A DNA stretch of 64,000 nt, taken from Myxococcota bacterium. GTDB taxonomy: Bacteria > Myxococcota_A > UBA9160 > UBA6930. Shown here piece after piece: positions 1-64,000 of the stretch; positions within the stretch are counted from its first letter, which is position 1; each line of letters opens with the position of its first letter. The translations under genes were made by a program, and so were the position numbers. Below the pieces are notes generated by a model. It searched no databases and was not told where the DNA came from. It worked only from the letters and a program-made list of their open reading frames with translations. The stretch is taken from contig DATBRS010000237.1 in NCBI GenBank assembly GCA_036560185.1, forward strand, positions 523 through 64,522. The letters are read 5' to 3'.

Positions 1-1
1 C

Positions 2-1192
<1,191 letters not shown>

Positions 1193-1205
1193 TCGCCGCC
1201 CCCGC

Positions 1206-1270
1206 GCTTCCGCGAGAGCGGAAGCCGATTCGACGGCCCGGGAGGCTCGCGCCTCCCGGGCCGTTTCGCG
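1206..1270 (+). terminator. Two tandem GC hairpins after groEL; the second looks like a rho-independent terminator
   Basis: GCTTCCGC-GAGA-GCGGAAGC (1206..1225). 12-bp stem GGCCCGGGAGGC-TCGC-GCCTCCCGGGCC (1235..1262) followed by GTTTCGCGTT. Confidence 0.6.
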
Positions 1271-1328
1271 TTGCGGGTCAAGCGACGCCGCCGCTGCGTC
1301 GAAAACGACCGCGGAGGGGCACATCCGC

Positions 1329-2702
1329 GTGGCTGACTCGGCCGAGAGCTCGCTCTCCGACCTCGCTCACCGCTTCGCGGAGATGGGCGTGGCCGTCGAA
1401 CCCGCCCCGGGCGGGCGCTGCCTGCGCGGGAAGCTGCGCGTGTCGCTGGAGCCGTTCGTCTCGATCGAGGGCTCGCGCCGCTACGAAACGGTCTCGTTTC
1501 ACACGGTCGGTACGAACCAGGTCAAGTGCTCCGCGCCGCTCCCGTTCTTCTTCCTGCCGCTGATCGCCCTCGGTGGCTGCGCGAGCGAGGGCGAGCTGGA
1601 GGCGCGCATCCGCGTCGCCTGGGCCGCGCGGGAGCGCAACCTGCGCACGGCGGCGCACAAGCTCGCCGCGCTCGGGGTCGCAGCGAAGGCGGAGGCCGGC
1701 GGCCAGGTGCTGGCGTTCTCCCTCAGCCACGACGACGCGCAGGCATCGGCGCGCATGCTCGACGCCACCCGCGTGATCCTGCCGGGCCGCGGGCCGCTCG
1801 CGGCGCTGCGGGCCTCGTCGCCCGAGCAGCGCGTCACGCGCTTCGACAGCGGGTGGCGTCACGCTTCGGATGCCGAGATCGCCCTCACCGACCGTCTCGA
1901 GAAGCTGCGCGAGCGCCTCGCGAACGAAGCCGCGCCGCTGATCGTGCCGGCGCGCAGCCTGCCCGTCCGCGGCATCGCGCAAGGGCGCGCGCGCAGCGGG
2001 CACCGGATTCTCCTGGTCGGCCCCCAGCTCGGCCGCGATACCGGACTCGCGCGCCGGCTCGAGCAGCAGGGCTTTCGCGTGCGCGTCGAGTTCTCCGCGC
2101 ACGAGGCGCTGGAGGCGTTCCTGCACCACAGCTTCGAGCTCGTCTTTGCGGACGCCCACCTCGGGCGCTCCGAGGGCCTCGAGCTGATCTCGGACCTGCG
2201 CGCGCTGCCGGGCGTGGAGAACGTGCCCGTCGTGCTCGTGGACGATCACCTGCGCGAACCGATGCGCGACGCCGCGCGCAAGATCGGCGCGGCGGGCTAC
2301 CTCGTGCACCCGCTGGACGGCGATCGCGTCGCGCCCGGCGCCGAGCGCCTCCTGCAGTCGCGCGAGCGCCGCCGCTTCAGCCGCCTGCCGTGGCGGCTCT
2401 CGGTCCGCCTGACCGACGGGCGCGGCGCCTTCACGACCTCGATCGCGCGCCTCGGTGCCTTCATCGGCGCCGAGTGGAGCGGCCCGCTCGAATCACTGCG
2501 CCGCTGCGAGATCGAGCTACCGGAGATGGGGCGCGTGCTGCGCGTGGACGCGGAGGGCATCTACCGCGTCGATCCCGCGGGCCTACGCGGCGCGGGCATC
2601 GGCGTGCTGTTCCGCGGCTTCAGCGAGCGCGACGAGGCGGCGTGGATCACCTACCTCGGTGAACTCTTCCAGAGCCCGCTCGCGCGCGGCGGTCCCGAGT
2701 AG
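1329..2702 (+). CDS. Protein with unknown N-terminal domain, degenerate receiver (REC) domain and PilZ-like C-terminus
   Basis: 457-aa ORF with a GTG start. REC-like block HRILLVGPQ...ELVFADAHLG...VPVVLVDD...GAAGYLVHP has the acidic pair and conserved Lys replaced. The C-terminal RRRFSRLPWRLSVRL...TTSIARLGAFI resembles the PilZ RxxxR / (D/N)xSxxG region. Confidence 0.65.
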   Translation: MADSAESSLSDLAHRFAEMGVAVEPAPGGRCLRGKLRVSLEPFVSIEGSRRYETVSFHTVGTNQVKCSAPLPFFFLPLIALGGCASEGELEARIRVAWAARERNLRTAAHKLAALGVAAKAEAGGQVLAFSLSHDDAQASARMLDATRVILPGRGPLAALRASSPEQRVTRFDSGWRHASDAEIALTDRLEKLRERLANEAAPLIVPARSLPVRGIAQGRARSGHRILLVGPQLGRDTGLARRLEQQGFRVRVEFSAHEALEAFLHHSFELVFADAHLGRSEGLELISDLRALPGVENVPVVLVDDHLREPMRDAARKIGAAGYLVHPLDGDRVAPGAERLLQSRERRRFSRLPWRLSVRLTDGRGAFTTSIARLGAFIGAEWSGPLESLRRCEIELPEMGRVLRVDAEGIYRVDPAGLRGAGIGVLFRGFSERDEAAWITYLGELFQSPLARGGPE

Positions 2703-2727
2703 AGGCGCGGAGCAGCGGGCGGCGCGG

Positions 2728-2964
2728 CTACGAGACGCGCGCGCGCGCCTGAACGATGTCGCTCTCCATGATCGTCTTGCGCTTGTCCGCGGCGGCGAGC
2801 GCGTGGGCCTCGCGAGCGAGCCGCGCGATGTAGTCCTCCGCGGCGGCGACGGCCTTGTCGATGGCGTCGCCCGAGACGCGCATGCCGTCCCCGTGCTTCG
2901 CCAAGAGTCGCTTCACAACCGCATTCGGTAGATCGCTCACAGGGTCCTCCCGAGACGGGCGCAT
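2728..2964 (-). CDS. Bacterial histone-fold protein (archaeal HMf / Bdellovibrio Bd0055 HBb-like singlet)
   Basis: 78-aa ORF. LPNAVVKRLLAKHG-DGMRVSGDA-IDKAVAAAEDYIARLAREAHALAAADKRKTIMESDIVQA aligns by eye to HMfB (recalled from memory: [59 protein letters not shown]), giving helix, RVS loop, long helix, RKTI loop, helix. ATG 2964 lies 1 nt after the larC stop. An internal GTG at 2940 has a strong SD (GGGAGGA, 4-nt spacer) and would give 70 aa. Confidence 0.8.
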   Translation of the reverse strand: MRPSREDPVSDLPNAVVKRLLAKHGDGMRVSGDAIDKAVAAAEDYIARLAREAHALAAADKRKTIMESDIVQARARVS

Positions 2965-2965
2965 C

Positions 2966-4330
2966 CTACGAGCGGCGGCTCCGCGTTGTCAACGCGCGCA
3001 GCGCAGCTTCTTCCGCCGCGCGCATCACTTCTCCGAGCGGAAGCCGGCGCGCCTGGGCAATGCGCTTCGCGTCGTCGTACTCGGCGGAGGCGCTCGCTCG
3101 CCCCTGCGCGTCGTAGGCGAGCTTCACGCGCAGGCGTCCGTGGGGGGTCGCGACGCGTACGATCTCGCGCGGGAGGAGCAGGCGCTCCGCCTCCTGCACC
3201 CGCACGCCGAGCGAGCCGGTCTCGCGCAGCACGAGCTGCGCCAGCTCGCCGCGCCGGTGCGGCGGCGCGATCACCGTCAGCGCGTAGCCCGGCCGATTCT
3301 TCTTCATCTGGGCGTGGCTGAGGGCGACGTCGAGCGCCCCGGCCGCGAACAGCCGCTCCAGCGCGAGGTCGAAATGCTCGGGCACGAGGTCGTCGAGGTG
3401 CGCCGTGAGCACGCTCACGGTGTCGCGCAGCACGCCGCCGTCGTGGCCGAGCACGGCGCGCAGCACGTTCGGCATCGGGCCGGGGCGATCGTCGCCCGCC
3501 CCGTGGCCGATCGCATCGATCGTCAGCCCCGGCAGCGCGCACCACTCGTCGACGATCGTGCGCAGGATCGCGGCGCCGGTCGGCGTCACCGTCTCCCAGG
3601 CGACGGGCGCCGGCGCGACCGGCGCTCCCCGTAACAATTCGAGCACGGCCGGCGCTGGCAGCGGCAGGCGCCCGTGCGCCGTCTCGACCGTGCCGTGCCC
3701 GAGCGCGGCCGGCGTCGAGGTCACGCGCTCGACGCGCAGTAGCTCCAGCGCCAGCGCCGCGCCCGTGATGTCGACGATCGCGTCGAGCGCGCCCACCTCG
3801 TGGAAGTGAACGCGCGCGACCGGGACGTCGTGCACGCGCGCCTCGGCCTCCGCGAGCGCGGCGAAGATCGCCTGCGCGCGATCGCGCACCGCGGACGCGA
3901 GCTTCGCGCGCGCGAGCAAGCGGCGAATCTCGTCGTAGCGCCGGCCGCCGCCCACGTGCGTGTGCGCGTGATCGTGATCCCCGGCGTGGGAATGTGCGTG
4001 AGCGCCGTGGGTGTGCGAGCCGTCGCCGGCCGCGGCTCTGATACGTCGTGCCTTGGGACGCCTGCGCTCCACACTGCGCGCGATCACCTCGACGTAGCGC
4101 GCTGCGAGCGCGCCGCGTTTCACTCGGGTGACGCGCAGCCGATGCGCGATGCCGAGGCCCGCGAGCCCGGCCTCGAGCTCGCGCAGCGGCAGCCCGGCGT
4201 CGAGCAGCGCGCCGAGGAACATGTTCCCCGAGATCCCGGAGAACGTGTCGAGGTGGAGCACGGTGCGCGGCCGTGCGCCGGCGTGGCCCGGCGCCGCGAC
4301 GCGCGACTTCGGCTGGCGGCGCTTCGCCAC
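2966..4330 (-). CDS. larC: Nickel-pincer cofactor biosynthesis protein LarC (DUF111 nickel insertion / cyclometallase)
   Basis: 454 aa with a GTG start. N-terminal LDTFSGISGNMFLGALLDAGL. His-rich metal-binding stretch HTHGAHAHSHAGDHDHAHTH. Length is typical of LarC. Confidence 0.9.
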   Translation of the reverse strand: MAKRRQPKSRVAAPGHAGARPRTVLHLDTFSGISGNMFLGALLDAGLPLRELEAGLAGLGIAHRLRVTRVKRGALAARYVEVIARSVERRRPKARRIRAAAGDGSHTHGAHAHSHAGDHDHAHTHVGGGRRYDEIRRLLARAKLASAVRDRAQAIFAALAEAEARVHDVPVARVHFHEVGALDAIVDITGAALALELLRVERVTSTPAALGHGTVETAHGRLPLPAPAVLELLRGAPVAPAPVAWETVTPTGAAILRTIVDEWCALPGLTIDAIGHGAGDDRPGPMPNVLRAVLGHDGGVLRDTVSVLTAHLDDLVPEHFDLALERLFAAGALDVALSHAQMKKNRPGYALTVIAPPHRRGELAQLVLRETGSLGVRVQEAERLLLPREIVRVATPHGRLRVKLAYDAQGRASASAEYDDAKRIAQARRLPLGEVMRAAEEAALRALTTRSRRS

Positions 4331-4331
4331 G

Positions 4332-5081
4332 TCAGCTCCGATTGATCAGCGACGCGACCACGGCCGCGCCGAAGCCGTTGTCGATGTTCACGACCGAGAC
4401 GTTCGAGGCGCAGCTCGACAGCATCCCGAGCAGCGCCGCGAGCCCGCCATAAGAAGCGCCGTACCCGATGCTGGTCGGCACCGCGATCACCGGGCGCGCG
4501 ACCAGCCCGCCCACCACCGAGGGCAGCGCGCCCTCCATGCCCGCGATCGCGATCAGGACGCGCGCGGCGCGCAGCGCTTCCGACTCCGCGAGCAGGCGGT
4601 GCAGGCCCGCGACGCCGACGTCCGCGATCAGCTCGACCTTGTTGCCGAGCTTCGCCGCGACGGCGGCGGCCTCGCGCGCGACCGGCAGATCCGCGGTGCC
4701 CGCGCACACCACGACGATCGTGCCGACACCCGTGATCGCGACCTCCGCGGGCCCGTACCAGAGCAGGCGCGCGCCTGGGTCGTAGTCCCCGATCGGCTCG
4801 AGCGTGAGCACGCGCTCCGCGGCGGCGTGCTCGACACGCGTGACGAGCGCCGTCTGCCCGGCCGCGCGCAGCGTGCGCACGATGCTCGCGATCTGCTCCG
4901 GCGTCTTCCCCAGCCCGAACACCACCTCCGGCATGCCCTGCCGCAGCGCGCGATGCGTGTCGACGCGCGCGTGCTCGGAAGCGACGAAGGGAAGCTGCGC
5001 GAAGTGTTCGAGCGCGTCGTCCGTCGACAGCGCACCGTCTCGGACGGCTTCGAGCAGCGCGCGTACGCGATCGGGATTCAT
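4332..5081 (-). CDS. larB: Nickel-pincer cofactor biosynthesis protein LarB (PurE-like NaAD carboxylase/hydrolase)
   Basis: 249 aa. PurE-like core VVCAGTADLPVAREAA...AIAGMEGALPSVVGGL...VIAVPTSIGYGAS. The stop lies 1 nt before the larC start. Confidence 0.9.
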   Translation of the reverse strand: MNPDRVRALLEAVRDGALSTDDALEHFAQLPFVASEHARVDTHRALRQGMPEVVFGLGKTPEQIASIVRTLRAAGQTALVTRVEHAAAERVLTLEPIGDYDPGARLLWYGPAEVAITGVGTIVVVCAGTADLPVAREAAAVAAKLGNKVELIADVGVAGLHRLLAESEALRAARVLIAIAGMEGALPSVVGGLVARPVIAVPTSIGYGASYGGLAALLGMLSSCASNVSVVNIDNGFGAAVVASLINRS

Positions 5082-5133
5082 CTCGCTTCACCCACTTCGC
5101 GCGGCGCGCGAACCGAGTGAATAGCCGAGCGAG

Positions 5134-5721
5134 CTAGGCGATCGCCTCGGGCGCCCAGACGAGCAGCGCGCGCAGCACGTCTCCGCGGTCGAACAGCTCG
5201 ACTTCGATGCACAACACCGGGCGCTCGCCCGCGCGCTCCGCCACGCCGGCGGCGAAGGCGCCGGTGCCGTCGACGAGCGCCAGCTGCGGCGGCGACGGCA
5301 GCACCACGACGCCGAGCAGTTCGCCGATCGCGGAGAGCGCGTGCGACGCGAGGATGTTGCCCACTTCGCGCAGCGCCGACTCCGCCTGCAGCGGCGCGCC
5401 GGCAGATTCTCCGAGCAGCATCCGAAGCAGCGCGCCGCGGCTCGCGGGCGTGAGCAGCAGCGCGAGCGTGCCGCCGAGCCCGCCAACGACGTCGAACAGA
5501 ACTCCCGTGCCTTCGCGCGCCTCGCAGCCGAGCCGCGCCGCAAGCTCGGCCCCACGGTCGCCCGCCTCGAGCAGGCGCGCGGCCGGCAGGCCCATCTCGA
5601 TCGGCCGAGCGAGCAACGTCGCGAGTGCGCCGGCGGCGTGCCCGGCCCCGATGCTGGTGAGCTCGCACAGCCGGTCGACCGCGCGCGCCTGGGCTTCGTC
5701 GTGGTGGGCCGCGGCGGTCAT
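5134..5721 (-). CDS. CheC-like chemotaxis phosphatase family protein
   Basis: 195 aa. CheC-type motif SALREVGN followed about 20 aa later by P (LPSPP). A first, degenerate copy is DRLCELTSIG. The start overlaps the cheA stop by 4 nt (ATGA). Confidence 0.75.
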   Translation of the reverse strand: MTAAAHHDEAQARAVDRLCELTSIGAGHAAGALATLLARPIEMGLPAARLLEAGDRGAELAARLGCEAREGTGVLFDVVGGLGGTLALLLTPASRGALLRMLLGESAGAPLQAESALREVGNILASHALSAIGELLGVVVLPSPPQLALVDGTGAFAAGVAERAGERPVLCIEVELFDRGDVLRALLVWAPEAIA

Positions 5722-7345
5722 GCGAGCGGGTTCAGGTCCAGCAAGAACACCGGCACGCCGTCGGAAAGAACCGTCAGGCCGGCCAAGCCGCGCGCGCGCG
5801 CCAGCAGGCGCGGCAGCGGCTTCACGGTGAGCTCGCGCTGGCCGTACAAGCGCTCCACGAGCAGGCCGACGCGCTCCTCGCGTACCTCGGCGAGCACGAG
5901 CGGCGCGACTCCCGTCTCGCGCCGGGCGCCGAAGCCGAGGCGCTCCGCGAGGTCGATCACGAGCAGCGGCGCATCCTCGACGATCGCGAAGCGCTCGCGG
6001 CCCGCGTCCTCGATGGTCGCCGCGTCGACTTCGACGACGCGCTCCACTTTCGCGATCGGCAGCGCGACGATCTCTCCCGCCACGCCGAGCAGCAGCATGC
6101 GCTGCACGGCGGCGGTCACCGGCACGAGCAGCACCGTCGTCGTGCCGAGGCCCGGCTGCGAGGCGAGCTCGACGCTGCCGCCCAGCGCCTCGATCGTCGC
6201 CTTGACCGCGTCCATGCCGACGCCGCGGCCGGAGATCTTCGAGACCTCGCCCGCGGTCGAGAGGCCCGGCCGGAAGACGAGCGCGGCGATCTGATCGGGC
6301 GGTAGGTCGTCCGCGAGGTCGCTGTGCAGGAGGCCTGCCTCGATCGCGCGGCGCTTCACCTTCTCGAGATCGATGCCGCGGCCGTCGTCGCTCACCGCGA
6401 TGCGCACGTGGTCGCGATCGCGGCGCGCGTCGATCACGATGCGGCCCGCCGCGGGCTTGCCCGCGAGCGCGCGCGCGTCGGGCGTCTCGAGGCCGTGATC
6501 GACCGCGTTGCGCACGAGGTGCACGAGCGGATCGCCGATGCGATCGAGGATCGCGCGATCGAGCTCGAGCTCGGCACCGCGCAGCTCGACGTCGACCTGC
6601 TTGCCGAGCTCCCGGGCAATCTCGCGCGCGAGCCGCGGCAACGGCTCGACCGCGCGTAGCAACGGCGCGGTGCGCAGCCCGAGGCCGCGGCGCTGCAAGT
6701 CGGCGACGACGCGATCCATGCGGTCGAGGCCCGCGACCAGCTCCGCCGAGGCGCCGCGCTCGCGCTGCGCCATGCCGCGCAGCTGGCTCGACGAGAGCAC
6801 CACTTCACCGACCGACGAGAGGAAGCGATCCAGCGTCTCCGCGCGCACGCGCAGCGTCGGCGCGGGCGCAGCCGCGGTCGGTGCTGAAGCGGGGGGCGCT
6901 GGCGCGACCGGCTCGAGGGGCGCGGCGTCGCTGGCGACAGCGGCCGCGCTCAGGCTTTTTTTGGCGGCGGCCCGCTCGGCGCGCCGGACAGCTCGGCGAT
7001 CAGTCCGGGATCCGCGGCGGGCGGTTCCCCGGTTGCGCGCAGCGCGCCGACCATGCGCTCGAGGCCTTCGAGCGCGCGGAACAGCAGTGCGCTCGCGCGT
7101 GCGTCCACGCTGCCGGCGGCGCGCTGGCTCGCGAGCAGGTCTTCGAGGCGATGCGCGAGCTCGGTGGGGCCCTGATAATCGAGCGAGGCCGCCATGCCCT
7201 TGATCGAGTGGGCCATGCGGAAGGCGACGTCGATCGCCTCCGCGTCGGCGGCGTTCTTCTCGAGCGCGAGCAGCGCGCGGCTCAGGTCCGCCAGGTGCTC
7301 GGTCGCTTCCTCGAGGAACAGCGCTCGGTACTTGGCGAGGTCCAT
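5718..7345 (-). CDS. cheA: Chemotaxis histidine kinase CheA, interrupted: P1/Hpt in one frame (7345..6950), P3-P4-P5 in the -1 frame (6956..5718)
   Basis: The Hpt ORF (131 aa) has the H-box FRMAHSIKGMAASL. The second frame carries the dimerisation, HATPase (DPLVHLVRNAVDHG, GRGVGMD) and CheW-like P5 domains. The frames meet at an A7 run (6956..6962). A -1 shift gives a fused product of about 542 aa with junction GPPPKK/SLSAAAV. Confidence 0.85.
6920..6962 (-). other. Candidate -1 frameshift cassette inside cheA (or a homopolymer assembly error)
   Basis: Minus strand reads CC A AAA AAA GCC TGA. The zero-frame heptamer is A_AAA_AAA (6962..6956) with the stop 2 codons later. After the 6-nt spacer GCCTGA comes the hairpin GCGCGGC(6949..6943)-CGCT-GTCGC-CA-GCGAC-GCCGCGC(6926..6920). 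Confidence 0.4.
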
Positions 7346-7493
7346 TTGGGTTGGGCTCCGTTCGCCTGGGGCTCACTGCGCGCGGTCTGCGCCGCTTGTC
7401 GCGGCGCGGGCCGCTTGCGGCTTCTCGAGCTGCGGTCGACCGCTGCGCCGCCTTGTCGCTTCCGAGCCCGAGGGCAGTCGTGCGCGCTCTCGA

Positions 7494-7862
7494 CTACTCG
7501 GACTTCTCGACGACCTTCGCGAGCGTCGTGATCACGGCGTCGGGCTTGAAGGGCTTCACGATGAAGTCCTTGGCGCCCGCTTGAATCGCCTCCATCACGA
7601 GCGTCTCCTGGCCGAGCGCGCTGCACATCACGATCGTCGCGCTGGAATCCTCGGAGCGGATCGTGCGCACGGCATCGATGCCCGAGCGCTTCGGCATCAC
7701 GATGTCCATCATCACCAGATCGGGCCGCAGCTTGCGGAACTTGTCGACGACCTCGACACCGTCGGAAGCTTCGCCGACCACCTCGTAGCCCTCGGGCTCG
7801 ATGATGTCGCGAATCATCTGACGCATGAACGACGCGTCGTCTGCGATTAGGACCCTCTTCAT
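7494..7862 (-). CDS. cheY: Chemotaxis response regulator CheY
   Basis: 122-aa single REC domain: MKRVLIADDASFMR...DLVMMDIVMP...IVMCSA...AKDFIVKPF. Confidence 0.95.
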   Translation of the reverse strand: MKRVLIADDASFMRQMIRDIIEPEGYEVVGEASDGVEVVDKFRKLRPDLVMMDIVMPKRSGIDAVRTIRSEDSSATIVMCSALGQETLVMEAIQAGAKDFIVKPFKPDAVITTLAKVVEKSE

Positions 7863-7879
7863 TGCGTTTCTCCCTGCGG

Positions 7880-8329
7880 CTACTCGCCGCTCAGCGATCC
7901 CTCGACCAACATCAATGCGCGCGCCAGCAGGCGGCGCGGATCGAGCACGTTCAGCACGCGGCCCTCGTGCGGCCGGCGCTCCGCCACCGGGCTGTCGCTG
8001 TGCGACGGCGCGGCGCCGCCGGCCACGAGGCCCAAGATGCGGTCGACCGGCAATCCGTAGCGGTCGGGGTCGTCGGCATCGCCGGCGAGCACGAGCAGGC
8101 GCGTGGGCGCGCTCTCGCCCGAGAACTCGAGCAGTGCGCCGGCGAACACGACCGGCAAGGCATCGCCGTGGTGGTTCACCACGCCAAAGCTCGCGCGCGG
8201 CAGCATCGGCACCGGCGCGACACGCGCGCTCTCCGCGACCTCGACGACGCCGGAGATCGGCAGCGCGAACAGCGCCTCGCCGAGCTCGAAGGCGAGCAGA
8301 CGATTCTCGCTGACGTCGAGCGAGCTCAT
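7880..8329 (-). CDS. cheW: Chemotaxis coupling protein CheW
   Basis: C-terminal 149 aa of track ORF 7880..9613, starting at [25 protein letters not shown]. CheW-like fold sequence. Its ATG overlaps the mcp stop (ATGA, 8326..8329). Confidence 0.9.
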
Positions 8330-9591
8330 CGCGTGCCCCCTTGGCGCGCGCGCTGCGTGGCGTCGGCGAGCTCGCGCGCGACCGCAGCCAGCTCCCGCGA
8401 CGATTCCGCGATCTCCGCCATTGCCTCGATCTGTCGCTCCGCGGCGCCCGCCACGAGATCGACGGACGTGACGTGCGCCGAAGCGACTTCGGCGACCTCG
8501 CTGATCGCCGCCACCATGCGCTCGGCGCCCTGAGTCTGCACGTCGGCCTGCTCGAAGATCTCCTCGGCGCGGGACGACGCCTCGCCGACGGCGGCCTGAA
8601 TCTGCCCGAGCGAATGCGCGATCGTGTTCACGTCGTCGCGGCCTTCGGCGATCACCTGGCCCGAGTGGCGCATCTCGTCGGCGACGTTGTGCGTGTCGCT
8701 CTCGATCTCGCCGACCAGCTTCGAGATTTCGTCGGCGCTGCGCTGCGCGCTCTCGGCGAGCTTGCGAATCTCGTCGGCGACGACCGCGAAGCCGCGCCCC
8801 GCTTCGCCGGCGCGCGCGGCCTCGATCGACGCGTTCAGCGACAGCAGGTTGGTGCGCGACGCGACGCTCGTGATCAGCTCGGTGATCTGGTGCACGTGCC
8901 GCGTCTTCGCCTCGAGCTCGAAGACCATCTTGCCGGTGTTGTCCATGCGCTCGAACACGTTGCGCATCTTCTCGATCGCGAGGCGCGAGACGTCGACGCC
9001 GGAGTTCGCCTTCTGATTCGCCTCGGCCGCGAATCCGAACGCCTCGCGGGCGCGCGACGCGTTCGCCTCGATCGCCGAGGCGATCTCGGCGGACAGCCGC
9101 TGCACGTCGGCGAGCAGCGTCTTCTTGTTCTCGCTGCCCTTCGCGAGCTCGCCGATCGTCTCGGCGATCTCGCGCGCGGTCGCGTCGGCGCGCTTCCCGC
9201 CCGAGGCGAACCCGTCGACGGCGCGCTGCAGGCCTTCCGATACCGCCTGTGCGTCGCGCGAGAGCGCACCCAAGCGGTCGCCTAACAACGCGGCGCCCGC
9301 GGCCAGCTCGTGGGCCTCGTCTTCGACGCCGGAGGCCGCGCCCAGCGCGTCCAGCGCGGCGTAGTCCCCGCGCGACGCGCGGCGCACCAGCTGCGCGGCA
9401 TGCGCGTGCTCGCTGACGAGCCGGCTGCCCAGCGCCGCACCCGTCGCGCCGCCCACGATCACGGCGAGCGCGTTGAGCAGCGCCGCGTCGCCAGAAATCC
9501 CGAGCGCGTGCGCGAGCGTGGGCACGGCCAACGCCGTTCCGGCAGCCGCCAGCGAGCCGAGGGCGAACTTGTGGACGAGGGAGAGACGCAC
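8326..9591 (-). CDS. Methyl-accepting chemotaxis protein with a membrane hairpin and no periplasmic sensor domain
   Basis: Highly conserved MCP signalling core [35 protein letters not shown]. The upstream part of track ORF 8326..10062 overlaps thiL out of frame and is Arg/Ser-rich. The proposed start is the GTG at 9591 ([18 protein letters not shown]...). The start is uncertain. Confidence 0.85.
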
Positions 9592-9652
9592 GGCGTGCGT
9601 ATCGGCGCGGCAACCGAGGCGCTTGACGCCCCTGGGCGGGTTTCCGCCTCGG

Positions 9653-10606
9653 CTAGAAGTGCCGGTACCCGCCCGCGCGGACCGCGCGCGGCAGGCCCAA
9701 CACCGCCGGCTTCCCCGCCTCGATGCGCCCGATCTCCGTAACGGCGAGCCCGAGCCTCCGGCTGAGCGCTTCGGCCCGTGCGGTCGCGCCGCGCGCCGTG
9801 AAGAGCAGCTCGTAGTCCTCGCCCCCCGCGAGTGCGAGGCGCTGCGGGTCGACGCCTGCGCGCGCACAAGCGGCCGCGAACCCGCGCGGCACCGGCACCC
9901 GCGCCGCGTCGATGCGCGCCCGCACGCCCGACGCGCGGCAGACGTGCGCGAGGTCGCCCGCGATGCCGTCCGAGACGTCGATGCAGGCGCCGATACCGCG
10001 CAGCCCCGCGAGCGCCCGCCCGGCCGCGAGGCGCGGTTCGGGCGCCCCGCGTACGTGCCCACGCGCCCGCGCGAGCGCGGCGCCGCCGAGTGTCCCGGTG
10101 ACGAACACGCGATCCCCGGCGCGCGCGCCGCGGCGCAGCAACGCAGCGCCGCGCCTCACCGCACCGATCGCGGTGATCGCGACGCTGATCTCCCGCGCGC
10201 GCGCGACGTTTCCGCCGACGAGCGGACACGCACAGCGCACCGCGAGCTCCAGCATCCCGCGCGCGAGCCCGAGCGCCCGCGCGAGCGGCGTCGCTGCGGG
10301 GGCAGCGAGCGCCACCACGAAGCCGAGCGGCCGCGCGCCCATCGCTGCGAGATCGGACAAGTTCGCCGCGAGTGCCCGCCGCCCCGCCACCCGCGGCGTC
10401 TCCTGCGCGAAATCGAAGTGCACCCCCTCGACGAGCGCATCCGTCGTCACGACGACGTCCTCATCCGCCCGCACCCGCAGCAGCGCAGCGTCGTCCCCGA
10501 TCCCGAGCACCAACCCGGCAAACCGCGTCCGCCCAAACGCCCGCCGAGCCATCCCCTCGATACGCGCGATCAGCCCGAACTCTCCGACGTCGCGAATCGC
10601 CAACAC
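9653..10606 (-). CDS. thiL: Thiamine-monophosphate kinase
   Basis: 317 aa. GEFGLIARI...GIGDDAALL...[13 protein letters not shown] is the typical ThiL/AIR-synthase-related N-terminus. Confidence 0.9.
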
Positions 10607-10704
10607 GTCCGCACACTACTCGACTCGCGAACGCAGCCATCCGACGCGACCCCCAACAACTCCGCCAGCGAAGCGCGCGCCGCCCACTCCCCTCACCAGC
10701 ACGA

Positions 10705-10868
10705 GCCGCGCGGGCGGGCGGGGGTCGCGGAGCCGAACCCCAGGCGCAGGCCGCCCCCGTGAAGGGACGCCTCGCTCATTCTCCCCACCCGAACGCAACG
10801 CAACGCCGACCGCCAACGCGCAGCGGCCGAGCGGGTGAGCGAAGCGAGCCCCCGCCCGCCCGCGCGGC
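10705..10868. repeat. 20-bp perfect all-G/C inverted repeat enclosing 124 nt (lon-thiL spacer)
   Basis: GCCGCGCGGGCGGGCGGGGG at 10705..10724 and its exact reverse complement CCCCCGCCCGCCCGCGCGGC at 10849..10868. Four more bp (TCGC/GCGA) pair after a 1-nt bulge. Confidence 0.9.
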
Positions 10869-10929
10869 GCTGCTCGCACCAAAGCTCCTCGGCGGCGAGT
10901 CCTCGATGCCGCCGGTCTTCGCGCCGCCT

Positions 10930-13350
<2,421 letters not shown>

Positions 13351-13454
13351 CTGGCGAAGTTTCGACGCTGCGAACGGGCGACTTGAGGCAAAGCACCCGA
13401 CTCGCCGTGCGCTGCGCTGCCGGGTAGATCTCCGCTCGGCGTCGCCTCGCTGCG

Positions 13455-15545
13455 CTAGCGGCCTGCCTCGCTCTTCGGCGCCGCGACCGGTGCAGGCGGC
13501 GCGCTGCGAGCGCGCAAGAAGGGTGCGCCGCCCGCCTCGTCCACCGACATGAAGGCTCCCCGCTCGACGCCGACGAGGTGCGGGCGCTTGGTGACGCGGC
13601 CCGCGCGGTCGATCGAGATCACGCCCGAGGCGCCCGCCTGCAGCGAGCCCGCACGCAGGCGCTTCGTCACGCCGTCGCGGTCGTCGGCGCCCGCGAGCAG
13701 CTCGCGCACGAACAGCTGCATCGCGTCGTAGGCCTGCGCCGCGAGATAGGTCGGCGTGCGCGCGAAAGCGCGCTGGTACGCAGACTGGAACGCCATCAGC
13801 TGCGGCTGATTGCTGCCGGCGAAGAATCCGCTCGGGAAGATCGCGCCGTCGACGTGCTGCCCCGCGAGCGTGAGCAGCCCGCGCTCGTGCCAGCCGCTCG
13901 TGCCCAACAAGCGTACGCCCAGCACGTTCTGGAACGCGAGGTGCGGCGCGATCAGCCCGACGGTGTCGGCGGAGTCCGGAATGAAGAGCGCCTCGAAGTC
14001 GACGTACGGCGGGAGCGGCGTCCCGTCGGGCGCGGTGAGTGCGTCGGCTTTGGCGCGCAGCTCCGCGGCGGCAGGCGGCGGAAGGCGCTTCGCGCGCTTG
14101 CGCATCGCCTCGCGTTCGCCGGTGGCCGCGAGGGCGCCGGACGGCAGCAGCTCGTAGCCGACGAGGCGGCGGATCGGCGTCGAGAAATCTTGCGTGTCCG
14201 GCGCGTAGCGCGCGACCGCGACCACCTCGCCGTCGCGCGCCGTCACGGCATCCCAGAACGCCGCGCGCACCGAGAGGCCATAGCCGTCGTCGGGATACAG
14301 CAGCGCGAAGCGGTGGAGTCCGAGCGTCGCGATCGCGTACTCCGCGACGAGCTCGGCCTCGACACGCGGCGAGAGCGCGAGGGGAAACACGTGCTTGCGC
14401 CCGACCGCGATCTCCTCGCGCCGCGACAGCGTCATCAGGGGCAGCTCGTTCTCCTCGGCGATCTCGGCTGCGGCTTCGGCCTCGTCGCCGCTGAGCGGGC
14501 CGACGACGCCGATCACCTCGGGATCGGCGGCGAAAGCCTCGAGCGCCTCGCGCGCGCCCTCGGCGCTGCCGCGCGTGTCGCGCACGTCCAGCGTGAGCCC
14601 GGGCGCGGGCGAGCCGGGCGCGCGGAAGAAGCCCGCCGCGATCAAGGCGCCCTGCAGAGATTCCTCGCCGTACTCCGCGAGCTCGCCGGTCAGCGGGAGC
14701 GCGATGCCAATCACGGCGCGCGCGCGCGAGGCCTCGAGGCCCACATCGGGCGACGCGGCCAGACCCAACAAGTCCTGGGCGCCGCGGTCACCCGCGAGCT
14801 TCTGCACCAGCTGCGCGAGCGCAGCGGCGTCGCCCCCGGCGAGCGGCGCGCGGCGCGCCTCTTCGAGCGCAGCCTCTGCGGCTTCGCGATCACCGCGCGC
14901 GAGGGCGCGCTCCGCGCTGCGGAGCCACATGCGCGCCGCGGGCACGCGCTTGCCGAGCGCGCTGGCGGCGCGCACCAGCGCATCATCGTCGAGCGCCGCG
15001 ATCTCGCGATCGATCTCGCCGTCGACCGCCGCAACGCTCGCGCTGCCGCGCACGTCGCCGCGCAGCTGCCCGAGCCAGCGCAGCTGCGCGCGCTTCTTGC
15101 CGAGCTCCGGCGCGAGGTCCGCCAGCATGCGATGCGCCTGCTCGCGCTCGGGGGCCGAGAGCGCGGTGAAGCCGAGCGTGCGCGCGGTCTCGTAGGCGCG
15201 CGGCAGATCGTTCCCCACGCGCAGCAGCTGCGCGAGGCGCAGCCGCGCGCGCTCGGTCTGATCGCCGGGCGGCAGATCGAGCACGCGCTCGAGCATCGCG
15301 CGCGCGTCGCGGCGCTGGCCCGCCTGTTGGTAGATCTCCGCGACGCGCAGGCCCGCGTCGTCGGCGAGCGGGTGCCGCGGGTTCTTGCGCATGAACTCCG
15401 CGAGCTGCTCCGCGCCGTGCTCGGGATTCTCGCTCGCGACGCGCAGCGCCTCGGAGTAGGCGCGCTCGGGTGCGGGCTCCTCCTCCGCCGCCGCGGCGAG
15501 CGCCACGAACGCGAGCACGGCGAGCGTCGCGCGAGCCGCACGCAT
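13455..15545 (-). CDS. Secreted TPR-repeat plus type-I periplasmic-binding-fold (LivK/LpoA-like) protein
   Basis: Real start is the ATG at 15545 ([20 protein letters not shown] signal peptide), inside track ORF 13455..16214. The region upstream of it overlaps dnaJ. TPR-like helices are followed by IGIALPLTGELAEYGEESLQGA...VIGVVGPLSGDEAEAAA. The ATG shares nt 15545 with the dnaJ TGA. Confidence 0.75.
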   Translation of the reverse strand: MRAARATLAVLAFVALAAAAEEEPAPERAYSEALRVASENPEHGAEQLAEFMRKNPRHPLADDAGLRVAEIYQQAGQRRDARAMLERVLDLPPGDQTERARLRLAQLLRVGNDLPRAYETARTLGFTALSAPEREQAHRMLADLAPELGKKRAQLRWLGQLRGDVRGSASVAAVDGEIDREIAALDDDALVRAASALGKRVPAARMWLRSAERALARGDREAAEAALEEARRAPLAGGDAAALAQLVQKLAGDRGAQDLLGLAASPDVGLEASRARAVIGIALPLTGELAEYGEESLQGALIAAGFFRAPGSPAPGLTLDVRDTRGSAEGAREALEAFAADPEVIGVVGPLSGDEAEAAAEIAEENELPLMTLSRREEIAVGRKHVFPLALSPRVEAELVAEYAIATLGLHRFALLYPDDGYGLSVRAAFWDAVTARDGEVVAVARYAPDTQDFSTPIRRLVGYELLPSGALAATGEREAMRKRAKRLPPPAAAELRAKADALTAPDGTPLPPYVDFEALFIPDSADTVGLIAPHLAFQNVLGVRLLGTSGWHERGLLTLAGQHVDGAIFPSGFFAGSNQPQLMAFQSAYQRAFARTPTYLAAQAYDAMQLFVRELLAGADDRDGVTKRLRAGSLQAGASGVISIDRAGRVTKRPHLVGVERGAFMSVDEAGGAPFLRARSAPPAPVAAPKSEAGR

Positions 15546-16648
15546 CAATCGAAGAGGTCCCGGACCTTGTCGAGGAAGCCCTTCGTGAAGGGCGCAGCCT
15601 CGGCGCCGCTCTCCGCGGCGAACTGCTCGAGCAGCGCGCGCTGCTTCGCGTTCAGCCGCGACGGCACCTCCACGAAGATGCGCACGTGGAGATCGCCGCG
15701 CGCGCTCGAGTTCACGCTCGGCACGCCCTTCCCGCGCAGCCGGAACGTCTTCCCCGACTGCGTGCCCTCCGGAATCTTCAGCTTGACGCGCCCTTCGAGG
15801 GTCGGGACGTCGATCTCCGCGCCGAGCGCCGCCTGCGTCAGCAGCACCGGCACCTCGCATAACAAGTCGGGGCCCTCGCGCTTGAAGAGCGGGTGCTCGT
15901 TGACGGCCATCACCACGTACAGATCGCCGGCCTGTCCGCCGGCGAGGCCCGCTTCGCCTTCGCCCGCCACGCGCAGCCGCATGCCGTCTTCGACGCCCGC
16001 GGGCACGCGCACTTTCAGCGTCTTCTTGCCCTCGGTGCGGCCGCTCCCGCGGCAGGTCGTGCACGGGCTGCGCACCACGGAGCCCTCGCCGCGGCACGCC
16101 TCGCAGGGCCGGCTGATGCGGAACAAGCCCTGCTGGAAGACGGTCTGACCCGTGCCCCCACAGCGGCCGCAGCGTTCGGGCTGCGTGCCCGGCTTCGCGC
16201 CGCTGCCGCTGCACTTCTCGCAGCGCAGCATGCGCGGGATCTCGATCGTGGCCTCTTCGCCGCTGAGCACGTCCTCGAGGTCGAGCGTGTGCGTGTAGCG
16301 CAGGTCGGCGCCGCGCTGGCCGCGCCCGCCGCGCCGTCCGCCCATGGCGCCGAACAAGTCGCCGAAGAGGTCGTTGAAGATGTCGCCGACGTTCCCGAAG
16401 TCGCCTTGGAATCCGCCGGGGCCGCCGACCGCCTGGTGGCCGAACTGGTCGTACTGGCGGCGCTTCGCGTCGTCGGAGAGCACGGCGTACGCCTCCGAGG
16501 CCTCCTTGAACTTCTCCTCCGCCGCCGGATCGTCCGAGCCGCGGTCGGGGTGGTATTGGAGCGCGAGCTTCCGGTACGCCTTTTTCAGCTCGTCGCCCGA
16601 CGCCGTGCGGACGACGCCGAGAACTTCGTAGTAATCCCGCTTGCTCAC
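15545..16648 (-). CDS. dnaJ: Co-chaperone DnaJ
   Basis: 367 aa with a GTG start. J domain with HPD (ALQYHPDRG), a G/F region, and four CxxCxGxG zinc-finger repeats. Confidence 0.97.
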
Positions 16649-16692
16649 GTCCGCTGCGCCCCTCGAAGCCGCGGCACCTTAGCCATCCCTCT

Positions 16693-16706
16693 CCGCAGCG
16701 CTGCGG
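16693..16706 (-). other. Perfect 14-nt palindrome hairpin between dnaK and dnaJ (possible attenuator)
   Basis: CCGCAGCGCTGCGG lies 10 nt downstream of the dnaK stop. No U-tract follows. Confidence 0.3.
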
Positions 16707-16715
16707 CCGCGCGAG

Positions 16716-18536
<1,821 letters not shown>

Positions 18537-18577
18537 CGCTGCCGCGCCCCCCACCGGCGCTCAGCGAGCGACGCCGG

Positions 18578-19294
18578 TCAGTTCTCGGGCTCCGTTTCTT
18601 CGGGCTTCGTCTTCGGCGCCACCGCCACCACCACGCGCGCCGGTCGTAACAAGCGATCGCGCAGCCGGTAGCCTTTTTGGTAGACGCGAGCGACGCTGCC
18701 TGGCGTTACGGATCCCTCCTCCATCTGCGCGACGGCCTCGTGGACGTTCGGATCGAACGCGACCCCCTCGGCCTCGATCACCTCGACGGCGTGCTTGCCG
18801 AGCACCGTGACGAGCTCTCGCTGGGCGAGTTCGACGCCCTGCAACAGCGCGACCAAGTCCTTGGCTCCACTCCCTTTCGCGTGATCCACCGCGCGCTCGA
18901 GGTTATCGACCGTGTTGAGCAGCTCCTTGACGAGGTTCTCGTGCCCATACTGGAGCACCTCTTGCCGCTCCCGGAGCTGGCGCCGCCGCAGGTTGTCGAG
19001 GTCGGCCGACGTCCGGACGTAGCGATCCTGGTTGGCGGCCGCTTCGCGCTTGGCCGTCTCCAGCTCGGCCTTGGCCGCGTCGAGCTCCCGGCCGAGCTTC
19101 TCGCACTCCGCCTTGTAGGCCTGGATCAGCGATTCCGTGGCGTCGGGCTTGCCCTCGCGGGCGCCGGCCGCCGGGCGGCCGCCGACCGCGGCTTCTGCCT
19201 CGCGCAGTGCCGCCTCGAGCTCGGCCCCCATCTCGAGCTTCCCGCCCGGGGCTTCCTCGCCCGCGTCTTCACTCTGCTTGGGTCGGTCGCTCAC
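18578..19294 (-). CDS. grpE: Nucleotide exchange factor GrpE
   Basis: C-terminal 238 aa of track ORF 18578..20839 (DRYVRTSADLDNLRRR...GYRLRDRLLRPARVVV). The GTG start at 19294 overlaps the hrcA stop (GTGA). Confidence 0.9.
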   Translation of the reverse strand: MSDRPKQSEDAGEEAPGGKLEMGAELEAALREAEAAVGGRPAAGAREGKPDATESLIQAYKAECEKLGRELDAAKAELETAKREAAANQDRYVRTSADLDNLRRRQLRERQEVLQYGHENLVKELLNTVDNLERAVDHAKGSGAKDLVALLQGVELAQRELVTVLGKHAVEVIEAEGVAFDPNVHEAVAQMEEGSVTPGSVARVYQKGYRLRDRLLRPARVVVAVAPKTKPEETEPEN

Positions 19295-20313
19295 GCTCGC
19301 GCTTGCTCCGAGAGGAGCTTCGAGACATAGCGAACGAGCGGGATCACGCGCGCGAAGTCCATGCGCCCGGGGCCGATCACGCCGAGTGTGCCGGTGCTGG
19401 CGCCTCTCCGGCCGTAGCGCGTCGCGACGAACGCGAGGCCCTCGAGCCCGTCGGCGGCGAGCTCGGCGCCGAATGCGACGCGAACGCCGCTGGCGTCGAG
19501 CACTTGGTCTAGCAGGCCGAGCAGGCGCTCCTTGTCCTCGACGGCTCGCAGCAGCGCGCGCACGCGCGCCGGGTCGTGAAACTCGGGCTGGTCGAGCAGC
19601 GCGAGGCGCGTCGCGATCACGACGTCGTGCTCGCTCGCGTCGGCGGCCAGCGGCAGGTCGCGCACCAGCCGCTCCAAGAGCAGGTCCGCCCGCGTGCTCA
19701 GCGCCGCGGCTTCGGCGACTAGCCGGCTCCGGATCTCGCGCAGCGTGGTGCCTGCGAGCCGCTCGCACAGAGCCGCGGCCATGCGGTCGAGCTCGGCCTG
19801 ATCCCCCTGCCCGGCGTGCTCGACGACGCGCTGATAGGCGCGTCCGCTCTCGGAGACGAGCACCGCCAGCACGCGCTCGCTCGAGAGCCGTGCGAAGGAC
19901 AGGTGTCGCAGGACGACTTCCTCGAGGCGCGGCGGCACAACGAAGCCGAGCAGGCGCGTGGTCTCGGAGAGCAGCCGCGAAGCGCTCTCGTCGAGGCTCG
20001 CGCCCTCCTCGAGCCGGCCTTCGAGGTCGCGCTTCTCGAAGCTGCCGAGCTCGCGCACCGCGAGCAGCTGATCCACGAAGGCGCGCATGCCGCGCGCCGT
20101 GGGCACGCGGCCCGCCGAGCGATGCGGCTTGTCGACCAGCCCGATCTCTTCGAGCTCTGCGAGGGTGTTGCGGACGCTCTGCGGCGACAGGTGGACCGGC
20201 AGCAGCGAAGCGATCGTGTCCGACGCGACCGGCGCCGCGTCTCCGACGAAGCACGACACCACGGCGCGCAGCACGTTGCCCTGTCGTTGCGACAGCAGCG
20301 CCGGTGCGGCCAC
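19291..20313 (-). CDS. hrcA: Heat-inducible transcription repressor HrcA
   Basis: Proposed GTG start at 20313 gives 340 aa. N-terminal winged-helix region QRQGNVLRAVV...LSPQSVRNTLAELEEIGLVDKPHRSAGRVPT. The start is uncertain. Confidence 0.88.
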   Translation of the reverse strand: MAAPALLSQRQGNVLRAVVSCFVGDAAPVASDTIASLLPVHLSPQSVRNTLAELEEIGLVDKPHRSAGRVPTARGMRAFVDQLLAVRELGSFEKRDLEGRLEEGASLDESASRLLSETTRLLGFVVPPRLEEVVLRHLSFARLSSERVLAVLVSESGRAYQRVVEHAGQGDQAELDRMAAALCERLAGTTLREIRSRLVAEAAALSTRADLLLERLVRDLPLAADASEHDVVIATRLALLDQPEFHDPARVRALLRAVEDKERLLGLLDQVLDASGVRVAFGAELAADGLEGLAFVATRYGRRGASTGTLGVIGPGRMDFARVIPLVRYVSKLLSEQARA

Positions 20314-20345
20314 TCGCGGTTGTGTGTTCCCCGGACCTGAAGGCA

Positions 20346-20394
20346 CGGCGCGCTCTCCCCGTGCAAGTGTGCGCGCCGACGCAGGCGCGGTCAA
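20346..20394 (-). promoter_or_regulatory. Candidate hrcA promoter (TTGACC / CACACT, 17-nt spacer) with an 8-bp inverted repeat covering the -10
   Basis: Minus strand has TTGACC (20394..20389), a 17-nt spacer, then CACACT. CGGCGCGC (20378..20371) and GCGCGCCG (20353..20346) flank a 17-nt spacer. This is not a CIRCE sequence. Confidence 0.25.
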
Positions 20395-20477
20395 CGCGCA
20401 CAAGCGTCGAGCTCGGCTTGCTCGGATCGAGGCCGCTGCTCGACTTCGCTCGGCCCTCGCTCCGCGTGCACTGGTGC

Positions 20478-21665
20478 TCACACGAAACGTGCTGCGACCT
20501 CGTCGGCGAACAGCCAGCCAGCCGGGCTGAGCGCGAGATCGCCGTTCGAGCGCTCGAGGACGTGGCCGGCCGCGCGGGCGGCGTCGATCGCGGGCGCGAA
20601 GAACGTGCGCGGCGGTGCCCCGAACTCGGCTGCGAACGCCCGCGCCTCGAGGCCCTCGCGCGTGCGCAGCGCCAGGAACACGGCCTCGCTGCGGGCAGTC
20701 TCCTCGGCGAGCACCTCGCGCTCGGGCGGCTCGCAGCGCCCGCCCTCGATGCGCGCGAGATAGTCCTCCAACCCGCGCTCGTTCGCGCTGCGTGCACCGA
20801 AGGGCTCGCCCGCGCGCGGCGGCTCGTGCGAGTGCGCACCGACGCCGAGGCCGAGCACTGGGCGCCGCTGCCAGTAGCGGCGGTTGTGGCGGGCGGCGTG
20901 GCCGGGGCGCGCCCAGCTCGAGACCTCGTAGCGCTCTAGCCCGGCAGCTTCGAACGCCGCGCCGAGCGCCAGCATCATGTCCGCGGCGGTGTCGTCGTCG
21001 GGGACCGCGAGCTTGTCCGCCGCGACGGCACGGGCGAAGGGCGTACCCGGCTCGAGTGTGAGGGCGTAAGCGGAGACGTGCTCGGGGCGATGCCCGAGGG
21101 CGGCGGCCGCGTCGCCACGCACCGCGTCCAGCGTCTGAGACGGCGCGCCGAAGATCAGGTCGAGGGACAGATTCGCGAAGCCGGCGGCTCGCGCGGCCTC
21201 GATGAAGGCGCCGGCTTCCGCGCCGCGATGGGCGCGCCCGAGGCGGCGCAGCGTGTCGTCGTCGAACGACTGGACGCCGATCGAGAGGCGCGTGACGCCG
21301 GCGGCTCGAAACGCCGCCAGGCGCTCGCGCTCGGTGGTGCTCGGATTCGCCTCGAGGGTGACCTCTTCGAGCGGGCCGTCCCAGGCAGCCCGGACGGCCT
21401 CGATCAAGCGGGAGACGGATCCGGGCGTGAGCAGAGACGGCGTCCCGCCCCCGAGGTAGAGGGTTGCGAGGCGGTGGCCCGCGAACCCGTCGCGCCGCCC
21501 TTCCAGCTCGGCGAGCAGCGCCGCGACGTAGCGCTCCTCGTCAGCGCGCCGGAGCGTCCGGGCCGCGACGACCGGGAAGTCGCAATACGGGCAAATCCGC
21601 TCACAGAACGGCACGTGGAGGTACACGCCGAGCGTCGGATTTCCGCGTTCAATAATGGCTGTCAC
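20478..21665 (-). CDS. hemW: Radical SAM heme chaperone HemW (HemN-like, oxygen-independent coproporphyrinogen oxidase family)
   Basis: 395 aa. CxxxCxxC motif in LHVPFCERICPYCDF, plus a HemN C-terminal domain. Confidence 0.9.
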   Translation of the reverse strand: MTAIIERGNPTLGVYLHVPFCERICPYCDFPVVAARTLRRADEERYVAALLAELEGRRDGFAGHRLATLYLGGGTPSLLTPGSVSRLIEAVRAAWDGPLEEVTLEANPSTTERERLAAFRAAGVTRLSIGVQSFDDDTLRRLGRAHRGAEAGAFIEAARAAGFANLSLDLIFGAPSQTLDAVRGDAAAALGHRPEHVSAYALTLEPGTPFARAVAADKLAVPDDDTAADMMLALGAAFEAAGLERYEVSSWARPGHAARHNRRYWQRRPVLGLGVGAHSHEPPRAGEPFGARSANERGLEDYLARIEGGRCEPPEREVLAEETARSEAVFLALRTREGLEARAFAAEFGAPPRTFFAPAIDAARAAGHVLERSNGDLALSPAGWLFADEVAARFV

Positions 21666-21715
21666 CGCCGAAACATAGGGGCAGCGGAGGGCTCCGCCGT
21701 TACCCTTCGCGCCCC

Positions 21716-24289
21716 ATGACCGCCCCGGCCTACCGACGAGAAACGCTCGAAAACGGCCTCGTCGTGCTGGTTCGCGAGAGCCGCCTCGAGCCGGTCGCCG
21801 AGGTGCAGATCTGGGTCGACGTGGGTTCCGCGGACGAGCGCGATCACGAGCGCGGCCTGGCCCACTTCCACGAGCACATGCTGTTCAAGGGCACGCCGAC
21901 GCGCGGCGTCGGCGAGATCGCCGGCAGCGTCGAGGGCGTGGGCGGCGCGATCAACGCCTTCACCTCGTTCGACGCGACTTGTTATCACGCCACGCTGCCG
22001 GGCGACGCCGCGTTCGCCGGCTTCGACGTGCTCGCGGATGCGGTGCAGAACTCGCTCTTCGATCCCGCCGAGGTGAGCCGCGAGATCGAGGTCGTGCTAG
22101 AGGAGATCCGGCGCAGCGCGGACGATCCGGGCCACGTGCTCAACGACGAGGTCTTCGACACGGTCTACGCGGTGCATCCCTATCGCTTCCCGGTGCTCGG
22201 CAGTGCCGCGAGCGTTGCGGCCCTGACGCAGCAGAAGCTGCTGGCCTTCTACCGCCGCTGGTACACGCCGGAGCACATGGTGGTCGCGGCGGCGGGAGAC
22301 CTCGACGCAGACGCCTTCATCGCGCACGTGCGCGCGACCTTCGGCTCCGCGCAGCGCGGCGAGGCGCGCCGCTCGCGCGCCGCCGAGCCCGCGCAGCGCG
22401 GCGTGCGCGTGCGCGTCGCGCAGCGCCCGTTCGAGCGCGCTGCCTTCGAGCTGAGCTTCCCCGCCGTGCCGCTCACGCACCCCGACGCTCCGCTGCTCGA
22501 CCTGCTCGCCTACGCCCTCGGCGAGGGCGACAGCTCGCGCCTGAATCGGCGCGTGAAGGAAGAGCTCGGCGTGGCCGACCGCATCGATGCGGGTTGTTAT
22601 ACGCCGATCGACGCCGGCGTCTTCTCCGTCTCGGTGGACGCGGACGCCGAGCACGTGGAGCACGCGATCGCGGCCTCGATCGCGGAGACCGAGCGGCTGC
22701 GCCGCGAGCCGCTCGGCAGCGACGAGCTCGCGAAGGCGCGCCGCAACTTCCTGGCTTCGCGCGCCTGGGAGCGCGAGAGCGTCTCGGGCATGGCGCTCAA
22801 GCTCGGCAGCGCGCAGCTCACGACCGGCGACCCTGATTTCGAGGACGCGTATCTCGAGCGCATCGCGGGCGCGACGCGCGACGAGCTGTTGCGCGCAGCC
22901 AAGGAGTGGCTCGACCCGGGCTGCATGTCCGTGGTGGCCGTGCTGCCTTCGCAGGCGCCAGCGCTCGCGCCCGCCGCGCTCGAGGCAGCCGTGGCGACGG
23001 GCGTCTCTCGCACCGCGCGCCGCTTCGCCGCGCCGAGCCGCAGCGGCGCAGTGGGCGAGCGCGTGCACGCCTACACGCTGCCGAACGGGGTGCGCGCATT
23101 CGTGCTGCCGCGCCGCGAAGTGCCGGTCGTGGCGGTGCGCGCGGCGGCGCTCGGCGGGCAGCTCGCCGAGCGCGAGCAGACCGCCGGCCTCGGCAGCTTC
23201 CTCTCGGGCCTGTGGCTGCGCGGCACGGCCACGCGCAGCGCCGCCGAGTTCGCGCGCACGATCGAATCGCTCGCGGCGGACATCGACGCCTTCTCCGGGC
23301 GCAGCTCGCTCGGCCTCACGCTCGACTGCACGTCGGATTCCTTCGCCGAAGCGCTGCCGATCTGGGCCGAGGCCCTCGGCTTTCCCGCGTTCGACGAGGA
23401 GGAGACCGAACGCGAGCGCCGCGATGCGCTCGCCGCGCTCGACCGCCGCGCAGATCGCCTCGGCGCGCGCGCCTTCGACCTGTTCCAGCTCGCGCACTAC
23501 GAGCGGCACCCCTATCGGCTGCCGCTGCCCGGGACGAAGGACTCCGTCGCCAGCTTCGACGCCGCGGGCGTCGCGGCGCACCACGCGGCGCTCGTGCGCC
23601 CTGATAACTTGGTCGTGTCGGTGGTCGGCGACGTCGATCCGGACGAGGCCGCAGAGGCGCTCGCCCGCGAGCTCGCGGACCTCGAGCAGGACGACGCGAA
23701 GCCGCTCTCGCTGCCCGAGCCCGAGCCCGCGCCGCGCGAGATCCGGCGCGCGCACGAGCGCAAGGACCGCGCGCAGGCGCATCTCGTGCTCGGCTTCCGC
23801 GGCGTCGGCGTCGATGACCCGGATCGCGAGGCGCTCGACGTGCTCGCACAGATTCTCGCCGGCCAAGGCGGGCGCCTCTTCCTCGAGCTGCGCGATCGCC
23901 AGAGCCTCGCCTACAGCGTGAGCGCGACGAACATCGTCGGCTACGCGCCGGGCGCGTTCTGCGTGTACATCGCTACCGCGCCGGACAAGCTCGAGATCGC
24001 GCAGCGGGGAATTCTCAGCGAGTTGGAGCGCCTGCTGCAGAGCGCGCCCTCCGAGGACGAGGCAGAGCGCGCGCGGCGCTACCTGTGCGGAACCCACGCG
24101 ATCGCGCAGCAGCGCGGCGGGCAGCGCGCGCTCGCGATGGCGCTCGACGCGCGCTACGGCCGCGGCGTCGACGCGGACCGGCTCTTCCCGCAGCGCGTGC
24201 GCGCCGTGAGCGCCAGCGACTTGTTACGGGTCGCGCGCCGCTTCATCGACCTCGGCAAGTACACGATCGCGACGATCGGGCCCGCCTAG
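21716..24289 (+). CDS. M16 (pitrilysin/insulinase) family zinc peptidase, two fused M16 units
   Basis: 857 aa. Inverted zinc motif HxxEH in LAHFHEHMLFKGT. The second half repeats the M16 fold. Confidence 0.9.
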   Translation: MTAPAYRRETLENGLVVLVRESRLEPVAEVQIWVDVGSADERDHERGLAHFHEHMLFKGTPTRGVGEIAGSVEGVGGAINAFTSFDATCYHATLPGDAAFAGFDVLADAVQNSLFDPAEVSREIEVVLEEIRRSADDPGHVLNDEVFDTVYAVHPYRFPVLGSAASVAALTQQKLLAFYRRWYTPEHMVVAAAGDLDADAFIAHVRATFGSAQRGEARRSRAAEPAQRGVRVRVAQRPFERAAFELSFPAVPLTHPDAPLLDLLAYALGEGDSSRLNRRVKEELGVADRIDAGCYTPIDAGVFSVSVDADAEHVEHAIAASIAETERLRREPLGSDELAKARRNFLASRAWERESVSGMALKLGSAQLTTGDPDFEDAYLERIAGATRDELLRAAKEWLDPGCMSVVAVLPSQAPALAPAALEAAVATGVSRTARRFAAPSRSGAVGERVHAYTLPNGVRAFVLPRREVPVVAVRAAALGGQLAEREQTAGLGSFLSGLWLRGTATRSAAEFARTIESLAADIDAFSGRSSLGLTLDCTSDSFAEALPIWAEALGFPAFDEEETERERRDALAALDRRADRLGARAFDLFQLAHYERHPYRLPLPGTKDSVASFDAAGVAAHHAALVRPDNLVVSVVGDVDPDEAAEALARELADLEQDDAKPLSLPEPEPAPREIRRAHERKDRAQAHLVLGFRGVGVDDPDREALDVLAQILAGQGGRLFLELRDRQSLAYSVSATNIVGYAPGAFCVYIATAPDKLEIAQRGILSELERLLQSAPSEDEAERARRYLCGTHAIAQQRGGQRALAMALDARYGRGVDADRLFPQRVRAVSASDLLRVARRFIDLGKYTIATIGPA

Positions 24290-24298
24290 CCAGCGGCG

Positions 24299-26014
24299 TC
24301 AGTCGAGCCCCTGCGCGGCGCTGTCGCGGCGCGGATCCGCGCCGCCAGTCATCCGGCCGGTCGCCGGGTCGATCGCGATCGCCTCGACGCCCGTCATGAT
24401 CTCGTCCGTCACTTTGATCGCGTGCCCGCGGGCTCTCAGCGCCTCGACTACGTCGGCCGGAACGTCGCTCTCGAGCTCGAGCAGGTCGGGACGCCATTGG
24501 TGATGGAAGCGCGGCGCGGAGACTGCTTCCTGCGCGTCCATGCCCCAATCGACGGCGTTCAGGAACGCGAGCAGCACCGACGTGATGATGCGCGGACCGC
24601 CGTTGCTGCCCGCGACGAAGCGCACTTTGCCATCCGCGACCGCGATCAGCGGCGCCATGCTCGAGAGCGGCCGCTTGCCCGCCTCGACGCGATTCGCAGC
24701 GCTCGCGAGCCCGGGCAGCCCCCATTGGTTCGCCTGCTCGGGGCTCGTCACGAAGTCGTCCATCTCGTTGTTGAGCAGGATGCCCGTGCCCGGCACCGTC
24801 ACCCAGGCGCCGTAGGGGCCATTGATCGTCTGCGTGATCGCCACCGCGTTGCCGGCGGCGTCGACGACCGAGAGATGCGCCGTGCCGGCGTCGTCCACCG
24901 CGAACGCGGAGCCGGGCACGGCCCCCGCCCGGTCGTCGCGAATGCGCGCGCGCAGGCGCTCGGCGTACCCCGGGTCGAGCAGCTGCTTCGCCGGCACCTC
25001 CTCGAATGCGGGATCGCCGAGATGCTGCGCCCGATCGGCGAACGTGAGCTTCAAGGCCTCGGTCACGCGGTGGATCGAGAGCGACGAGCCGGCTCCGCTC
25101 GCAGCCAGGTCGTAGCCCGAGAGCACGTTGAGCGTCTCGATCAGCGTCACGCCGCCGGACGACGGCGGCGGGAACGCGATCAGCTCGAGGCCGCGATAGC
25201 TGCCGCGCAGGGGCTCGCGCTCGAGCGGGCGGTAGGCCGCGAGATCCGCGGCCGTCAGCACGCCGCCGCTCGCCTGCGCCGCGGCCGCGATTTTCTGCGC
25301 GAGCGCGCCTTCGTAGAACCCGCGCGCGCCGCGGCGCGCGACCAGGCGCAGCGTCGCTGCGAGCTCGGGCTGACGCAGCTTCGCGCCCGGCGGAATCGGC
25401 GCGGGCGGGAGCTGGATGCGCGCCGTCTCGGGAAACCGCGCGGGGAGCGGCGTCGCGCGCATGAACTCGAGGATGCGCAGCGAGTGCGGCCCGAGCGTGG
25501 CGCCGTGCTCCGCGAGCTCGATCGCCGGCGCGAGCGACGCTCTCAGCGAGCGCGTGCCGTACTGCTCGAGCGCGAGCGCAAAGCCGGCCACCAGGCCTGG
25601 CGTCGCCGTCGCGAGGCCACCGAAGCGCGACGCGTCCGGCGCCACGCCCGGCTGCGTGTAGAGCGCCGGATGCGCGGCCGCCGGCGCCGTCTCGCGCGCG
25701 TCGATCGCGAACGCGCGGCCGTCCGCGAGCCGGATCAGAAGAAACGCGCCGCCGCCAATGCCCGTGGACTGCGGCTGGCAGACCGAGATCGCGAACGCCG
25801 CGGCGATCGCGGCGTCGATCGCGTTGCCGCCGCTCGCGAGCACCTCGACGCCGGCGCGCGTCGCGGCCGGATGCGGCGTGACGACCATGCCTCGCGAGCC
25901 GCTTGCCGGCTCCGGCGACGCTGCATGCGCGGCGCCCGCGGCGAGAAACGTGAGCGCGAGCGCGACTCGCAGCGCGCGCCGGCCGCAATCGAGAACACCG
26001 CGCACAGCGAACAT
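24299..26014 (-). CDS. ggt: Gamma-glutamyltransferase
   Basis: 571 aa with a signal peptide. Autoprocessing region DDAGTAHLSVVDAAGNAVAITQTIN and a GGT-typical C-terminal half. Confidence 0.92.
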   Translation of the reverse strand: MFAVRGVLDCGRRALRVALALTFLAAGAAHAASPEPASGSRGMVVTPHPAATRAGVEVLASGGNAIDAAIAAAFAISVCQPQSTGIGGGAFLLIRLADGRAFAIDARETAPAAAHPALYTQPGVAPDASRFGGLATATPGLVAGFALALEQYGTRSLRASLAPAIELAEHGATLGPHSLRILEFMRATPLPARFPETARIQLPPAPIPPGAKLRQPELAATLRLVARRGARGFYEGALAQKIAAAAQASGGVLTAADLAAYRPLEREPLRGSYRGLELIAFPPPSSGGVTLIETLNVLSGYDLAASGAGSSLSIHRVTEALKLTFADRAQHLGDPAFEEVPAKQLLDPGYAERLRARIRDDRAGAVPGSAFAVDDAGTAHLSVVDAAGNAVAITQTINGPYGAWVTVPGTGILLNNEMDDFVTSPEQANQWGLPGLASAANRVEAGKRPLSSMAPLIAVADGKVRFVAGSNGGPRIITSVLLAFLNAVDWGMDAQEAVSAPRFHHQWRPDLLELESDVPADVVEALRARGHAIKVTDEIMTGVEAIAIDPATGRMTGGADPRRDSAAQGLD

Positions 26015-26105
26015 GGGCGAGACGCTATCGCACGCAAGAATCAGAAAAGTGATCTGCGTCAGCCGTAGCTAAGGCCAGGACGTGCGGCTACGGTGCGACT
26101 CCCGC

Positions 26106-26181
26106 GGCCCGGTAGCTCAGTTGGTAGAGCACCGCACTGAAAATGCGGGTGTCGCCAGTTCGACTCTGGCCTGGGCCACCA
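26106..26181 (+). tRNA. tRNA-Phe (GAA), CCA encoded
   Basis: Hand-folded cloverleaf: acceptor GGCCCGG/CTGGGCC, D arm GCTC-AGTTGGTA-GAGC, anticodon stem CCGCA/TGCGG with loop CTGAAAA, T arm GCCAG-TTCGACT-CTGGC, discriminator A plus CCA. Confidence 0.97.
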
Positions 26182-26256
26182 TCTTCTCGCTCCGCAGCCT
26201 CCGGCGCCGCTCGACGGTCTGGCGCTCGGCCCGCAGCGTGGCTCTGCAAGCGACTG

Positions 26257-26634
26257 TTAGGCGGCGGTCCGGCTTCGACGTCTGCGCTGCCGGTACAGCA
26301 CGACGTACGCGGGGCCCACGACGACGCCAGCCATGGCGGCGAACACGACGCCACCGTACGGCGCCAGCGGTTCGTACACGTAGTGTTGGAGGAAGTGGCC
26401 CTCGCACACGGGTAGGCCCGCCAGCGCGCGCAGGGACTTCTCCCAGCCCGTGAACGGACACCGGTACGCGACGAAGGGGACGGACAGCGCCCAAAGGATG
26501 AGGGGCACGTGAATCCAGGCGAACCAGCGCCAGCGCAGCATGCCGTACGCGCTCGCGAAGGGAAGCGCGGTGACGAGTACATGCAGGCCAACGACTGCGA
26601 CGACTCCGAGGGCTGCCAGGAATCTGACGTCCAC
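26257..26634 (-). CDS. DUF2784-like small membrane protein
   Basis: 125 aa with 3-4 hydrophobic helices and a conserved-looking YRCPFTGWEKSLR motif. TAA stop. Confidence 0.65.
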   Translation of the reverse strand: MDVRFLAALGVVAVVGLHVLVTALPFASAYGMLRWRWFAWIHVPLILWALSVPFVAYRCPFTGWEKSLRALAGLPVCEGHFLQHYVYEPLAPYGGVVFAAMAGVVVGPAYVVLYRQRRRRSRTAA

Positions 26635-26663
26635 GCGGTAGCTCCTTCGGCCGCCTAGCGGAT

Positions 26664-26870
26664 CTACCTGCTTGTCAGAAACCCCTCCACCTCCGAGGCG
26701 AAGCGACCGGGAGCATCCTGCATCAGGAGATGACCCGCTCCCTCGACCGCGCTCAGGCGAGAGTCGTGCAGTCGAGAATGAAGCCGTTCCGCCGCTGAGA
26801 ACGGCACCTCTTCGTAGAGCGTGCCGTGGAGTTCCCGCGAACTGCAGCGAGCGCGATCGGAGCCTTCCAC
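26664..26870 (-). pseudogene. C-terminal remnant of an alpha/beta-fold hydrolase
   Basis: The 68-aa ORF covers only the last part of the fold (VPFSAAERLH...VEGAGHLLMQDAPGRFASEVEGFL, catalytic His region). No room remains for the nucleophile-elbow part before the divergent DLH gene. Confidence 0.45.
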
Positions 26871-26948
26871 GCGCGCCGGCGCTCGAGGCCCGAGCTCTTG
26901 CGGCGGGGCCTGCGCGCGGGATTGAATCCCGGATCAGGAGGCGACGCG

Positions 26949-27680
26949 ATGATCGAGCAAGAGATCGACGTCCGAACGCGCGACGGGGCGATGAACACGT
27001 TCGTGGTGCACCCGGACGAAGGCGGCCCGTTCCCGCCCGTCTTCTTCTACATGGACGCGCCCGGGAAGCGCGAAGAGCTCCACGACATGGCGCGCCGCAT
27101 CGCGGCCGTCGGTTATTGGGTGGCGCTCCCGAATCTGTACTACCGGCGGGTGCGCGAGTTCGCGATGGAGCGCAGCGAGCCGGGCATGCAGCGGATGTTC
27201 GAGATGATGAGCCATCTCTCGAACACGCTGGTCGTGCACGACACCGAGGCGCTGCTCGCGTTCGCGGACGCGCAGCCGGCGGTGCGGCCCGGCGCGATCG
27301 GCTGCGTCGGCTACTGCATGAGCGGCCCGTTCGTCATCGCCGCCGCCGCGGCATTCCCGGAGCGCGTCGCCGCGGCCGCGTCGATCTACGGCGCGCGCCT
27401 AGTCACGGACGCGCCCGATTCCGCGCACCTCGCGGCGCCGCGCATCCAGGGCGAGCTCTATCTCGCTTGCGCCGAGATCGACCGCTGGGCGTCCAAGGAG
27501 CAGATCGACGCGCTCGCAGGAGTTCTCCACGGCGCCGGCGTGAATCACCGCATCGAGTGGTACCCGGGCGCCGAGCACGGCTTCGCGTTCCCGCAGCGCG
27601 AGGGCATCTATCACAAGCCCTCTGCGGAACGACACTGGGAGCGCCTGTTCGCGCTCTTCGCGCGGAACCTGAAGCGCTAG
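26949..27680 (+). CDS. Dienelactone hydrolase family protein
   Basis: ATG at 26949 preceded by AGGAGG. MIEQEIDVRTRDGAMNTFVVHPDEGGPFP...GCVGYCMSGPF (nucleophile Cys) ...YPGAEHGF. Confidence 0.85.
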   Translation: MIEQEIDVRTRDGAMNTFVVHPDEGGPFPPVFFYMDAPGKREELHDMARRIAAVGYWVALPNLYYRRVREFAMERSEPGMQRMFEMMSHLSNTLVVHDTEALLAFADAQPAVRPGAIGCVGYCMSGPFVIAAAAAFPERVAAAASIYGARLVTDAPDSAHLAAPRIQGELYLACAEIDRWASKEQIDALAGVLHGAGVNHRIEWYPGAEHGFAFPQREGIYHKPSAERHWERLFALFARNLKR

Positions 27681-27701
27681 CGCGCGCCCCCTCCAAAACG
27701 C

Positions 27702-27725
27702 AGCGAGCGGCCCGAAGGCCGCTCG
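27702..27725 (-). terminator. Rho-independent-type terminator for the PEP-CTERM gene (possibly bidirectional)
   Basis: 10-bp stem GCGAGCGGCC-CGAA-GGCCGCTCGC. On the minus strand it is followed by TGCGTTTTGG. Confidence 0.6.
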
Positions 27726-27781
27726 CGCGAGTACCTAACATGCCGGCAGCTCGGCGCCGCCGCTTCGATCGCTGCGTGCGA

Positions 27782-28429
27782 CTACGCTCGCTTCGGGCGT
27801 CGGCCGAGCCACACGAGGCCGCTGAGGCCGGCTGCCATGAGGCTCAGCACCGGCGGCTCGGGCACGGTGACGGTGTACGAGTTCTGCACCGAGTTCAGCG
27901 TCGAGACCTTCTTGATCCGGATCGCTTCCTCGACCTCGAACGACGCGGCGCCGGGCGAGAACGTGTCCGAGTCCGAGAGCAGCGAGGAGTTGTTGCGCAT
28001 CAGCGTGAGGAGGAACGTGCCCTCGTCGCTGGTCGGATCCTCGATGTCCTTCTCGACCTTGATGCGGCCGGTGGTCCGGGTCGCGTCCATGGCCATCGAC
28101 GCGCCGGTGATCAGGCCCGAGTTCGCGGTGACCTTGTAGGTGATGTTCAGCCTCTTCAGCCCGCCGCTGCTCGCGTCGAACGCCGACGAGGAGAGCACGT
28201 AGCCGTCGCTCACCGTCGTCACGGTGTAGAGCGAGAGGTTGCCGCTCAGCTTCTTCAGCTTCGTCACCGAGAAATCGCTGAACGTCAGCAGCCCGTCGTC
28301 GGACTGGAACGAGTTGACCGAACCGTTCACCAGATCGTCGAGTGTGTAGGTGGCGGCTAACGCCGGGAGCGCGCACACCGCGGTAGCAGCCAACACCAAC
28401 CCGCATCGCAGCGTTTTCAAGATCAACAT
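27782..28429 (-). CDS. PEP-CTERM sorting-domain secreted protein
   Basis: ATG at 28429 (MLILKTLRCGLVLAATAVCALPALA signal) with GAGAGG upstream. The C-terminal VPEPPVLSLMAAGLSGLVWLGRRPKRA matches PEP motif, TM helix and basic tail. The gene is visibly more AT-rich than its neighbours. Confidence 0.8.
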   Translation of the reverse strand: MLILKTLRCGLVLAATAVCALPALAATYTLDDLVNGSVNSFQSDDGLLTFSDFSVTKLKKLSGNLSLYTVTTVSDGYVLSSSAFDASSGGLKRLNITYKVTANSGLITGASMAMDATRTTGRIKVEKDIEDPTSDEGTFLLTLMRNNSSLLSDSDTFSPGAASFEVEEAIRIKKVSTLNSVQNSYTVTVPEPPVLSLMAAGLSGLVWLGRRPKRA

Positions 28430-28555
28430 GCCTCGCCTCTCTGTAGTGGGAGCCCTGGAGAAGGGTCTCCGCGAAGGGAGTGGGAGGGAGAGGGCGAAAG
28501 TGGCGCGCAGATCTGCTCGCATTTCGCTGCCCGGCATCGCCGATGGCGAGGGGGG

Positions 28556-29569
28556 TCAGACGCTCGCGCTGGCGATCAGCTCGTAGGACCGCAGCCGGGC
28601 CGCGAAGTCGAAGCAAATCGTGACGATCCCGAGCTCGCGGGTTCCGTATGCGGTGGCGATTTCCTCAAGCCGGGCAGTCACTTGCGCCTCATCGCCCACG
28701 ATCGGGTCGGTCGTGTTCGCCGCCAGGTAGGCGAGCTCCGCGGGCGAGTACGGGTACGCGAGCGCTTCCTCCGGGCTCGGGGTTCCGGCGTGGACCCCGC
28801 GCGCGAGGTCGAGGCGCGACAGCCGCAGGCTCGCCGCGTGGTGCCGCGCCTCGCCCTCGGTCGGCGCGCAGAGCGCCATCACCCCCACGTGGACGCGGGC
28901 CTCGGGGCACCAGCGCGAGGGCACGAAGCGCTCGCGGTAGGCGTTCACGATCGCCGGCCCGTTGCCGGCGTGGGCCCCGAAGAAGTGCGCGAAGCTGAAC
29001 GGCAGCCCGCGCTCGGCGGCGAGCAGCGCGGAATCGATGCCCGAGCCGAGCAGCCACACTTCGGGCATGCCGCCGGGTGTCGGCCCGGCGTGGATGCCGC
29101 GGAACGGGTGCGCCGGCGGGAGATCGTCGGCGAGGAATCCGATCAGGTCGTCGATCTGCTCGGGGTAGTGCCGCACGTCGCGCATCGGGCCGGGGTACGC
29201 GAGCGCGGCGGCAGTGCGCTGATCGCTTCCGGGCGCGCGCCCGAGGCCGACGTCGATGCGGCCCGGGAACAGCGACTCCAGCATGCGGAAGTTCTCGGCG
29301 ACCTTGAGCGCGCTGTAGTGCGTGAGCATCACGCCGCCGCTGCCGACGCGAATCGCGCGCGTGCGCGCCGCGATCTGCCCGATCAGGATCTCCGGGCTCG
29401 TGCTCGCGATGCCCGGCAGGCTGTGGTGCTCCGCCACCCAGTAGCGCTCGTAGCCGAGCGCGTCGGCGCGCTCGGCGAGCGCGAGCGACTCGCGCAGCGC
29501 GTCCGCCGCCGTGCCGCCCTTGCGCACCGGCGCTTGGTCGACGACGGACAAGCGGAGTCGGGGGCTCAC
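28556..29569 (-). CDS. LLM-class (luciferase-like) flavin-dependent oxidoreductase
   Basis: 337 aa with a GTG start. LGYERYWVAEHHSLPGIASTSPEILIG...GSGGVMLTHYS...GRIDVGLGRAPG. Confidence 0.88.
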   Translation of the reverse strand: MSPRLRLSVVDQAPVRKGGTAADALRESLALAERADALGYERYWVAEHHSLPGIASTSPEILIGQIAARTRAIRVGSGGVMLTHYSALKVAENFRMLESLFPGRIDVGLGRAPGSDQRTAAALAYPGPMRDVRHYPEQIDDLIGFLADDLPPAHPFRGIHAGPTPGGMPEVWLLGSGIDSALLAAERGLPFSFAHFFGAHAGNGPAIVNAYRERFVPSRWCPEARVHVGVMALCAPTEGEARHHAASLRLSRLDLARGVHAGTPSPEEALAYPYSPAELAYLAANTTDPIVGDEAQVTARLEEIATAYGTRELGIVTICFDFAARLRSYELIASASV

Positions 29570-29588
29570 GGCGCTCGCTTGTTACGGC

Positions 29589-32147
29589 TCAGAAGCGGAC
29601 CGAGAGCCGCGTGTACACGTAGCGGCCGTTGATGCCGATCGGCGACAACACGTCGTAGGGCAGATTCCCGAAGTAGTTGATGTCGGAGCTCGAGCGGTCG
29701 GGGTAGTTGTCGAGAACGTTCGCGACGCCGAGCGCGAGCGCGATCTTGTCGGTGAGGTGGTACTCGCCCTCGAGATCGAGCTGCAGCTCGGTCCCGTAGC
29801 GCTGCGACGGCTCGAAGCCGCCGCCGAAGTTGAACACGCGCTCGGTCGCCGCGAATGCGCTGAGGCGCGCCAGCAGCGAGAGGTCGTCGTTCTCCCAGTC
29901 GGCGGTGACGACGGTCTTCCACTTCGGCGCCGCCGTCTCGAGCGTGTTCGTCTCCTCGACGCCGACGAGGCGGAAGCTCGGGTACAGGTCCGTCAGCTCG
30001 CTCGGCGTCTCGGCGTAGTCGCAAACGTCCGTGTCGGCGAAGCTGAACGAGACGTCGAAGTCGAAGTCGCCGTCGAACAGCTCGTGCGCGTAGCTCACGA
30101 CGACGTCGACGCCGCGCGTGCGCGTGTCGACCGCGTTCGTGAAATAGCGGACCGACTCGACGTCCGCGCCGCCGGGGAGCGTGCTCACGTAGTCGACGAA
30201 GTACGTGTTCACGCCGTCGTCGAAGAAGCGCTCCGAGAGCGTGATGCGGTCGTCCACCGTGATGCGGAAGAAATCGAGCGAGGCCGAGAAGTCGCCGAGC
30301 TGCGCGGTGATGCCGAAGCTCAGGTTGAACGCGGTCTCCGCGTCGAGCTCCTCCGCCCCGAGCGCCTCCGCGATCGGGTCGTACGCCGGCAGCGTGCGCG
30401 TGCGCACGAGCGAGCTGCCGGAGCCGAAGCTGGTCGTCGTGTCGGCGAAGCCCTCCTGCTGCACCGCCGGCGCTCGGAAGCTGTTCGAGATCGCACCGCG
30501 CAGCGTCACCGCCTCGCTGAGGTCGAACGCCGCCGAGAGCTTGCCGGTGAGCTCGCCGCCGAAATCCGAGTAGTGCTCGTAGCGCGCGGCGAGGTCGAGC
30601 AAGAGGCGCGGCAGCACCTCGGCGGCCACGTCGGCGTAGAGGCCTACGACATCGCGCTGCATCTCGACCTCGTCGGCTGGCGTGAGGCCCGGCCCGGCCT
30701 GCGCGCCGATCGCGCACGCCGGATCGACGGGATAGCCCGGCGCGCACGCGACGAACGAGCCCGCCTGATAGCTCGCGGGCTCGCCCGCGCGCGTCACGTA
30801 GCTCTCGCGGCGATACTCGAAGCCGGCGATCACCGTCAGCGGCCCTGCGAGCGCCGCGATCTCGAGATCGCGCGTCGCGTCGACGTTCGCGATCAGCTGC
30901 TCGAACTCGTAGCCGCCGGAGTCGAAGCGCGTCGGGCTCGCCGCACCGAGCGACGGGTTCTGCGAGTCGTCGACGCCGTACTCGAACTCGTTGCGACCGA
31001 AGCCGAGGCTCGAGTCGACGCTCCAGCCCGCGAGGTCCCACTCGACGCCAGTGGTGAAGGAGAGATCCTGGTCGTCGCCGCGCGTCTTCGGCAGATACCC
31101 GTCCGCGTACACGCCGGGCCAGTTCTGATAGCCGACCGGGTAGCGGAAGAACGCGGCGCCCCCGCGCGTCTCGCGCTCGCCGAACGTGCCGAAGCCGTAC
31201 AGCACGACTTCTCCGACGGGGATCTCAGTGTTGAACCACAGCCCGTAGCTCTCGGTGTTGGGGTCGCCCATCGCGTAGCTGCGGCGGCCCGCGAGGTAGG
31301 CGTTCAGCGGATCCTCGAAGAAGGGAATCTGATCGAAGCCCGCGCGGTTCGTCGCGTTGCGGTTCTCGATGTCGATGCCGACGCGCAGGAAACCCTCTTC
31401 GCGGAACGCGAAGCCGGTGCTCGCGGCGAGCGTGAAGGTCTCGCCGTCCTTGATGTCCTGGTGCGTCGGGTCGAGATGCGTGATGTGCTCGCCGAGCGTG
31501 ACCTCGATGTCGGTGTGCTCGGGATCCTGGTCGAGCAGGATGTTGATCACGCCCGCGATGGCGTCGCTGCCGTACTGCGCGCCGGCGCCGTCGCGCAGGA
31601 TCTCGACGCGCTCCACGGCCTCGAGCGGGATCGTGTTGAGATCCACCGCCGCGGTGCCGCGGCCGATCTTCGTCTCGCTGTTCACGATCGCGGAGGGATG
31701 GCGCCGTTTGCCGTTCACCAGCACCAGCAGCTGGTCGGGCGAGAGGCCGCGCAGCTGACCCGCGCGCACGTGGTCGGAGGTGCCCGAGTTCGATTGGCGC
31801 GGGAAGCTGAAGGAGGGCGCGAGCACGGCAAGCGCTTGGCCGAGCTCCTGGGCCACGGCGCCGGAGCTCGCGAGCTCGCTGGCGCTCAGCAGATCGACCG
31901 GCACCGGGCTGTCGAGCACGGTGCGGCCTTTCGCGGCCGTGCCCGTGACGATCAGCTCCTCGACGCTGGCGTCGGCCGCTTCCGCCTCCGGCTCCTTCGC
32001 GGCGGTCGCAGCCGACTGCGCGAGCGCCGGCGCCGCGAACGCGGCGACCAGGACGGCGAGCGCGAGCTGGGGGATCGGACGCACTCGAACTCCCTTCCCA
32101 TTTCGGGGCGAGCGAGGAGCGGGACGCGCACCGGCAAAGCGCGGCAC
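29589..32147 (-). CDS. TonB-dependent outer-membrane receptor
   Basis: 852 aa. Signal peptide, TonB-box/plug region EELIVTGTAAKGRTVLDSPVPVDLL, beta-barrel repeats, and terminal aromatic residue (LSVRF). The exact start is uncertain. Confidence 0.9.
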   Translation of the reverse strand: MPRFAGARPAPRSPRNGKGVRVRPIPQLALAVLVAAFAAPALAQSAATAAKEPEAEAADASVEELIVTGTAAKGRTVLDSPVPVDLLSASELASSGAVAQELGQALAVLAPSFSFPRQSNSGTSDHVRAGQLRGLSPDQLLVLVNGKRRHPSAIVNSETKIGRGTAAVDLNTIPLEAVERVEILRDGAGAQYGSDAIAGVINILLDQDPEHTDIEVTLGEHITHLDPTHQDIKDGETFTLAASTGFAFREEGFLRVGIDIENRNATNRAGFDQIPFFEDPLNAYLAGRRSYAMGDPNTESYGLWFNTEIPVGEVVLYGFGTFGERETRGGAAFFRYPVGYQNWPGVYADGYLPKTRGDDQDLSFTTGVEWDLAGWSVDSSLGFGRNEFEYGVDDSQNPSLGAASPTRFDSGGYEFEQLIANVDATRDLEIAALAGPLTVIAGFEYRRESYVTRAGEPASYQAGSFVACAPGYPVDPACAIGAQAGPGLTPADEVEMQRDVVGLYADVAAEVLPRLLLDLAARYEHYSDFGGELTGKLSAAFDLSEAVTLRGAISNSFRAPAVQQEGFADTTTSFGSGSSLVRTRTLPAYDPIAEALGAEELDAETAFNLSFGITAQLGDFSASLDFFRITVDDRITLSERFFDDGVNTYFVDYVSTLPGGADVESVRYFTNAVDTRTRGVDVVVSYAHELFDGDFDFDVSFSFADTDVCDYAETPSELTDLYPSFRLVGVEETNTLETAAPKWKTVVTADWENDDLSLLARLSAFAATERVFNFGGGFEPSQRYGTELQLDLEGEYHLTDKIALALGVANVLDNYPDRSSSDINYFGNLPYDVLSPIGINGRYVYTRLSVRF

Positions 32148-32193
32148 TCTATCTCAGCGCGGACGCGCCCGGAGAAGCAACGAGCGCGCGGTC

Positions 32194-34098
32194 TCAGCCG
32201 CTTCCGGAGGTGTGCGCAATCACCAGCGCGGCTGCGCCCGCGCCGAGCGGAATGCGTACCGCGCCCTCGGCCGCGGGCGCCGCGGCGCCGTCGAGCGCGA
32301 ACACGAAGCTGGCGGATTCGTCGCGGGCGAGTGCGCCGCTCGCGATCTGCGCGGCGCGCGCGCGCAGCGCGTGCCCGATCGCGACCGTGCCCAGCGTGAA
32401 GCGCGCGTTGAGCTCGACGACGGGCCGGAGGAGCTCGGCACCCGTCTCGGCATCGCGGAACGCGAAGGCGTCGACGCCGCACGGGCCGCGATAGCCGGCG
32501 CGCGCCGCGGCGCGCGCGATCTGCAGCGCGGCTTCGCGCAGCCGCCCGTCCGCCGCGAGCCCAGAGCGAACGCCGCCGCGCGCGTCGATCACGCCGCGAT
32601 GCGCGCGCACGGCGCCGGCCGGCGTCAGCTCCTGCACGAGCGTTCCCAACAACTCGACGCTGCCGCCCGGGTGCACCAGCAGCTGGGTCGACGCGTCCCA
32701 GGTGCGTGCGAGCCACGGCTCGAGCAACGCGCCGCCGCGCTCGGCGAGGCGCGGCAGAGCGGAGTGCCAACGCGCGTCGCGCCTCACACCCCCGCTCGCG
32801 CGTCCCCGCGCGCTCGTGCCGAAGCGCGGCTTCAGCACGAAGTCGCGGCGCGCCCAGGGGGGCCAGGCGGCGACGCGCGCCTCGATCGCGCGCGCCGCAT
32901 CCGGTGCGCGCAGCTCGGCCGCCTCCAGCACCGCGATCACGTCGCGCAAGCTCTCGGGCGCGAGCCCGGCCTCGCACGCGCTCCGCCACGCGAAGGCCTT
33001 GTCGTGCACCTCGCGCACGACGCCTGCCGGTGCACCGAACAGCGCGCAGCTCGCGTCGCGCGCCGCGGCCTCGGCAGCCGCATCGTTGAGCCACGCGGCG
33101 AGGCCGGCCCGCGGCAGCCACTCGAACGCGAGCGGCTCGTCCCAGAGCGCATGCCACAGCGCCGCGAGCGCGCGCGGCTGCGGCGCACTCCGCGCGCGCT
33201 CAGCAAAGGCGCCTTCCTCCGCGCCCAAGTTCGCGAGCAGCGCGAGGCCCGCGTGGCGCGAGCGCGGCGCTTCCTGCGGCGAGCGCGCGTGCCGCACGTG
33301 CGCGATGAACTTCTCGTCGAGGCCGGCCGCGTGGCGCGCTCGCGCGTCGAAGCGGCGCCCCTTCGCGCGCGCTGCGGAGAACGGGAACGGAACGGCGGCT
33401 TCGAAGCGCTGCGTGTCGCCCGCGCCCGCGACGCCGAGCTCGCGCAGCGCCCGGGCCGCGAGCGCGACGTGCCCGATCTCGTCGGCGTGCACGAGCGCGC
33501 ACACCGCGGCGCTCTCCGCATCGCCCGCCGCCGCGAACGCGTCGCGGTAGATCCCTGAGAAGTCGAGATTCGCCTGCTCGAGCGTGAGGCCCATCGCGGC
33601 GAAGAAGGCGGCGGGCGTGCCGCCCAGCAGCGCGCCGGCGTGCTTCCAGAAGTAGTCGGAGTGCGGCGCGAAATCCTCGAAGCGCGCGCCCAGCGCGGCG
33701 AGCCGATCGAGGTAGAGGCGAGCGTGGCGCTGCTCGTCCTCGAGAATTCCGGCGAGCGCGAGCGTCAACGCGAGCGGCAGCTCGGGCCAGCGCAGCAGCG
33801 CGGCGGCGAACAGCTCCGCGGCCTGCAGCTCGTGGTGCGCGAAGCGCGCGAGCGCCAGCGCGCGCGCACCGACATCGCCGAGCGCCTCGGGACGCGGCAG
33901 CGGTGCGGCGCCGGGGCCCATCGTCAGCGCGGCGCTGCGCGCAGGGCGCAGCGCGCGCGCAGCGAGCGGCGCGGCTGCGAGCTGCGTGTCACGCGGGGGA
34001 GACGCGACGAGCCGAGCGAGCGGCGCGAGCTTGGCGGCGAGCTCGCCGCTCGTGAGCACGCGCAGGCAACTCGCGCGCAGTGTGGGCTCCGAGAACAT
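32194..34098 (-). CDS. Fusion protein: N-terminal DUF455-type ferritin-like (di-iron-like) domain plus C-terminal ATP-grasp-like domain
   Basis: Start ATG at 34098 (MFSEPTLRASCLRVLTSGELAAKL). Ferritin-like helices FAHHELQAAELFAAALL and LEDEQRHARLYLDRL. C-terminal DFVLKPRFGTSARGR and VVELNARFTLGT resemble ATP-grasp strands. The domain calls are tentative. Confidence 0.6.
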   Translation of the reverse strand: MFSEPTLRASCLRVLTSGELAAKLAPLARLVASPPRDTQLAAAPLAARALRPARSAALTMGPGAAPLPRPEALGDVGARALALARFAHHELQAAELFAAALLRWPELPLALTLALAGILEDEQRHARLYLDRLAALGARFEDFAPHSDYFWKHAGALLGGTPAAFFAAMGLTLEQANLDFSGIYRDAFAAAGDAESAAVCALVHADEIGHVALAARALRELGVAGAGDTQRFEAAVPFPFSAARAKGRRFDARARHAAGLDEKFIAHVRHARSPQEAPRSRHAGLALLANLGAEEGAFAERARSAPQPRALAALWHALWDEPLAFEWLPRAGLAAWLNDAAAEAAARDASCALFGAPAGVVREVHDKAFAWRSACEAGLAPESLRDVIAVLEAAELRAPDAARAIEARVAAWPPWARRDFVLKPRFGTSARGRASGGVRRDARWHSALPRLAERGGALLEPWLARTWDASTQLLVHPGGSVELLGTLVQELTPAGAVRAHRGVIDARGGVRSGLAADGRLREAALQIARAAARAGYRGPCGVDAFAFRDAETGAELLRPVVELNARFTLGTVAIGHALRARAAQIASGALARDESASFVFALDGAAAPAAEGAVRIPLGAGAAALVIAHTSGSG

Positions 34099-34147
34099 TT
34101 CGCCGCAGCGTAACGTCCATGCTGCTTCGAATCGGCTGGGAGACTCC

Positions 34148-35266
34148 GTGATTTCGCGAACCGCGCTGCTCTCGCTTGTTGGGCTCGCGGCGCTCTGCGC
34201 GAGCGCGGCCGCAGCCCGCGCGCCGGAGCTGCCGCGCGAGCTGCGCGGCCGGGTCGCGATCGAGGTCACGCGCTGCCGGCCGATCGGGCGCGGCGACGCG
34301 CTGCTCGAAGCCGACGTGCGCGTGCGCGCGAACGCGACCGGCGTCGCGCTGCCGGGCCTGCACTGCGGCGCCTACGACGACGACGGCTCGCCGTTCTTTC
34401 TCACGCCCGTCACGGGCCGGCTGAACCTGCGCGCCGAAGACGTGCAGAAATTCAGCGTGCGCTTTGCCGCCGACGCGACCCATCGCGAGTGCGGCTGCAC
34501 GGTGCGCGACGTGCGTCCGCTCGCGCGCGAGGACGAAAGCCGCGAGTTCAGCGGCGTCGACGCCGAGTTCGACGCGTTCGTCGCGGGTCTGTCGGGTGAG
34601 GCACCGGCGGCTGCGACCGAGGCGACGCCTGCGGCGCTGCCCGAGGCGGGAGCGACGGAGCCGCAGCTGAGCGCACCAGCGCCGGGCGGCAGCGGCCCGG
34701 CGGAGATCTCGCAGGGCGAGCCGCCGACGGACGACGCCGCGGCGGTCGCGCCGATGCTCGAGTTCGCTCCGCCGGCGCTGCGCTACGAGCGCATGCTCGC
34801 GCCGAACGTACCGCTGCGCGCCGCGGCCTCGCCGCGCGCGGCGATCACGGGCCTCGCGCAGCCCGGCACGCGCATCGCGGTCGATCGCATCGAGCGCGGC
34901 TGGAAGCTCGCCCGCACGCCCGACGGCCTGACGGGCTGGCTCCCGAGCGACGCAGCCACGCCGGACATCGCGGCGCCCGAACGCATGGCGGAGCAGCTCG
35001 CGCCCCTGCACGCCGCGCTCTCGCCGAGCGCCAGCACCAGCGAGGCGCTGTGTGCGTCGCTGGAGCGAACGGCGCTCGGCGAGCTCGTCGCCGCGTGGCG
35101 CATTCAGGAGCGCGCGGTCTACGTGCGCCCGCTCTGGTACGCGCTCGCGCCAGAGGATCGCGACGCCTTCCAGGCCTGGGCGGCAGCCTGCTACTCGACG
35201 GCGCGGGTGATGGACGCGATGACCGGCCGCGAGATCCGCAGCGAGGAATGGGAGCCGCCGCGCTGA
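34148..35266 (+). CDS. Secreted hypothetical protein with a low-complexity linker and SH3-like C-terminal module
   Basis: GTG at 34148 gives the signal peptide ISRTALLSLVGLAALCASAAAA. An Ala/Pro/Glu linker follows. LRAAASPRAAITGLAQPGTRIAVDRIERGWKLARTPDGLTGWLPS resembles bacterial SH3. Confidence 0.55.
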   Translation: MISRTALLSLVGLAALCASAAAARAPELPRELRGRVAIEVTRCRPIGRGDALLEADVRVRANATGVALPGLHCGAYDDDGSPFFLTPVTGRLNLRAEDVQKFSVRFAADATHRECGCTVRDVRPLAREDESREFSGVDAEFDAFVAGLSGEAPAAATEATPAALPEAGATEPQLSAPAPGGSGPAEISQGEPPTDDAAAVAPMLEFAPPALRYERMLAPNVPLRAAASPRAAITGLAQPGTRIAVDRIERGWKLARTPDGLTGWLPSDAATPDIAAPERMAEQLAPLHAALSPSASTSEALCASLERTALGELVAAWRIQERAVYVRPLWYALAPEDRDAFQAWAAACYSTARVMDAMTGREIRSEEWEPPR

Positions 35267-35296
35267 GGCGCGCGAGCTCGCGAGCTGAACGCGCGC

Positions 35297-36463
35297 TCAG
35301 CCGAGGCCCGCGTAGGCCGCGCGGATCAGGCGGTAGCCGCGCGGATCGCCCGCGATGCCCGCCTGCATCTGGTTCATCACGTACGCGAAGCCGATGCCGG
35401 CGTCCGGGTCGGCGAAGGCGATCGAGCCGCCGGCGCCCGGATGCCCGAACGAGCTCTTGTTGGGTCCGAGCGGCATCGCGTCGTGGTGCAGCATGAAGCC
35501 CAGACCGAAGCGCGTCGGCATGCCCATCAGCACCGCGTCCCTGCCGAAGACCTGCTCGGTGCGGGCCCGCCGCGTCCAATCGGGCGAGAGCACGCGCACG
35601 CCGTCGTGCTCGCCGCGCGCCGCGAGAATGCCGTAGACCTTCGCGAGCGAGCGAGCGTCGCCGTGGCCGTTCGCGGCGGGCAGCTCCGCGCGCCGCCACG
35701 CACTGGTGTTCACCACGCCGCGGCGTTGGCGCGGATTGTTGAAGGCGGCGCTCGTCACCGAGTCGTCGGCCTGCGTCGCGAAGGTCGCGAGCGCGTCCTT
35801 CTCCCCGGGCGCCACGGGTGTCGGAATCATCTCGGCGCAGCGCGCGAGCGCCGCCTCGGGCACGCCGATGTGGAAGTCGAGGCCCAAGGGCTGCGCGAGC
35901 TCCTCGCGGAAGTAGCCGCCGAGCGTGCGCCCATCGACGCGCCGCACCACTTCGCCGACCAGGTGCCCGAAGGTCACCGCGTGGTAGCCGTGCTTCGTGC
36001 CCGGCTCCCACCACGGGGCCTGCGCGGCCAGCGCGTCGCAGACCGCGCGCCAATCGAAGAGCGCCTCGTCGGGCAGCTTCTCGCGCACGCCAGCTAGCCC
36101 CGCCTGGTGCGTGAGCAGCCAGCGCACGGGAATCGCGGCCTTGCCGTTCGCCGCGAACTCCGGCCAATAGCGCGCGACGGGCGCGTCGAGGTCGAGCGCG
36201 CCGCGCTCGGCGAGCCGCAGCGCGCACAGCGCCGTCATCCCCTTCGTGGTCGAGTAGACGTTGGCGATCGTGTCGCGCTGCCACGGCCGCGTCTTCGCCG
36301 CGTCCGCGCTGCCCGCCCACAAGTCGACCGCGAGCTCGCCCTCGCGCCACAGCGCCACCGCCGCGCCGACCTCGCTCTTGCCGTCGGGGCGATCGAAGCT
36401 GCGCGCGAAGACTTCGCGCACCTTCTCGAATTGCGGCTCGCAGCTTCCGTGGATCTCGATCAC
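35297..36463 (-). CDS. Serine hydrolase of the beta-lactamase (class C / EstB-like) family
   Basis: GTG at 36463 with GGAGG 7 nt upstream. SxxK motif in VYSTTKGMTAL. 388 aa. The rest of the 623-aa track ORF is off-frame-looking. Confidence 0.85.
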   Translation of the reverse strand: MIEIHGSCEPQFEKVREVFARSFDRPDGKSEVGAAVALWREGELAVDLWAGSADAAKTRPWQRDTIANVYSTTKGMTALCALRLAERGALDLDAPVARYWPEFAANGKAAIPVRWLLTHQAGLAGVREKLPDEALFDWRAVCDALAAQAPWWEPGTKHGYHAVTFGHLVGEVVRRVDGRTLGGYFREELAQPLGLDFHIGVPEAALARCAEMIPTPVAPGEKDALATFATQADDSVTSAAFNNPRQRRGVVNTSAWRRAELPAANGHGDARSLAKVYGILAARGEHDGVRVLSPDWTRRARTEQVFGRDAVLMGMPTRFGLGFMLHHDAMPLGPNKSSFGHPGAGGSIAFADPDAGIGFAYVMNQMQAGIAGDPRGYRLIRAAYAGLG

Positions 36464-36553
36464 GTGCGCACCTCCGGCGGTCGCGCGCGAGCGTAAGCCG
36501 GACGGCGCCGCCGCGGTAACGTGCGCCGCTCGCCGCACGACGCAGGAGCTCCC

Positions 36554-37330
36554 ATGCCTGATCGCCTCTCCGGAAAACGCGCGCTCGTGACGGGCGCTTC
36601 CTCCGGAATCGGCAGCGCCTGCGTGAGGCGCTTCGCGGCGGAGGGCGCGCGCGTCGCGGGCCTCGACCTCACGAAGCCCGCCGGCGATCTGCCGCTCGCA
36701 GCGTTCGAGGAAGCCGACGTGCGCGACGAAGATCAGGTGAAGCGCGCGATCGGCGCGATCGACGAGGCGCTCGGCGGCATCGACTGCGTGATCAACGCCG
36801 CGGGCGTCGCCGGCGGCACGCTCGCCCACGAGCTCGAGCTCGCCGAGTGGCGGCGCATTCTCGACATCAACCTGACCGGCACGTTCCTGGTCGCGAAACA
36901 CGCGATCGCGGCGATGCTGCGGCGCAAGCGTCCGGGCGCGATCGTGAACCTCGCGAGCGTGTACGGGCTCGAGGGCGGCGAGTCGACCGCTCCCTACAAC
37001 GCGTCGAAGGGCGGCGTCGTGCTGCTGACGCGCAACCTCGCGCTCGACTACGGCCCGCAGCGCATCCGCAGCAACGCGATCTGCCCCGGCTTCATCCGCA
37101 CGCCGATGACCGCCGCGCTGAACGATCCCACGCTGAAGGAGGTGGCCGACCGCGTGGTGCAGGCGCACCCGCTCGGCCGGCTCGGCGAGCCCGAGGAGAT
37201 CGCTGCCGCCGCGCTCTTCCTGTGCTCCGACGACGCCTCGTTCGTGAACGGCGCCGCGCTCGCCGTCGACGGCGGCTACACCGCTGGCAAGCGCCTCGGC
37301 ATCAGCGCCGAGGCGATGCCGAAGCCCTGA
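36554..37330 (+). CDS. Short-chain dehydrogenase/reductase (FabG-like)
   Basis: ATG at 36554 after AGGAG. TGASSGIGSA cofactor motif, NAAG, and YNASKGGV catalytic motif. Confidence 0.9.
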   Translation: MPDRLSGKRALVTGASSGIGSACVRRFAAEGARVAGLDLTKPAGDLPLAAFEEADVRDEDQVKRAIGAIDEALGGIDCVINAAGVAGGTLAHELELAEWRRILDINLTGTFLVAKHAIAAMLRRKRPGAIVNLASVYGLEGGESTAPYNASKGGVVLLTRNLALDYGPQRIRSNAICPGFIRTPMTAALNDPTLKEVADRVVQAHPLGRLGEPEEIAAAALFLCSDDASFVNGAALAVDGGYTAGKRLGISAEAMPKP

Positions 37331-37409
37331 AGCAAGCGAAGCGCGCAGCGAGGCGGAGTCCTCGGAGCCGAGCGAAGTCGAACAGTGGCCTCCGCGTTTG
37401 CAGAGGGAT

Positions 37410-38651
37410 TCAGTCCGCGCCGATGCCCGCGATCGGCGTGCCCTCGTTCTGAGCGGGCGCGGCGATGCCGAGCAGGCGCGCGACGCTGGCGGCGACGTCG
37501 AGCGCGCGCACGCGGCCGAGTCTCGTTCCGGGCGCGATGCCGCGCCCGAGCGCGAACAGGATTCCGCGCATCGCGGGCACTCGCTCCGCGTCGTAGCCGT
37601 GCACGCCGACCTCGCCGCCCCAGAGCGCGGACGCGCGCCGCCAGAAGTCGAACTGGCTCCACGCGTCGGTGAACGCGAGCGGCGCGTCGGCGAGCAGCAC
37701 CACGTCGCCCGCGTTCGGGTGCGCGTAGCGCAGCGCGGCCGGCAGCTCGGCGCGGGCGTAGGCGTGCACGCGCGACTCGGCGGCGCGCAGCTTGCGCGCC
37801 GCGTCTGCGGCGTCCGCCGGCGCAGCGAGCGTGACGAGCGCGAGCGCGCTCGCGTTGATCGCGCGGCCCTCTACGCCCGCTGCCGCAAGCAGGTCGTTCG
37901 CGTCGAGCGCATCGCCCGCCGCGAGCATGCCGTGGTCGCTGACGACGAGCAGCGTGAGCTCGGACCAGCGCTCGCGCGCGTCGATGCCCGCGAGCAGGCG
38001 CGCGAGCTCCGCGTCTTGCTCGCGCAGCGCGGCGCGCGTCTCCTCCGCATCCGGGCCGTAGCGATGGCCTGCGCCGTCCGCGCCGTGCCACCACGACATC
38101 ACGAGCCCGGGCCGCTGCGCCTCGGGCAGATCGAGCCACGCGAGGATCTGTCTCACCTTCTCGCTCTCGGGCAGTTCCTCGTCGAAGGGCGCGCGGCGAT
38201 GGCTGGGTGCGACGCCGTGCCAATCCGTCTCGGAGATCGGCCAGAAGAACGTCGCGGCGCGCACGCCCTGGCGCTCTGCCGCGGCCCAGAGCGGCTCGGC
38301 CGCGAGCGCCGCCGGGCCCGAGCCGTATCGGAACTCGCCGCCCGCCGTCTCGAACAGATTGTTGACGATGCCGTGGCGATCCGGATGTGCGCCGGTCGAG
38401 AGCGTCGTGTGCGCCGGAAACGTGATCGAGGGAAACGCGGGCAGCAGCGACTCGGCGCGTGCGCCTTCTCTCGCGATGCGCGCGAACGCGGGCAGCGCGT
38501 CACGGTCCGGATAGTCGTGCCGCACGCCGTCCATCGAGATCAGGATCACGACGGGCTTCGCGAGCCCGGGCGCCGCGAGCGCGAGACTCGCGGCGAGGCC
38601 GCACAGGAATCCGCGAGCGGCTGCACCTGCACGCGCCCGCGCGCGGCTCAC
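37410..38651 (-). CDS. Secreted nucleotide pyrophosphatase/phosphodiesterase (NPP, alkaline-phosphatase superfamily)
   Basis: 413 aa with a GTG start and a signal peptide. VILISMDGVRHDY and FPSITFPAHTTLSTGAHPDRHGIVNN match the NPP metal and nucleophile motifs. Confidence 0.85.
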   Translation of the reverse strand: MSRARARAGAAARGFLCGLAASLALAAPGLAKPVVILISMDGVRHDYPDRDALPAFARIAREGARAESLLPAFPSITFPAHTTLSTGAHPDRHGIVNNLFETAGGEFRYGSGPAALAAEPLWAAAERQGVRAATFFWPISETDWHGVAPSHRRAPFDEELPESEKVRQILAWLDLPEAQRPGLVMSWWHGADGAGHRYGPDAEETRAALREQDAELARLLAGIDARERWSELTLLVVSDHGMLAAGDALDANDLLAAAGVEGRAINASALALVTLAAPADAADAARKLRAAESRVHAYARAELPAALRYAHPNAGDVVLLADAPLAFTDAWSQFDFWRRASALWGGEVGVHGYDAERVPAMRGILFALGRGIAPGTRLGRVRALDVAASVARLLGIAAPAQNEGTPIAGIGAD

Positions 38652-39070
38652 TCCGAAACTTCCGCGTGTCCCGCGGCGCGCAGCGCAGCCCGCAGCTTCG
38701 CCGCGGCCTGGTCGAGTTTGGCGGGCGACGGGCTCTTTTCCGCACGGGCGAAGTCGAGGTCGCGCAGCTCGTGAATCGGCACCACGTGCAGATGCACGTG
38801 GGGCACCTCGAGCCCTGCGATCATCAAGCCCACCTTCACCGGCGCGAAGGCCGCTTGCACCGCGCGACCGATCTTCTGGGCGACGACCGTCAGGTGCGCG
38901 GCCTCCGCCTCTTCGAGATCGAGCCAGTGATCGACCTCGCGGATCGGCACGACCAGCGTGTGCCCCGGCTGGAGCGGCGCGATCGTGAGGAACGCGACGC
39001 AGCGCGCGTCGCGCCAGATGAAGCGGCCGGGCAGCTCGCCCCGGATGATGCGTGTGAACAGGCTCGGCAT
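38648..39070 (-). CDS. HIT-family nucleotide hydrolase/transferase
   Basis: 140 aa. Histidine triad VPHVHLHVVP. The stop overlaps the NPP GTG start (GTGA). Confidence 0.9.
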   Translation of the reverse strand: MPSLFTRIIRGELPGRFIWRDARCVAFLTIAPLQPGHTLVVPIREVDHWLDLEEAEAAHLTVVAQKIGRAVQAAFAPVKVGLMIAGLEVPHVHLHVVPIHELRDLDFARAEKSPSPAKLDQAAAKLRAALRAAGHAEVSE

Positions 39071-39114
39071 GCGCGCGACTTTATCCCGGCGCCGGCGCGA
39101 ACGTCGGCGGTAGA

Positions 39115-39528
39115 GTGCGCGACATGATCCGCAGCGCGCGTCCCCTCCTGCTCGTCGCCGCCCTGCTCGCGCTCTCCGCGTGCGCGCGCGGGCAGGCGCC
39201 GTCCGGCGGGCCGGTTCAGCCCGGCGAGCTCGCGAGCGTGCTCGCGGGCGCGGATGCGCCGCTGCTGCTCGACGTGCGCACGCCCGACGAGTTCGCGCAG
39301 GGCCACGTGCCCGGCGCGACGCTGGTGCCGGTGCAGGAGCTCGAGGCGCGACTCGCGGAGCTGGACGCCTACAAGACGCGCGGCGTCGTCACGTACTGCG
39401 AAGTCGGCGGCCGCGCGAGCAAGGCTGCGGAGCTGCTGCGCGCCCACGGCTTCGCGAACGTGCGGCAGCTCGACGGCAGCATGAAGCGCTGGCGCGAGGA
39501 AGCGCGCGAGGTCGCTACCGGCTCGTGA
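39115..39528 (+). CDS. Rhodanese-domain lipoprotein (sulfurtransferase)
   Basis: 137 aa. Lipobox LALSAC. Active-site loop YCEVGGRAS. Confidence 0.85.
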   Translation: MRDMIRSARPLLLVAALLALSACARGQAPSGGPVQPGELASVLAGADAPLLLDVRTPDEFAQGHVPGATLVPVQELEARLAELDAYKTRGVVTYCEVGGRASKAAELLRAHGFANVRQLDGSMKRWREEAREVATGS

Positions 39529-39556
39529 GCGGCGGGGCAGCGCGCAGGGAAATCGC

Positions 39557-40606
39557 GTGAGAGCGTGGCGCGTCGTTCGTCACGACGCTCCGCGCTTGGC
39601 GCTCGCCCTCGCGGACGTGCCCGAGCCGGTGCCCGCAGCGGGGCAGCTGCGGGTCCGCGTCGCGACCACGGTCTGCAACTTCAACGAGGTCGACGGTTGT
39701 TACGGCCGCTACCTCACCGTGAATCCACCGCTGCCGTACACGCTCGGCATGGAGCTGTGCGGCGTGGTCGACGCGGCCGGCGCCGGCGCCGAGCGCTGGC
39801 TCGGCCGCCGCGTCACGACCTGCGCGGTCGGCGCGTTCGGCGCGCACGCCGAGGCGGCGCTCGTCGATCCGGCGATGACCTTCGACGCGCCCGCGGGCCT
39901 GGGCGACGTGCAGGCCGCCGCTCTCTACTTCCCGTTCCACGTCGGCTGGCTCGCGCTGCACGAGCGCGGCCGCCTGCAGCGCGGCGAGTGGCTGCTCGTG
40001 CACGCGGCCGCGGGCGGCGTCGGCTCCGCGGCGCTGCAGCTCGGTGTCGCGCACGGCGCGCGCGTGATCGCCACGGCGGGCTCGGCCGAGAAGCTCGCCT
40101 TCTGCCGCGAGCTCGGCGCGAGCGCAGCGCTCGACTATCGCAGCGGCGATCTCGCCGCCGCGCTGCTCGATGCGACCGGCGGCCACGGCCTCGACGTGGT
40201 CTGCGACCTCGTCGGCGGCAACACCACGCTCGCGACGCTGCCCGCGATGGCGCGCGGCGGACGGCTGGTGATGGCGGGCTTCTCGGGCGACATCGGCGCC
40301 GAAGATCGCGCGCTGTTCGCGCCGCGGCCGATCCTGTTCGGAAACTTCTCGGTGGGCGGCGTGATGCTCGCCTACCGCGAGGGCGCGACGAAGCTCGGCG
40401 GAGTGAATCTGCTGCCGCGAGCGCTCGGCGACGAAGTGCAGCGCGACCTGTTACGGCTACTCGCCGCCGGTGCGATCCGCCCGATCGTCGGCCGGGTGGC
40501 GTCCTTCCGCGAGCTGCCCGCGGAGCTCGAGCGGCTCGAAGCGCGCGCGACGATCGGACGCTCGGTGCTCGACTGGCGCGAGGCCTCCGCGCGAGCCGCG
40601 CTCTAG
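39557..40606 (+). CDS. NADPH:quinone oxidoreductase / zeta-crystallin-type MDR family protein
   Basis: 349 aa with a GTG start. MDR fold with the nucleotide motif VHAAAGGVGSAALQLG. Confidence 0.88.
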   Translation: MRAWRVVRHDAPRLALALADVPEPVPAAGQLRVRVATTVCNFNEVDGCYGRYLTVNPPLPYTLGMELCGVVDAAGAGAERWLGRRVTTCAVGAFGAHAEAALVDPAMTFDAPAGLGDVQAAALYFPFHVGWLALHERGRLQRGEWLLVHAAAGGVGSAALQLGVAHGARVIATAGSAEKLAFCRELGASAALDYRSGDLAAALLDATGGHGLDVVCDLVGGNTTLATLPAMARGGRLVMAGFSGDIGAEDRALFAPRPILFGNFSVGGVMLAYREGATKLGGVNLLPRALGDEVQRDLLRLLAAGAIRPIVGRVASFRELPAELERLEARATIGRSVLDWREASARAAL

Positions 40607-41544
40607 CTCCGCGCGAGGATCCAGCGCGAGAAGCTCGCGGCGCTGAGCGGCGCGGCCGCCGCCGGCTTGGAGGGTGCCGCGGGCGCGATTTCCGGGAGCG
40701 CTTCGAGCAGCGCGAGCATCTCGGCCGCGAGTGCGTGCAGCTGGCGGTGCACGATCGAGCCCGGCGCCCCGTGCAGCACGGTGCGACGGCGGCCGTCCGG
40801 CGTGGTCGCGAGCGCCTCGACCGCCGGGCTGCGCGAGATCGGCGTGGCGAAGTGCTCGAGGCCCCGCACGCGCAGCTCGTAGAGCAGCAGCCCGAGCACA
40901 TCGGCGTGCTCGGGCGCGTCGAACTTCACGCGCAAGTCGAGACCGCACAGCGCGAAGCGCGCGCGCTCGCGCGGGAACCCGAGCGCGAGCAACTTCTCCG
41001 CCTGCGCGAGCGATTCGAGATCGCGCACCGGGAGGATCGCGAGATCGCTGGCCGCAAGCGCCGCGCGCACGGGCGCGCCCAGCTCGCTGCCGGTGTCGAT
41101 CAGCACGATGCCGTCGCTCGCGCGCGAATCGAGCAGACGCGCGAGGCCGGCCGAGTCGCGCAGCGCGTCGGCGAGCGCCTCGCGGGACGGCGGGCTCGGC
41201 ACGTACTCGATGCCGAACTGCCCGAGGCGCGTGGCGCTCGCGAGATCCTCTGCCGCGAGCGCGCTCAGCAAGTCGGGCCCCGCGGCGCCCGGCTCGAGCG
41301 CGAGCGTGCGGTCGAGACCGTCCTGCCCGTCGAGGCCGAGCACCAACACCGGCAAGTCCTCGCGATGCGCGCGCAGGTAGACGGCCAGGTTCGCGACCAG
41401 CGTGGTCTTGCCCACGCCGCCCTTCGGGTTCGCGACCGTGATCACCCGGAAGCGGCGCTGCCTCGGCGCGCCCGCAACGGCCTCGAGCTCTCGCCGCTGA
41501 TCGCGGCGCCGCTCGGCGTCCCGCAGCGCCCGGAAGGTCCCCAT
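40603..41544 (-). CDS. Orphan ParA/MinD-family P-loop ATPase
   Basis: ATG at 41544. Deviant Walker A VANPKGGVGKTT after a basic 35-aa N-terminal extension. Ala/Pro-rich C-terminal tail. The rest of the 444-aa track ORF looks non-coding. Confidence 0.8.
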   Translation of the reverse strand: MGTFRALRDAERRRDQRRELEAVAGAPRQRRFRVITVANPKGGVGKTTLVANLAVYLRAHREDLPVLVLGLDGQDGLDRTLALEPGAAGPDLLSALAAEDLASATRLGQFGIEYVPSPPSREALADALRDSAGLARLLDSRASDGIVLIDTGSELGAPVRAALAASDLAILPVRDLESLAQAEKLLALGFPRERARFALCGLDLRVKFDAPEHADVLGLLLYELRVRGLEHFATPISRSPAVEALATTPDGRRRTVLHGAPGSIVHRQLHALAAEMLALLEALPEIAPAAPSKPAAAAPLSAASFSRWILARS

Positions 41545-41656
41545 TCGACGAAGCTCCCTGCAGCCTTTGTGAGGTGGACCCCGGCCGGCAGTTCGTGGCA
41601 GAAATGCCGTTCGACTCCCGGCCGGCGCCGCTCCAAAGCCGCTGCGGGCTGGGGGG

Positions 41657-42214
41657 TTACGCGCTGCTCTTGCGGGCGCGCTGAGGGTCGGCCCCGGGCG
41701 CGAGCAGCGCCTCGTACCCGCCGGCGACCAGATCCTCGTCGCGCATGCCGAGGCGCTCGCGCAGGAACGCGAGCTTGCGCTGCTCCTCCGCGCGCCCCGC
41801 CTCCGCGCCATCCCACACCGCTTCGAGCTCGAGGAAATTGCCGAGGCCCACGACTCGATCGAGGTGGATGCGCACGTTCCGGTAGAGACCGATCTCGCGC
41901 TGCTTCCGCACGACGCGGTGCACGCCGAGCATGGCACCGAGCATGCGCGCGAGGCCCGCGCCGTCCTCGACCGGGATCACTTGGTAGTCGGAGCGCCGCG
42001 CGCTCGGCTCGTCGGCTCGGAAATACGGGATGAGCTGCGCGCCCGAGAGGCTCGACTCGCGCAGCTTCAGCCGGCCCGCCCGCGTCGTGAAGTACGTGTC
42101 GACCTGTTCGTCGACGCCGAGCCAAGCGGTGGCGATCTCGCGCGCGCGTTCGCGCGCGAGCGCGAGGTCGGCGCAGCGCGCCTTCAGCTCGAGGTTGGCT
42201 CGCACGGCGCGCAC
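41657..42214 (-). CDS. CYTH-domain protein (CyaB-like class IV adenylate cyclase / triphosphatase)
   Basis: 185 aa. N-terminal ExExK motif (NLELKAR). RLKLRE...IHLDRVVGLGNFLELEAV is typical of CyaB-like proteins. TAA stop. Confidence 0.8.
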   Translation of the reverse strand: MRAVRANLELKARCADLALARERAREIATAWLGVDEQVDTYFTTRAGRLKLRESSLSGAQLIPYFRADEPSARRSDYQVIPVEDGAGLARMLGAMLGVHRVVRKQREIGLYRNVRIHLDRVVGLGNFLELEAVWDGAEAGRAEEQRKLAFLRERLGMRDEDLVAGGYEALLAPGADPQRARKSSA

Positions 42215-42264
42215 GATGCCGCGCGCGCCGACTGCGCGCGAACGCGTGTGCTACGGCTGCGGCC

Positions 42265-43176
42265 ATGGCGCTCGCCTTCGCAGCCGTCGCGCACGTGAAC
42301 GTGAACTGCTCGCGGCTCGAAGGCTCGCTCGCGTTCTATCGGGACGGACTCGGGCTCGCACCGCTCTCGCACACGAAGCCGCTGCCACAGGACGGCGCGG
42401 GCTTCGGCCTGCCGGGCGCCGTGCAATGGGACGCGTGGATCCTGCACGACGAGCGGGCGCAGGCCGCGCCCGGCATCGACCTGCTCGAGTGGAAGCTGCC
42501 CGCGCCGGTCGGCCGCCCTGCCCGCGCGAACGAGCTCGGCTTCTCGCGCTTGTTACTGGCGGCGCGGACCGCCGGCGCGCTGCACGGGCGCCTCGCGGCG
42601 ACGGGCTGCGCGCCGCTCGCGCCACCCGCTTCGCTCGGCGGCGACCGCCACGGTTTCCTCGCGCGCGATCCCGACGGCGCGCTGCTCGAGATCGCCGAGC
42701 CCGAGGATGGCGGCGGCGCGACGCGCCTCGCCGGCGTGGCGCTGAGCGTCGCGAAGCTCGCGAGTGCCGTGCCGTGGTACGAGCGCCTGCTGGGCTCGCG
42801 CGCGAGCGTCCCCGCGGCGCGTGAGGCGGACGGCGCGGCGTTCGGGTTCGCGGGCATCGCCCGCTGGAGCGAGGCGACGCTCGCGCCCACTCCGGCGTTC
42901 GCGATTCGCCTCGTCGAGTGGCAGGTGCCGAGCGCGCTCCGCGCACCTGCGCGTGCGCCGAATGCGCTCGGCCTCTACCGCATGGCGCTGCTCGTGGAGG
43001 ATGCGGCGCGAGCCTGCGCGCAGCTCGACGCACTCGGGCTCGCGCACTCGGGTTCGGTGCGCCTCGACATGGGTCCCGACATCCCGATCGACGGCCTGCA
43101 CGCGGGCTTCTTCCCGGACCCCGACGGCGCGTGCCTCGAATGGATCGAGCGCCCGCGCCTGCGCGGGTCGCCATGA
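42265..43176 (+). CDS. Two-domain VOC (glyoxalase/bleomycin-resistance/dioxygenase) family protein
   Basis: 303 aa. VAHVNVNCSRLEGSLAFYRDGLGL, with repeated beta-alpha-beta-beta-beta modules. Confidence 0.75.
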   Translation: MALAFAAVAHVNVNCSRLEGSLAFYRDGLGLAPLSHTKPLPQDGAGFGLPGAVQWDAWILHDERAQAAPGIDLLEWKLPAPVGRPARANELGFSRLLLAARTAGALHGRLAATGCAPLAPPASLGGDRHGFLARDPDGALLEIAEPEDGGGATRLAGVALSVAKLASAVPWYERLLGSRASVPAAREADGAAFGFAGIARWSEATLAPTPAFAIRLVEWQVPSALRAPARAPNALGLYRMALLVEDAARACAQLDALGLAHSGSVRLDMGPDIPIDGLHAGFFPDPDGACLEWIERPRLRGSP

Positions 43177-43466
43177 CCGAGTTCACGGATGGCGCGCGCG
43201 TCGTGCCCGACGGCCCGGGCATTCGCCGCCGCCGCCGCGAGCGCGGCTGGTCCCAGCGCGAGCTCGCGCGCGCGATCTGCGACGCCCACGAGCGCGCCAC
43301 TGGCCGCCGCGTCGGCTTCAACCTGAATCTGCTCCACCACGTCGAGGAAGAGAACGAGCCGGTCGACTACGCGACGCTCGTGCTGGTGGCGGGCGGTCTC
43401 GACTGCGATCCGGTGGAGCTGGTCGCCGCGCGCGGCGAGCGGCTCGGCGCGGGCGCGCGCGCCTAA
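43173..43466 (+). CDS. XRE-family helix-turn-helix protein
   Basis: 97 aa (MTEFTDGARVV...). HTH region IRRRRRERGWSQRELARAI. The ATG overlaps the VOC stop (ATGA). Confidence 0.7.
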   Translation: MTEFTDGARVVPDGPGIRRRRRERGWSQRELARAICDAHERATGRRVGFNLNLLHHVEEENEPVDYATLVLVAGGLDCDPVELVAARGERLGAGARA

Positions 43467-43945
43467 CGCTTCTCCGCCTTGTCGCAGCTGGAACGCTTCA
43501 TCGGGAAGTCGATCGCACGCGCGGGGTCGTCCTTGGCGCCCTCGATGCGCGCCGAGATGTCGCCGCTCTGGGCGAGCCGGTAGATCACGCGCTGCGGAAA
43601 GTCGTTCTCCGCGTTCTCGAACACGACCTCGGTGGCCGCGAGCGACTTGAGGCCGAAGCGAACCTCCGGTCGGCCCGAGGGCGAGGCGTAGAACGCGAGA
43701 CCGGACGCTTCCTCGACGATGCGTTGGAACTCGTACGAGACGATGCGCCCGTCGCGCACGTCGCGCGCGGTCGCGAGCAGCGTGCCGCCCGCGGGCGGAG
43801 TCCAGGTTTCGCCGGAGCCCGCCTCGGCGCCGACGTAAGCCCAACAACCGGCCAGCCAGCCGAGCTGCTCGGCGCGCTCGGCGTCCGCCAGCGCGCCCGC
43901 GGCCAGCAGCGTGCACGAGAGGACCGCGGCAAAGCGGTAGATCAT
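43463..43945 (-). CDS. Secreted DUF6265-like (lipocalin-like) protein
   Basis: 160 aa with a signal peptide. LGWLAGCWAY...FENAENDFPQRVIYRL motif. Its stop codon overlaps the convergent HTH stop. Confidence 0.6.
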   Translation of the reverse strand: MIYRFAAVLSCTLLAAGALADAERAEQLGWLAGCWAYVGAEAGSGETWTPPAGGTLLATARDVRDGRIVSYEFQRIVEEASGLAFYASPSGRPEVRFGLKSLAATEVVFENAENDFPQRVIYRLAQSGDISARIEGAKDDPARAIDFPMKRSSCDKAEKR

Positions 43946-44757
43946 GGCTTGCTCTCCCCGAAGTAGAAGACTTCACCGCCCGCCAGGCGCCACAGGCCGC
44001 GCCGGGTGACGATGAAGTAGTTGAGCACCTCGAAGCTCAGCTCGGTGAAGACGTCCGTCTCGATCGGCGTGTCGTTCAGCGTGGCGAGCAGGTTCCAGCG
44101 ATCGCCTTCGGCGCGCTTCGAGACGACGCAGGTCGCCGAGAGCGGTCGCCATTCGAGCAGCGTTCGCCCGTCCGGGCTGATACGCGCGAGATCGTGGCCT
44201 GCGAGCACGAGCGCGTCGGGCTTCGCGGTCGCCGCCATCAGGTAGACGTGGATCTCTCCGCCCGCATCGCGCAGCACGATCGTGTTGATCCCATCGCTGC
44301 GCTGCCGCCTGCGCCCCGCGATCGCGAGGCCTCTCGCCCGCACCAGCTCCTGCTCTCGTTCCTCGAGCGCGACCGCGGGATCGTGCGCGACGACTCTCAG
44401 CTCGGACTCCCGATACGAGACATCGAATTGGCTCGCGTACGAGCCGGGCGCGCTCTCGCCGTAGAAGTGCACGCGCGGCAGCGCCGCGTCCGCATCCGGC
44501 AGCGTGATCCAGCCCATCAGCTCGCTCTCGCGCGGCGACTTCCGCGCCCGCACGGCGTCCGTGGCGTGCCATGCGGCCTGATCGTGCTTGTACATCTCGC
44601 GGCCGCGCCGCTCCGCCGCATCGATCACGGGGAGCAAATCCGCCGGTATCGCTTTCTGCTCGCTGGGATGGTGCTCGGCGGTGGGCTGCGCGCCGTGATC
44701 CGCCGGCGATGCGCACGCGAGCGCGAGCAGCAGCGAGCCCGCGGCGAGCGCTCTCAC
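43942..44757 (-). CDS. Hypothetical lipoprotein
   Basis: The GTG at 44757 overlaps the upstream stop (GTGA). Lipobox LLLALAC. 271 aa with no recognisable family. Confidence 0.55.
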   Translation of the reverse strand: MRALAAGSLLLALACASPADHGAQPTAEHHPSEQKAIPADLLPVIDAAERRGREMYKHDQAAWHATDAVRARKSPRESELMGWITLPDADAALPRVHFYGESAPGSYASQFDVSYRESELRVVAHDPAVALEEREQELVRARGLAIAGRRRQRSDGINTIVLRDAGGEIHVYLMAATAKPDALVLAGHDLARISPDGRTLLEWRPLSATCVVSKRAEGDRWNLLATLNDTPIETDVFTELSFEVLNYFIVTRRGLWRLAGGEVFYFGESKP

Positions 44758-46172
44758 GCGCGCGCTCCGGCCGGCGCGAGCGCCTCGCGCACCAGCGCCT
44801 GCACACTCGCGTGCGCACGGAAGGTGATGTGCGCACCGGGAAACCAGACGTGCCGGGGCGTGCCCCAATGCGCGAGCAGGTCGCGTACCTGCTCGGCGGG
44901 TACGAACTGATCGTCGGGCGCGCCGAACACGAAGCGCCGCGCGTGGGGAACCAGCGGCGGCAGCGCGAGCGGGGAGACTGGGCGCATCACCGGCTCGGCG
45001 AGCTCGCGCGTCAGCCCGGCGTGCTCGAGGCGCGCGCGCGCCGCGGACGGCGCGTGGTGCCACACCAGGCGCGGGAAATCGGCGGCGGGAATGCCCGCGA
45101 TCACGCTGCCGAGCTCCGGCGCGAGGCTGGCGAGCAGCGCCGCCGTGTAGCCGCCGAGCGACAGCCCGTAACAAGCGATCTCGCTACCGCCCTGTGCGCG
45201 GATCCAGCCGAGCAGCCGCCGCGCATCCCAGACCGCTTGCGCCAGCGCGTGCGCACTATCGAGGAAATCCGCGCCGAACATGCCGATGCCCGAGACCGCG
45301 CCGAGCCGGCGCGGGCCGTGGAACGGCAGCACCGGAAGCACCACGTTCCAGCCGCGCCGGCGCCACTGCTCGGCGCGAAACACCGCGAGGTCGATGGCGG
45401 GCGTGCCCATCTGATAGCCGTGGATGCAGACGAGCCACGGCCGCGCCGCGTCGCCGCTCCGTAACAGCCACGCCCAGGCCAGCTGATTCGGCGCGTAGGA
45501 GAGCCAGCGTTCGCGCCCCGGCTCGCCCGCGTGCGGCTCGTACTCGCTCTGGAAGCGCAGCTCCTCGAACTCCGTGCCGAACGCGCGTCGCGTCGTCGTC
45601 ACGACGCGCTCCGCGGGCAGCGGCTCTCCGTGATAGCTGGCGGGCCGCTCGCGCCAGCCGCGAGCCGCCCACAGCTCGCCGGCCTCGCGCAGCTCGCGCG
45701 CGAAGCGCGCGTGCTCGCCGCTGTGCGGGAACGGGATCAGCAGCAGCATCGCGCCGCGCACGGCTTGATCGGTCGCGATCTCCGCGTGCAGCCGCAGCGA
45801 GCGCGCGGGCGCGTCCACGCCGTCGGCGCCCTCGCAGGTACGCGCGGTGAACGATCCGATCGCCGCGAACGCGCCGGCCGAGAGCAGCGCGAGCAGCGTG
45901 GCGTGGGCGAGACCGAGCGCGAACGCGGCGGGCACGGCGAACGCGACGCCGAGCGCGCCCCCGATCGCGCCGAGATCGCGCAGGCGCGGCTCGCCCAGCG
46001 CGAACAGCAGCGCGGCGCCGCTCGCGACCAAGAGCGTGCCGGGGAGCAGCGCGAGCGCGAATGCGCCGAAGCCGTCGGCGCTGCCGAACCACGCGATTCC
46101 GGCGAGCAGGGTCAGCCACCCTTCGCGCGGAAATCTCAGGTCCGACGGCATCGCACGCGCCCCCCCCAACAC
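44754..46172 (-). CDS. Membrane-anchored alpha/beta-fold hydrolase
   Basis: About 120 aa of TM helices, then the hydrolase core with nucleophile elbow YGLSLGGY. Alternative ATG start at 46151. Confidence 0.75.
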   Translation of the reverse strand: MLGGARAMPSDLRFPREGWLTLLAGIAWFGSADGFGAFALALLPGTLLVASGAALLFALGEPRLRDLGAIGGALGVAFAVPAAFALGLAHATLLALLSAGAFAAIGSFTARTCEGADGVDAPARSLRLHAEIATDQAVRGAMLLLIPFPHSGEHARFARELREAGELWAARGWRERPASYHGEPLPAERVVTTTRRAFGTEFEELRFQSEYEPHAGEPGRERWLSYAPNQLAWAWLLRSGDAARPWLVCIHGYQMGTPAIDLAVFRAEQWRRRGWNVVLPVLPFHGPRRLGAVSGIGMFGADFLDSAHALAQAVWDARRLLGWIRAQGGSEIACYGLSLGGYTAALLASLAPELGSVIAGIPAADFPRLVWHHAPSAARARLEHAGLTRELAEPVMRPVSPLALPPLVPHARRFVFGAPDDQFVPAEQVRDLLAHWGTPRHVWFPGAHITFRAHASVQALVREALAPAGARA

Positions 46173-46323
46173 TGCGCGGCGAGTCTACGACGCCGTTGCG
46201 GCGGGGTGCGCGCGAAGTCTGAGAGCCGGCGCTCACTCGCCGACGGGCGAGGCGGTTTGCGGGGACAATCCCGGACGCGCGGCGGCGCGGCTCTATAGAA
46301 TGGGGACCCGTCCCGAGGTCTAC

Positions 46324-47619
46324 ATGCTGCGCGCCGCTCGCTTCCTGCCGTTCGCACTTCTCGCGCTGAACGCCGCGATCGCGAGCGCCGAGGACACGCT
46401 CGCCGCGCGCGCCGCGCGCGCCGAGGCGCGCGTGATCGAGACGCGACGCGACATCCACCAGCACCCCGAGCTCGGCTTTCTCGAGAAGCGCACTGCAGCG
46501 CTCGTCGCGAAGCGCCTGCGCTCGCTCGGGATTCGCGTGCGCGAGGGCGTCGGTCAGACCGGCGTGGTGGGCGTGCTCAGCGGCGGCAAGCCGGGCCGCA
46601 TCGTCGCACTGCGTGCGGACATGGACGCGCTTCCCGTCGTCGAGCAGACCGGCCTGCCCTTCGCGTCGACCGCGCGCAGCACCTACAACGGCCAAGAGGT
46701 CGGCGTGATGCACGCCTGCGGCCACGACTCCCACGTCGCGATGTTGCTCGGAGCCGCGGAGGTGCTCGCGGGCATGCGGGAAGAGCTGCCCGGCAGCGTC
46801 GTGTTCCTGTTCCAGCCCGCGGAGGAAGGCGGCGGCCCCGCCGAGACCGGCGGCGCCGAAGCGATGCTGGCCGACGGCGCATTCGACGATCCGCGGCCCG
46901 ATGCCGTGTTCGGCCTCCACGTCGGCGCCGAGGACGTCGCGGGCGAGATGAGCGTCGTCTCGGGCCCCGCGATGGCCGCGGCAGATCGCTTTCGCATCCT
47001 CGTGAAGGGGCGCCAAACCCATGGCGCGATGCCGTGGGCGGGCGTCGACCCGATCGCGGTCGCCGCGCGCATCGTGCTCGCGATCGAGGCGCTGCCAGGC
47101 CGAGAGATCGACGTGACCACCCCAGCGATCGTGACGGTGGGCGCGATTCACGGCGGCGTCCGCAACAACATCATCCCCGAGCAGGTCGAGCTGATCGGCA
47201 CGATCCGCACGCTCGAAGAGGGCGCGCGCAGCGCGCTGCACGCGAAGATCGAGCGCACCGCCGTGCACACGGCGGAGGCGAGTGGCGCGAGCGCGGAGGT
47301 CGAGATCGTGCGCGGCTACGGCGTGCTCACCAACGACCCGGCGCTCACCGCCTGGGGGCGCGGCGTGCTCGAGCGCAGCTTCGGCAAGGACAAGGTGCAC
47401 AGCGGCCGCCCCGCGACCACGGCCGAGGACTTCTCGTACTTCGCGAATCGCGTGCCCGGGATGTTCGTGTGGCTCGGCGTCCGCGATCCGCGCACGCCGC
47501 TCGCGCAGGCGGCGCCCAATCACTCGCCGCGCTTCTTGGTCGACGAGAGAGCGCTCACGACGGGCGTGCGCGCGCTCGCGGAGCTCGCGCTCGCCTTCAA
47601 CGCGGCGGGCAGCGAATGA
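46324..47619 (+). CDS. Secreted M20D-family amidohydrolase (hippurate hydrolase / aminoacylase-like)
   Basis: ATG at 46324 after GAGG. Signal peptide. IHQHPELGF, LRADMDALP and MHACGHDSH motifs. Confidence 0.88.
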   Translation: MLRAARFLPFALLALNAAIASAEDTLAARAARAEARVIETRRDIHQHPELGFLEKRTAALVAKRLRSLGIRVREGVGQTGVVGVLSGGKPGRIVALRADMDALPVVEQTGLPFASTARSTYNGQEVGVMHACGHDSHVAMLLGAAEVLAGMREELPGSVVFLFQPAEEGGGPAETGGAEAMLADGAFDDPRPDAVFGLHVGAEDVAGEMSVVSGPAMAAADRFRILVKGRQTHGAMPWAGVDPIAVAARIVLAIEALPGREIDVTTPAIVTVGAIHGGVRNNIIPEQVELIGTIRTLEEGARSALHAKIERTAVHTAEASGASAEVEIVRGYGVLTNDPALTAWGRGVLERSFGKDKVHSGRPATTAEDFSYFANRVPGMFVWLGVRDPRTPLAQAAPNHSPRFLVDERALTTGVRALAELALAFNAAGSE

Positions 47620-50063
47620 GCGCCGGCGAGCCGCGCCAGGGCGAGCTGCCCCTCGCCGCGGAGCTGCGCGGCGCCGCACCCGGGAACGACGAGGGGGCGA
47701 TCGCCGAGCTGGGGGCCGGCGAGCCCGCGTACCCGGGCGCGAACGCGCGCATCGTGTTCCTGCTCGACGCCGCGAGCCCGCTCGAGGAGCGCTTGTTACG
47801 CGAGTGGATCGCGCGCGCGCGGCCGGCGAGCGCGCCGCCCGAGACCGCGATCGCGATTCCCGCCACGCGCCGCCGGCGGGGCGCGCTCGGGCTCGACCTC
47901 GAGGCCGCGCTCGCGGCGGGCGACGACGCGCTGTTCGCGCCGCTGCGCGTCGTGTGGCTCGCGCCGACTCACAAGGGAGTGCGCGCGGCGCGGCTCTCCG
48001 ACTTGTTGTGGTTCGGCGACCCGCGCGATCCCGGCCGCCTGCGCGAGCACCTGATCCGACGCTTCGCGCCGAGGCGCTGCCGCATCGTCGCCGCAGAGCC
48101 CGCGCGCGCTTCGGAGCTGCGCGAGCGCTGGCGCCGCAACACCGGTGCCGAGAGCGGCGCGACGCTCGGCTTCGCCGAGTTCGTCGTTCGCCAGGCGCAT
48201 CTCGCGCTCGAGCGCGCCGAACGCCGCCTGCGCGGCGCGCGCTACAAGATTCCGCGCTTCGTGCGCGAGGAGATCCTCGCGCGCCCCGCGTTCCGCGGCG
48301 AGATCGCACTGCTCGCCGCGCGCCTCGGCCGCGGCGCCGAGGACGTGCTGCGCGAGGCCGAGGCCGATCTGCGCGAGATCGCGGCGGCACATCGGCCCAC
48401 CGTGATCGACCTCGTGGTGCAGCTCTGGCGCGGGATGATCACGCGCGGCTACGGCGGAGTGCTCCAGTACGACCCCGCGCAGCTCGACCGCATCCGCACC
48501 CTCTCGCAGCATCACAGCGTCGTGTTCCTGCCCACGCACAAGTCGAACCTCGACCACGGTGCGCTGCAGGTGCTGCTGCACGAGAACGGGATGCCGCAGA
48601 ACCACACCGCCGGCGGCATCAACATGAACTTCTTCCCGCTCGGCCCGCTCGTGCGCCGCGCCGGCGTGTTCTTCATCCGGCGCACGTTCAAGGACGACGA
48701 GATCTACAAGTCGGTGCTGCGGCACTACATCGACTACCTCGTCGAGAAGCGCTTTCCGCTCGAGTGGTACATCGAGGGCGGCCGCTCGCGGAGCGGCAAG
48801 CTGCTGCCGCCTCGCTTCGGATTGCTCGCCTACGTCGTCGACGCCTTCCGCCGCGGCCGCTGCGAGGACGTGCACCTGATCCCCGTCTCGATCGCGTACG
48901 ACCAGATCTCGGACGTGAGCGACTACGCCGCCGAGCAGCGCGGCGGCGCGAAGGAAGCCGAGGGGTTCCTCTGGTTCGTGCGCATCGTGCGCCGGCTCGG
49001 CAAGCGCTACGGCCGCATCCACGTGCGCTTCGGCGACGACGTCTCGCTCGCCAAGACGCTCGGCGCCCCCAACCCGAACGCCGCGCCCGACACCAACGAG
49101 GAGAGCCTCGCGCTGCAGAAGCTCGCCTTCGAAGTGTGCGTGCGCATCAACCGGGCGACGCCGATCACGCCGATCTCGCTGGTGTGCCTCTCGCTGCTGG
49201 GCCGCGGCGACCGCGCGCTCACCGCCGTCGAGCTGCGCGACTCGCTGCGCAACCTCGTGCAGTACGTGCACCGCTGCCGCTTACCCGTCACGGAGGAGCT
49301 CGCGCTGGATTCGGCCGAGGCGATCGTGCCGGTGCTCGAGGAGCTCGTGCGCAGCGGGCTGCTGCACCGCTACGACGAGGGCCCCGAGGTGGTCTACGGC
49401 ATCGCGCCCGAGCAGCACCTCGCCGCTGCTTATTATCGAAACACGGTGATCCACTACTTCGTGACGGGCGCGATCGCCGAGCTCGCGCTGCTGCGCGCCG
49501 CCGAGCCGGACGTGACCGATCGGCGCGCCGCGTTCTGGAACCAAGCCCTCGCGCTGCGCGACCTGCTGAAGTTCGAGTTCTTCTTCCCCGAGCGCGAGCG
49601 CTTCCTGGCGGAGCTGCGCGCGGAGCTCGCGATGCACGCGCCGAGCTTCGAGCACGCGCTCGGCGAAGACGCCGATTCGATCACCGGCCTGCTTCCGCGC
49701 CTGCGTCCGTTCCACTCGCACCGCATCCTGCGCCCCTACCTCGAGGCCTACCGCGTGGTCGCCGACGCGCTCGAGCGCGCGCCCGCGGACGCGAAGCTCG
49801 AGGACGGGGTGTTCCTGCGCAGCTGCCTCGCGCTCGGCAAGCAGTACATCTTGCAGGGACGCGTCGCGCGCCAGGAATCCGTGTCGCAGGCGCTGTTCGC
49901 GACCGCGCTGAAGCTCGCCCGCCACCGCGGCCTGTGCGGGCCCGGCGGCGCCGAGCTCCCGGAGCAGCGCCGCGCCTTCGCCGCCGAGCTGCGCGAGGAC
50001 ATTCGCCGCGTCGACGCGATCGAGGCGCTCGTGCGAGCGCGCATCGCGGGGATCCTCGAGTGA
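47616..50063 (+). CDS. plsB: Glycerol-3-phosphate acyltransferase PlsB
   Basis: The ATG overlaps the M20 stop (ATGA). HX4D block FLPTHKSNLDH, FFIRRTF and YIEGGRSRSGK. 815 aa. Confidence 0.92.
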   Translation: MSAGEPRQGELPLAAELRGAAPGNDEGAIAELGAGEPAYPGANARIVFLLDAASPLEERLLREWIARARPASAPPETAIAIPATRRRRGALGLDLEAALAAGDDALFAPLRVVWLAPTHKGVRAARLSDLLWFGDPRDPGRLREHLIRRFAPRRCRIVAAEPARASELRERWRRNTGAESGATLGFAEFVVRQAHLALERAERRLRGARYKIPRFVREEILARPAFRGEIALLAARLGRGAEDVLREAEADLREIAAAHRPTVIDLVVQLWRGMITRGYGGVLQYDPAQLDRIRTLSQHHSVVFLPTHKSNLDHGALQVLLHENGMPQNHTAGGINMNFFPLGPLVRRAGVFFIRRTFKDDEIYKSVLRHYIDYLVEKRFPLEWYIEGGRSRSGKLLPPRFGLLAYVVDAFRRGRCEDVHLIPVSIAYDQISDVSDYAAEQRGGAKEAEGFLWFVRIVRRLGKRYGRIHVRFGDDVSLAKTLGAPNPNAAPDTNEESLALQKLAFEVCVRINRATPITPISLVCLSLLGRGDRALTAVELRDSLRNLVQYVHRCRLPVTEELALDSAEAIVPVLEELVRSGLLHRYDEGPEVVYGIAPEQHLAAAYYRNTVIHYFVTGAIAELALLRAAEPDVTDRRAAFWNQALALRDLLKFEFFFPERERFLAELRAELAMHAPSFEHALGEDADSITGLLPRLRPFHSHRILRPYLEAYRVVADALERAPADAKLEDGVFLRSCLALGKQYILQGRVARQESVSQALFATALKLARHRGLCGPGGAELPEQRRAFAAELREDIRRVDAIEALVRARIAGILE

Positions 50064-50091
50064 GCGAGCCGCGCCGGGAGGTCGACGCGCG

Positions 50092-50862
50092 GTGAGGCGC
50101 ACGCTCCTCGAGCGCCTGGTCGCCCGCACGAACCCGCGCTGGATCGAGTCCTTCGCGCCGGTGCCCTACGAAATTGGACCTGGCTTGTGGTCCGTCGACC
50201 GCCTGCTCGAGATTCCTCTCGGTCCGCGCCTCGGTACGCGCACGCTGCTCGTCGAGCTGCCCGAGGGCGGCGTGCTCGCGTGGTCGCCGGTGCCCCTCGG
50301 AGGCGCGCTGCGCGAGCTCGTGGAGACGCGCGGCGGCGCGCGCTTCCTGGTCGCGCCGAACTCGTTCCACTACCTCGGGATCGGCGACTGGCAGCGCGCG
50401 TTCCCGAGCGCCGAGAGCTGGCTCGCGCCCGGCTTGCTCGCGCGCGTCGCCGGCGCGGCGGGGCGCGAGCTGCACGAAGGCGCCGCGACGCCGTTCGCCG
50501 CGCTGCTCCCGCATTGCGTGCTCGACTGCGGCCGCGGCGTCAGCGAGGTCGCGTTCCTGCACGCGCCCTCGCGCACGCTGCTGCTCGTCGACAGCGCATT
50601 CAACGTGCGCCACGTCGCGCGCCGGCGCGATCGCCTCGTCTGGGCTGCGGCCGGCGTGCTCGGCCGCTTCGGCCCGACGCCCACGGCGCGCGCGTTCCTA
50701 TTGCGCGACCGGGCTGCGGTCGGCGCGTGGATCGAGCGGCTGTGCGCGTGGCCGTTCGAGCGCGTGGTGATGGCGCACGGCGAGCCGCTCGGCGCGGGGC
50801 CGAGCGAGCTGCGCGCGGCGTTCGTGCGGTATCTCGACGACGCATCGCGGAGGGCGGCATGA
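50092..50862 (+). CDS. DUF4336-like protein
   Basis: 256-aa coherent ORF. LWSVDR...LLVELPEGGVLAWSPVP...FLVAPNSFHYL resembles DUF4336. Confidence 0.65.
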   Translation: MRRTLLERLVARTNPRWIESFAPVPYEIGPGLWSVDRLLEIPLGPRLGTRTLLVELPEGGVLAWSPVPLGGALRELVETRGGARFLVAPNSFHYLGIGDWQRAFPSAESWLAPGLLARVAGAAGRELHEGAATPFAALLPHCVLDCGRGVSEVAFLHAPSRTLLLVDSAFNVRHVARRRDRLVWAAAGVLGRFGPTPTARAFLLRDRAAVGAWIERLCAWPFERVVMAHGEPLGAGPSELRAAFVRYLDDASRRAA

Positions 50863-51332
50863 ACCGTTTCGAGCTGGTTGCGATCGCGCACGTTCAGGGC
50901 GCCCGTGCCGACGTGGAGGACGACTTCTGGGGCGGCGCGGAGTCGCGCCTCGTGCTGACCGACGTGGTGGAGGAGAGCGCCCTCGACGGCATCGAGACGT
51001 TCTCCCACGTCGAGGTGCTGTTCGTGTTCGACCGCGTCGAGGACGCGAAGATCATCCGCGGCGCCCGGCATCCCCGTAACAACGAGGCTTGGCCCAGCAC
51101 CGGCATCCTCGCGCAGCGCGCGAAGAATCGGCCCAACCGGCTCGGCAGCACGATCTGCCGCGTCGTGCGGCGCGAGGGGGGCGCGCTCGTCGTGCGCGAG
51201 CTCGACGCAGTGGAGGGCACGCCGGTGGTGGACATCAAGCCCGTGCTGCGCGAGTTCCTGCCGCGCGAGGACGTGCGGCAGCCGGCGTGGGCGACCGAGC
51301 TGATGCGCGCATACTGGAACGCGCCGCGCTGA
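50859..51332 (+). CDS. trmO: TsaA/TrmO-like (YaeB family) SAM-dependent tRNA methyltransferase
   Basis: 157 aa starting MNRFELVAIAHV. HPRNNEAWPSTGILAQRAKNRPNRLGST and GTPVVDIKP motifs. The ATG overlaps the upstream stop (ATGA). Confidence 0.82.
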   Translation: MNRFELVAIAHVQGARADVEDDFWGGAESRLVLTDVVEESALDGIETFSHVEVLFVFDRVEDAKIIRGARHPRNNEAWPSTGILAQRAKNRPNRLGSTICRVVRREGGALVVRELDAVEGTPVVDIKPVLREFLPREDVRQPAWATELMRAYWNAPR

Positions 51333-51373
51333 ACGGCGCTGTTACGCGATGCTGGGCGCGCCGGCCCCGAGCC

Positions 51374-51982
51374 TCACTCCTCGCGCACCAGCACGAAGTA
51401 GTGATCGAGCGCGCTCTCGCCCTTGTACGCCGCGCCGATCGTGACGTGGCGCGAGACGCGGCGCATGAAGTCGCGCGTGCCGCCGTACACGAAGCGCTGA
51501 AGTCCCCGGGAGTTCGGCACGACCGGCGGCCAGCCGCTCGGCACCGGGCCGTCGGGCACGCGGAAGTAGTCGACGACCACCGCGCCGCGCTCCGCCCAGG
51601 CCGAGTCCGGCGCGGCCGGCTCCGCCACGAAGTAACCGGGCCCGATCAGCCGCACGACGGGCGTCTGGTTGTATCCGAACAGCCGCGCCGAGGCGGACTC
51701 GGGACGGCTGAAGCGCTTCTCGAAGAAGCGCAGCGGGCGTGGCAGTGGCAGCGTGTTCTTGCCGAAGTGGCGCACGGGCTCGCCGGGCGCGCGCTCGGGC
51801 GGAACGAAGTCGCCGAGCGTGAGCGGGCGCGCGGCGGCCGCACGGCGGTAGAGACGCCGCTGTGCCGCGCGGCCGAGCGCGAGCAGCGCGGCGCAGCGCT
51901 CGCTCGGCGACGCGCGCTCGAGCGCGTCTTCGAGCGCCGTCAGCGAGATCGATTCGTCCGCGAGCAGGGCGTCGAGATGCAT
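51374..51982 (-). CDS. Hypothetical protein
   Basis: 202 aa from the ATG at 51982 (MHLDALLADESISL). Non-repetitive composition. No family recognised. Confidence 0.45.
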   Translation of the reverse strand: MHLDALLADESISLTALEDALERASPSERCAALLALGRAAQRRLYRRAAAARPLTLGDFVPPERAPGEPVRHFGKNTLPLPRPLRFFEKRFSRPESASARLFGYNQTPVVRLIGPGYFVAEPAAPDSAWAERGAVVVDYFRVPDGPVPSGWPPVVPNSRGLQRFVYGGTRDFMRRVSRHVTIGAAYKGESALDHYFVLVREE

Positions 51983-52003
51983 CGCGCAGTGTTGTAGTCG
52001 CTT

Positions 52004-52019
52004 TCGTCTCCGGAGACGA
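52004..52019. promoter_or_regulatory. 16-bp perfect palindrome in a divergent promoter region (candidate operator)
   Basis: TCGTCTCCGGAGACGA lies between the hypothetical gene (start 51982, minus strand) and the MFS gene (start 52101, plus strand). Confidence 0.3.
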
Positions 52020-52100
52020 GCGCTGACGCGGCTCTTCGCGTGCGCGCGCCCCAACAACCCGTGGCGCCGCGCCGCTCGCCGCGGGAGACTGCCCGCCCGC

Positions 52101-53351
52101 ATGCCGCCGACGCGCACCCGCTACACGATGCTCGGCTTCGCGCTCGGCACGATGGCGCTGGCGTACGTCGACCGCGTCGCGATCGCGATGTCGAGCGCGT
52201 CGATCAAATCCGACCTCGCGCTCAGCGACTCCCAGCTCGGCTACGTGTTCAGCGCCTTCACGCTCGCCTACGCGATCTTCGAAGTGCCGAGCGGCTGGCT
52301 CGCGGACCGCTTCGGCGCGCGCCGCATGATGACCCGCATCGTGCTCTGGTGGTCCGCGTTCACCGCCGCGACCGCAGCGGCGCGCGCATTCCTTCCGCTC
52401 GTCGCGGTCCGCTTCCTGTTCGGCATGGGCGAAGCGGGCGTCTTGCCGACGCTCACGAGCGCGTTCCGGCGCTGGCTCCCCGCGCGCGAACGCGGGCGCG
52501 CCTTCGGACTCACGATCGCGGCGGCCGCGCTCGGCACCGCAGTCGCGCAGCCGATCGTCGGCGCGATGCTCGAGCGCTTCTCGTGGCGCGAGTCGTTCGT
52601 GGCGTTCGGCGCGCTCGGCTCGCTCTGGGCGATCGCGTGGTACTGGTGGATGCGCGACGACCCGCGCGAGCACGCGGCGGTGAACGCCGCCGAGATCGCC
52701 GTGATCGGACCGCCGGCGCAGGCGCCGCACGCGCGCGTTCCCTGGAAGCGCCTCGTACGCAGCCGCAACCTGATCGTCGTGTGCGCGATGTACTTCTGCG
52801 CGATCTACGGCTGGTACTTCTTCATGACCTGGCTGCCGCAATACCTCGTGCGCGCGCGCGGCTTCGACTTGGCGCAGACGAAGTGGCTCGCGGCGGCGCC
52901 CTGGGTCGCGATCGCGCTCGGCTGCTTCCTCGGCGGCCTGCTCTCCGACTCGCTCGTGCGCCGCAAGGGATTGCGCGTCGGGCTCACGCGGCCGGGCAGC
53001 ATCGGCCTGCCCCTCGCCGCGCTCGCGATCGTCGCGGCGATCGCGACGCCGAGCGGACTCGCGGCGGCCGTGTTCCTGTCGCTCGCCGCGGGCCTCGCAG
53101 CGCTCGGCATCGCCTCCGCGTGGTCGACCTGCCTCGCGATCGGCGGCCGCCACGGCGGCGTCGTGAGCGGCGCGATGAACATGTGCGGGAACCTCGGCGG
53201 CACGGTGTGCCCCGTCGTGTTCGGCCAGAGCCTCGATCGGCTCGGCTCGTGGAACGTGCCGCTCGCGAGCGTGGCGGTGCTGTACGGGATCTCGGGCCTG
53301 CTGTGGCTGGCCATCGATCCGCGCGTCCAGCTCGACGCGGACGAGGGCTGA
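52101..53351 (+). CDS. MFS transporter (anion:cation symporter / hexuronate-like subfamily)
   Basis: 416 aa with 12 predicted TM helices. GWLADRFGARR and FLFGMGEAGVLP motifs. Confidence 0.88.
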   Translation: MPPTRTRYTMLGFALGTMALAYVDRVAIAMSSASIKSDLALSDSQLGYVFSAFTLAYAIFEVPSGWLADRFGARRMMTRIVLWWSAFTAATAAARAFLPLVAVRFLFGMGEAGVLPTLTSAFRRWLPARERGRAFGLTIAAAALGTAVAQPIVGAMLERFSWRESFVAFGALGSLWAIAWYWWMRDDPREHAAVNAAEIAVIGPPAQAPHARVPWKRLVRSRNLIVVCAMYFCAIYGWYFFMTWLPQYLVRARGFDLAQTKWLAAAPWVAIALGCFLGGLLSDSLVRRKGLRVGLTRPGSIGLPLAALAIVAAIATPSGLAAAVFLSLAAGLAALGIASAWSTCLAIGGRHGGVVSGAMNMCGNLGGTVCPVVFGQSLDRLGSWNVPLASVAVLYGISGLLWLAIDPRVQLDADEG

Positions 53352-53356
53352 CGAGC

Positions 53357-54154
53357 TCAGCGAAACAGCGCGTTCATCTCCGCGTAGCCGAGGCTCGCCG
53401 CAGTCGGCTGCCCGTCGCCGAGCAGGGCGAGCGCCTCGCGGCGCGCGAACGAGTAAGCGTTCATCGCGATCGAGGAGCCGGCGCTCACGCGGCGCACGCC
53501 GAGCGCCTGCAGCTCCCGCGGGCTCGGCAGCGTGGGCACGAGCAGCAGGTTGAGCGGCGAGTCCACTGCGGCGACCACGGCGCGGATCGTCTCCGGATCC
53601 GCGAGGCCGGGCACGAAGAAGCCGTCGGCGCCTGCCGCGCGGTAGGTGTGCCCGCGCGCGATCGCCTCGTCGCGCGCGCGCTCCTTCGGCACGAGGCCCT
53701 TCAGGTAGACGTCGGTGCGCGCGTTCACGAACAGCGGGATGCCGGCGCGGGCGCCGGCTCGCTTCGCCGCTTCGATCTTCGCGCACAGCAGATCGGGAGG
53801 ATCGGTCCCGTCCTCGAGGTTCACGCCGACCGCGCCCGCGCCGATCAGCGCGGCGATCGTCTCGCCGACCGCGGCGGCGTCTCGCGCGAGACCCGCCTCG
53901 GCGTCGACGCTCAGCGGCACGCGCACGACGCGCGCGATCTCTCGCGTCGCCGCCTCGAGCACCCGCGCGGGCACGTGGTTTCCGTCCGCATATCCGAGCG
54001 ACCAGGCGAGGCCCGCGCTGGTGGTGGCGATGGCGCGCGCGCCGCTCGCCTCGAACAGGCGCGCGCTGCCGGCGTCCCAGGCGTTCGGCAGCCGAAGCAG
54101 CTCACCCTTGGCGTGAAACGAATGGAACTGCGCAGCGTGCTCGGATTGCGGCAT
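53357..54154 (-). CDS. Isocitrate lyase / PEP mutase superfamily enzyme
   Basis: ATG at 54154 after GGAGG. LRLPNAWDAGSARLFEASGARAIATTSAG and GVNLEDG motifs. Confidence 0.8.
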   Translation of the reverse strand: MPQSEHAAQFHSFHAKGELLRLPNAWDAGSARLFEASGARAIATTSAGLAWSLGYADGNHVPARVLEAATREIARVVRVPLSVDAEAGLARDAAAVGETIAALIGAGAVGVNLEDGTDPPDLLCAKIEAAKRAGARAGIPLFVNARTDVYLKGLVPKERARDEAIARGHTYRAAGADGFFVPGLADPETIRAVVAAVDSPLNLLLVPTLPSPRELQALGVRRVSAGSSIAMNAYSFARREALALLGDGQPTAASLGYAEMNALFR

Positions 54155-54227
54155 GGGTCCTCCGTGAGGGGCGCGATGTTTCGACATTCTGCAGCGAGCG
54201 CTCGCCATCCGCGGACGCGCACAACGG

Positions 54228-54935
54228 TCAGAGCTCCACCTGCGTCCCGCTGCTGCCCGCGCGCAGAATGCGCTCGCACAGCTCCACGATCGCGGCGCCG
54301 GCTTCGTCGGGGGCGAGCCCGCGCGCGTGGATGTTGCTGATGCACTTGCGGTCGGCGTCGGTCGTGGCGGCGTGCGGACGCAGCGTCACGTAGCAACCGA
54401 GGCTCTCGGCGGTGCCGAGCCCCGGACGCTCGCCGATCAGCTGCACGGCGAGCCGCGCGCCGCTGGCTTCGCACACGCGATCCGCGATCGCGACGCGGCC
54501 GAGCGTCACCGCCACCGGCGCGGCGAGCGGGCCGAGGCGCTCGAGGCCACGCACGAGCATCGGCCACACGCGCGCGAGCTGCGTCTCGGCGGCGCGCGCC
54601 GAGAGCCCGTCCGTCACGACGATCTGCGCGACCGCGCCGGGCACGCGCGCGGCCGCAATGCGCGCCGCTTCGCCGGGCGCGAGCGAACGCCCGAGATCGG
54701 GGCGCCGCAAGTACGCGGCTCGGTCGGGCGCGGCGGAGCGCACGAACAGGCAGCCGCGCGCGCGCAGCTCGGCGAGGAACGGCTCGCTCCACACGCTCTG
54801 CACGGCATCGCGCGCGCGCGCGTGGTCGGCGCGAAATTCGAGCGCGCTCGCCGTGCGCGGGCGCGCGCCCGCGCGGCCGACGCCCAAGCGCGCGGGCGTG
54901 CTGCGCAGCAGGCGCTCGAGCTCGTCGCCACTCAT
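54228..54935 (-). CDS. eutC: Ethanolamine ammonia-lyase small subunit
   Basis: 235 aa. RLGVGRAGARP...QLIGERPGLGTAESL...NIHARG is typical of EutC. Confidence 0.9.
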   Translation of the reverse strand: MSGDELERLLRSTPARLGVGRAGARPRTASALEFRADHARARDAVQSVWSEPFLAELRARGCLFVRSAAPDRAAYLRRPDLGRSLAPGEAARIAAARVPGAVAQIVVTDGLSARAAETQLARVWPMLVRGLERLGPLAAPVAVTLGRVAIADRVCEASGARLAVQLIGERPGLGTAESLGCYVTLRPHAATTDADRKCISNIHARGLAPDEAGAAIVELCERILRAGSSGTQVEL

Positions 54936-54939
54936 CCCG

Positions 54940-56307
54940 TCACGCGAGCAGCGCGCGCGGATCGCCCGCGCGCGCCGTCAGCCGCCCGTCGCGCATCAGC
55001 TCGCGCGCTTCGAGCCAGCGCTCGAATTCGGGCGCTGGCCGCAGCGCGAGCAGCTCGCGCACCGCCGCGACGTCGTGATAGCTGGTGCTCTGGTAGTGCA
55101 GCATGCAGTCGTCGCCGAGCGGCACGCCCATGAAGTAGTTGCAGCCGGCGGCGGCGAGCAGCATCGCGCAGCTCTCGAGGTCGTTCTGATCCGCCTCCGC
55201 GTGGTTCGTGTAACAGACGTCCGCGCCCATCGGCACGCCGAGCAGCTTGCCCATGAAGTGGTCCTCGAGCGCCGCGCGCGCGATCTCGCGGGCGTCGTAC
55301 AGGTACTCGGGGCCGATGAAGCCGACGACGGTGTTCACCAGCAGCGGCGCGTAGCGGCGCGCGACTCCGTAACAACGCGCCTCGAGCGTCACTTGGTCGA
55401 CGCCCTCGTGCGCGTCGCTCGAGAGCTCCGAGCCCTGCCCCGTCTCGAAGTACCAGACGTGCGGCGTGCGCAGGCGCCCGCGCTCGCGCACGAGCGCGTC
55501 CGCTTCGCCGAGCAGCGCGAGGTCGATGCCGAACGCGCGATTGCCCTTCTCGCTGCCCGCCACCGACTGGAACACGAGATCGAGCGGCGCGCCGCGCTCG
55601 AACGCGCGCAGCTGCGTCGTCACGTGCGCCAGCACGCACGCGTGCGTCGGCACGGCGAGCGACGTCATCACCTCGTCGATCGCGCGCGCGATGCGCTCCA
55701 CGGTCTCGAGCCGATCCTCGACGGGATTCACGCCGATCAGCGCGTCGCCCGAGCCGTAGGCGAGGCCTTCGAGAATGGCGGCGCGAATGCCCTCGGCGGC
55801 GTCCGCCGGATGGTTGGGCTGGATGCGCGACGCGAGCCGCCCCGCGAGGCCGAGCGTCGTGCGCCCCCTCACCGCGACCGGCAGCCGCTTCGCGGCGAGC
55901 GCGAGATCGAGGTTCGAGCACAGCTTCGCGACCGCGGCGGCGTGCTCCGGCAAGAGCGCGCGGCGGAGCGGCGCGAGCGCATCCGGCGCGTCGAAGGCGC
56001 CCGCGAGCAGACGCTCGCGCAGCTCGCCGACGCCGAAGCCCGCGAGTGGGCGGAATGCCTCCGCGTCCTGCTCACCGAGGAACGCGCGCGTAAGCTCGTC
56101 GCGCTCCGGCGCGATCACCGGCTCCTCGACGAAGCGCGCGAGCGGAACCTCCGCGAGCGCGCGCTTCGCCGCGACGCGCTCCTCCGCGCTCGCCGCCGCG
56201 AGGCCTGCGAGCTGGTCGCCGCTCTTCGGCTCGTTCGCCTTGGCGAGCAGCTCGCGCAGATCGCGAAAGGCGAAGCCCGAGGCGGCGTAGCGCGGCATCG
56301 ACTCCAT
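54940..56307 (-). CDS. eutB: Ethanolamine ammonia-lyase large subunit
   Basis: 455 aa. The EutB sequence is recognisable over its full length (FRDLRELLAKANEPKSGD..., FETGQGSELS, NYFMGVPLGDD). Confidence 0.95.
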   Translation of the reverse strand: MESMPRYAASGFAFRDLRELLAKANEPKSGDQLAGLAAASAEERVAAKRALAEVPLARFVEEPVIAPERDELTRAFLGEQDAEAFRPLAGFGVGELRERLLAGAFDAPDALAPLRRALLPEHAAAVAKLCSNLDLALAAKRLPVAVRGRTTLGLAGRLASRIQPNHPADAAEGIRAAILEGLAYGSGDALIGVNPVEDRLETVERIARAIDEVMTSLAVPTHACVLAHVTTQLRAFERGAPLDLVFQSVAGSEKGNRAFGIDLALLGEADALVRERGRLRTPHVWYFETGQGSELSSDAHEGVDQVTLEARCYGVARRYAPLLVNTVVGFIGPEYLYDAREIARAALEDHFMGKLLGVPMGADVCYTNHAEADQNDLESCAMLLAAAGCNYFMGVPLGDDCMLHYQSTSYHDVAAVRELLALRPAPEFERWLEARELMRDGRLTARAGDPRALLA

Positions 56308-56351
56308 GCTACGCGCGAGGCCCCATACTCGCTGCGCGGAGGAGAAATCCG

Positions 56352-56897
56352 ATGAGCCTCGCCGCTCACTTCGGCGCGTGCGCCCGCAACAACCTGTGGT
56401 CGAACGACCGGCTCTTGCGCGCCTGCGCCGAGCTCACGCCAGCGGAGCTGCACGCGCCGCGCGTGAGCTTCTTCCCGTCGATCCTGCGCACGCTGAATCA
56501 CATCCTGCTGGTCGACACTTACTACCTCGGCGAGCTCGAGGCGACGGGCCGCGGGCTCGCCGCCTGGGAGCGCGCCCGCAACGCCGAGCACGCGGAGCTG
56601 GCGCCCCTGGCCGCGGCGCAGCTCGCCTCGGATCGGCGGCTGGTCGCGTTCTGCGACGGACTGGACGCCGCCGCACTGCGCCGCAGCGTGCTGTTGAACC
56701 GCGGCGACGACGAGGGCGTGTTCGAGGAAGCGCTGCCCGCGGTGCTGGAGCACTTGTTCGTGCACCAGACGCACCACCGCGGTCAGGCGCACGCGATGCT
56801 CTCGGGAACGCGCGTCGCGCCACCACAGCTCGACGAGTTCTTCCTGGGCTATGACGAGCCGCGTCGCCGCGACGCGCTCGCGCGGCTCGGGATCTGA
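56352..56897 (+). CDS. DinB-family metal-dependent four-helix-bundle protein
   Basis: 181 aa. GGAGGAG SD. NNLWSNDRLL...LNHILLVD...HQTHHRGQAHAML. Confidence 0.8.
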   Translation: MSLAAHFGACARNNLWSNDRLLRACAELTPAELHAPRVSFFPSILRTLNHILLVDTYYLGELEATGRGLAAWERARNAEHAELAPLAAAQLASDRRLVAFCDGLDAAALRRSVLLNRGDDEGVFEEALPAVLEHLFVHQTHHRGQAHAMLSGTRVAPPQLDEFFLGYDEPRRRDALARLGI

Positions 56898-56947
56898 CCC
56901 GCTGGCGCGTTAGCCTCGCCCGCGCCCGACAGGAGCTACTGCGCCCG

Positions 56948-57490
56948 ATGCGAATCCTCGCTCTCTGCGGAAGCTTGCGCGCCGCTTCGTCGAACGGTGC
57001 GCTGCTCGACGCCGCGGCGCGGCTCGCACCCGAGGGCGTGCGCATCGAGCGCTTCGACGGCATCGGCGCGTTGCCGCACTTCAATCCCGATCTCGACATC
57101 GAGCCTCCGCCGCCGGCCGTGACGCGCTGGCGCGAGGCGCTTCGCGAAGCGGACGCGATCTTGCTCTCGAGCCCCGAGTACGTGCACGGCATGCCGGGAG
57201 CGCTGAAGAACGCGCTCGACTGGATCGTGTCGAGCGGCGAGATCGGCGGGAAGCCGCTCGCTCAGCTCGACACCTCGCGCTCGCACTTCGCGACGCCGCA
57301 GCTGCGCGAGGTGCTGACGACGATGGAGGCGCGCATCGTGCCGGAGGCGTCGATCACGCTGCATCTCTGGACGAATCGCGTGGACGCGAGCGCGATCCTC
57401 GCGAACGACGCTGCAGCCGGCGCGCTGCGCGCCGCCGTCGCGGCGCTCGCAGCGAGCGTGCGCGCGGGCAAGCGCGCGCAGCTCGCGTAG
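56948..57490 (+). CDS. NADPH-dependent FMN reductase
   Basis: 180 aa. MRILALCGSLRAASSN and LLSSPEYVHGMPGALKNALDW. Confidence 0.85.
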   Translation: MRILALCGSLRAASSNGALLDAAARLAPEGVRIERFDGIGALPHFNPDLDIEPPPPAVTRWREALREADAILLSSPEYVHGMPGALKNALDWIVSSGEIGGKPLAQLDTSRSHFATPQLREVLTTMEARIVPEASITLHLWTNRVDASAILANDAAAGALRAAVAALAASVRAGKRAQLA

Positions 57491-57496
57491 CGAGCG

Positions 57497-57937
57497 CTAG
57501 GACGGCTCCGCCGCGGGCGCGGGCATCACGGCCTCGCCGTCCAGCACCCGCCGCGCCACCGAGAGCGCGTCCGCCATCACCGCGACGCCGTCGACCTCGC
57601 CGCGCCGAACCGAGCGGGCGAGCTCGTCGAGCGCGCGGCCCGCGAACTCGAGCTGCCGGCGATCCGTGCCCGCCGCGCGCGCGCTGAAGTAGCCGAAGCC
57701 CGCGGCGGCCTTCTCGAGGTTCTCCGCGGCGTAGGAGCGGCTGCCCCGCGCGAATGCGCGCTCCGCCCGCGCGAGGTAGATGTGCGGCTCGACGATCGGC
57801 TCGAGCTCGCGGTCGGAGCGCTGGTAGTAGACGCGATCGCCGAGGTCGAAGGAGCGGTACTCGCGCGCGCCGGCGGCGCTGGCGCAGAGCAGGCCTGCGA
57901 TGAGCGCGAGCGAAGCGAAGAACCGGCTCCGGTACAT
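57497..57937 (-). CDS. Secreted hypothetical protein
   Basis: 146 aa from the ATG at 57937 (MYRSRFFASLALIAGLLCASAAGA). Helical composition. No family recognised. Confidence 0.45.
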   Translation of the reverse strand: MYRSRFFASLALIAGLLCASAAGAREYRSFDLGDRVYYQRSDRELEPIVEPHIYLARAERAFARGSRSYAAENLEKAAAGFGYFSARAAGTDRRQLEFAGRALDELARSVRRGEVDGVAVMADALSVARRVLDGEAVMPAPAAEPS

Positions 57938-58119
57938 GACGTGCCTCCCGTGGGCGTGCACTGGATCCAACGCGCGAAGCGGCGCGCGGTTTCGCGAGCC
58001 GCCGCCCCCTGGGTGAGGATCGACCGTCGGACTCCGAGCGCTCAGGGGAAGGGCAGTGGGGGCGAAGGAATCCGTCCGGGCTGCCGGTAAGATGCGCGCC
58101 TCTTTTTCGGGAGACGAGC

Positions 58120-60765
58120 GTGGCAAAGGGCGAGCGTGCGAAGGCGAGGCCGGCGGCCCGCAAGCGGGCCGAGGTGAAGCGCGTGCGGAGCGAACGGCAG
58201 CGCGGCGCGTACCGCCTGCCGGCCGACGTGCGCCCGCTCGAGGCGGACCTCCACATCGCGGTCGATCCCGCGCAGAGCGACACGTACGGCGGAGACGTGC
58301 TGCACCACCTCGAGCTCGCGCGCGGCAAGCGCGTGCTCGAGCTGCACGCCGTCGGGCTCACCGTGACGAAGGCGCACGCGGAGGTGGGCGACAAGATCGT
58401 GCGCGGTCGCGCGCAGCCGCGACCCGAGCGCGAGACCGTCGAGATCGTGCTCGCCGAGGCGCTGCCCGCCGGCCCGGTCACGCTCGTGCTCGAGTTCAAG
58501 GGCAAGCTCGCGACCGACCTGCGCGGCTTCTACGCCGCGCGCTCGGGCGAGCGCAAGTACGCCTTCACCCAGCTCGAGTCGACCGAGGCCCGCCGCTTCT
58601 TCCCGTGCTTCGACGAGCCGGCGCTGAAGGCGCGCTTCGGCGTCTCGGTCACGACGGCGCACGCGAACACCGTGATCAGCAACAACCCCGTCGCGAAGAT
58701 CGTGCCGCGCGAGGGCGGCTCGAAGACGGTGGTGTTCGCGCAGACGCCGCCGCTCTCGACCTACCTGCTCGCGCTCGCGGTGGGGGAGCTGGTCGCGTCC
58801 GAGCCGGTGCACTGCGGCGAGACCGAGATCCGCATCTGGCACGTGCCCGGCAAGGAGGCGCTCACCGCGTTCTCGCTCGAAGCGGCGCGAGAGACGCTCG
58901 CGCGGCTCGAGAGCTACTTCGACTTGCCGTATCCGTACGAGAAGCTCGATCTCGTCGCCGTGCCCGAGTTCGAGGCCGGCGCCATGGAGAACGCCGGCGC
59001 GGTGTTCTTCCGCGAGACGCTGCTGCTCGTCGACCCCGAGCGCACCACGATCCTCGAGCTGAAGCGCGTCGCCGAGGTGATCTGCCACGAGCTCGCGCAC
59101 ATGTGGTACGGCGACCTCGTCACGATGGCGTGGTGGGACGACCTCTGGCTCAACGAGGCCTTCGCGACCTGGATGGCTTATCAGGTCGTCGACGCCTGGA
59201 AGCCCGAGTGGCGCATGTGGAGCACCTTCCAGCACGACCGCGCCGCCGCGCTCGGCATGGATGCGCTCGAGAGCACGCACCCGATCTACATCGAGGTGCG
59301 CAGCCCGGCCGAGGCGACCGAGAACTTCGACCTGATCACCTACGAGAAGGGCGCCTCGGTCGTGCGCATGATCGAGCGCTACCTCGGCGCGGAGGTGTTC
59401 CGCGCGGGCGTGCGCCGGTACATCCGCGATCACCGCGAGGGCAACACCGTCGCGGCGGATCTCTGGAACGCGCTCGCCGACGCCTCGGGCCAAGACGTCG
59501 CGCCGATCATGCGCGCGTGGATCGAGCAGCCGGGCTTCCCGTTGCTACGGATCGAGCGCGTGGCGCGCGGCGCGAAGCAGCTCGTGCGCTACCGCCAGGA
59601 GCGCTTCCGGCCGAACGCCGACAAGCCCGCCAAGGACGCGACCAAGCGCTGGCCGATCCCGTGGGTCGGGCGCGCGGGCACGGCGGTCGGCTCGCGCAGC
59701 GTGCGCCAGCTGCTGAACCGAGCGCGCGGCGAATTCGAGCTCGATGGCGAGGCGCCGCGCTTTCTCTACGGCAACGCCGAGGAGGCGGGCTTCCTCCGCC
59801 CTCTGCACACGAAGGAGGAGCTCGCGGCGCTCGCGCAGAACCTGCGCGAGCTCAGCGGCGTCGAGCGGCAGGGCCTGGTCGGCCATCAATGGGCGGCGCT
59901 GCGCGCCGGACACAGCGAGCTCGCGAGCTTCCTCGACCTCGCGTTCGCGCTCGGCGGAGAGCAGGACCCAGACGTGCTCACCTCGCTGCGCCCCGCGCTC
60001 GAAGCCTGCGCGCGCTCCGCGCGGCGCACGCTCGGCCCGGACGCCGAGCGCCGGCTGCGCGGGCGCGTCGCGCAAACCTTCGCGCCGGCCCTGAACGCGC
60101 TCGGCTTCGACGCGAGCGCGAAGGAGAGCGACGACACGCGTCGCCTGCGCGCGGTCTTGTTCGCGCTCGTCGGCGACACGGGCGAGAGCGCCGCGGTTCG
60201 CGCGCGCGCGGGCGAGCTGGTGCGCGCGTACCTGAACGACCGCGCGAGCGTCGAGCCCGAGCTCGCCGCGATCGCGACGACCGTGGCCGCTTCCTGCGGC
60301 GACGCGCAGCTCTACGACCGCTACCTGGCGGCGCACAGAGCGGCCACGACGCCGCTCGAGGCGCGGCGACTGCTGATGGCGCTCGGCGACTTCCGCGCCC
60401 GCGAGCTCGTGCAGCGCACGCTCGCGCTGAACCTCACGGACGAAGTGAGCGCGCAGGATGTGGGCATCCTGCTGGGCGCGATGCTCGGCAACCCGAGCGC
60501 CGCGCCTGCCACCTGGGAGTTCTTCAAGAAGCGCTTCCGCGCGCTGCGCAAGAAGCTCCCGCCCGCACTGGTCGCGCGCCCGATCGAAGCCTCGGCCGCG
60601 CTCGCCACCCGGGAAGCGCGCCGTGACATCGCGGCGTTCTTCAAGCAGAACCCGGTGCCGACCGCGGTGCGCGCGGTGAAGAAGGCGCTCGAGCAGATCG
60701 CGCTCACCTGCGCCTTCGACGCGCGCGTGAAGGGGCAGCTCGCGCGCTGGCTCGACGGCGCGTAG
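58120..60765 (+). CDS. M1-family aminopeptidase (aminopeptidase N-like)
   Basis: 881 aa. GTG start with GGGAG 7 nt upstream. GAMEN exopeptidase motif and HELAHMWYGDLVTMAWWDDLWLNEAF (HExxH+E). Confidence 0.92.
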   Translation: MAKGERAKARPAARKRAEVKRVRSERQRGAYRLPADVRPLEADLHIAVDPAQSDTYGGDVLHHLELARGKRVLELHAVGLTVTKAHAEVGDKIVRGRAQPRPERETVEIVLAEALPAGPVTLVLEFKGKLATDLRGFYAARSGERKYAFTQLESTEARRFFPCFDEPALKARFGVSVTTAHANTVISNNPVAKIVPREGGSKTVVFAQTPPLSTYLLALAVGELVASEPVHCGETEIRIWHVPGKEALTAFSLEAARETLARLESYFDLPYPYEKLDLVAVPEFEAGAMENAGAVFFRETLLLVDPERTTILELKRVAEVICHELAHMWYGDLVTMAWWDDLWLNEAFATWMAYQVVDAWKPEWRMWSTFQHDRAAALGMDALESTHPIYIEVRSPAEATENFDLITYEKGASVVRMIERYLGAEVFRAGVRRYIRDHREGNTVAADLWNALADASGQDVAPIMRAWIEQPGFPLLRIERVARGAKQLVRYRQERFRPNADKPAKDATKRWPIPWVGRAGTAVGSRSVRQLLNRARGEFELDGEAPRFLYGNAEEAGFLRPLHTKEELAALAQNLRELSGVERQGLVGHQWAALRAGHSELASFLDLAFALGGEQDPDVLTSLRPALEACARSARRTLGPDAERRLRGRVAQTFAPALNALGFDASAKESDDTRRLRAVLFALVGDTGESAAVRARAGELVRAYLNDRASVEPELAAIATTVAASCGDAQLYDRYLAAHRAATTPLEARRLLMALGDFRARELVQRTLALNLTDEVSAQDVGILLGAMLGNPSAAPATWEFFKKRFRALRKKLPPALVARPIEASAALATREARRDIAAFFKQNPVPTAVRAVKKALEQIALTCAFDARVKGQLARWLDGA

Positions 60766-60838
60766 GGCCGAGCCGACACGCGGCCCCCCGCACCCCTGCC
60801 TGTTGTGCCGAGCGCGATTTTCGTCCTAGATTCGCTCC

Positions 60839-61903
60839 ATGGCTCCGAACGGACCGCGCGCCAACCCGCCCAACCGCTTCGAGCGCGTCCACGTCGCGGA
60901 CATGCCCGAGCTCGGCTTCGGCGCGAGCCCCGACGACCCGCCGGAGGATCCGCGCACCGAGCTGCTGGTGGATCCCTCGCGCAGCGTGGTCGCCAGCAAC
61001 GACAGCCCGGACTTGGGTTTTCGCGCGAGCGTGAACCCGTATCGCGGCTGCCAACACGCCTGCACTTATTGTTACGCGCGCCCCACCCACGAGTATCTCG
61101 GCTACTCCGCCGGCCTCGACTTCCAGACCAAGATCCTGGTGAAGCCGCGGGCAGCCGAGCTGTTACGGAAGCAGCTGATGTCGCCGGCGTGGAAGCCGCA
61201 GGTCGTCGCGCTCTCCGGCGTCACCGATCCGTACCAGCCGGCCGAGCGCAGGCTGCGCATCACGCGCGGCTGCCTCGAGGTGCTGGCCGAGTTCCGCAAT
61301 CCCGTCGTGATCGTGACCAAGGGCTTCTTGGTGACGCGCGATCTCGACCTGCTCGCCGAGCTCGCGCGCGTGAACGCGGCCTCGGTGATGCTCTCGATCA
61401 CGACGCTCGACCCGGAGCTGCAGCGCAAGATGGAGCCGCTCGCGTCGCCGCCGACGAAGCGGCTCGCGGCGATCGACGCGCTCGCGCGCGCCGGCGTGCC
61501 GGTCGGCGTGATGACCGCGCCGGTGATTCCCGGCCTAACAGATCACGAGCTGCCGGCGATCCTTCAGGCGGCAGCGAACGCCGGCGCGAGCAGCGCCGGG
61601 CTCGTCGTGCTGCGCCTGCCCCACGGCGTGAAGGAGCTGTTCTCGGACTGGCTCGCGCAGCACTACCCGGAGCGCCGCGAGAAGGTGCTGAACCGCCTGC
61701 GCGCGCTCCACGGCGGGGCGCTCTACGACGCGCGCTTCGCCCATCGACAGCGCGGCAGCGGCGAGTTCGCGGAGCAGATCCAGGCGCTCTTCGAGCTGGG
61801 CCTGCGGCGCGCGCGGCTCGCGCGCCGCAGCGCGGAGCTGTCGACCGCGGCGTTCCGGCGGCCGGGCGTGGCGGATCAGCTGTCGCTGTTCGGCGGCGCC
61901 TGA
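60839..61903 (+). CDS. PA0069-family radical SAM protein
   Basis: 354 aa. NPPNRFE N-terminus and the CxxxCxxC cluster motif in YRGCQHACTYCYARP. Confidence 0.85.
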   Translation: MAPNGPRANPPNRFERVHVADMPELGFGASPDDPPEDPRTELLVDPSRSVVASNDSPDLGFRASVNPYRGCQHACTYCYARPTHEYLGYSAGLDFQTKILVKPRAAELLRKQLMSPAWKPQVVALSGVTDPYQPAERRLRITRGCLEVLAEFRNPVVIVTKGFLVTRDLDLLAELARVNAASVMLSITTLDPELQRKMEPLASPPTKRLAAIDALARAGVPVGVMTAPVIPGLTDHELPAILQAAANAGASSAGLVVLRLPHGVKELFSDWLAQHYPERREKVLNRLRALHGGALYDARFAHRQRGSGEFAEQIQALFELGLRRARLARRSAELSTAAFRRPGVADQLSLFGGA

Positions 61904-61924
61904 GTCGACGGCGGGCAGCAAACG

Positions 61925-63484
61925 CTACGCGTCGTTCTCGCCCTCGCGCTTCAGGCGCGCCAGGAACTCGGCATCGATCCGCGAGCGCACGGTGCGGCGG
62001 TCGATGCCGATGCGGCGCGCGGTCTCCTCGTACGAGCCGGCTTGGTGGTACACGAGCGTGGCGTAGCGCGAGAGCAGCGCGTCGGCGTCGATGCCGCCGC
62101 GCGCGACCTCGCCCAATAACTCGGCGGTGGGGCCGTGTGTGGGCAGGGTGCTCGCGCGTACGGCGGGCGACGCGGGCGTGTAGCCGCCGCGGATCACGAC
62201 GTTGCGCACGCACTGCTCGAGCTCCCGCACGTTGCCGGGCCACGCGTAGTCGCGCGGCAGGTTCGACTCGATGAAGGCGTGCACCTCGCGCGCGATCGCG
62301 TCGCCCTCGTCGTCACCGAACAGCCGGCGCGCGATCACGATCACGAAGTTGCGCAGGTCGTCGGGGTGATCGTCGAGCTGCGCGCGCAGGGTCGGCGTGG
62401 CGACCAGATCGGCGCACAGCCGGTAGTAGAAGTCCTCGCGGAAGCGGCCCGCGGCGAGCTCGGCCGCGAGGTCGCGGTTGGTGGCGGCGATGATCTTGCC
62501 ATCGAAGCGCCGCGCGCGTGTCTCGCCGAGCCGCTCGAAGGCGCGCGTCTGCAGCACCCGTAACAGCTTCACCTGGATCTCGGGCGAGACCTCGCCGATC
62601 TCGTCGAGGAAAACGGCGCCGCCGCGTCCGCACGCTTCGAGCCAGCCCTCGCGGTCGTCGACGGCGCCGGTGAAGGCGCCGCGGCGATGCCCGAACAGCT
62701 CCGACTCGATCAGCGTCGGCGTGAGCGCCGACAGGTTCAGCGCGAAGAAGCGCTTCTCGGGTGCGTGCGCGAACGCCTTCGCCTCGGGTTCGAAGGGGAT
62801 GAACTGCGACTGGCCGATCGCGCGCGCGACCAGCTCCTTGCCCGTGCCGGAAGGCCCGAGGATCAGCGTCGGGACGTCGTGCATGTGCCCGACCAGTGCG
62901 CGGCGATAGCGGCGCCGATCGCGCGTGAAGATCGACTGCCAGGCGTCGGCGCGCAGCTTCGCGGCCGGCAGCGAGGCGCCGTACAAGTGCCGGAACACGA
63001 AGTGGAAGGCGCGCCGCGTCTGGTAGCCGTACGCGAACAGGAACGCGGCGTCCGGCCGCGCCAGACCCGGCAGCGCCAGGTCGCGCTGGATCTCCTCGGC
63101 GAAGTCGTCCCAGCAGGCGACGGGCCGCGGCCGCTCCGTGTCGCGGTCGAGCGTCGCGCGCCAGTCGCGCTCGTAGCGCGAGTAGACGCTGTAGAGGACG
63201 ACGTCCTCGTACAGCGCGGCCTCGTCGGCGGCCGGCTTGATGCCGCGCACGATTCGATCGCGGGCGCGCTCGCGCAGCTCTCGCGCCGCGGCCTCGAGCC
63301 GCAACAAGTTCGGGTTCACGCCGTCGAGATCGGCGTCGACGTTCCACACCACGCGGCCCGCGACGAAGCCGTCGCCCAGCACTTCGCGCTCGTGCGCGAT
63401 CCGCTCCGGCACGAACGGATTCACGTGGGTCAACTTCGAGAGCGCCTCGGCGATCCTGCGCTCGCCGTCGTCGAAGAGGCTCAT
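61925..63484 (-). CDS. Sigma-54-dependent transcriptional activator (bEBP) with an unrecognised N-terminal domain
   Basis: ATG at 63484 (MSLFDDGERRI). AAA+ core with GPSGTGKE, ESELFGH and GAFTGA. C-terminal Fis-type HTH ETARRIGIDRRTVRSRI. The first ~215 aa match no domain I recognise. Confidence 0.9.
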   Translation of the reverse strand: MSLFDDGERRIAEALSKLTHVNPFVPERIAHEREVLGDGFVAGRVVWNVDADLDGVNPNLLRLEAAARELRERARDRIVRGIKPAADEAALYEDVVLYSVYSRYERDWRATLDRDTERPRPVACWDDFAEEIQRDLALPGLARPDAAFLFAYGYQTRRAFHFVFRHLYGASLPAAKLRADAWQSIFTRDRRRYRRALVGHMHDVPTLILGPSGTGKELVARAIGQSQFIPFEPEAKAFAHAPEKRFFALNLSALTPTLIESELFGHRRGAFTGAVDDREGWLEACGRGGAVFLDEIGEVSPEIQVKLLRVLQTRAFERLGETRARRFDGKIIAATNRDLAAELAAGRFREDFYYRLCADLVATPTLRAQLDDHPDDLRNFVIVIARRLFGDDEGDAIAREVHAFIESNLPRDYAWPGNVRELEQCVRNVVIRGGYTPASPAVRASTLPTHGPTAELLGEVARGGIDADALLSRYATLVYHQAGSYEETARRIGIDRRTVRSRIDAEFLARLKREGENDA

Positions 63485-63634
63485 GAAGAGTGTTCCCTCG
63501 TGTTGGCCTTGGATAGCGAGAAACCCTGCCGTGGGTGCGGACCCTCCCGCATCGTCGTGCCGCCGCGCGGAGTAGAGTGGCTGCGGCCGGCGGCGTGTCG
63601 CGCCGCGGCCGAGCCACTTTGCGGGTGAGACGGA

Positions 63635-64000
63635 ATGCTGCGACCTCAGCTCGACTTGTTCGTCGAGAGCCTCGCGAAGGCAGCTTGCTTCACGTTCTTC
63701 CGCAGCATCGAGGTGACGGGGGCGGAGAACGTTCCGCGCGGCGTTCCGCTGGTGCTGGTCGCGAACCATCACAACAGCCTCGTCGACCCGATCCTCGTGC
63801 TCGGCACGACCGGCGTGCACGCGCGCTTCCTCGCGAAGGCCACGCTCTGGGACGTGCTGCCGACGCGGCTGTTGCTCGAGCTCGCCGCGGTGATCCCCGT
63901 GCACCGCGCCCAGGACGGCGCGGACATGTCGAAGAACGACGAGACTTTCGCGCGCTGCTGGGACGTGCTCGCCGCGGGCGGCGCGATCGCGCTCTTCCCC
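63635..64000 (+). CDS. Lysophospholipid (PlsC-like) acyltransferase, C-terminus cut by window edge
   Basis: Not in the ORF track because there is no stop before the window end. My translation from ATG 63635 is MLRPQLDLFVESLAK...VLVANHHNSLVDPILV (HX4D) ...GGAIALFP. Confidence 0.8.
   Translation, partial: MLRPQLDLFVESLAKAACFTFFRSIEVTGAENVPRGVPLVLVANHHNSLVDPILVLGTTGVHARFLAKATLWDVLPTRLLLELAAVIPVHRAQDGADMSKNDETFARCWDVLAAGGAIALFP

Follow-up and report, generated by a model that had tools for sequence, protein, structure and literature searches.

A full-length histone family of archaeal architecture in an uncultured Myxococcota lineage

Two histones from bacteria have been examined in depth, HBb (Bd0055) of Bdellovibrio bacteriovorus and HLp of Leptospira perolatii, and both are shortened forms of the fold. 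Two generalisations are current in the field, namely that a short α2 helix marks bacterial singlet histones and that the nucleosomal type is exclusive to archaea (Hocher 2023; Schwab 2024). An α2 shortened by 4–5 residues has been called “diagnostic of bacterial singlet histones”, in which R19 (HMfB numbering) is also unconserved (Hocher 2023), and α3-truncated histones are defined by an α3 of 3–4 residues, the nucleosomal α3 having about 10 (Schwab 2024). Within Myxococcota, face-to-face (FtF) histones are reported (Schwab 2024), and the Myxococcota histones of Hu 2024 belong to cultured Nannocystaceae. For the archaeal histone HMfB, the roles of the DNA-contact residues, including the minor-groove anchors R10 and R19, have been laid out (Henneman 2018). 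Here we describe a histone family of full-length, archaeal architecture that is fixed in an uncultured lineage of Myxococcota and has its own promoter.

The family came to light in a 64,000-nucleotide stretch of contig DATBRS010000237.1 from a Myxococcota bacterium (assembly GCA_036560185.1), hereafter the window, the features of which are collected in Table 1. The longest ORF at the locus (2728..2964, minus strand, 78 aa) opens with an ATG at 2964–2962 and is separated by 1 nt from the larC stop codon TAG (2968–2966), exactly as a preliminary description of this DNA had recorded. That description left the length of the product at 70–78 aa, of which the shorter value stands. The codon aligned to the GTG of the window is ATG in 72 of 81 loci and GTG in 8 (a start codon in 80/81), most of the 81 loci have a GGAGG-like site no more than ~15 nt ahead of the start codon, and homologues are mostly 70 aa long; for these reasons we place the coding sequence at 2728..2940, beginning 25 nt past larC. 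The strong Shine-Dalgarno sequence reported ahead of an internal GTG is the one that precedes this start. The candidate 78-aa start was rejected, as its ATG is unconserved, being absent from the close relatives L004, L005 and L013, and lies inside the −10 hexamer; L004 even carries a stop codon in the same frame, 24 nt upstream of its start. The G+C content of the coding sequence by codon position is 0.72/0.47/0.89.

Table 1 Features of the histone locus and its immediate neighbours, in window coordinates.
Feature	Position	Strand	Basis or remark
Response regulator, 457 aa, convergent	1329..2702	+	PF00072; stop 25 nt from histone stop
Histone-fold CDS, 70 aa	2728..2940	−	GTG start 2940–2938, stop TAG 2730–2728; Pfam, aligned starts
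α3, residues 59–69, 11 residues, full length	2734..2766	−	AlphaFold2, pLDDT > 90
Loop 2 RKTI (R54-K55-T56-I57)	2770..2781	−	R54 and D61 form the RD clamp
α2, residues 24–51, 28 residues, full length	2788..2871	−	AlphaFold2; no gap relative to HMfB
Loop 1 RVS (R21-V22-S23)	2872..2880	−	R21 corresponds to HMfB R19, the “sprocket” arginine
α1, residues 6–16, with K10 and R11	2893..2925	−	AlphaFold2; alignment
5′ extension of the longest ORF (MRPSREDP)	2941..2964	−	Non-coding; likely transcription start and 5′ UTR
Shine-Dalgarno GGGAGGA	2945..2951	−	4 nt ahead of GTG
−10 hexamer TAGGAT	2963..2968	−	Overlaps larC stop TAG; includes A and T of the spurious ATG
larC, 454 aa, nickel-insertion protein	2966..4330	−	PF01969, E 9e-127; neighbour, outside the histone unit
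−35 hexamer TTGACA	2987..2992	−	Inside larC 3′ end; 18-nt spacer to −10

A promoter scan over 1 kb of this 72% G+C DNA returned a single site, TTGACA-18-TAGGAT, which agrees with the consensus at 10 of 12 positions (shuffled sequence would yield 0.0 ± 0.1 sites). Of the 81 loci, 55 have a match to at least 9 of 12 positions within 90 nt upstream of the start, whereas only 1.3% of 90-nt windows taken at random do, and the −10 element is kept in relatives in the forms TA[GC]GAT, TACGCT or TAGCAT. The promoter is conserved whatever the upstream gene, which is thiL-like in L072 and encodes an alpha/beta hydrolase in L036. Because it persists even where the upstream gene differs, we predict that the histone gene is an autonomous transcription unit with strong-looking signals. 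The consensus promoter and the Shine-Dalgarno sequence suggest, short of proof, that expression would be high. A scan for an intrinsic terminator downstream of the histone gene found none.

The product is a histone with the canonical helix-loop-long helix-loop-helix fold, and its ORF is real. It scored 43.3 bits against Pfam PF00125 (cut-off 26.4) and 42.3 bits against PF00808 (cut-off 21.4), the latter match covering profile positions 3–64 of 65. An AlphaFold2 model built from 27 family members placed helices at residues 6–16, 24–51 and 59–69 (11, 28 and 11 residues) with a pLDDT of 85.2. When this model was compared with the PDB using Foldseek, the best 50 matches were all histone-fold chains, each at a probability of 1.00. 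They were headed by nucleosome and hypernucleosome chains of Asgard HHoB (9qv5 and 9qv6; TM 0.83–0.87, rmsd 1.0 Å, 36% identity), followed by CENP-W, NF-Y, H4/H2B and HPhA. A sequence search of the PDB likewise retrieved HHoB with the single sequence (E 9e-5), and H3, HmvA and HPhA with the profile. The preliminary description had read the gene as a complete histone-fold singlet in a bacterium, and Pfam, AlphaFold2, Foldseek and the presence of the gene in at least 100 bacterial genomes all bear this out; the histone-fold match, the expected helix pattern and conservation of the ORF in relatives were each found.

A sequence search recovered 485 homologues with E values down to 1e-34, and the histone protein is itself encoded on the NCBI MAG contig JBIOJJ010000004.1 (GCA_044450705.1). 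A scan in which a single genome stood for each GTDB species found a relative in at least 100 genomes, and 80 loci, 62–97% identical to the protein of the window, were kept for comparison. The titles of these 100 or more MAGs are nearly all Myxococcota, Myxococcales or Deltaproteobacteria; the “binchicken” assemblies among the hosts carry different names that are probably placeholders. Some copies lie on chromosomes of 5.8 and 4.5 Mb or on contigs longer than 3 Mb. No isolate occurs among the 80 kept loci or the named matches, and the hosts of all 80 are apparently uncultured. Clustering of a library at 50% identity leaves a single representative of the family, and only 39 representatives were reached at E ≤ 1e-10. 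The next relatives are also bacterial, comprising a 72-aa family of Acidobacteriota/Vicinamibacterales MAGs and a Lentisphaerae protein. Each locus, of 6–12 kb, holds one copy, and no second histone-fold gene was seen.

The histones of the other loci share a median identity of 71% with that of the window, compared with 79% for GroEL, 73% for CheY, 68% for LarB, 58% for LarC and 41% for the response regulator, and the median Nei-Gojobori dN/dS is ~0.2, a rough value given the strong GC3 bias. The histone is under purifying selection, and in at least 100 species of the uncultured Myxococcota lineage its gene sits at one constant place among housekeeping genes. Contamination or transient transfer may lie behind a patchy distribution of bacterial histones (Hocher 2023), and the archaeal-like architecture of the protein might be taken in the same sense, as the mark of an assembly contaminant or of a recent archaeal transfer without a settled role. 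Synteny effectively refutes such an origin, as the same locus, from lon and the thiL-like gene to groEL, recurs in about 80 genomes, some of them Mb-scale chromosomes. The G+C content and codon usage of the gene are native, and the Acidobacteriota family scores 67.8 bits with our family HMM, while none of the archaeal structures scored went above 28 bits.

The codons CTA, AAT, GTT, CGA and TTG, which had been listed as signs of slightly atypical usage, are present, but the usage as a whole is not atypical. The GC3 of the histone gene (0.89) falls within the 0.82–0.95 of the other genes of the window, and its CAI-like value of 0.653 lies at the 20th percentile of random 69-codon windows (0.713 ± 0.113). 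Five of the seven rare, AT-richer codons fall within codons 4–13. This cluster, which we count among the expression signals, probably reflects the lowering of G+C that is common close to start codons. Codon usage is therefore native, and a foreign origin argued from it was rejected as unsupported by GC3 and the CAI-like index.

The gene closes the string MCP-CheW-CheY-Hpt-CheA-CheC-LarB-LarC, the che-lar string that had been described for the window, with LarB matching AIRC and CheA seen as a kinase core. The order conserved among relatives is lon, a thiL-like AIRS gene, (MCP-cheW-cheY-Hpt-cheA-cheC), larB, larC and the histone gene, followed by the convergent response regulator gene and groEL; within 20 kb there are also dnaK, hrcA and lon. 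Upstream of the histone gene, larC is found in 76 of 80 other loci, directly in 47 and at a distance of 0.4–1.1 kb in 29; in L036, the one locus examined in this respect, the insert is the alpha/beta-hydrolase gene. In three of the 80 loci (L037, L040 and L072) larC is absent and a thiL-like gene stands in its place, and one locus was indeterminable. On the downstream side, the response regulator gene is present in 50 of 80 loci, groEL being directly convergent with the histone gene elsewhere, and groEL is found downstream in 58 of the 80.

Synteny with larC, which the preliminary description had proposed surveying, is thus widespread, yet because larC is missing from three loci and separated in 29, the association is real but positional, with no functional tie. 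Because synteny is just as strong for lon, the thiL-like gene and groEL, the linkage looks like part of a general collinearity of the housekeeping region. These observations bear on a possible role of the protein as a regulator or accessory of the che-like/larBC operon, for example as an NF-Y-like factor or a chemosensory output. Its appeal lies in the persistence of larC upstream even where LarC identity drops to ~50%, and in GenBank annotation, where members are labelled “histone-like protein”, “hypothetical protein” or, in some cases, “NFYB/HAP3 family transcription factor subunit”. NF-Y/CBF, however, is an obligate heterodimer of two histone-fold subunits with a sequence-specific third subunit, and no gene for a partner histone fold was found in the 6–12 kb loci. 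Weighed against the conserved promoter of the histone gene itself, the 0.4–1.1 kb insert after larC in 29 loci and the loci that keep the histone gene without che or lar genes, a role of this kind seems highly improbable. Functional coupling to larC or che was accordingly rejected as the main explanation, on the grounds of the gene’s own promoter and its persistence without che-lar genes in L037, L040 and L072.

Both loop motifs named at the outset, RVS and RKTI, are present in the protein. Seven residues (K10, R11, R21, R54, K55, T56 and D61) are invariant across the 27 family members, and R54, K55, T56 and D61 are also present in HMfB and HBb. R11 aligns to HMfB R10 and G17 to HMfB G16, and the DNA-anchoring residues R10, R19, K53 and T54 of HMfB are all kept, as is its R52-D59 clamp. 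The predicted pI of 9.3–9.5 is similar to that of HMfB (9.6) and HBb (8.9), and the net charge is only about +1.7. The low charge would be compatible with a histone fold used for protein–protein assembly in the absence of DNA binding, as in TAFs and CENP-S/X, and CENP-W and NF-Y chains rank almost level with histones in the Foldseek comparison; it has also been cautioned that a prokaryotic protein with a histone fold is not necessarily a chromatin protein (Schwab 2024). Every alignable DNA-contact residue of HMfB is nevertheless invariant in the family, the pI is in the range of DNA-binding histones such as HMfB and HBb, and the protein has a single domain and no partner gene nearby, so that we consider a purely assembly-type function improbable.

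Of the residues through which archaeal histone dimers join and stack, most are missing. At the positions of the HMfB four-helix bundle, L46/H49/D59/L62 read L/A/D/Q in the protein of the window, whereas the consensus of the family is S/A/D/K; the window’s own subclade retains L at the L46 position. In HMfB, stacking calls for G16 free of bulky loop residues and for the pairs K30-E61, E34-R65 and R48-D14; here these pairs become A-V/D, D-A and A/V-K, none of them being kept, and the stacking loop L1 is one residue longer (HGDGM versus AG-AE in HMfB), with its glycine conserved. Helix α2 is alanine-rich, with alanine in place of the HMfB core residues L28 and L32, and the length of α3 is conserved across the family.

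Taken together with the promoter, these features point to an abundant DNA-binding nucleoid protein that would act as a homodimer and bend or coat DNA dimer by dimer, a reading to which we assign a probability of roughly 60%. In such a scheme, the 70-aa, mildly basic histone (pI 9.3) would be transcribed from its own near-consensus σ70-type promoter and would form a head-to-tail handshake homodimer, as in all histone folds. The dimer would contact DNA non-specifically via its paired L1-L2 loops and α1 helices, and the protein would serve as an abundant nucleoid-associated protein, its dimers bending or coating DNA as HBb does, with archaeal-style hypernucleosomes not expected. We expect dimer-wise bending or coating because L46, H49 and L62 and the three stacking pairs are mostly replaced. 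The same residue argument was made for HBb, which was then experimentally confirmed to be a DNA-bending dimer (Hu 2024). Among the observations counted against this reading are the net charge of ~+1.7 and the replacement of HMfB L28 and L32 by alanine.

A nucleosomal-type bacterial histone, in which tetramers or stacks joined through α2 and α3 would wrap DNA in the manner of HMfB or HHoB or, with a different geometry, of HLp, is the principal competitor of dimer-wise bending, and one that we consider unlikely. The full-length α2 (28 aa) and α3 (11 aa), the conserved length of α3, the retention of R21 (HMfB R19) and G17 (HMfB G16), and the leucine at the L46 position in the subclade of the window would all suit it, and the closest solved structures belong to hypernucleosome-forming Asgard HHoB. 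It is opposed by the nearly invariant change of H49 to alanine, by K or Q at L62 and, in most members, S at L46, by the loss of all three HMfB stacking pairs (0/3) and by the longer L1. Applied to the residues of the family, the hypernucleosome criteria of Henneman 2018 would return “−” or “+/−”. Full-length α2 and α3, the very part from which nucleosomal histones form their four-helix bundle, are nonetheless retained under selection, which may mean that dimers contact one another through different residues; we keep a tetramer in consideration mainly because the full-length α3 is retained.

Full-text literature searches found no paper analysing a full-length histone family in Myxococcota. The only trace of it that came up is one line of Supplementary Table 1, left undiscussed, in which Hocher 2023 lists a member (Deltaproteobacteria bacterium UBA6930, DKAI01000097.1-5, our locus L040), and this member would have fallen to the 65-aa filter of the α2 analysis in that study. 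The Nannocystaceae histones of Hu 2024 are not among the listed or named matches of our searches, and the class of the family in the scheme of Schwab 2024 is possibly “undefined” or “bacterial dimer”.

A tightly conserved bacterial family present in at least 100 species-level genomes breaks both generalisations, that of the short α2 and that of an archaea-only nucleosomal type. Were the protein abundant and DNA-binding, it would make it possible to test directly which elements of the fold determine whether DNA is bent, coated or wrapped, and would bear on whether bacterial histones came from archaea once, came several times, or predate the split. As a simple bending dimer, it would still be a useful natural “full-length but non-tetramerising” control. 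A more far-reaching proposal, which we regard as doubtful, is that the family in effect founds a bacterial lineage of histones with nucleosomal architecture, that the full-length HMf-type histone is a major chromatin protein of a whole uncultured clade of Myxococcota, those of Acidobacteriota and Lentisphaerae being its sister families, that it oligomerises and wraps DNA via a non-archaeal α2/α3 interface, and that it represents the missing full-length link from archaeal nucleosomal histones to the truncated bacterial HBb type, with which it has the loop-2 signature in common.

Among described histones, HMfB (1A7W/5T5K), HPhA (1KU5) and HHoB (9QV5/9QV6) are of nearly the same size as the protein of the window (68–71 aa versus 70 aa). 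Archaeal HMf-type histones share with it the full-length α1, α2 and α3, the N-terminal LP, R10, R19 within RVS, RKT, the R52-D59 pair and G16, at 35–36% identity and with the 1.0 Å superposition of the model on HHoB. The alignment to HMfB has no gap in α2 or α3, and small gaps only at the N-terminus and in loop 1. Archaeal histones differ in their host, whereas the contigs that carry the genes described here are bacterial and also encode groEL, lon, dnaK and che genes. HMfB also differs in its dimer–dimer contacts: L46/H49/L62 are S or L, A, and K or Q in our family, no stacking pair is kept and L1 has gained one residue, and because these bundle residues and stacking pairs are changed, oligomerisation like that of HMfB is not expected.

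The loop signatures had been likened to both archaeal HMf histones and Bd0055/HBb; the first likeness holds, and the second does not extend to the type. HBb, whose sequence we verified against 8FVX/8CMP, is likewise a tail-less, mildly basic bacterial singlet, shares S-A-x-A-D-x-RKT[IV]M-x-x-DI around loop 2 and 38% identity over 52 columns, and, like the family described here, lacks the archaeal tetramerisation residues. In HBb, however, α2 is one turn shorter (a 4-residue gap relative to our family), α3 is a single turn, the loop-1 arginine is absent (MNTS versus MRVS), and S9-K10 correspond to A7-V8 in our protein. Membership of the HBb type was rejected on the lengths of α2 and α3 and on R19.

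Using hhalign, we obtained E values of 1.2e-5 for HMfB, with 66 columns aligned, and of 1.6e-6 for HBb, with 52. The family HMM gave 28.1 bits for HmvA, 22.7 for HHoB, 17.6 for HBb, 14.6 for HMfB and 5.8 for 9f2c, the last being an α3-truncated PDB chain that was scored without subfamily assignment. By these scores the sequence of the family is roughly equidistant from the archaeal and the HBb groups. HLp of Leptospira perolatii (FtF, 9QT0) resembles it in being a bacterial histone-fold singlet, and is absent from the PDB sequence matches of both the histone protein and its profile; FtF histones differ in their truncated α3 and are defined by a tetramer in the shape of a torus, for which R48 and N52 of the FtF profile are needed. 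The closest counterparts are the singlets of Acidobacteriota (Vicinamibacterales) and Lentisphaerae (for example MEE2963380.1 and OGV57618.1), which have the same full-length architecture and the pattern LP.A.VKRLL ... R[VI]S ... RKTI, the Acidobacteriota relatives reaching 67.8 bits with the family HMM and lying on bacterial contigs of up to 5.47 Mb. They belong to other phyla, are less than 50% identical to the Myxococcota family and, likewise uncharacterised, share with it the full-length fold that sets these bacterial histones apart from HBb and HLp.

Within the histone coding sequence, rare codons are clustered directly after the GTG start (CTA, AAT, GTT, CGA, TTG), with codons 4–13 (2902–2931, minus strand) holding five of the seven in the gene, a concentration with a hypergeometric p of about 0.002 (calculated by hand). 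This cluster fits lowered G+C content and mRNA structure at the translation start, and supports GTG as the start of the histone gene.

The histone gene lies in a proteostasis neighbourhood (window positions 1–21665) made up of a partial groEL, lon, dnaK, hrcA and a HemN-like radical-SAM gene, and the positions of lon, a thiL-like gene and groEL relative to it are kept across related loci. The 457-aa protein whose gene converges on it was found in 50 of the 80 related loci, at an identity of just 33–77%; its sole Pfam match is a receiver domain (residues 239–333), flanked on both the N- and C-terminal sides by long regions lacking any Pfam match. On the other side, larC and the histone gene are parted by an insert of 0.4–1.1 kb in L036, one of the related loci, and in 28 others. 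In L036 the insert encodes an alpha/beta hydrolase, and a motif resembling the histone promoter lies downstream of it.

Features of the window and of related locus L036
Feature	Coordinates	Strand	Remark
groEL, partial	65–1192
Receiver-domain protein	1329–2702	+	457 aa
larB and larC	2966–5081	−	neighbours, 1-nt gap
Chemosensory block	5134–10062	−
CheA kinase core	5718–6848	−
Hpt domain gene	6950–7345	−
lon	10930–13350
dnaK	16716–18554
hrcA	19291–20481
HemN-like radical-SAM gene	20478–21665
ORF	27782–28537	−	251 aa
Insert gene, alpha/beta hydrolase	L036:5130–5936		PF12146

No LarA or LarE family match was found among the scanned ORFs of the 1 to 50 kb portion of the window; the neighbourhood therefore lacks the enzyme that would employ the nickel-pincer cofactor. 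In the chemosensory block, the Hpt domain and the CheA kinase core are encoded by separate genes, accompanied by CheC, CheY, CheW and a single MCP gene, whereas neither CheB nor CheR turned up within the block. It is absent in three related loci and shrunk to one receiver gene in another (L049). Farther along the window, the 251-aa ORF gave no Pfam match at E 1e-5; its GC3 of 0.90 is coding-like, but its GC1 of 0.54 is unusually low.

Several related loci from 'binchicken' records (L003, L004, L012, L019, L028 and others) are titled 'uncultured Spirochaetales', 'Geobacter' or 'Opitutales'. Compared with the Myxococcota MAGs, these loci have identical gene order and histones 62–96% identical, so that the taxon names in the titles seem to be placeholders or mistaken.

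Other full-length singlets with a histone fold, related to this one, 72–76 aa long and on contigs of up to 5.47 Mb, are the P0146 cluster, a histone-fold family from Acidobacteriota/Vicinamibacterales MAGs, and the protein OGV57618.1 from a Lentisphaerae MAG. Given these relatives in other bacterial phyla, bacterial histones with full-length helices may be spread more widely than a single Myxococcota clade.

Follow-up and report, generated by a model that had tools for sequence, protein, structure and literature searches.

The window examined here (the whole 64-kb stretch of DNA that was analysed) comes from an uncultured Myxococcota lineage with ~72% GC and carries, among others, larC, lon, dnaJ, grpE, plsB and eutB. 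The gene names proposed for it in an initial annotation (larC, lon, M16, QOR, radical SAM, bEBP and eutB) are backed by Pfam. Scattered over the window is a short AT-rich word, TTGTTACGG in full and TGTTACGG in its octamer form, whose TGTTA core is found at the positions given below, where related loci are denoted by L numbers.

The word and its abundance in the window

3629..3637, minus strand: TTGTTACGG, sense in larC, GAA TTG TTA CGG (E-L-L-R)
9283..9287, minus: core TGTTA (TTGTTAGG), sense in an MCP-type gene, GCG TTG TTA GGC
11503..11510, minus: TGTTACGG, sense in lon, GAC GTG TTA CGG (D-V-L-R)
13189..13193, minus: core TGTTA (CGCTTGTTAT), sense in lon, CGC TTG TTA TTG; kept in L081 and L084
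15860..15864, minus: core TGTTA (GACTTGTTAT), sense in dnaJ, GAC TTG TTA TGC; kept in L081 and L083
18644..18655, minus: CGCTTGTTACGA, sense in grpE, CGC TTG TTA CGA (R-L-L-R); TGTTA kept in L081, L083 and L084, each with the full TTGTTACGG there
21979..21984, plus: TTGTTAT, sense in the M16 peptidase gene, ACT TGT TAT (T-C-Y); kept in 4/4 aligned relatives
22594..22599, plus: TTGTTAT, sense in the M16 peptidase gene, GGT TGT TAT (G-C-Y); TGCTA in three relatives
24221..24229, plus: TTGTTACGG, sense in the M16 peptidase gene, GAC TTG TTA CGG; common to L084, TGCTG in other relatives
26255..26259, plus: core TGTTA (CTGTTAGG), non-coding, ~75 nt downstream of tRNA-Phe
27736..27740, minus: core TGTTA (ATGTTAGG), intergenic between convergent genes, adjoining a terminator-like hairpin but outside it
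29576..29587, plus: CGCTTGTTACGG, in the 19-nt spacer between the TonB-dependent receptor and luciferase-like monooxygenase genes (both minus-strand), antisense to the operon; kept in L081 at 17458
39697..39705, plus: TTGTTACGG, sense in the QOR-type gene, GGT TGT TAC GGC (G-C-Y-G); TGT CGC in L001
40449..40456, plus: TGTTACGG, sense in the QOR-type gene, CTG TTA CGG; ATC CTG CGC in L001
42547..42556, plus: CGCTTGTTAC, sense in a glyoxalase-fold gene, CGC TTG TTA CTG; CTG CTG CTC in L003
45166..45177, minus: CGCTTGTTACGG, sense in an alpha/beta-hydrolase-like gene, GCT TGT TAC GGG (A-C-Y-G); kept in L001, L002 and L003
45459..45466, minus: TGTTACGG, sense in the alpha/beta-hydrolase-like gene, CTG TTA CGG; TTG TTA CGA in L003, CTG CTA CGG in L002, CTC TTG in L001
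47790..47799, plus: CGCTTGTTAC, sense in plsB, CGC TTG TTA CGC
51074..51082, minus: TTGTTACGG, antisense in the plus-strand gene 50859-51332, CGT AAC AAC (R-N-N)
51340..51345, plus: TGTTAC (CTGTTACGC), non-coding, 8 nt past the stop codon of gene 50859-51332
55211..55216, minus: TGTTAC, sense in eutB, GTC TGT TAC ACG; TGTTA kept in L001, Cys-Tyr also in E. coli and Listeria EutB
55367..55375, minus: TTGTTACGG, sense in eutB, CGT TGT TAC GGA; TGC TAC in L001, Listeria EutB likewise C-Y-G
61069..61075, plus: TTGTTAC, sense in the radical SAM gene, TAT TGT TAC GCG
61161..61168, plus: TGTTACGG, sense in the radical SAM gene, CTG TTA CGG
61536..61540, minus: core TGTTA, antisense in the radical SAM gene, CTA ACA (L-T)
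62558..62565, minus: TGTTACGG, sense in the sigma-54 activator gene, CTG TTA CGG

There are 12 copies of the octamer TGTTACGG in the window, vs. an expectation of 0.16 (maximum 1) in 100 dinucleotide-preserving shuffles and of 1.87 +/- 0.85 (maximum 5) in 1000 codon-aware shuffles, in which synonymous codons were shuffled inside each gene with the rare TTA and TGT codons retained; the observed count was reached in 0/100 and 0/1000 shuffles, respectively. The strong over-representation claimed by the initial annotation, at the level of nucleotides rather than peptides, is thus upheld under a codon-aware null. Its tallies needed only minor revision: all coordinates given for 11 octamers are correct, while the minus-strand copy at 51074-51081 had been missed, and its 26 TGTTA/TAACA sites are part of 60 rather than ~57 TTA/TAA trinucleotides (the runner-up xxTTA context accounts for 8). 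The five copies of CGCTTGTTAC lie where they had been placed, and the near copies at 13189, 15860, ~21980 and ~22595 are real TGTTA sites. Both described reading frames are also borne out, as xTG TTA accounts for 13 of the 16 in-frame TTA codons and TGT TAY for seven of the nine Cys-Tyr dipeptides. Upstream of TTGTTACGG there is a weak preference for R at position -3, with CGC or GAC frequent immediately before the word. The octamer is present at ~1 per 5 kb and the TGTTA core at ~1 per 2.5 kb, with Poisson-like spacing across the 64 kb (CV 0.94).

Distribution among relatives and orientation

The word is restricted to a narrow Myxococcota lineage, in whose genes it is hundreds-fold over-represented. 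The motif-bearing group (173 kb, made up of the window and seven related loci) contains 31 octamers and 22 exact nonamers, vs. at most 7 copies of each single-mismatch variant, and both forms are absent from 879 kb of 71 more distant, equally GC-rich relatives. Some sister genomes hold few copies or none (only ~1.2 TGTTA per 10 kb in the L001 and L165 MAG; zero in 60 kb of the gpsA-locus sisters), and word density between sister genomes spans 0 to 16 per 10 kb. Within a motif-bearing species the word is also present in unlinked DNA (a non-syntenic 10 kb of L084; L171/L172). All of these sequences are metagenome assemblies, a circumstance that would favor chance, a compositional side effect or a sequencing/assembly artefact as the source of the pattern. 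Such an origin is nevertheless scarcely credible given the shuffling results, the zero count in equally GC-rich relatives, and the recurrence of the same sites, with intact reading frames, in an independent NCBI MAG contig (99.8% identical) and two JGI contigs from different studies and assemblers.

The initial annotation described the word as co-oriented with transcription, suggesting an mRNA- or transcription-level signal confined to the sense strand (an sRNA seed target, a site for an RNase or an RNA-binding protein, or a pause at rare codons). In the window this co-orientation is evident: the 12 octamers comprise 10 sense, one antisense (51074) and one intergenic (29580) copy, and sense copies make up 10/11 genic octamers and 20/22 genic TGTTA sites. 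The window bias exceeds that of non-window sites (Fisher p = 0.006) and the prediction from relatives (p ~0.04, by our own estimate). In addition, CGUAACAAG, a sequence universal to 16S rRNA, is the complement of the sense RNA CUUGUUACG. Outside the window, however, the bias is absent, with 17 sense vs. 14 antisense among orthology-collapsed (unique) sites not present in the window; antisense copies are upheld by independent JGI gene calls in L171 and by tblastn-oriented plsB in L003. The relatives use antisense spellings (CGT AAC A for Arg-Asn, ATA ACA for Ile-Thr, and CTA ACA) as well as a third sense frame, GTT ACG, and the antisense octamer occupies 30% of Arg-Asn contexts. Since several reading frames are used, no codon-based mechanism fits. 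Moreover, the conserved intergenic copy at 29580 lies on the antisense strand of its operon, sites show no positional preference inside genes (relative positions 0.06 to 0.97), and tRNA-Phe is the sole RNA family matched in Rfam. Altogether, an mRNA- or translation-level role appears highly improbable.

The absence of a replication-type strand polarity in the window, another point of the initial annotation, is confirmed by 12 plus- and 14 minus-strand core sites (5 and 7 for the octamer). In the pooled clade, 20 of 31 octamers (65%) are on the G-rich strand, as predicted from gene-strand bias and coding opportunity. Intergenic sites (6/75) equal the 7% intergenic fraction, and a search among the sites for inverted pairs and motif-containing hairpins found none. 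The pooled sense share is 70%, compared with 76% expected from the protein positions able to host the word by synonymous recoding. The use of sense and antisense orientations and of all usable frames, the lack of strand skew and the conserved antisense intergenic copy argue for recognition in DNA, one of the options listed by the initial annotation. Thus, the word very probably acts and is maintained at the DNA level, its sense bias being mostly a by-product of coding: most window copies are sense, with TTA/TGT codons, mostly because occupancy tracks the cost in silent changes. A small excess of sense copies in the window is left over after this coding explanation.

Origin and persistence of sites within genes

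Comparison of orthologous positions showed that the word evidently enters genes by point substitutions at protein-tolerated positions, largely as silent codon changes. The routes read from the alignments are TGC TAC to TGT TAC at Cys-Tyr, CTG CTG CGS to YTG TTA CGG at Leu-Leu-Arg and, on the opposite strand, CGC AAC to CGT AAC at Arg-Asn. Relatives carry ordinary codons at these positions (CTG CTG CGC, ATC CTG CGC, ATC ACC and others); at the plsB site (47790), all six aligned relatives lack the word (CTG/ATC, then CTG/CTC/CTT, then CGC/CGA), so that the non-motif state is ancestral. Octamer occupancy drops as the number of required silent changes rises (CYG 6/7, xRN 8/27, [LVM]LR 13/120, VT 2/57 and 0/44). 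V-T contexts are used less than expected, without a clear reason. The Cys-Tyr dipeptide itself is in excess in the window (9 observed vs. 2.7 expected), and CYG and RNN are up 6-fold and 10-fold, respectively, vs. distant relatives, on small counts with redundancy.

Once formed, the word tends to stay. Of 38 window-to-relative comparisons, 19 retain TGTTA, roughly double the rate at which other rare synonymous states persist (21-25% for other rare A or T third positions; p = 0.002 at CY-type and 1e-4 at LL-type sites). For the single silent site in TGY-TAC the odds ratio is ~36, which would imply a population-scaled bias of ~3.6. The YTGYTRCGG family as a whole is enriched 3.7-fold, which argues that its precursors are not merely undergoing conversion; together with the ordinary codons at orthologous positions, this marks the word as an attractor rather than a decay product. 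A directional force creates and keeps the word, in spite of the strong pressure exerted by GC content and codon usage.

Many word-creating changes are transitions (CTG CTG to TTG TTA, TGC to TGT, CGC to CGT), and a C-to-T hotspot had been among the initial suggestions. It is contradicted by undepleted precursors, by the lack of enrichment of single-step intermediates, by conserved sites and by the contribution of transversions. One specific form of an enzyme-driven ratchet, deamination of 5mC at GCWGC to GTWAC, was rejected, as GCTGC is not depleted (1023 vs. 599 per 100 kb), neither GTTGC nor GCTAC, the products of a single step, is enriched, and TGCTA (9) is rarer than TGTTA (26). A broader version would have a functionless word driven by such a ratchet, in which a lineage-specific methyltransferase, mismatch endonuclease or similar mobile system repairs heteroduplexes toward the word, as was proposed for HIP1. 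The patchiness and the 0 to 16 per 10 kb range between sisters would suit a mobile, readily lost enzyme, and the many transitions likewise fit a ratchet. A mismatch-specific enzyme, however, normally fixes one position, while here all nine positions act as attractors, with transversions and amino-acid changes among the contributing steps (e.g., ATC ACC to ATA ACA, CGC to CGG, Ile to Leu), and a contiguous non-palindromic 9-bp word is an unusual methyltransferase target. We regard such a ratchet as unlikely.

Candidate sources of the directional force

Another possible, although doubtful, explanation is that the word is the site of a chromosome-maintenance protein, Chi-like (signalling a stop or recombination to a RecBCD/AddAB-type enzyme), HIP1-like or related to nucleoid architecture, with its density held by ordinary selection. 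A non-palindromic 8-9-mer at ~1 per 5 kb is near the density of Chi in E. coli, and the sites are conserved beyond neutral expectation, an argument earlier used for selection on HIP1. For HIP1, too, the variant in use changes from one genome to a close relative. The pooled 20/31 octamers on the G-rich strand (the putative leading strand, inferred from GC skew and gene-strand bias) would be compatible with a Chi-like 75% skew; yet the window lacks strand polarity, and coding already predicts the pooled share. Chi is built from common codons and its specificity is normally stable across families, whereas the word consists of the rarest codons, is patchy between sister species and has Poisson-like spacing. 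Furthermore, one extra site among about a thousand would be worth only tiny selection, yet codon preference is overridden.

We tentatively favor as the best explanation that the directional force is biased uptake or recombination, with the word serving as a self-DNA tag of the DUS/USS type. In its behavior the word resembles the DNA-uptake tags of Neisseria and Haemophilus and is unlike an mRNA signal. The excess of the word equals in magnitude the 15- to 300-fold over-representation reported for HIP1, and uptake sequences have likewise been described as strikingly abundant, at hundreds to thousands per genome. Their frame and orientation biases are set by codon cost, the peptides that they spell become about twice as frequent (a parallel to the excess of CY, CYG and RNN here), and the dominance of sense or antisense copies varies (PMC2817400; PMC2346458). 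Some features count against this reading, namely the small share of intergenic copies, lower density, patchiness, under-used V-T and the extra sense bias of the window. About half of DUS/USS copies are in terminators, often as inverted pairs, unlike the few intergenic and unpaired copies found here. DUS/USS density is ~1 per 1 kb, above that of the word, and these sequences are stable across whole families, whereas the word is patchy even between sister genomes.

The word is very probably a lineage-specific one, recognized in double-stranded DNA and accumulated throughout the chromosomes of this small group. Under the uptake-tag reading, a putative DNA-uptake or recombination component would bind it preferentially, and word-carrying alleles would be over-transmitted through transformation and homologous recombination. 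By such molecular drive, the word may spread whether or not an individual copy brings any benefit.

Abundance and shape of the word

At the GC content of the window (72.5%), the octamer TGTTACGG is found 12 times as compared with 0.16 copies expected from dinucleotide-preserving shuffles. The initial annotation had counted eleven copies, all with correct coordinates, the total having missed an extra minus-strand copy at 51074. The second form of the word, CGCTTGTTAC, occurs 5 times, exactly where that annotation had placed it, and the share attributed there to the core, TGTTA/TAACA, is upheld, with 26 of the 60 TTA/TAA trinucleotides of the window falling within it and none of the next xxTTA contexts exceeding 8. 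The claimed over-representation also survives a codon-aware null, in which synonymous codons were shuffled within each gene and which is deliberately conservative in that it keeps the TTA and TGT codons created by the motif: 1.87 ± 0.85 octamers are expected (maximum of 5 in 1000 shuffles) vs. the 12 observed. Thus, the over-representation of the word in the window stands.

A codon-usage model called 57 genes, covering 94% of the window, and Pfam agrees with the gene names given in the initial annotation. Among the 26 core sites, 22 are genic (20 sense and 2 antisense with respect to transcription of the host gene) and a further 4 are non-coding, and no preference for a position within genes was seen in the window. 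Thirteen of the sense sites read xTG TTA and account for 13 of the 16 TTA codons of the window, while seven read TGT TAY and account for 7 of its 9 Cys-Tyr dipeptides, a dipeptide for which 2.7 occurrences would be expected. The tripeptides CYG and RNN are 6-fold and 10-fold commoner, respectively, than in distant relatives, in counts that are small and partly redundant.

Alignment of 75 TGTTA sites yielded the consensus R-N-T-TGTTA-C-G-G, with further flanks being uninformative. In the pooled motif-bearing loci (the window, three relatives found via PlsB, L001-L003, and four found via the M16 peptidase, L081-L084), the exact nonamer TTGTTACGG occurs 22 times vs. at most 7 times for each single-mismatch variant. 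It is asymmetric rather than palindromic, its reverse complement CCGTAACAA being different and its flanks asymmetric as well. A peptide-level motif was rejected, as the same nucleotides encode LLR, CYG and VT, and RN, IT and LT on the other strand, and so was a −35-like promoter (TTGTTA resembles TTGACA), as the logo contains no conserved −10-like element downstream. A full-text literature search for the word itself returned primer sequences only.

Several side observations concern the same sequences. Read as its reverse complement, CTTGTTACG becomes CGTAACAAG, the site of primer 1492R in a part of 16S rRNA that is universally conserved and close to the 3' end (checked in E. coli 16S), so that every rrn operon holds an 8-of-9 match to the word, probably by coincidence. 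The HIP1 octamer of cyanobacteria, GCGATCGC, is part of CGCGATCGCG, which is mildly (~3-fold) enriched in the motif-bearing group (72 copies in 173 kb vs. ~23 at the distant-relative rate), and GATCGC precedes two TTGTTACG sites. The only Rfam family found in the window is tRNA-Phe, the tRNA-Phe(GAA) at 26106-26181 being called by ARAGORN and Rfam alike; an ARAGORN call of tRNA-Thr(CGT) at 7933-8020 (plus strand), inside a CheW/MCP coding region and with no Rfam support, is probably a false positive.

Orientation, strand and genomic surroundings

The co-orientation of the word with genes had been taken in the initial annotation as a sign of an mRNA- or transcription-level signal. We counted, per orientation and frame, the protein positions at which a synonymous change of codons could yield the word. 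Within the window, the core has 821 such positions in sense and 262 in antisense, TAA closing one antisense frame, and about 76% of sites would thus be expected in sense without any RNA-level effect. Occupancy by the octamer follows the fewness of the silent changes needed, not the strand:

Occupancy of encodable positions by the octamer in the pooled clade
Cys-Tyr-Gly, sense: 6/7
x-Arg-Asn, antisense: 8/27
[Leu/Val/Met]-Leu-Arg, sense: 13/120
Val-Thr, sense: 2/57
Val-Thr, antisense: 0/44

After collapsing orthologous sites, nine loci contain 60 unique TGTTA sites (37 sense, 16 antisense and 7 intergenic), and those missing from the window divide into 17 sense vs. 14 antisense. The antisense copies in L171, a further locus of a relative, rest on JGI's own gene calls, and those in L003 lie inside a tblastn-oriented plsB. 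One intergenic copy (29576-29587), conserved in L081, occupies a 19-nt spacer between two minus-strand genes and is, therefore, antisense to the operon. A sense-only RNA element is rejected by these antisense and intergenic-antisense copies in relatives, and we regard an RNA-level signal in general as very improbable. Coding constraints and small numbers together explain most of the gene-sense bias of the window; nevertheless, the window is somewhat more sense-biased than its relatives (Fisher p = 0.006), a residual beyond this explanation.

With respect to DNA strand, the core is divided into 12 plus and 14 minus copies in the window and the octamer into 5 and 7, and no skew is seen in any locus, orientations being mixed in each (64 kb and short loci). 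This bears out the earlier argument against a replication-oriented signal, and Chi/KOPS-type polarity was rejected for the window. In the pooled set, 20 of 31 octamers lie on the G-rich strand, as expected from gene-strand bias; a KOPS-level skew is excluded, and a Chi-level skew of 75% would still be compatible with the fragments. Intergenic sites (6 of 75) match the 7.2% of DNA that is intergenic. An association with terminators or hairpins and an arrangement in inverted pairs were both looked for and not found: no inverted pair is closer than 263 nt and no motif lies in a hairpin stem. Regular or periodic spacing was likewise not seen at short range, the spacing over 64 kb being Poisson-like (CV 0.94, same as random).

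The longest TGTTA-free stretch, 29589-39696 (10.1 kb), carries genes for a TonB-dependent receptor, DUF455, a beta-lactamase-fold protein, SDR, phosphodiesterase, HIT and rhodanese. It is possibly more recently acquired DNA; a gap of this length is not significant alone, having about a one-in-three chance among 25 Poisson-spaced gaps. The annotated genes, representing about two-thirds of the window, are of a housekeeping character (che cluster, larBC, lon, hrcA-grpE-dnaK-dnaJ, plsB, eutB and others) and include no competence, restriction-modification or recombination gene; among them, the word has no local genetic partner. Beside larC/larB, a 78-aa ORF (2728-2964, minus strand) has precomputed Pfam hits to PF00808 (CBFD_NFYB_HMF) and PF00125 (Histone) in the gene table of L163, and may encode a bacterial histone-fold protein of this lineage of Myxococcota.

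Distribution among relatives and origin of sites

A scan of the window's PlsB against one genome per species retrieved uncultured Myxococcota loci, of which only the three closest (L001-L003; 86-87% protein identity, ~80% nucleotide identity, syntenic) carry the word, its absence extending to all relatives at 71% identity or less, including equally GC-rich ones. When metagenomes were scanned with the M16 peptidase, the picture was the same, with the word present in L081-L084 (79-84% identity) and absent from everything at 63% identity or less. The window and these seven loci together (173 kb) contain 31 copies of TGTTACGG and 22 of TTGTTACGG vs. none of either in 71 more distant high-GC relatives (879 kb). 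The word is the only strongly discriminating k-mer, other top k-mers differing ~2-fold as CG-repeat composition effects.

Carriers are confined to relatives at amino-acid identities of at least about 79%, and the distribution is patchy even among these. TGTTA density per 10 kb amounts to 4.1 in the window, 6.6 in strong relatives, 1.5 in weak relatives, 0 in gpsA-locus sisters and 0.33 in distant relatives. The MAG holding L001 and a further locus, L165, has only ~1.2 TGTTA per 10 kb over a total of 40 kb, although its distance from the window equals that of L003, whose load is 16.5 per 10 kb. The word also occurs in DNA unlinked to the window, as exemplified by 3 sites in a non-syntenic 10 kb of L084 and by 7 TGTTA, 2 of them exact nonamers, in 11.9 kb around gpsA in a species resembling L084 (L171/L172, 95% GpsA identity); the same neighbourhood in sisters at 82-85% identity has none in 60 kb. 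Seven of the Myxococcota-type loci (L001, L004, L012, L013, L015, L017 and L021) come from records titled 'uncultured Spirochaetales/Spirochaetaceae bacterium', likely a taxonomic mislabel of these MAGs.

The assemblies come from different studies and assemblers, and the same sites are found in near-identical contigs (99.4-99.96% identity to the window), one in the NCBI MAG GCA_044450705.1 and two from JGI. The word is, therefore, no artefact; we consider the chance of an artefact or a random accumulation close to negligible. Specifically, a long-read methylation basecalling artefact was rejected given contig names suggestive of short-read assemblers, unrelated studies, shared sites and intact frames. 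Motif sites show no polymorphism among these contigs, an uninformative result.

Orthologous positions reveal how the sites arise. In plsB, CTG CTG CGC of relatives corresponds to TTG TTA CGC in the window, in the QOR-type gene ATC CTG CGC corresponds to CTG TTA CGG, and in eutB TGC TAC corresponds to TGT TAC; in L002 and L003, the changes include GGC GTC AGC to GGT GTT ACG, ATC ACC to ATA ACA, and CGC AAC to CGT AAC. The site-creating changes are point substitutions without indels, and the transversions and amino-acid replacements among them show that many different starting points lead to the word, which thus acts as an attractor. A C-to-T hotspot, as proposed initially, fails in view of these contributions, of a 3.7-fold increase of the YTGYTRCGG family and of the conservation of sites. 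Double deamination of 5mC at GCWGC, giving GTWAC (GCTGC to GTTAC), is appealing in that a change of CTGCTGC to CTGTTAC would suit either strand. It was rejected as well: GCTGC shows no depletion (1023 per 100 kb here vs. 599 in relatives), neither single-step product (GTTGC, GCTAC) is in excess, TGCTA is less frequent (9) than TGTTA (26), and the mechanism does not account for the flanks T(-1) and CGG. A broader methyltransferase- or repair-driven ratchet would be favoured by the patchy distribution; however, all nine positions and transversions are involved, and we hold it to be quite improbable.

Once present, the sites tend to persist. TGTTA is kept in 19 of 38 window-to-relative comparisons vs. 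21-25% for other rare A or T third-codon positions, with an excess retention at both Cys-Tyr (p = 0.002) and Leu-Leu (p = 1e-4) sites, and three to five genomes have several sites in common, located in grpE, dnaJ, lon, M16 and the alpha/beta-hydrolase gene. In EutB, one of the word-hosting Cys-Tyr pairs is conserved in both E. coli and Listeria enzymes and the other is Cys-Tyr in Listeria and Asn-Tyr in E. coli; at both sites the word entered by a silent TGC to TGT change. Over silent TGY-TAC sites, the preference for TGT in the clade relative to distant relatives reaches an odds ratio of 36 (11 to 6 vs. 3 to 59). In the distant relatives, which lack the word, Cys-Tyr with TAT is mostly TGT TAT (12) over TGC TAT (7), the counts with TAC being 3 TGT TAC vs. 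59 TGC TAC; this TGT-TAT pairing is a rare-codon pair association independent of the motif. The gene dnaK (16716-18554, minus strand; 612 codons) holds no copy, and its operon neighbours grpE and dnaJ each have a conserved one, a single case that fits exclusion of a rare-codon word from very highly expressed genes.

Comparison with known genomic words

Overall, recognition of the word takes place at the level of DNA and irrespective of orientation; the word forms from a variety of precursors, is retained in the face of strong GC and codon pressure, and occurs in a few closely related species only. Short words at hundreds of times their expected frequency are known in two kinds only: the uptake sequences found in two families of proteobacteria, and HIP1, whose function is still debated after 30 years. 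Recent surveys list HIP1 for cyanobacteria only and uptake-enhancing sequences for Neisseriaceae and Pasteurellaceae only, and our literature search found no published report of a hyper-abundant word in Myxococcota.

The uptake sequences (DUS of Neisseriaceae and USS of Pasteurellaceae, here DUES) resemble this word in being short (9-12 nt), non-palindromic, sharply defined and dramatically above expectation, in occupying both strands without replication polarity, and in being lineage-specific (cf. DUS 'dialects'), with an origin by point mutation and partial conservation between related species. They also enter coding regions via tolerant codon contexts, with strong frame and orientation biases and raised frequencies of the encoded peptides; in the known cases these biases differ between species and track codon cost, and the encoded-peptide frequency is about doubled (PMC2817400; PMC2346458). 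Against membership in the uptake family, intergenic terminators and inverted pairs hold no excess of the word (about half of known DUES lie in intergenic terminators, often as inverted-repeat pairs), its density is several-fold (~5-fold) lower, and its occurrence varies between sister species instead of extending to a whole family. It also differs in consisting of the rarest codons that a 72% GC genome has, and its host belongs to a phylum without a known uptake sequence. In DUES, preferential uptake or transformation goes through a cognate receptor (ComP in Neisseria). Read as its reverse complement (CCGTAACAAGCG), the extended word has ACAAGCG in common with ACAAGCGGTC, a USS of the Apl type, an overlap regarded as coincidence.

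Another reading is that selection keeps the word as a protein-binding site, in the manner of Chi or HIP1. HIP1 and the word have a 15- to 300-fold over-representation inside and between genes in common, and HIP1 is similar also in that its orthologous sites are conserved beyond codon conservation, it gives no sign of a peptide, RNA or gene-regulatory role, and it is variant or absent in closely related genomes. This combination of conservation, lack of gene-level function and variability between close relatives speaks for such a reading, and a modest Chi-like skew would still be compatible with these fragments. However, HIP1 is a palindrome containing methyltransferase sites and is phylum-wide, in contrast to the asymmetric TTGTTACGG found in few species only. 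The periodicity of HIP1 runs over 10-90 kb; for the word, the 64 kb of the window give short-range spacing, which is Poisson-like. Like the word, Chi sites and KOPS/AIMS octamers are 8-mers that are not palindromes and lie scattered through genes, about one every 5-10 kb. They are defined by a replication-tied strand bias, whereas this word shows none beyond the gene-orientation expectation, and its over-representation is far larger and runs against codon preference. On this evidence, we judge a Chi- or HIP1-like protein-binding word unlikely.

In its overall behaviour, the word may work most like an uptake or self-recognition tag, a tentative reading under which we would not yet file it. The force acting on it would be biased DNA uptake followed by homologous recombination, as with DUS/USS. 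Biased uptake plus recombination is the one well-established mechanism pulling all positions of an asymmetric word to consensus, on both strands and in a lineage-specific manner, and the coding-region behaviour of DUS/USS matches this word. Moreover, a thousand-odd near-worthless copies overriding codon preference to the extent seen at TGY-TAC sites would be easier to explain by transmission bias than by site-by-site selection. It is conceivable, although on balance doubtful, that a third word for DNA uptake or self-recognition, the first from Myxococcota, has evolved here recently and independently of those in Neisseriaceae and Pasteurellaceae. Sisters with high, low and zero load coexist; if this reading is true, comparative genomics could pinpoint the receptor or enzyme reading TTGTTACGG, and one could follow directly how a genome-wide tag is born and decays.

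The finding adds a new asymmetric word in an unrelated, uncultured and very GC-rich lineage, where it imposes the rarest codons (TTA, TGT, CGT and ATA) and apparently alters amino acids. The imposed rare codons, along with the existence of close relatives that lack the word, make this lineage a natural experiment on the origin of such a word, its readers and its rate of decay. Practical implications include a sensitive marker for binning and for distinguishing native from acquired DNA in these organisms, as well as caution for codon-usage or 'TTA-regulon' readings in high-GC genomes. If the word is an uptake tag, sequence-selective natural transformation would be predicted in Myxococcota and may aid their genetic tractability.

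Follow-up and report, generated by a model that had tools for sequence, protein, structure and literature searches.

To our knowledge, only a small number of ordinary chromosomal genes in bacteria carry a conserved recoding site; dnaX, prfB, copA, csoS2 and the Mg-chelatase gene are examples. In E. coli dnaX, frameshifting leads to the short product, while in the 'reversed' two-ORF dnaX of the Chlorobium type it leads to the long one; changing one nucleotide can swap the product roles (PMC5009743). The dnaX gene of Thermus thermophilus uses transcriptional slippage at an A9 run, and in E. coli the heptamer A_AAA_AAA shifts less readily than A_AAA_AAG (PMC5009743). For Mg-chelatase cassettes whose runs were A7, A9 and A11, frameshifting in E. 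coli was 10, 40 and 63%, respectively (Antonov et al. 2013; PMC3711429). A −1 frameshift in E. coli copA yields the chaperone CopA(Z) (Meydan et al. 2017, cited in PMC7558416).

The cheA gene described here belongs to a 64-kb stretch of Myxococcota DNA that was analysed as a whole (the window). It resembles dnaX with its tau and gamma products: a poly-A lysine-codon site is located between domains, a short N-terminal and a long product are predicted from one gene, a 3′ stem-loop follows about 6 nt downstream, a weak candidate Shine–Dalgarno (SD)-like element is present on the 5′ side and a stop codon comes directly after the site. By analogy, the cheA family also seems to mirror the three known dnaX modes, with members of the frameshift-long, the frameshift/slippage-short and the unstimulated long-run type. 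However, dnaX encodes a clamp-loader subunit and carries A_AAA_AAG, whereas cheA encodes a kinase and carries A_AAA_AAA, and its recoding is predicted from sequence. As with Mg-chelatase, a chromosomal, non-mobile gene is split in the −1 direction at A7–A11 runs that vary by genus (PMC3711429). The gene is a different one, and the cheA family adds an association of short runs with stimulators versus long runs without them. So far as the copA case is described in the citing paper, recoding there also frees an N-terminal domain, a small protein acting together with full-length CopA. On that description, however, full-length CopA is the standard product and the short protein needs the shift, an arrangement that fits the in-frame relatives of this cheA but not the window; copA also differs in its shift site and its stimulator.

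E. coli CheA is also made in two lengths: CheA-S, which lacks P1, arises from an internal start, and CheA-L is its longer partner. CheA-S is the opposite fragment to the one predicted here and involves no frameshifting. In other systems P1 and the kinase core can be functional on separate polypeptides, and it has been argued that split kinases alter response dynamics (PMC3591291). In Rhodobacter sphaeroides CheA3/CheA4, likewise, P1 and the core reside on different, transphosphorylating molecules, but these are encoded by separate genes and no frameshifting takes part. Both cheA and chemotaxis are absent from a major recoding review and from the GeneTack survey (PMC3711429). A full-text literature search for cheA frameshifting or slippage returned no report of the present site; the sole cheA match was a +1 frameshift hotspot predicted by FSscan in E. 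coli (PMC2790909). That hotspot shares the gene name and the involvement of a frameshift with the present case but is unrelated, being a +1 event at another site in another organism; the gene there is unsplit, and its site is neither conserved nor required. The mechanism is already known in kind; the cheA family, and the full set of dnaX-like modes within it, appear to be new.

The gene is encoded on the reverse strand within a che cluster. The upstream part of the cluster, 7494..9591(−), comprises genes for an MCP (8326..9591(−)), CheW (7880..8329(−)) and CheY (7494..7862(−)); downstream, the gene of a CheC-family phosphatase (5134..5721(−)) overlaps the cheA stop. The predicted standard decoding product of cheA is a 131-aa zero-frame ORF (6950..7345(−)) consisting of P1 (Hpt), with its histidine within an AHSIKG motif, and a short linker; it ends with GPPPKKA-TGA. 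The remainder of CheA is contained in a −1-frame ORF, 5718..7376(−). Its part 5718..6956(−) comprises the linker and the P3 dimerisation, P4 HATPase and P5 CheW-like domains, and is accessible only via a −1 shift or one additional A in the mRNA. ORF and Pfam analyses bear out the split described in the original prediction, with a P1 ORF ending in GPPPKKA-stop and a core that continues in the −1 frame from the A run.

The fused full-length product has 542 aa, with ...GPPPKK joined to SLSAAAV... at the junction. In this protein, Pfam locates Hpt at residues 6–104, H-kinase_dim at 164–219, HATPase_c at 272–411 and CheW at 417–541. The fused protein matches solved structures of CheA P1 (1TQG, 2LD6) and of P3–P5, and the structure match gives a P1-to-core linker of about 50 residues. 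Neither Pfam nor the matching to solved structures detected a P2 domain in the fused CheA. The domains and the che cluster identify the protein as the chemotaxis histidine kinase CheA.

The zero-frame letters of the junction are CCA AAA AAA GCC TGA GCGCGGC... The A7 slippery run (6956..6962(−)) is read as A_AAA_AAA, an in-phase heptamer of the X_XXY_YYZ class as found in dnaX and IS911. The zero-frame TGA stop (6950..6952(−)) is one codon past the run, inside a 6-nt spacer between the heptamer and a hairpin. Both the heptamer and the stop-bearing spacer had been predicted and agree with these letters. It had also been pointed out that an A7 run is rare in GC-rich DNA; the window, with a GC content of 0.72–0.73, contains this A7/T7 only, against 0.08 expected.

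The hairpin, a 12-bp GC-rich stem-loop (6920..6949(−)), is a candidate 3′ frameshift stimulator. Its distance of 6 nt from the heptamer is within the approximately 5–9 nt at which a stable structure is placed in bacterial −1 cassettes. The 7-bp outer stem, GCGCGGC/GCCGCGC, stands as originally predicted; in place of the suggested inner stem GTCG/CGAC, RNAfold prefers CGCUG/CAGCG with a UCGC loop and a 2-nt bulge. The 42-nt downstream segment +4..+45 folds with z = −2.56, beating 99% of its own dinucleotide shuffles, and is stabler than 94% of the same-size segments of its own gene (6th percentile). A 71-nt fold that includes the A run is unremarkable (z = −0.69), and the hairpin statistics hinge on which of the two segments is folded. 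A weak SD-like motif, GAGCGGG (6971..6977(−)), is located 8 nt upstream of the run and scores −4.9 kcal/mol (19th percentile); the equivalent position in relatives is occupied by GGAGG or GGGGGG. Scanned against Rfam, the region gave no meaningful hit and matched no described frameshift element.

The identical A7 junction and the exact 131-aa ORF are present in five other assemblies (one NCBI MAG, three JGI metagenomes and one Logan assembly). These are 98.8–99.9% identical to the window, and 0.1–1.2% of positions differ elsewhere. According to one alternative raised in the original prediction, the assembly or the sequencing dropped one A from a normal A8. Apart from the general error-proneness of homopolymers, nothing speaks for such an error, and it can practically be dismissed: the same split is found in six independent assemblies of the species and, counting the 38 other species described below, in about 40 species, obtained with various assemblers. 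The carriers of split cheA are all uncultured MAGs, chromosome-level MAGs among them. As a control, unrelated CheAs were taken from a scan of metagenome contigs with the family alignment, and the P1 histidine motif was in frame with the core in 111 of 111 loci (0/111 split). That scan caught universal CheA motifs, and only two of its loci, L087 and L088, are relevant here. Both are also split; L088 is canonical, while L087, which resembles an A8 tract short of one A, needs a +1/−2 shift.

A scan with the kinase core, taking one genome per GTDB species, gave 41 Myxococcota loci with P1 upstream. In 39 of these species-level loci, that is, in the species of the window and 38 others (core identity 55–92%), the core frame is offset from that of P1 by exactly −1. 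The comparison of orthologues that had been proposed revealed A7 in all six assemblies of the species and the same split in the 38 others. The 38 non-redundant class-I species carry A7 (25 species), A8 (six), A9 (two) or A10 (five) runs, and the zero-frame A_AAA_AAA is found inside the A7–A10 run in all 38 other class-I species. The run is placed just ahead of the P1-frame stop in every split locus; the zero-frame stop follows 1–12 codons past the run in all class-I loci, against a background median of 38 codons. The split loci are GC-rich, and their 322 kb contain only two other A/T runs of at least 7 nt. The conserved phase of the heptamer could be mere inheritance, since an indel would upset the relation between the two frames.

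In all species, the −1 frame runs without a stop from the A run through the linker to P3, and the core ORF is intact. Past the run, split genes read in the −1 frame encode the peptide (KKSPE...) that unsplit relatives encode in frame. In comparisons with species at dS 0.4–0.7, dN/dS is 0.10–0.15 for P1 and 0.12–0.15 for the core, which indicates purifying selection. The site and the frame arrangement are conserved, with both frames under selection, as in a programmed cassette. Between these two selected frames, the A run is the only link.

In-frame relatives also exist. Six of those with DNA examined keep an A9–A11 run at the same linker position, with a −1-frame stop 2–10 codons past the run (background median 273 codons), so that a P1-only product would result from a −1 slip or from one additional A. 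Three other in-frame relatives have no A run at all. In a neighbour-joining tree of the core, split genes form at least two deep clades among which in-frame genes are nested, implying several switches between the split and the in-frame arrangement. The KK label, the expected signature of an in-frame A8, was found in 2 of the 97 full-length relatives on the tree, and L171, the one of these two with DNA examined, has an A9 run. Among the full-length relatives, in-frame A8 forms of the A7 class (the 'ON' state) are essentially absent.

These data bear on another alternative from the original prediction, a phase-variable locus or a recent inactivation, in which replication slippage would toggle the tract between A7 and A8 and switch chemotaxis off and on. 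Homopolymer tracts are classic sites of phase variation (PMC3711429), split and in-frame relatives are intermingled on the tree and L087 looks like a tract minus one A. However, tract length does not vary in the species of the window (A7 in 6/6 assemblies), and 25 species hold exactly A7, the OFF register. A −1 shift is needed in 39 of 39 species-level loci, with no mixture of +1 and −1, and the scarcity of KK relatives, one of them with A9, points the same way. A switch or a pseudogene is further contradicted by strong purifying selection on the core (dN/dS about 0.1) and a core ORF that is intact everywhere. This alternative is considered very unlikely.

The split could, in principle, also be genuine at the protein level: P1 and a separately started core would act in trans, and the A run would be a mere scar. 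Functional split CheA systems such as Rhodobacter sphaeroides CheA3/CheA4 are known (PMC3591291), and gene callers do annotate a 376-aa core, beginning at a GTG (window position 6848) that encodes the Val of the conserved RV motif opening P3. This GTG, however, is replaced by a non-start codon (GTC, GTT, GTA or ATT) in 12 of the 39 loci. Six of the 39 species have no ATG, GTG or TTG between the run and P3, and an SD-like motif precedes a candidate core start in four loci only; a conserved core start codon was sought across the 39 loci and none was found. The −1-frame linker peptide SLSAAAVASDAAPLEPVAPAPPASAPTAAAPAPTLR cannot derive from a core started at the annotated GTG. Moreover, a scar would not retain A7–A10 in DNA of 70% GC beyond dS 1, nor is it suggested by a run-to-P3 linker that is open in the −1 frame in all species. 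A truly split gene is accordingly given very little credence. Termination–reinitiation at the P1 stop was considered separately and rejected, because no start codon near this stop is conserved.

Candidate stimulators were compared across the 39 loci. The downstream segment +4..+45 has a mean z of −1.81 against dinucleotide shuffles over all loci, a value not corrected for shared ancestry; the mean is −2.04 for the A7/A8 loci and −0.76 for the A9/A10 loci, and the upstream 42-nt control gives −0.05 over all loci. The downstream segment is among the stablest 10% of own-gene windows in 26 of the 39 loci, compared with seven of 39 for the upstream segment (median own-gene percentile 0.39), and SD-like motifs (GGAGG, GGGGGG) found 6–12 nt upstream are in the own-gene top decile in 19 of 39; these cross-locus counts, too, are not corrected for shared ancestry. 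The split loci with A9/A10 runs are mostly without an SD-like motif. The in-frame A9–A11 loci have no strong hairpin (z from −1.4 to +1.6), and five of the six lack the SD-like motif. Short runs are paired with stimulators and long runs mostly are not, as is expected if short runs depend on ribosomal stimulators and long runs slip unaided.

In a distant subclade, the hairpin has 9 bp that are 96.7% paired over 10 species, with compensatory changes at two pairs. It begins 13 nt past the run, beyond the usual 5–9 nt. An outer helix flanking this hairpin, which would leave a spacer of about 4 nt, was rejected with only 60% paired. In the window's subclade, the outer stem is invariant in the closest species, and the inner sequence varies yet still pairs. 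Covariation of the window hairpin is uninformative because the outer stem is invariant; the pattern of the stem is compatible with a conserved structure and does not amount to proof of one. Positioning of the hairpin by the stop rather than by the run was also considered. It agrees with two subclades but not with L013, L014 and L016, in which the stem contains the stop.

The hairpin and the SD-like element point to the ribosome, because a polymerase at the run has yet to transcribe the downstream structure; the stimulator known for transcriptional slippage, a nascent hairpin, is located 5′ of the run (PMC5009743). The main competing explanation is nevertheless transcriptional. As in Thermus dnaX, RNA polymerase would slip on the template T7 and produce some A8 mRNAs, whose normal translation would yield full-length CheA; neither the hairpin nor the SD-like motif would then matter. 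The range of run lengths in the family (A7–A11) fits such slippage, as do the long-run members without hairpins or SD-like motifs and the in-frame members that keep A9–A11 with a −1-frame stop close behind. L087 could be supplied by slippage and not by simple −1 frameshifting, and slippage is efficient at runs of at least 9 nt (PMC5009743). The window, however, has just A7, at which polymerase slippage is low; a length of about 9 or more is reached in the A9–A11 relatives. The structure is downstream and not upstream of the run, where polymerase cannot feel RNA that is yet unmade, and the enrichment of SD-like motifs is a ribosomal feature. A mainly transcriptional origin of the full-length protein in the window is, on balance, unlikely, albeit well ahead of the split-gene and phase-variation explanations. 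In our reading, the short-run members, including the window, would rely mainly on −1 ribosomal frameshifting, and the long-run members mainly on polymerase slippage. The weak SD-like motif of the window, the invariant outer stem, the 13-nt spacer in the distant subclade, the single locus, L087, that needs +1/−2 instead of −1 and a heptamer that shifts less readily in E. coli than A_AAA_AAG sit less comfortably with the ribosome. That polymerase slippage would yield the same protein, that the element is family-wide and that the in-frame relatives hold longer runs are points additional to the original prediction.

The comparative data favour the original suggestion of a programmed shift that would give both a free Hpt protein and CheA. 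Programmed recoding of some kind at cheA is highly probable on this evidence, and ribosomal frameshifting is rather probably its main route in the window. The best explanation, with a probability of roughly 0.65, is programmed −1 recoding, mainly ribosomal, that gives free P1 and full-length CheA. The recoding site would be located in the linker between P1 (Hpt) and the kinase core. Normally decoding ribosomes would terminate one codon past A7 and release the free 131-aa P1. On A_AAA_AAA, a fraction of ribosomes would slip by −1 as their two lysine tRNAs re-pair with AAA; a pause at the 12-bp hairpin, 6 nt downstream, probably prompts the slip. The slipped ribosomes would then make the 542-aa P1–P3–P4–P5 CheA. 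An occasional extra A from RNA polymerase would lead to an identical protein and probably accounts for a minor share. In this way, one gene could set a ratio of free phosphotransfer domain to complete kinase. The occurrence and efficiency of slippage, its ribosomal and transcriptional shares and the role of free P1 are matters that we infer from the comparisons above.

Speculatively, free P1 would most likely be phosphorylated in trans and carry or buffer phosphate for CheY, with the CheC phosphatase as a counterweight. A bolder and doubtful extension is that the ratio of free P1 to CheA is tunable by the state of the cell, that free P1 serves as a diffusible phosphocarrier and that the ribosomal and transcriptional modes were swapped repeatedly. 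Shifting at the rare AAA-AAA codons would then vary in efficiency with, for example, the supply of lysyl-tRNA(UUU), the effect of temperature on the hairpin or growth rate. The array-bound kinase would phosphorylate the excess free P1, whose buffering would alter the gain and the adaptation of a CheA that has no P2 docking domain.

If the proposed recoding is true, a central signalling kinase joins the list of recoded chromosomal bacterial genes. The cheA family would offer a natural series in which short runs come with stimulators, long runs do without, and both in-frame and out-of-frame genes occur; such a series lends itself well to studying the evolutionary exchange between ribosomal frameshifting and polymerase slippage. 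The data also suggest that a whole lineage makes free P1 beside CheA, which would be a new route to the 'split kinase' architecture. Public annotation of these genomes lists the gene in two pieces, an orphan Hpt protein and a 376-aa truncated CheA, or would mark it as a pseudogene, and so misstates what these Myxococcota can do in chemotaxis.

The public gene calls mis-annotate cheA systematically throughout the lineage. The kinase core is called as a ‘CheA’ of 372–389 aa (5718..6848, minus strand, in the window; database protein entries P0001–P0021 and P0120 for related CheAs), the called start in all of these being the codon for the Val in P3's conserved RV motif. P1 is called as a separate Hpt protein, both in the window and in its relatives.

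The sole exception to the rule that the core lies in the −1 frame relative to P1 is L087, a related cheA locus on metagenome contig PVMS01069074.1, with the run at 1697..1703. The phase of this A7 run is CAA AAA AAG, and the core is +1/−2 relative to P1. The locus retains a GGAGGG motif 5′ of the run, and its hairpin is strong. It has the appearance of a canonical A8 site lacking one A, whether by mutation, by variation within the population or by an error in the assembly.

A subclade of ten related loci (L030, L032, L034–L036, L040, L043, L044, L046 and L052) has its best-supported conserved hairpin at about +14..+35 past the run. The spacer between the A7 run and the start of this hairpin is 13 nt, which exceeds the usual distance of a −1 frameshift stimulator. 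The zero-frame TAG ends 1 nt before the hairpin in nine of the ten loci, and GGGGGG located 6 nt 5′ of the run is common to all of them (GGGGG in L046).

In the window, the che cluster is followed by AIR-carboxylase-like (larB-type) and Ni_insertion (larC-type) genes (2966..5081, minus strand). The larB-type gene is consistently the next one after MCP–CheW–CheY–CheA–CheC, in the window as well as in the related loci L085, L086, L167, L169 and L171; the larC-type gene follows it in the window, L085 and L086. This linkage of che, larB-type and larC-type genes is conserved even where the relatives are only ~60% identical. Immediately after the larC-like gene, the window encodes a 78-aa histone-fold protein (2728..2964, minus strand; Pfam Histone/CBFD_NFYB_HMF, E about 1e-10). 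As the gene occupies the same position in relatives L001–L003 and L085, its product may be a bacterial histone.

Within the cheW coding sequence, ARAGORN called an antisense 88-nt tRNA-Thr(CGT) (7933..8020, plus strand); in DNA this rich in GC the call is probably spurious. Public records label the MAGs of loci L007, L008, L018, L028, L031, L037 and L044 as Spirochaetales or Spirochaetaceae. These names are likely to be taxonomy-label errors; the MAGs carry a Myxococcota-type che cluster despite them, and their nearest relatives are labelled Myxococcota or Deltaproteobacteria.
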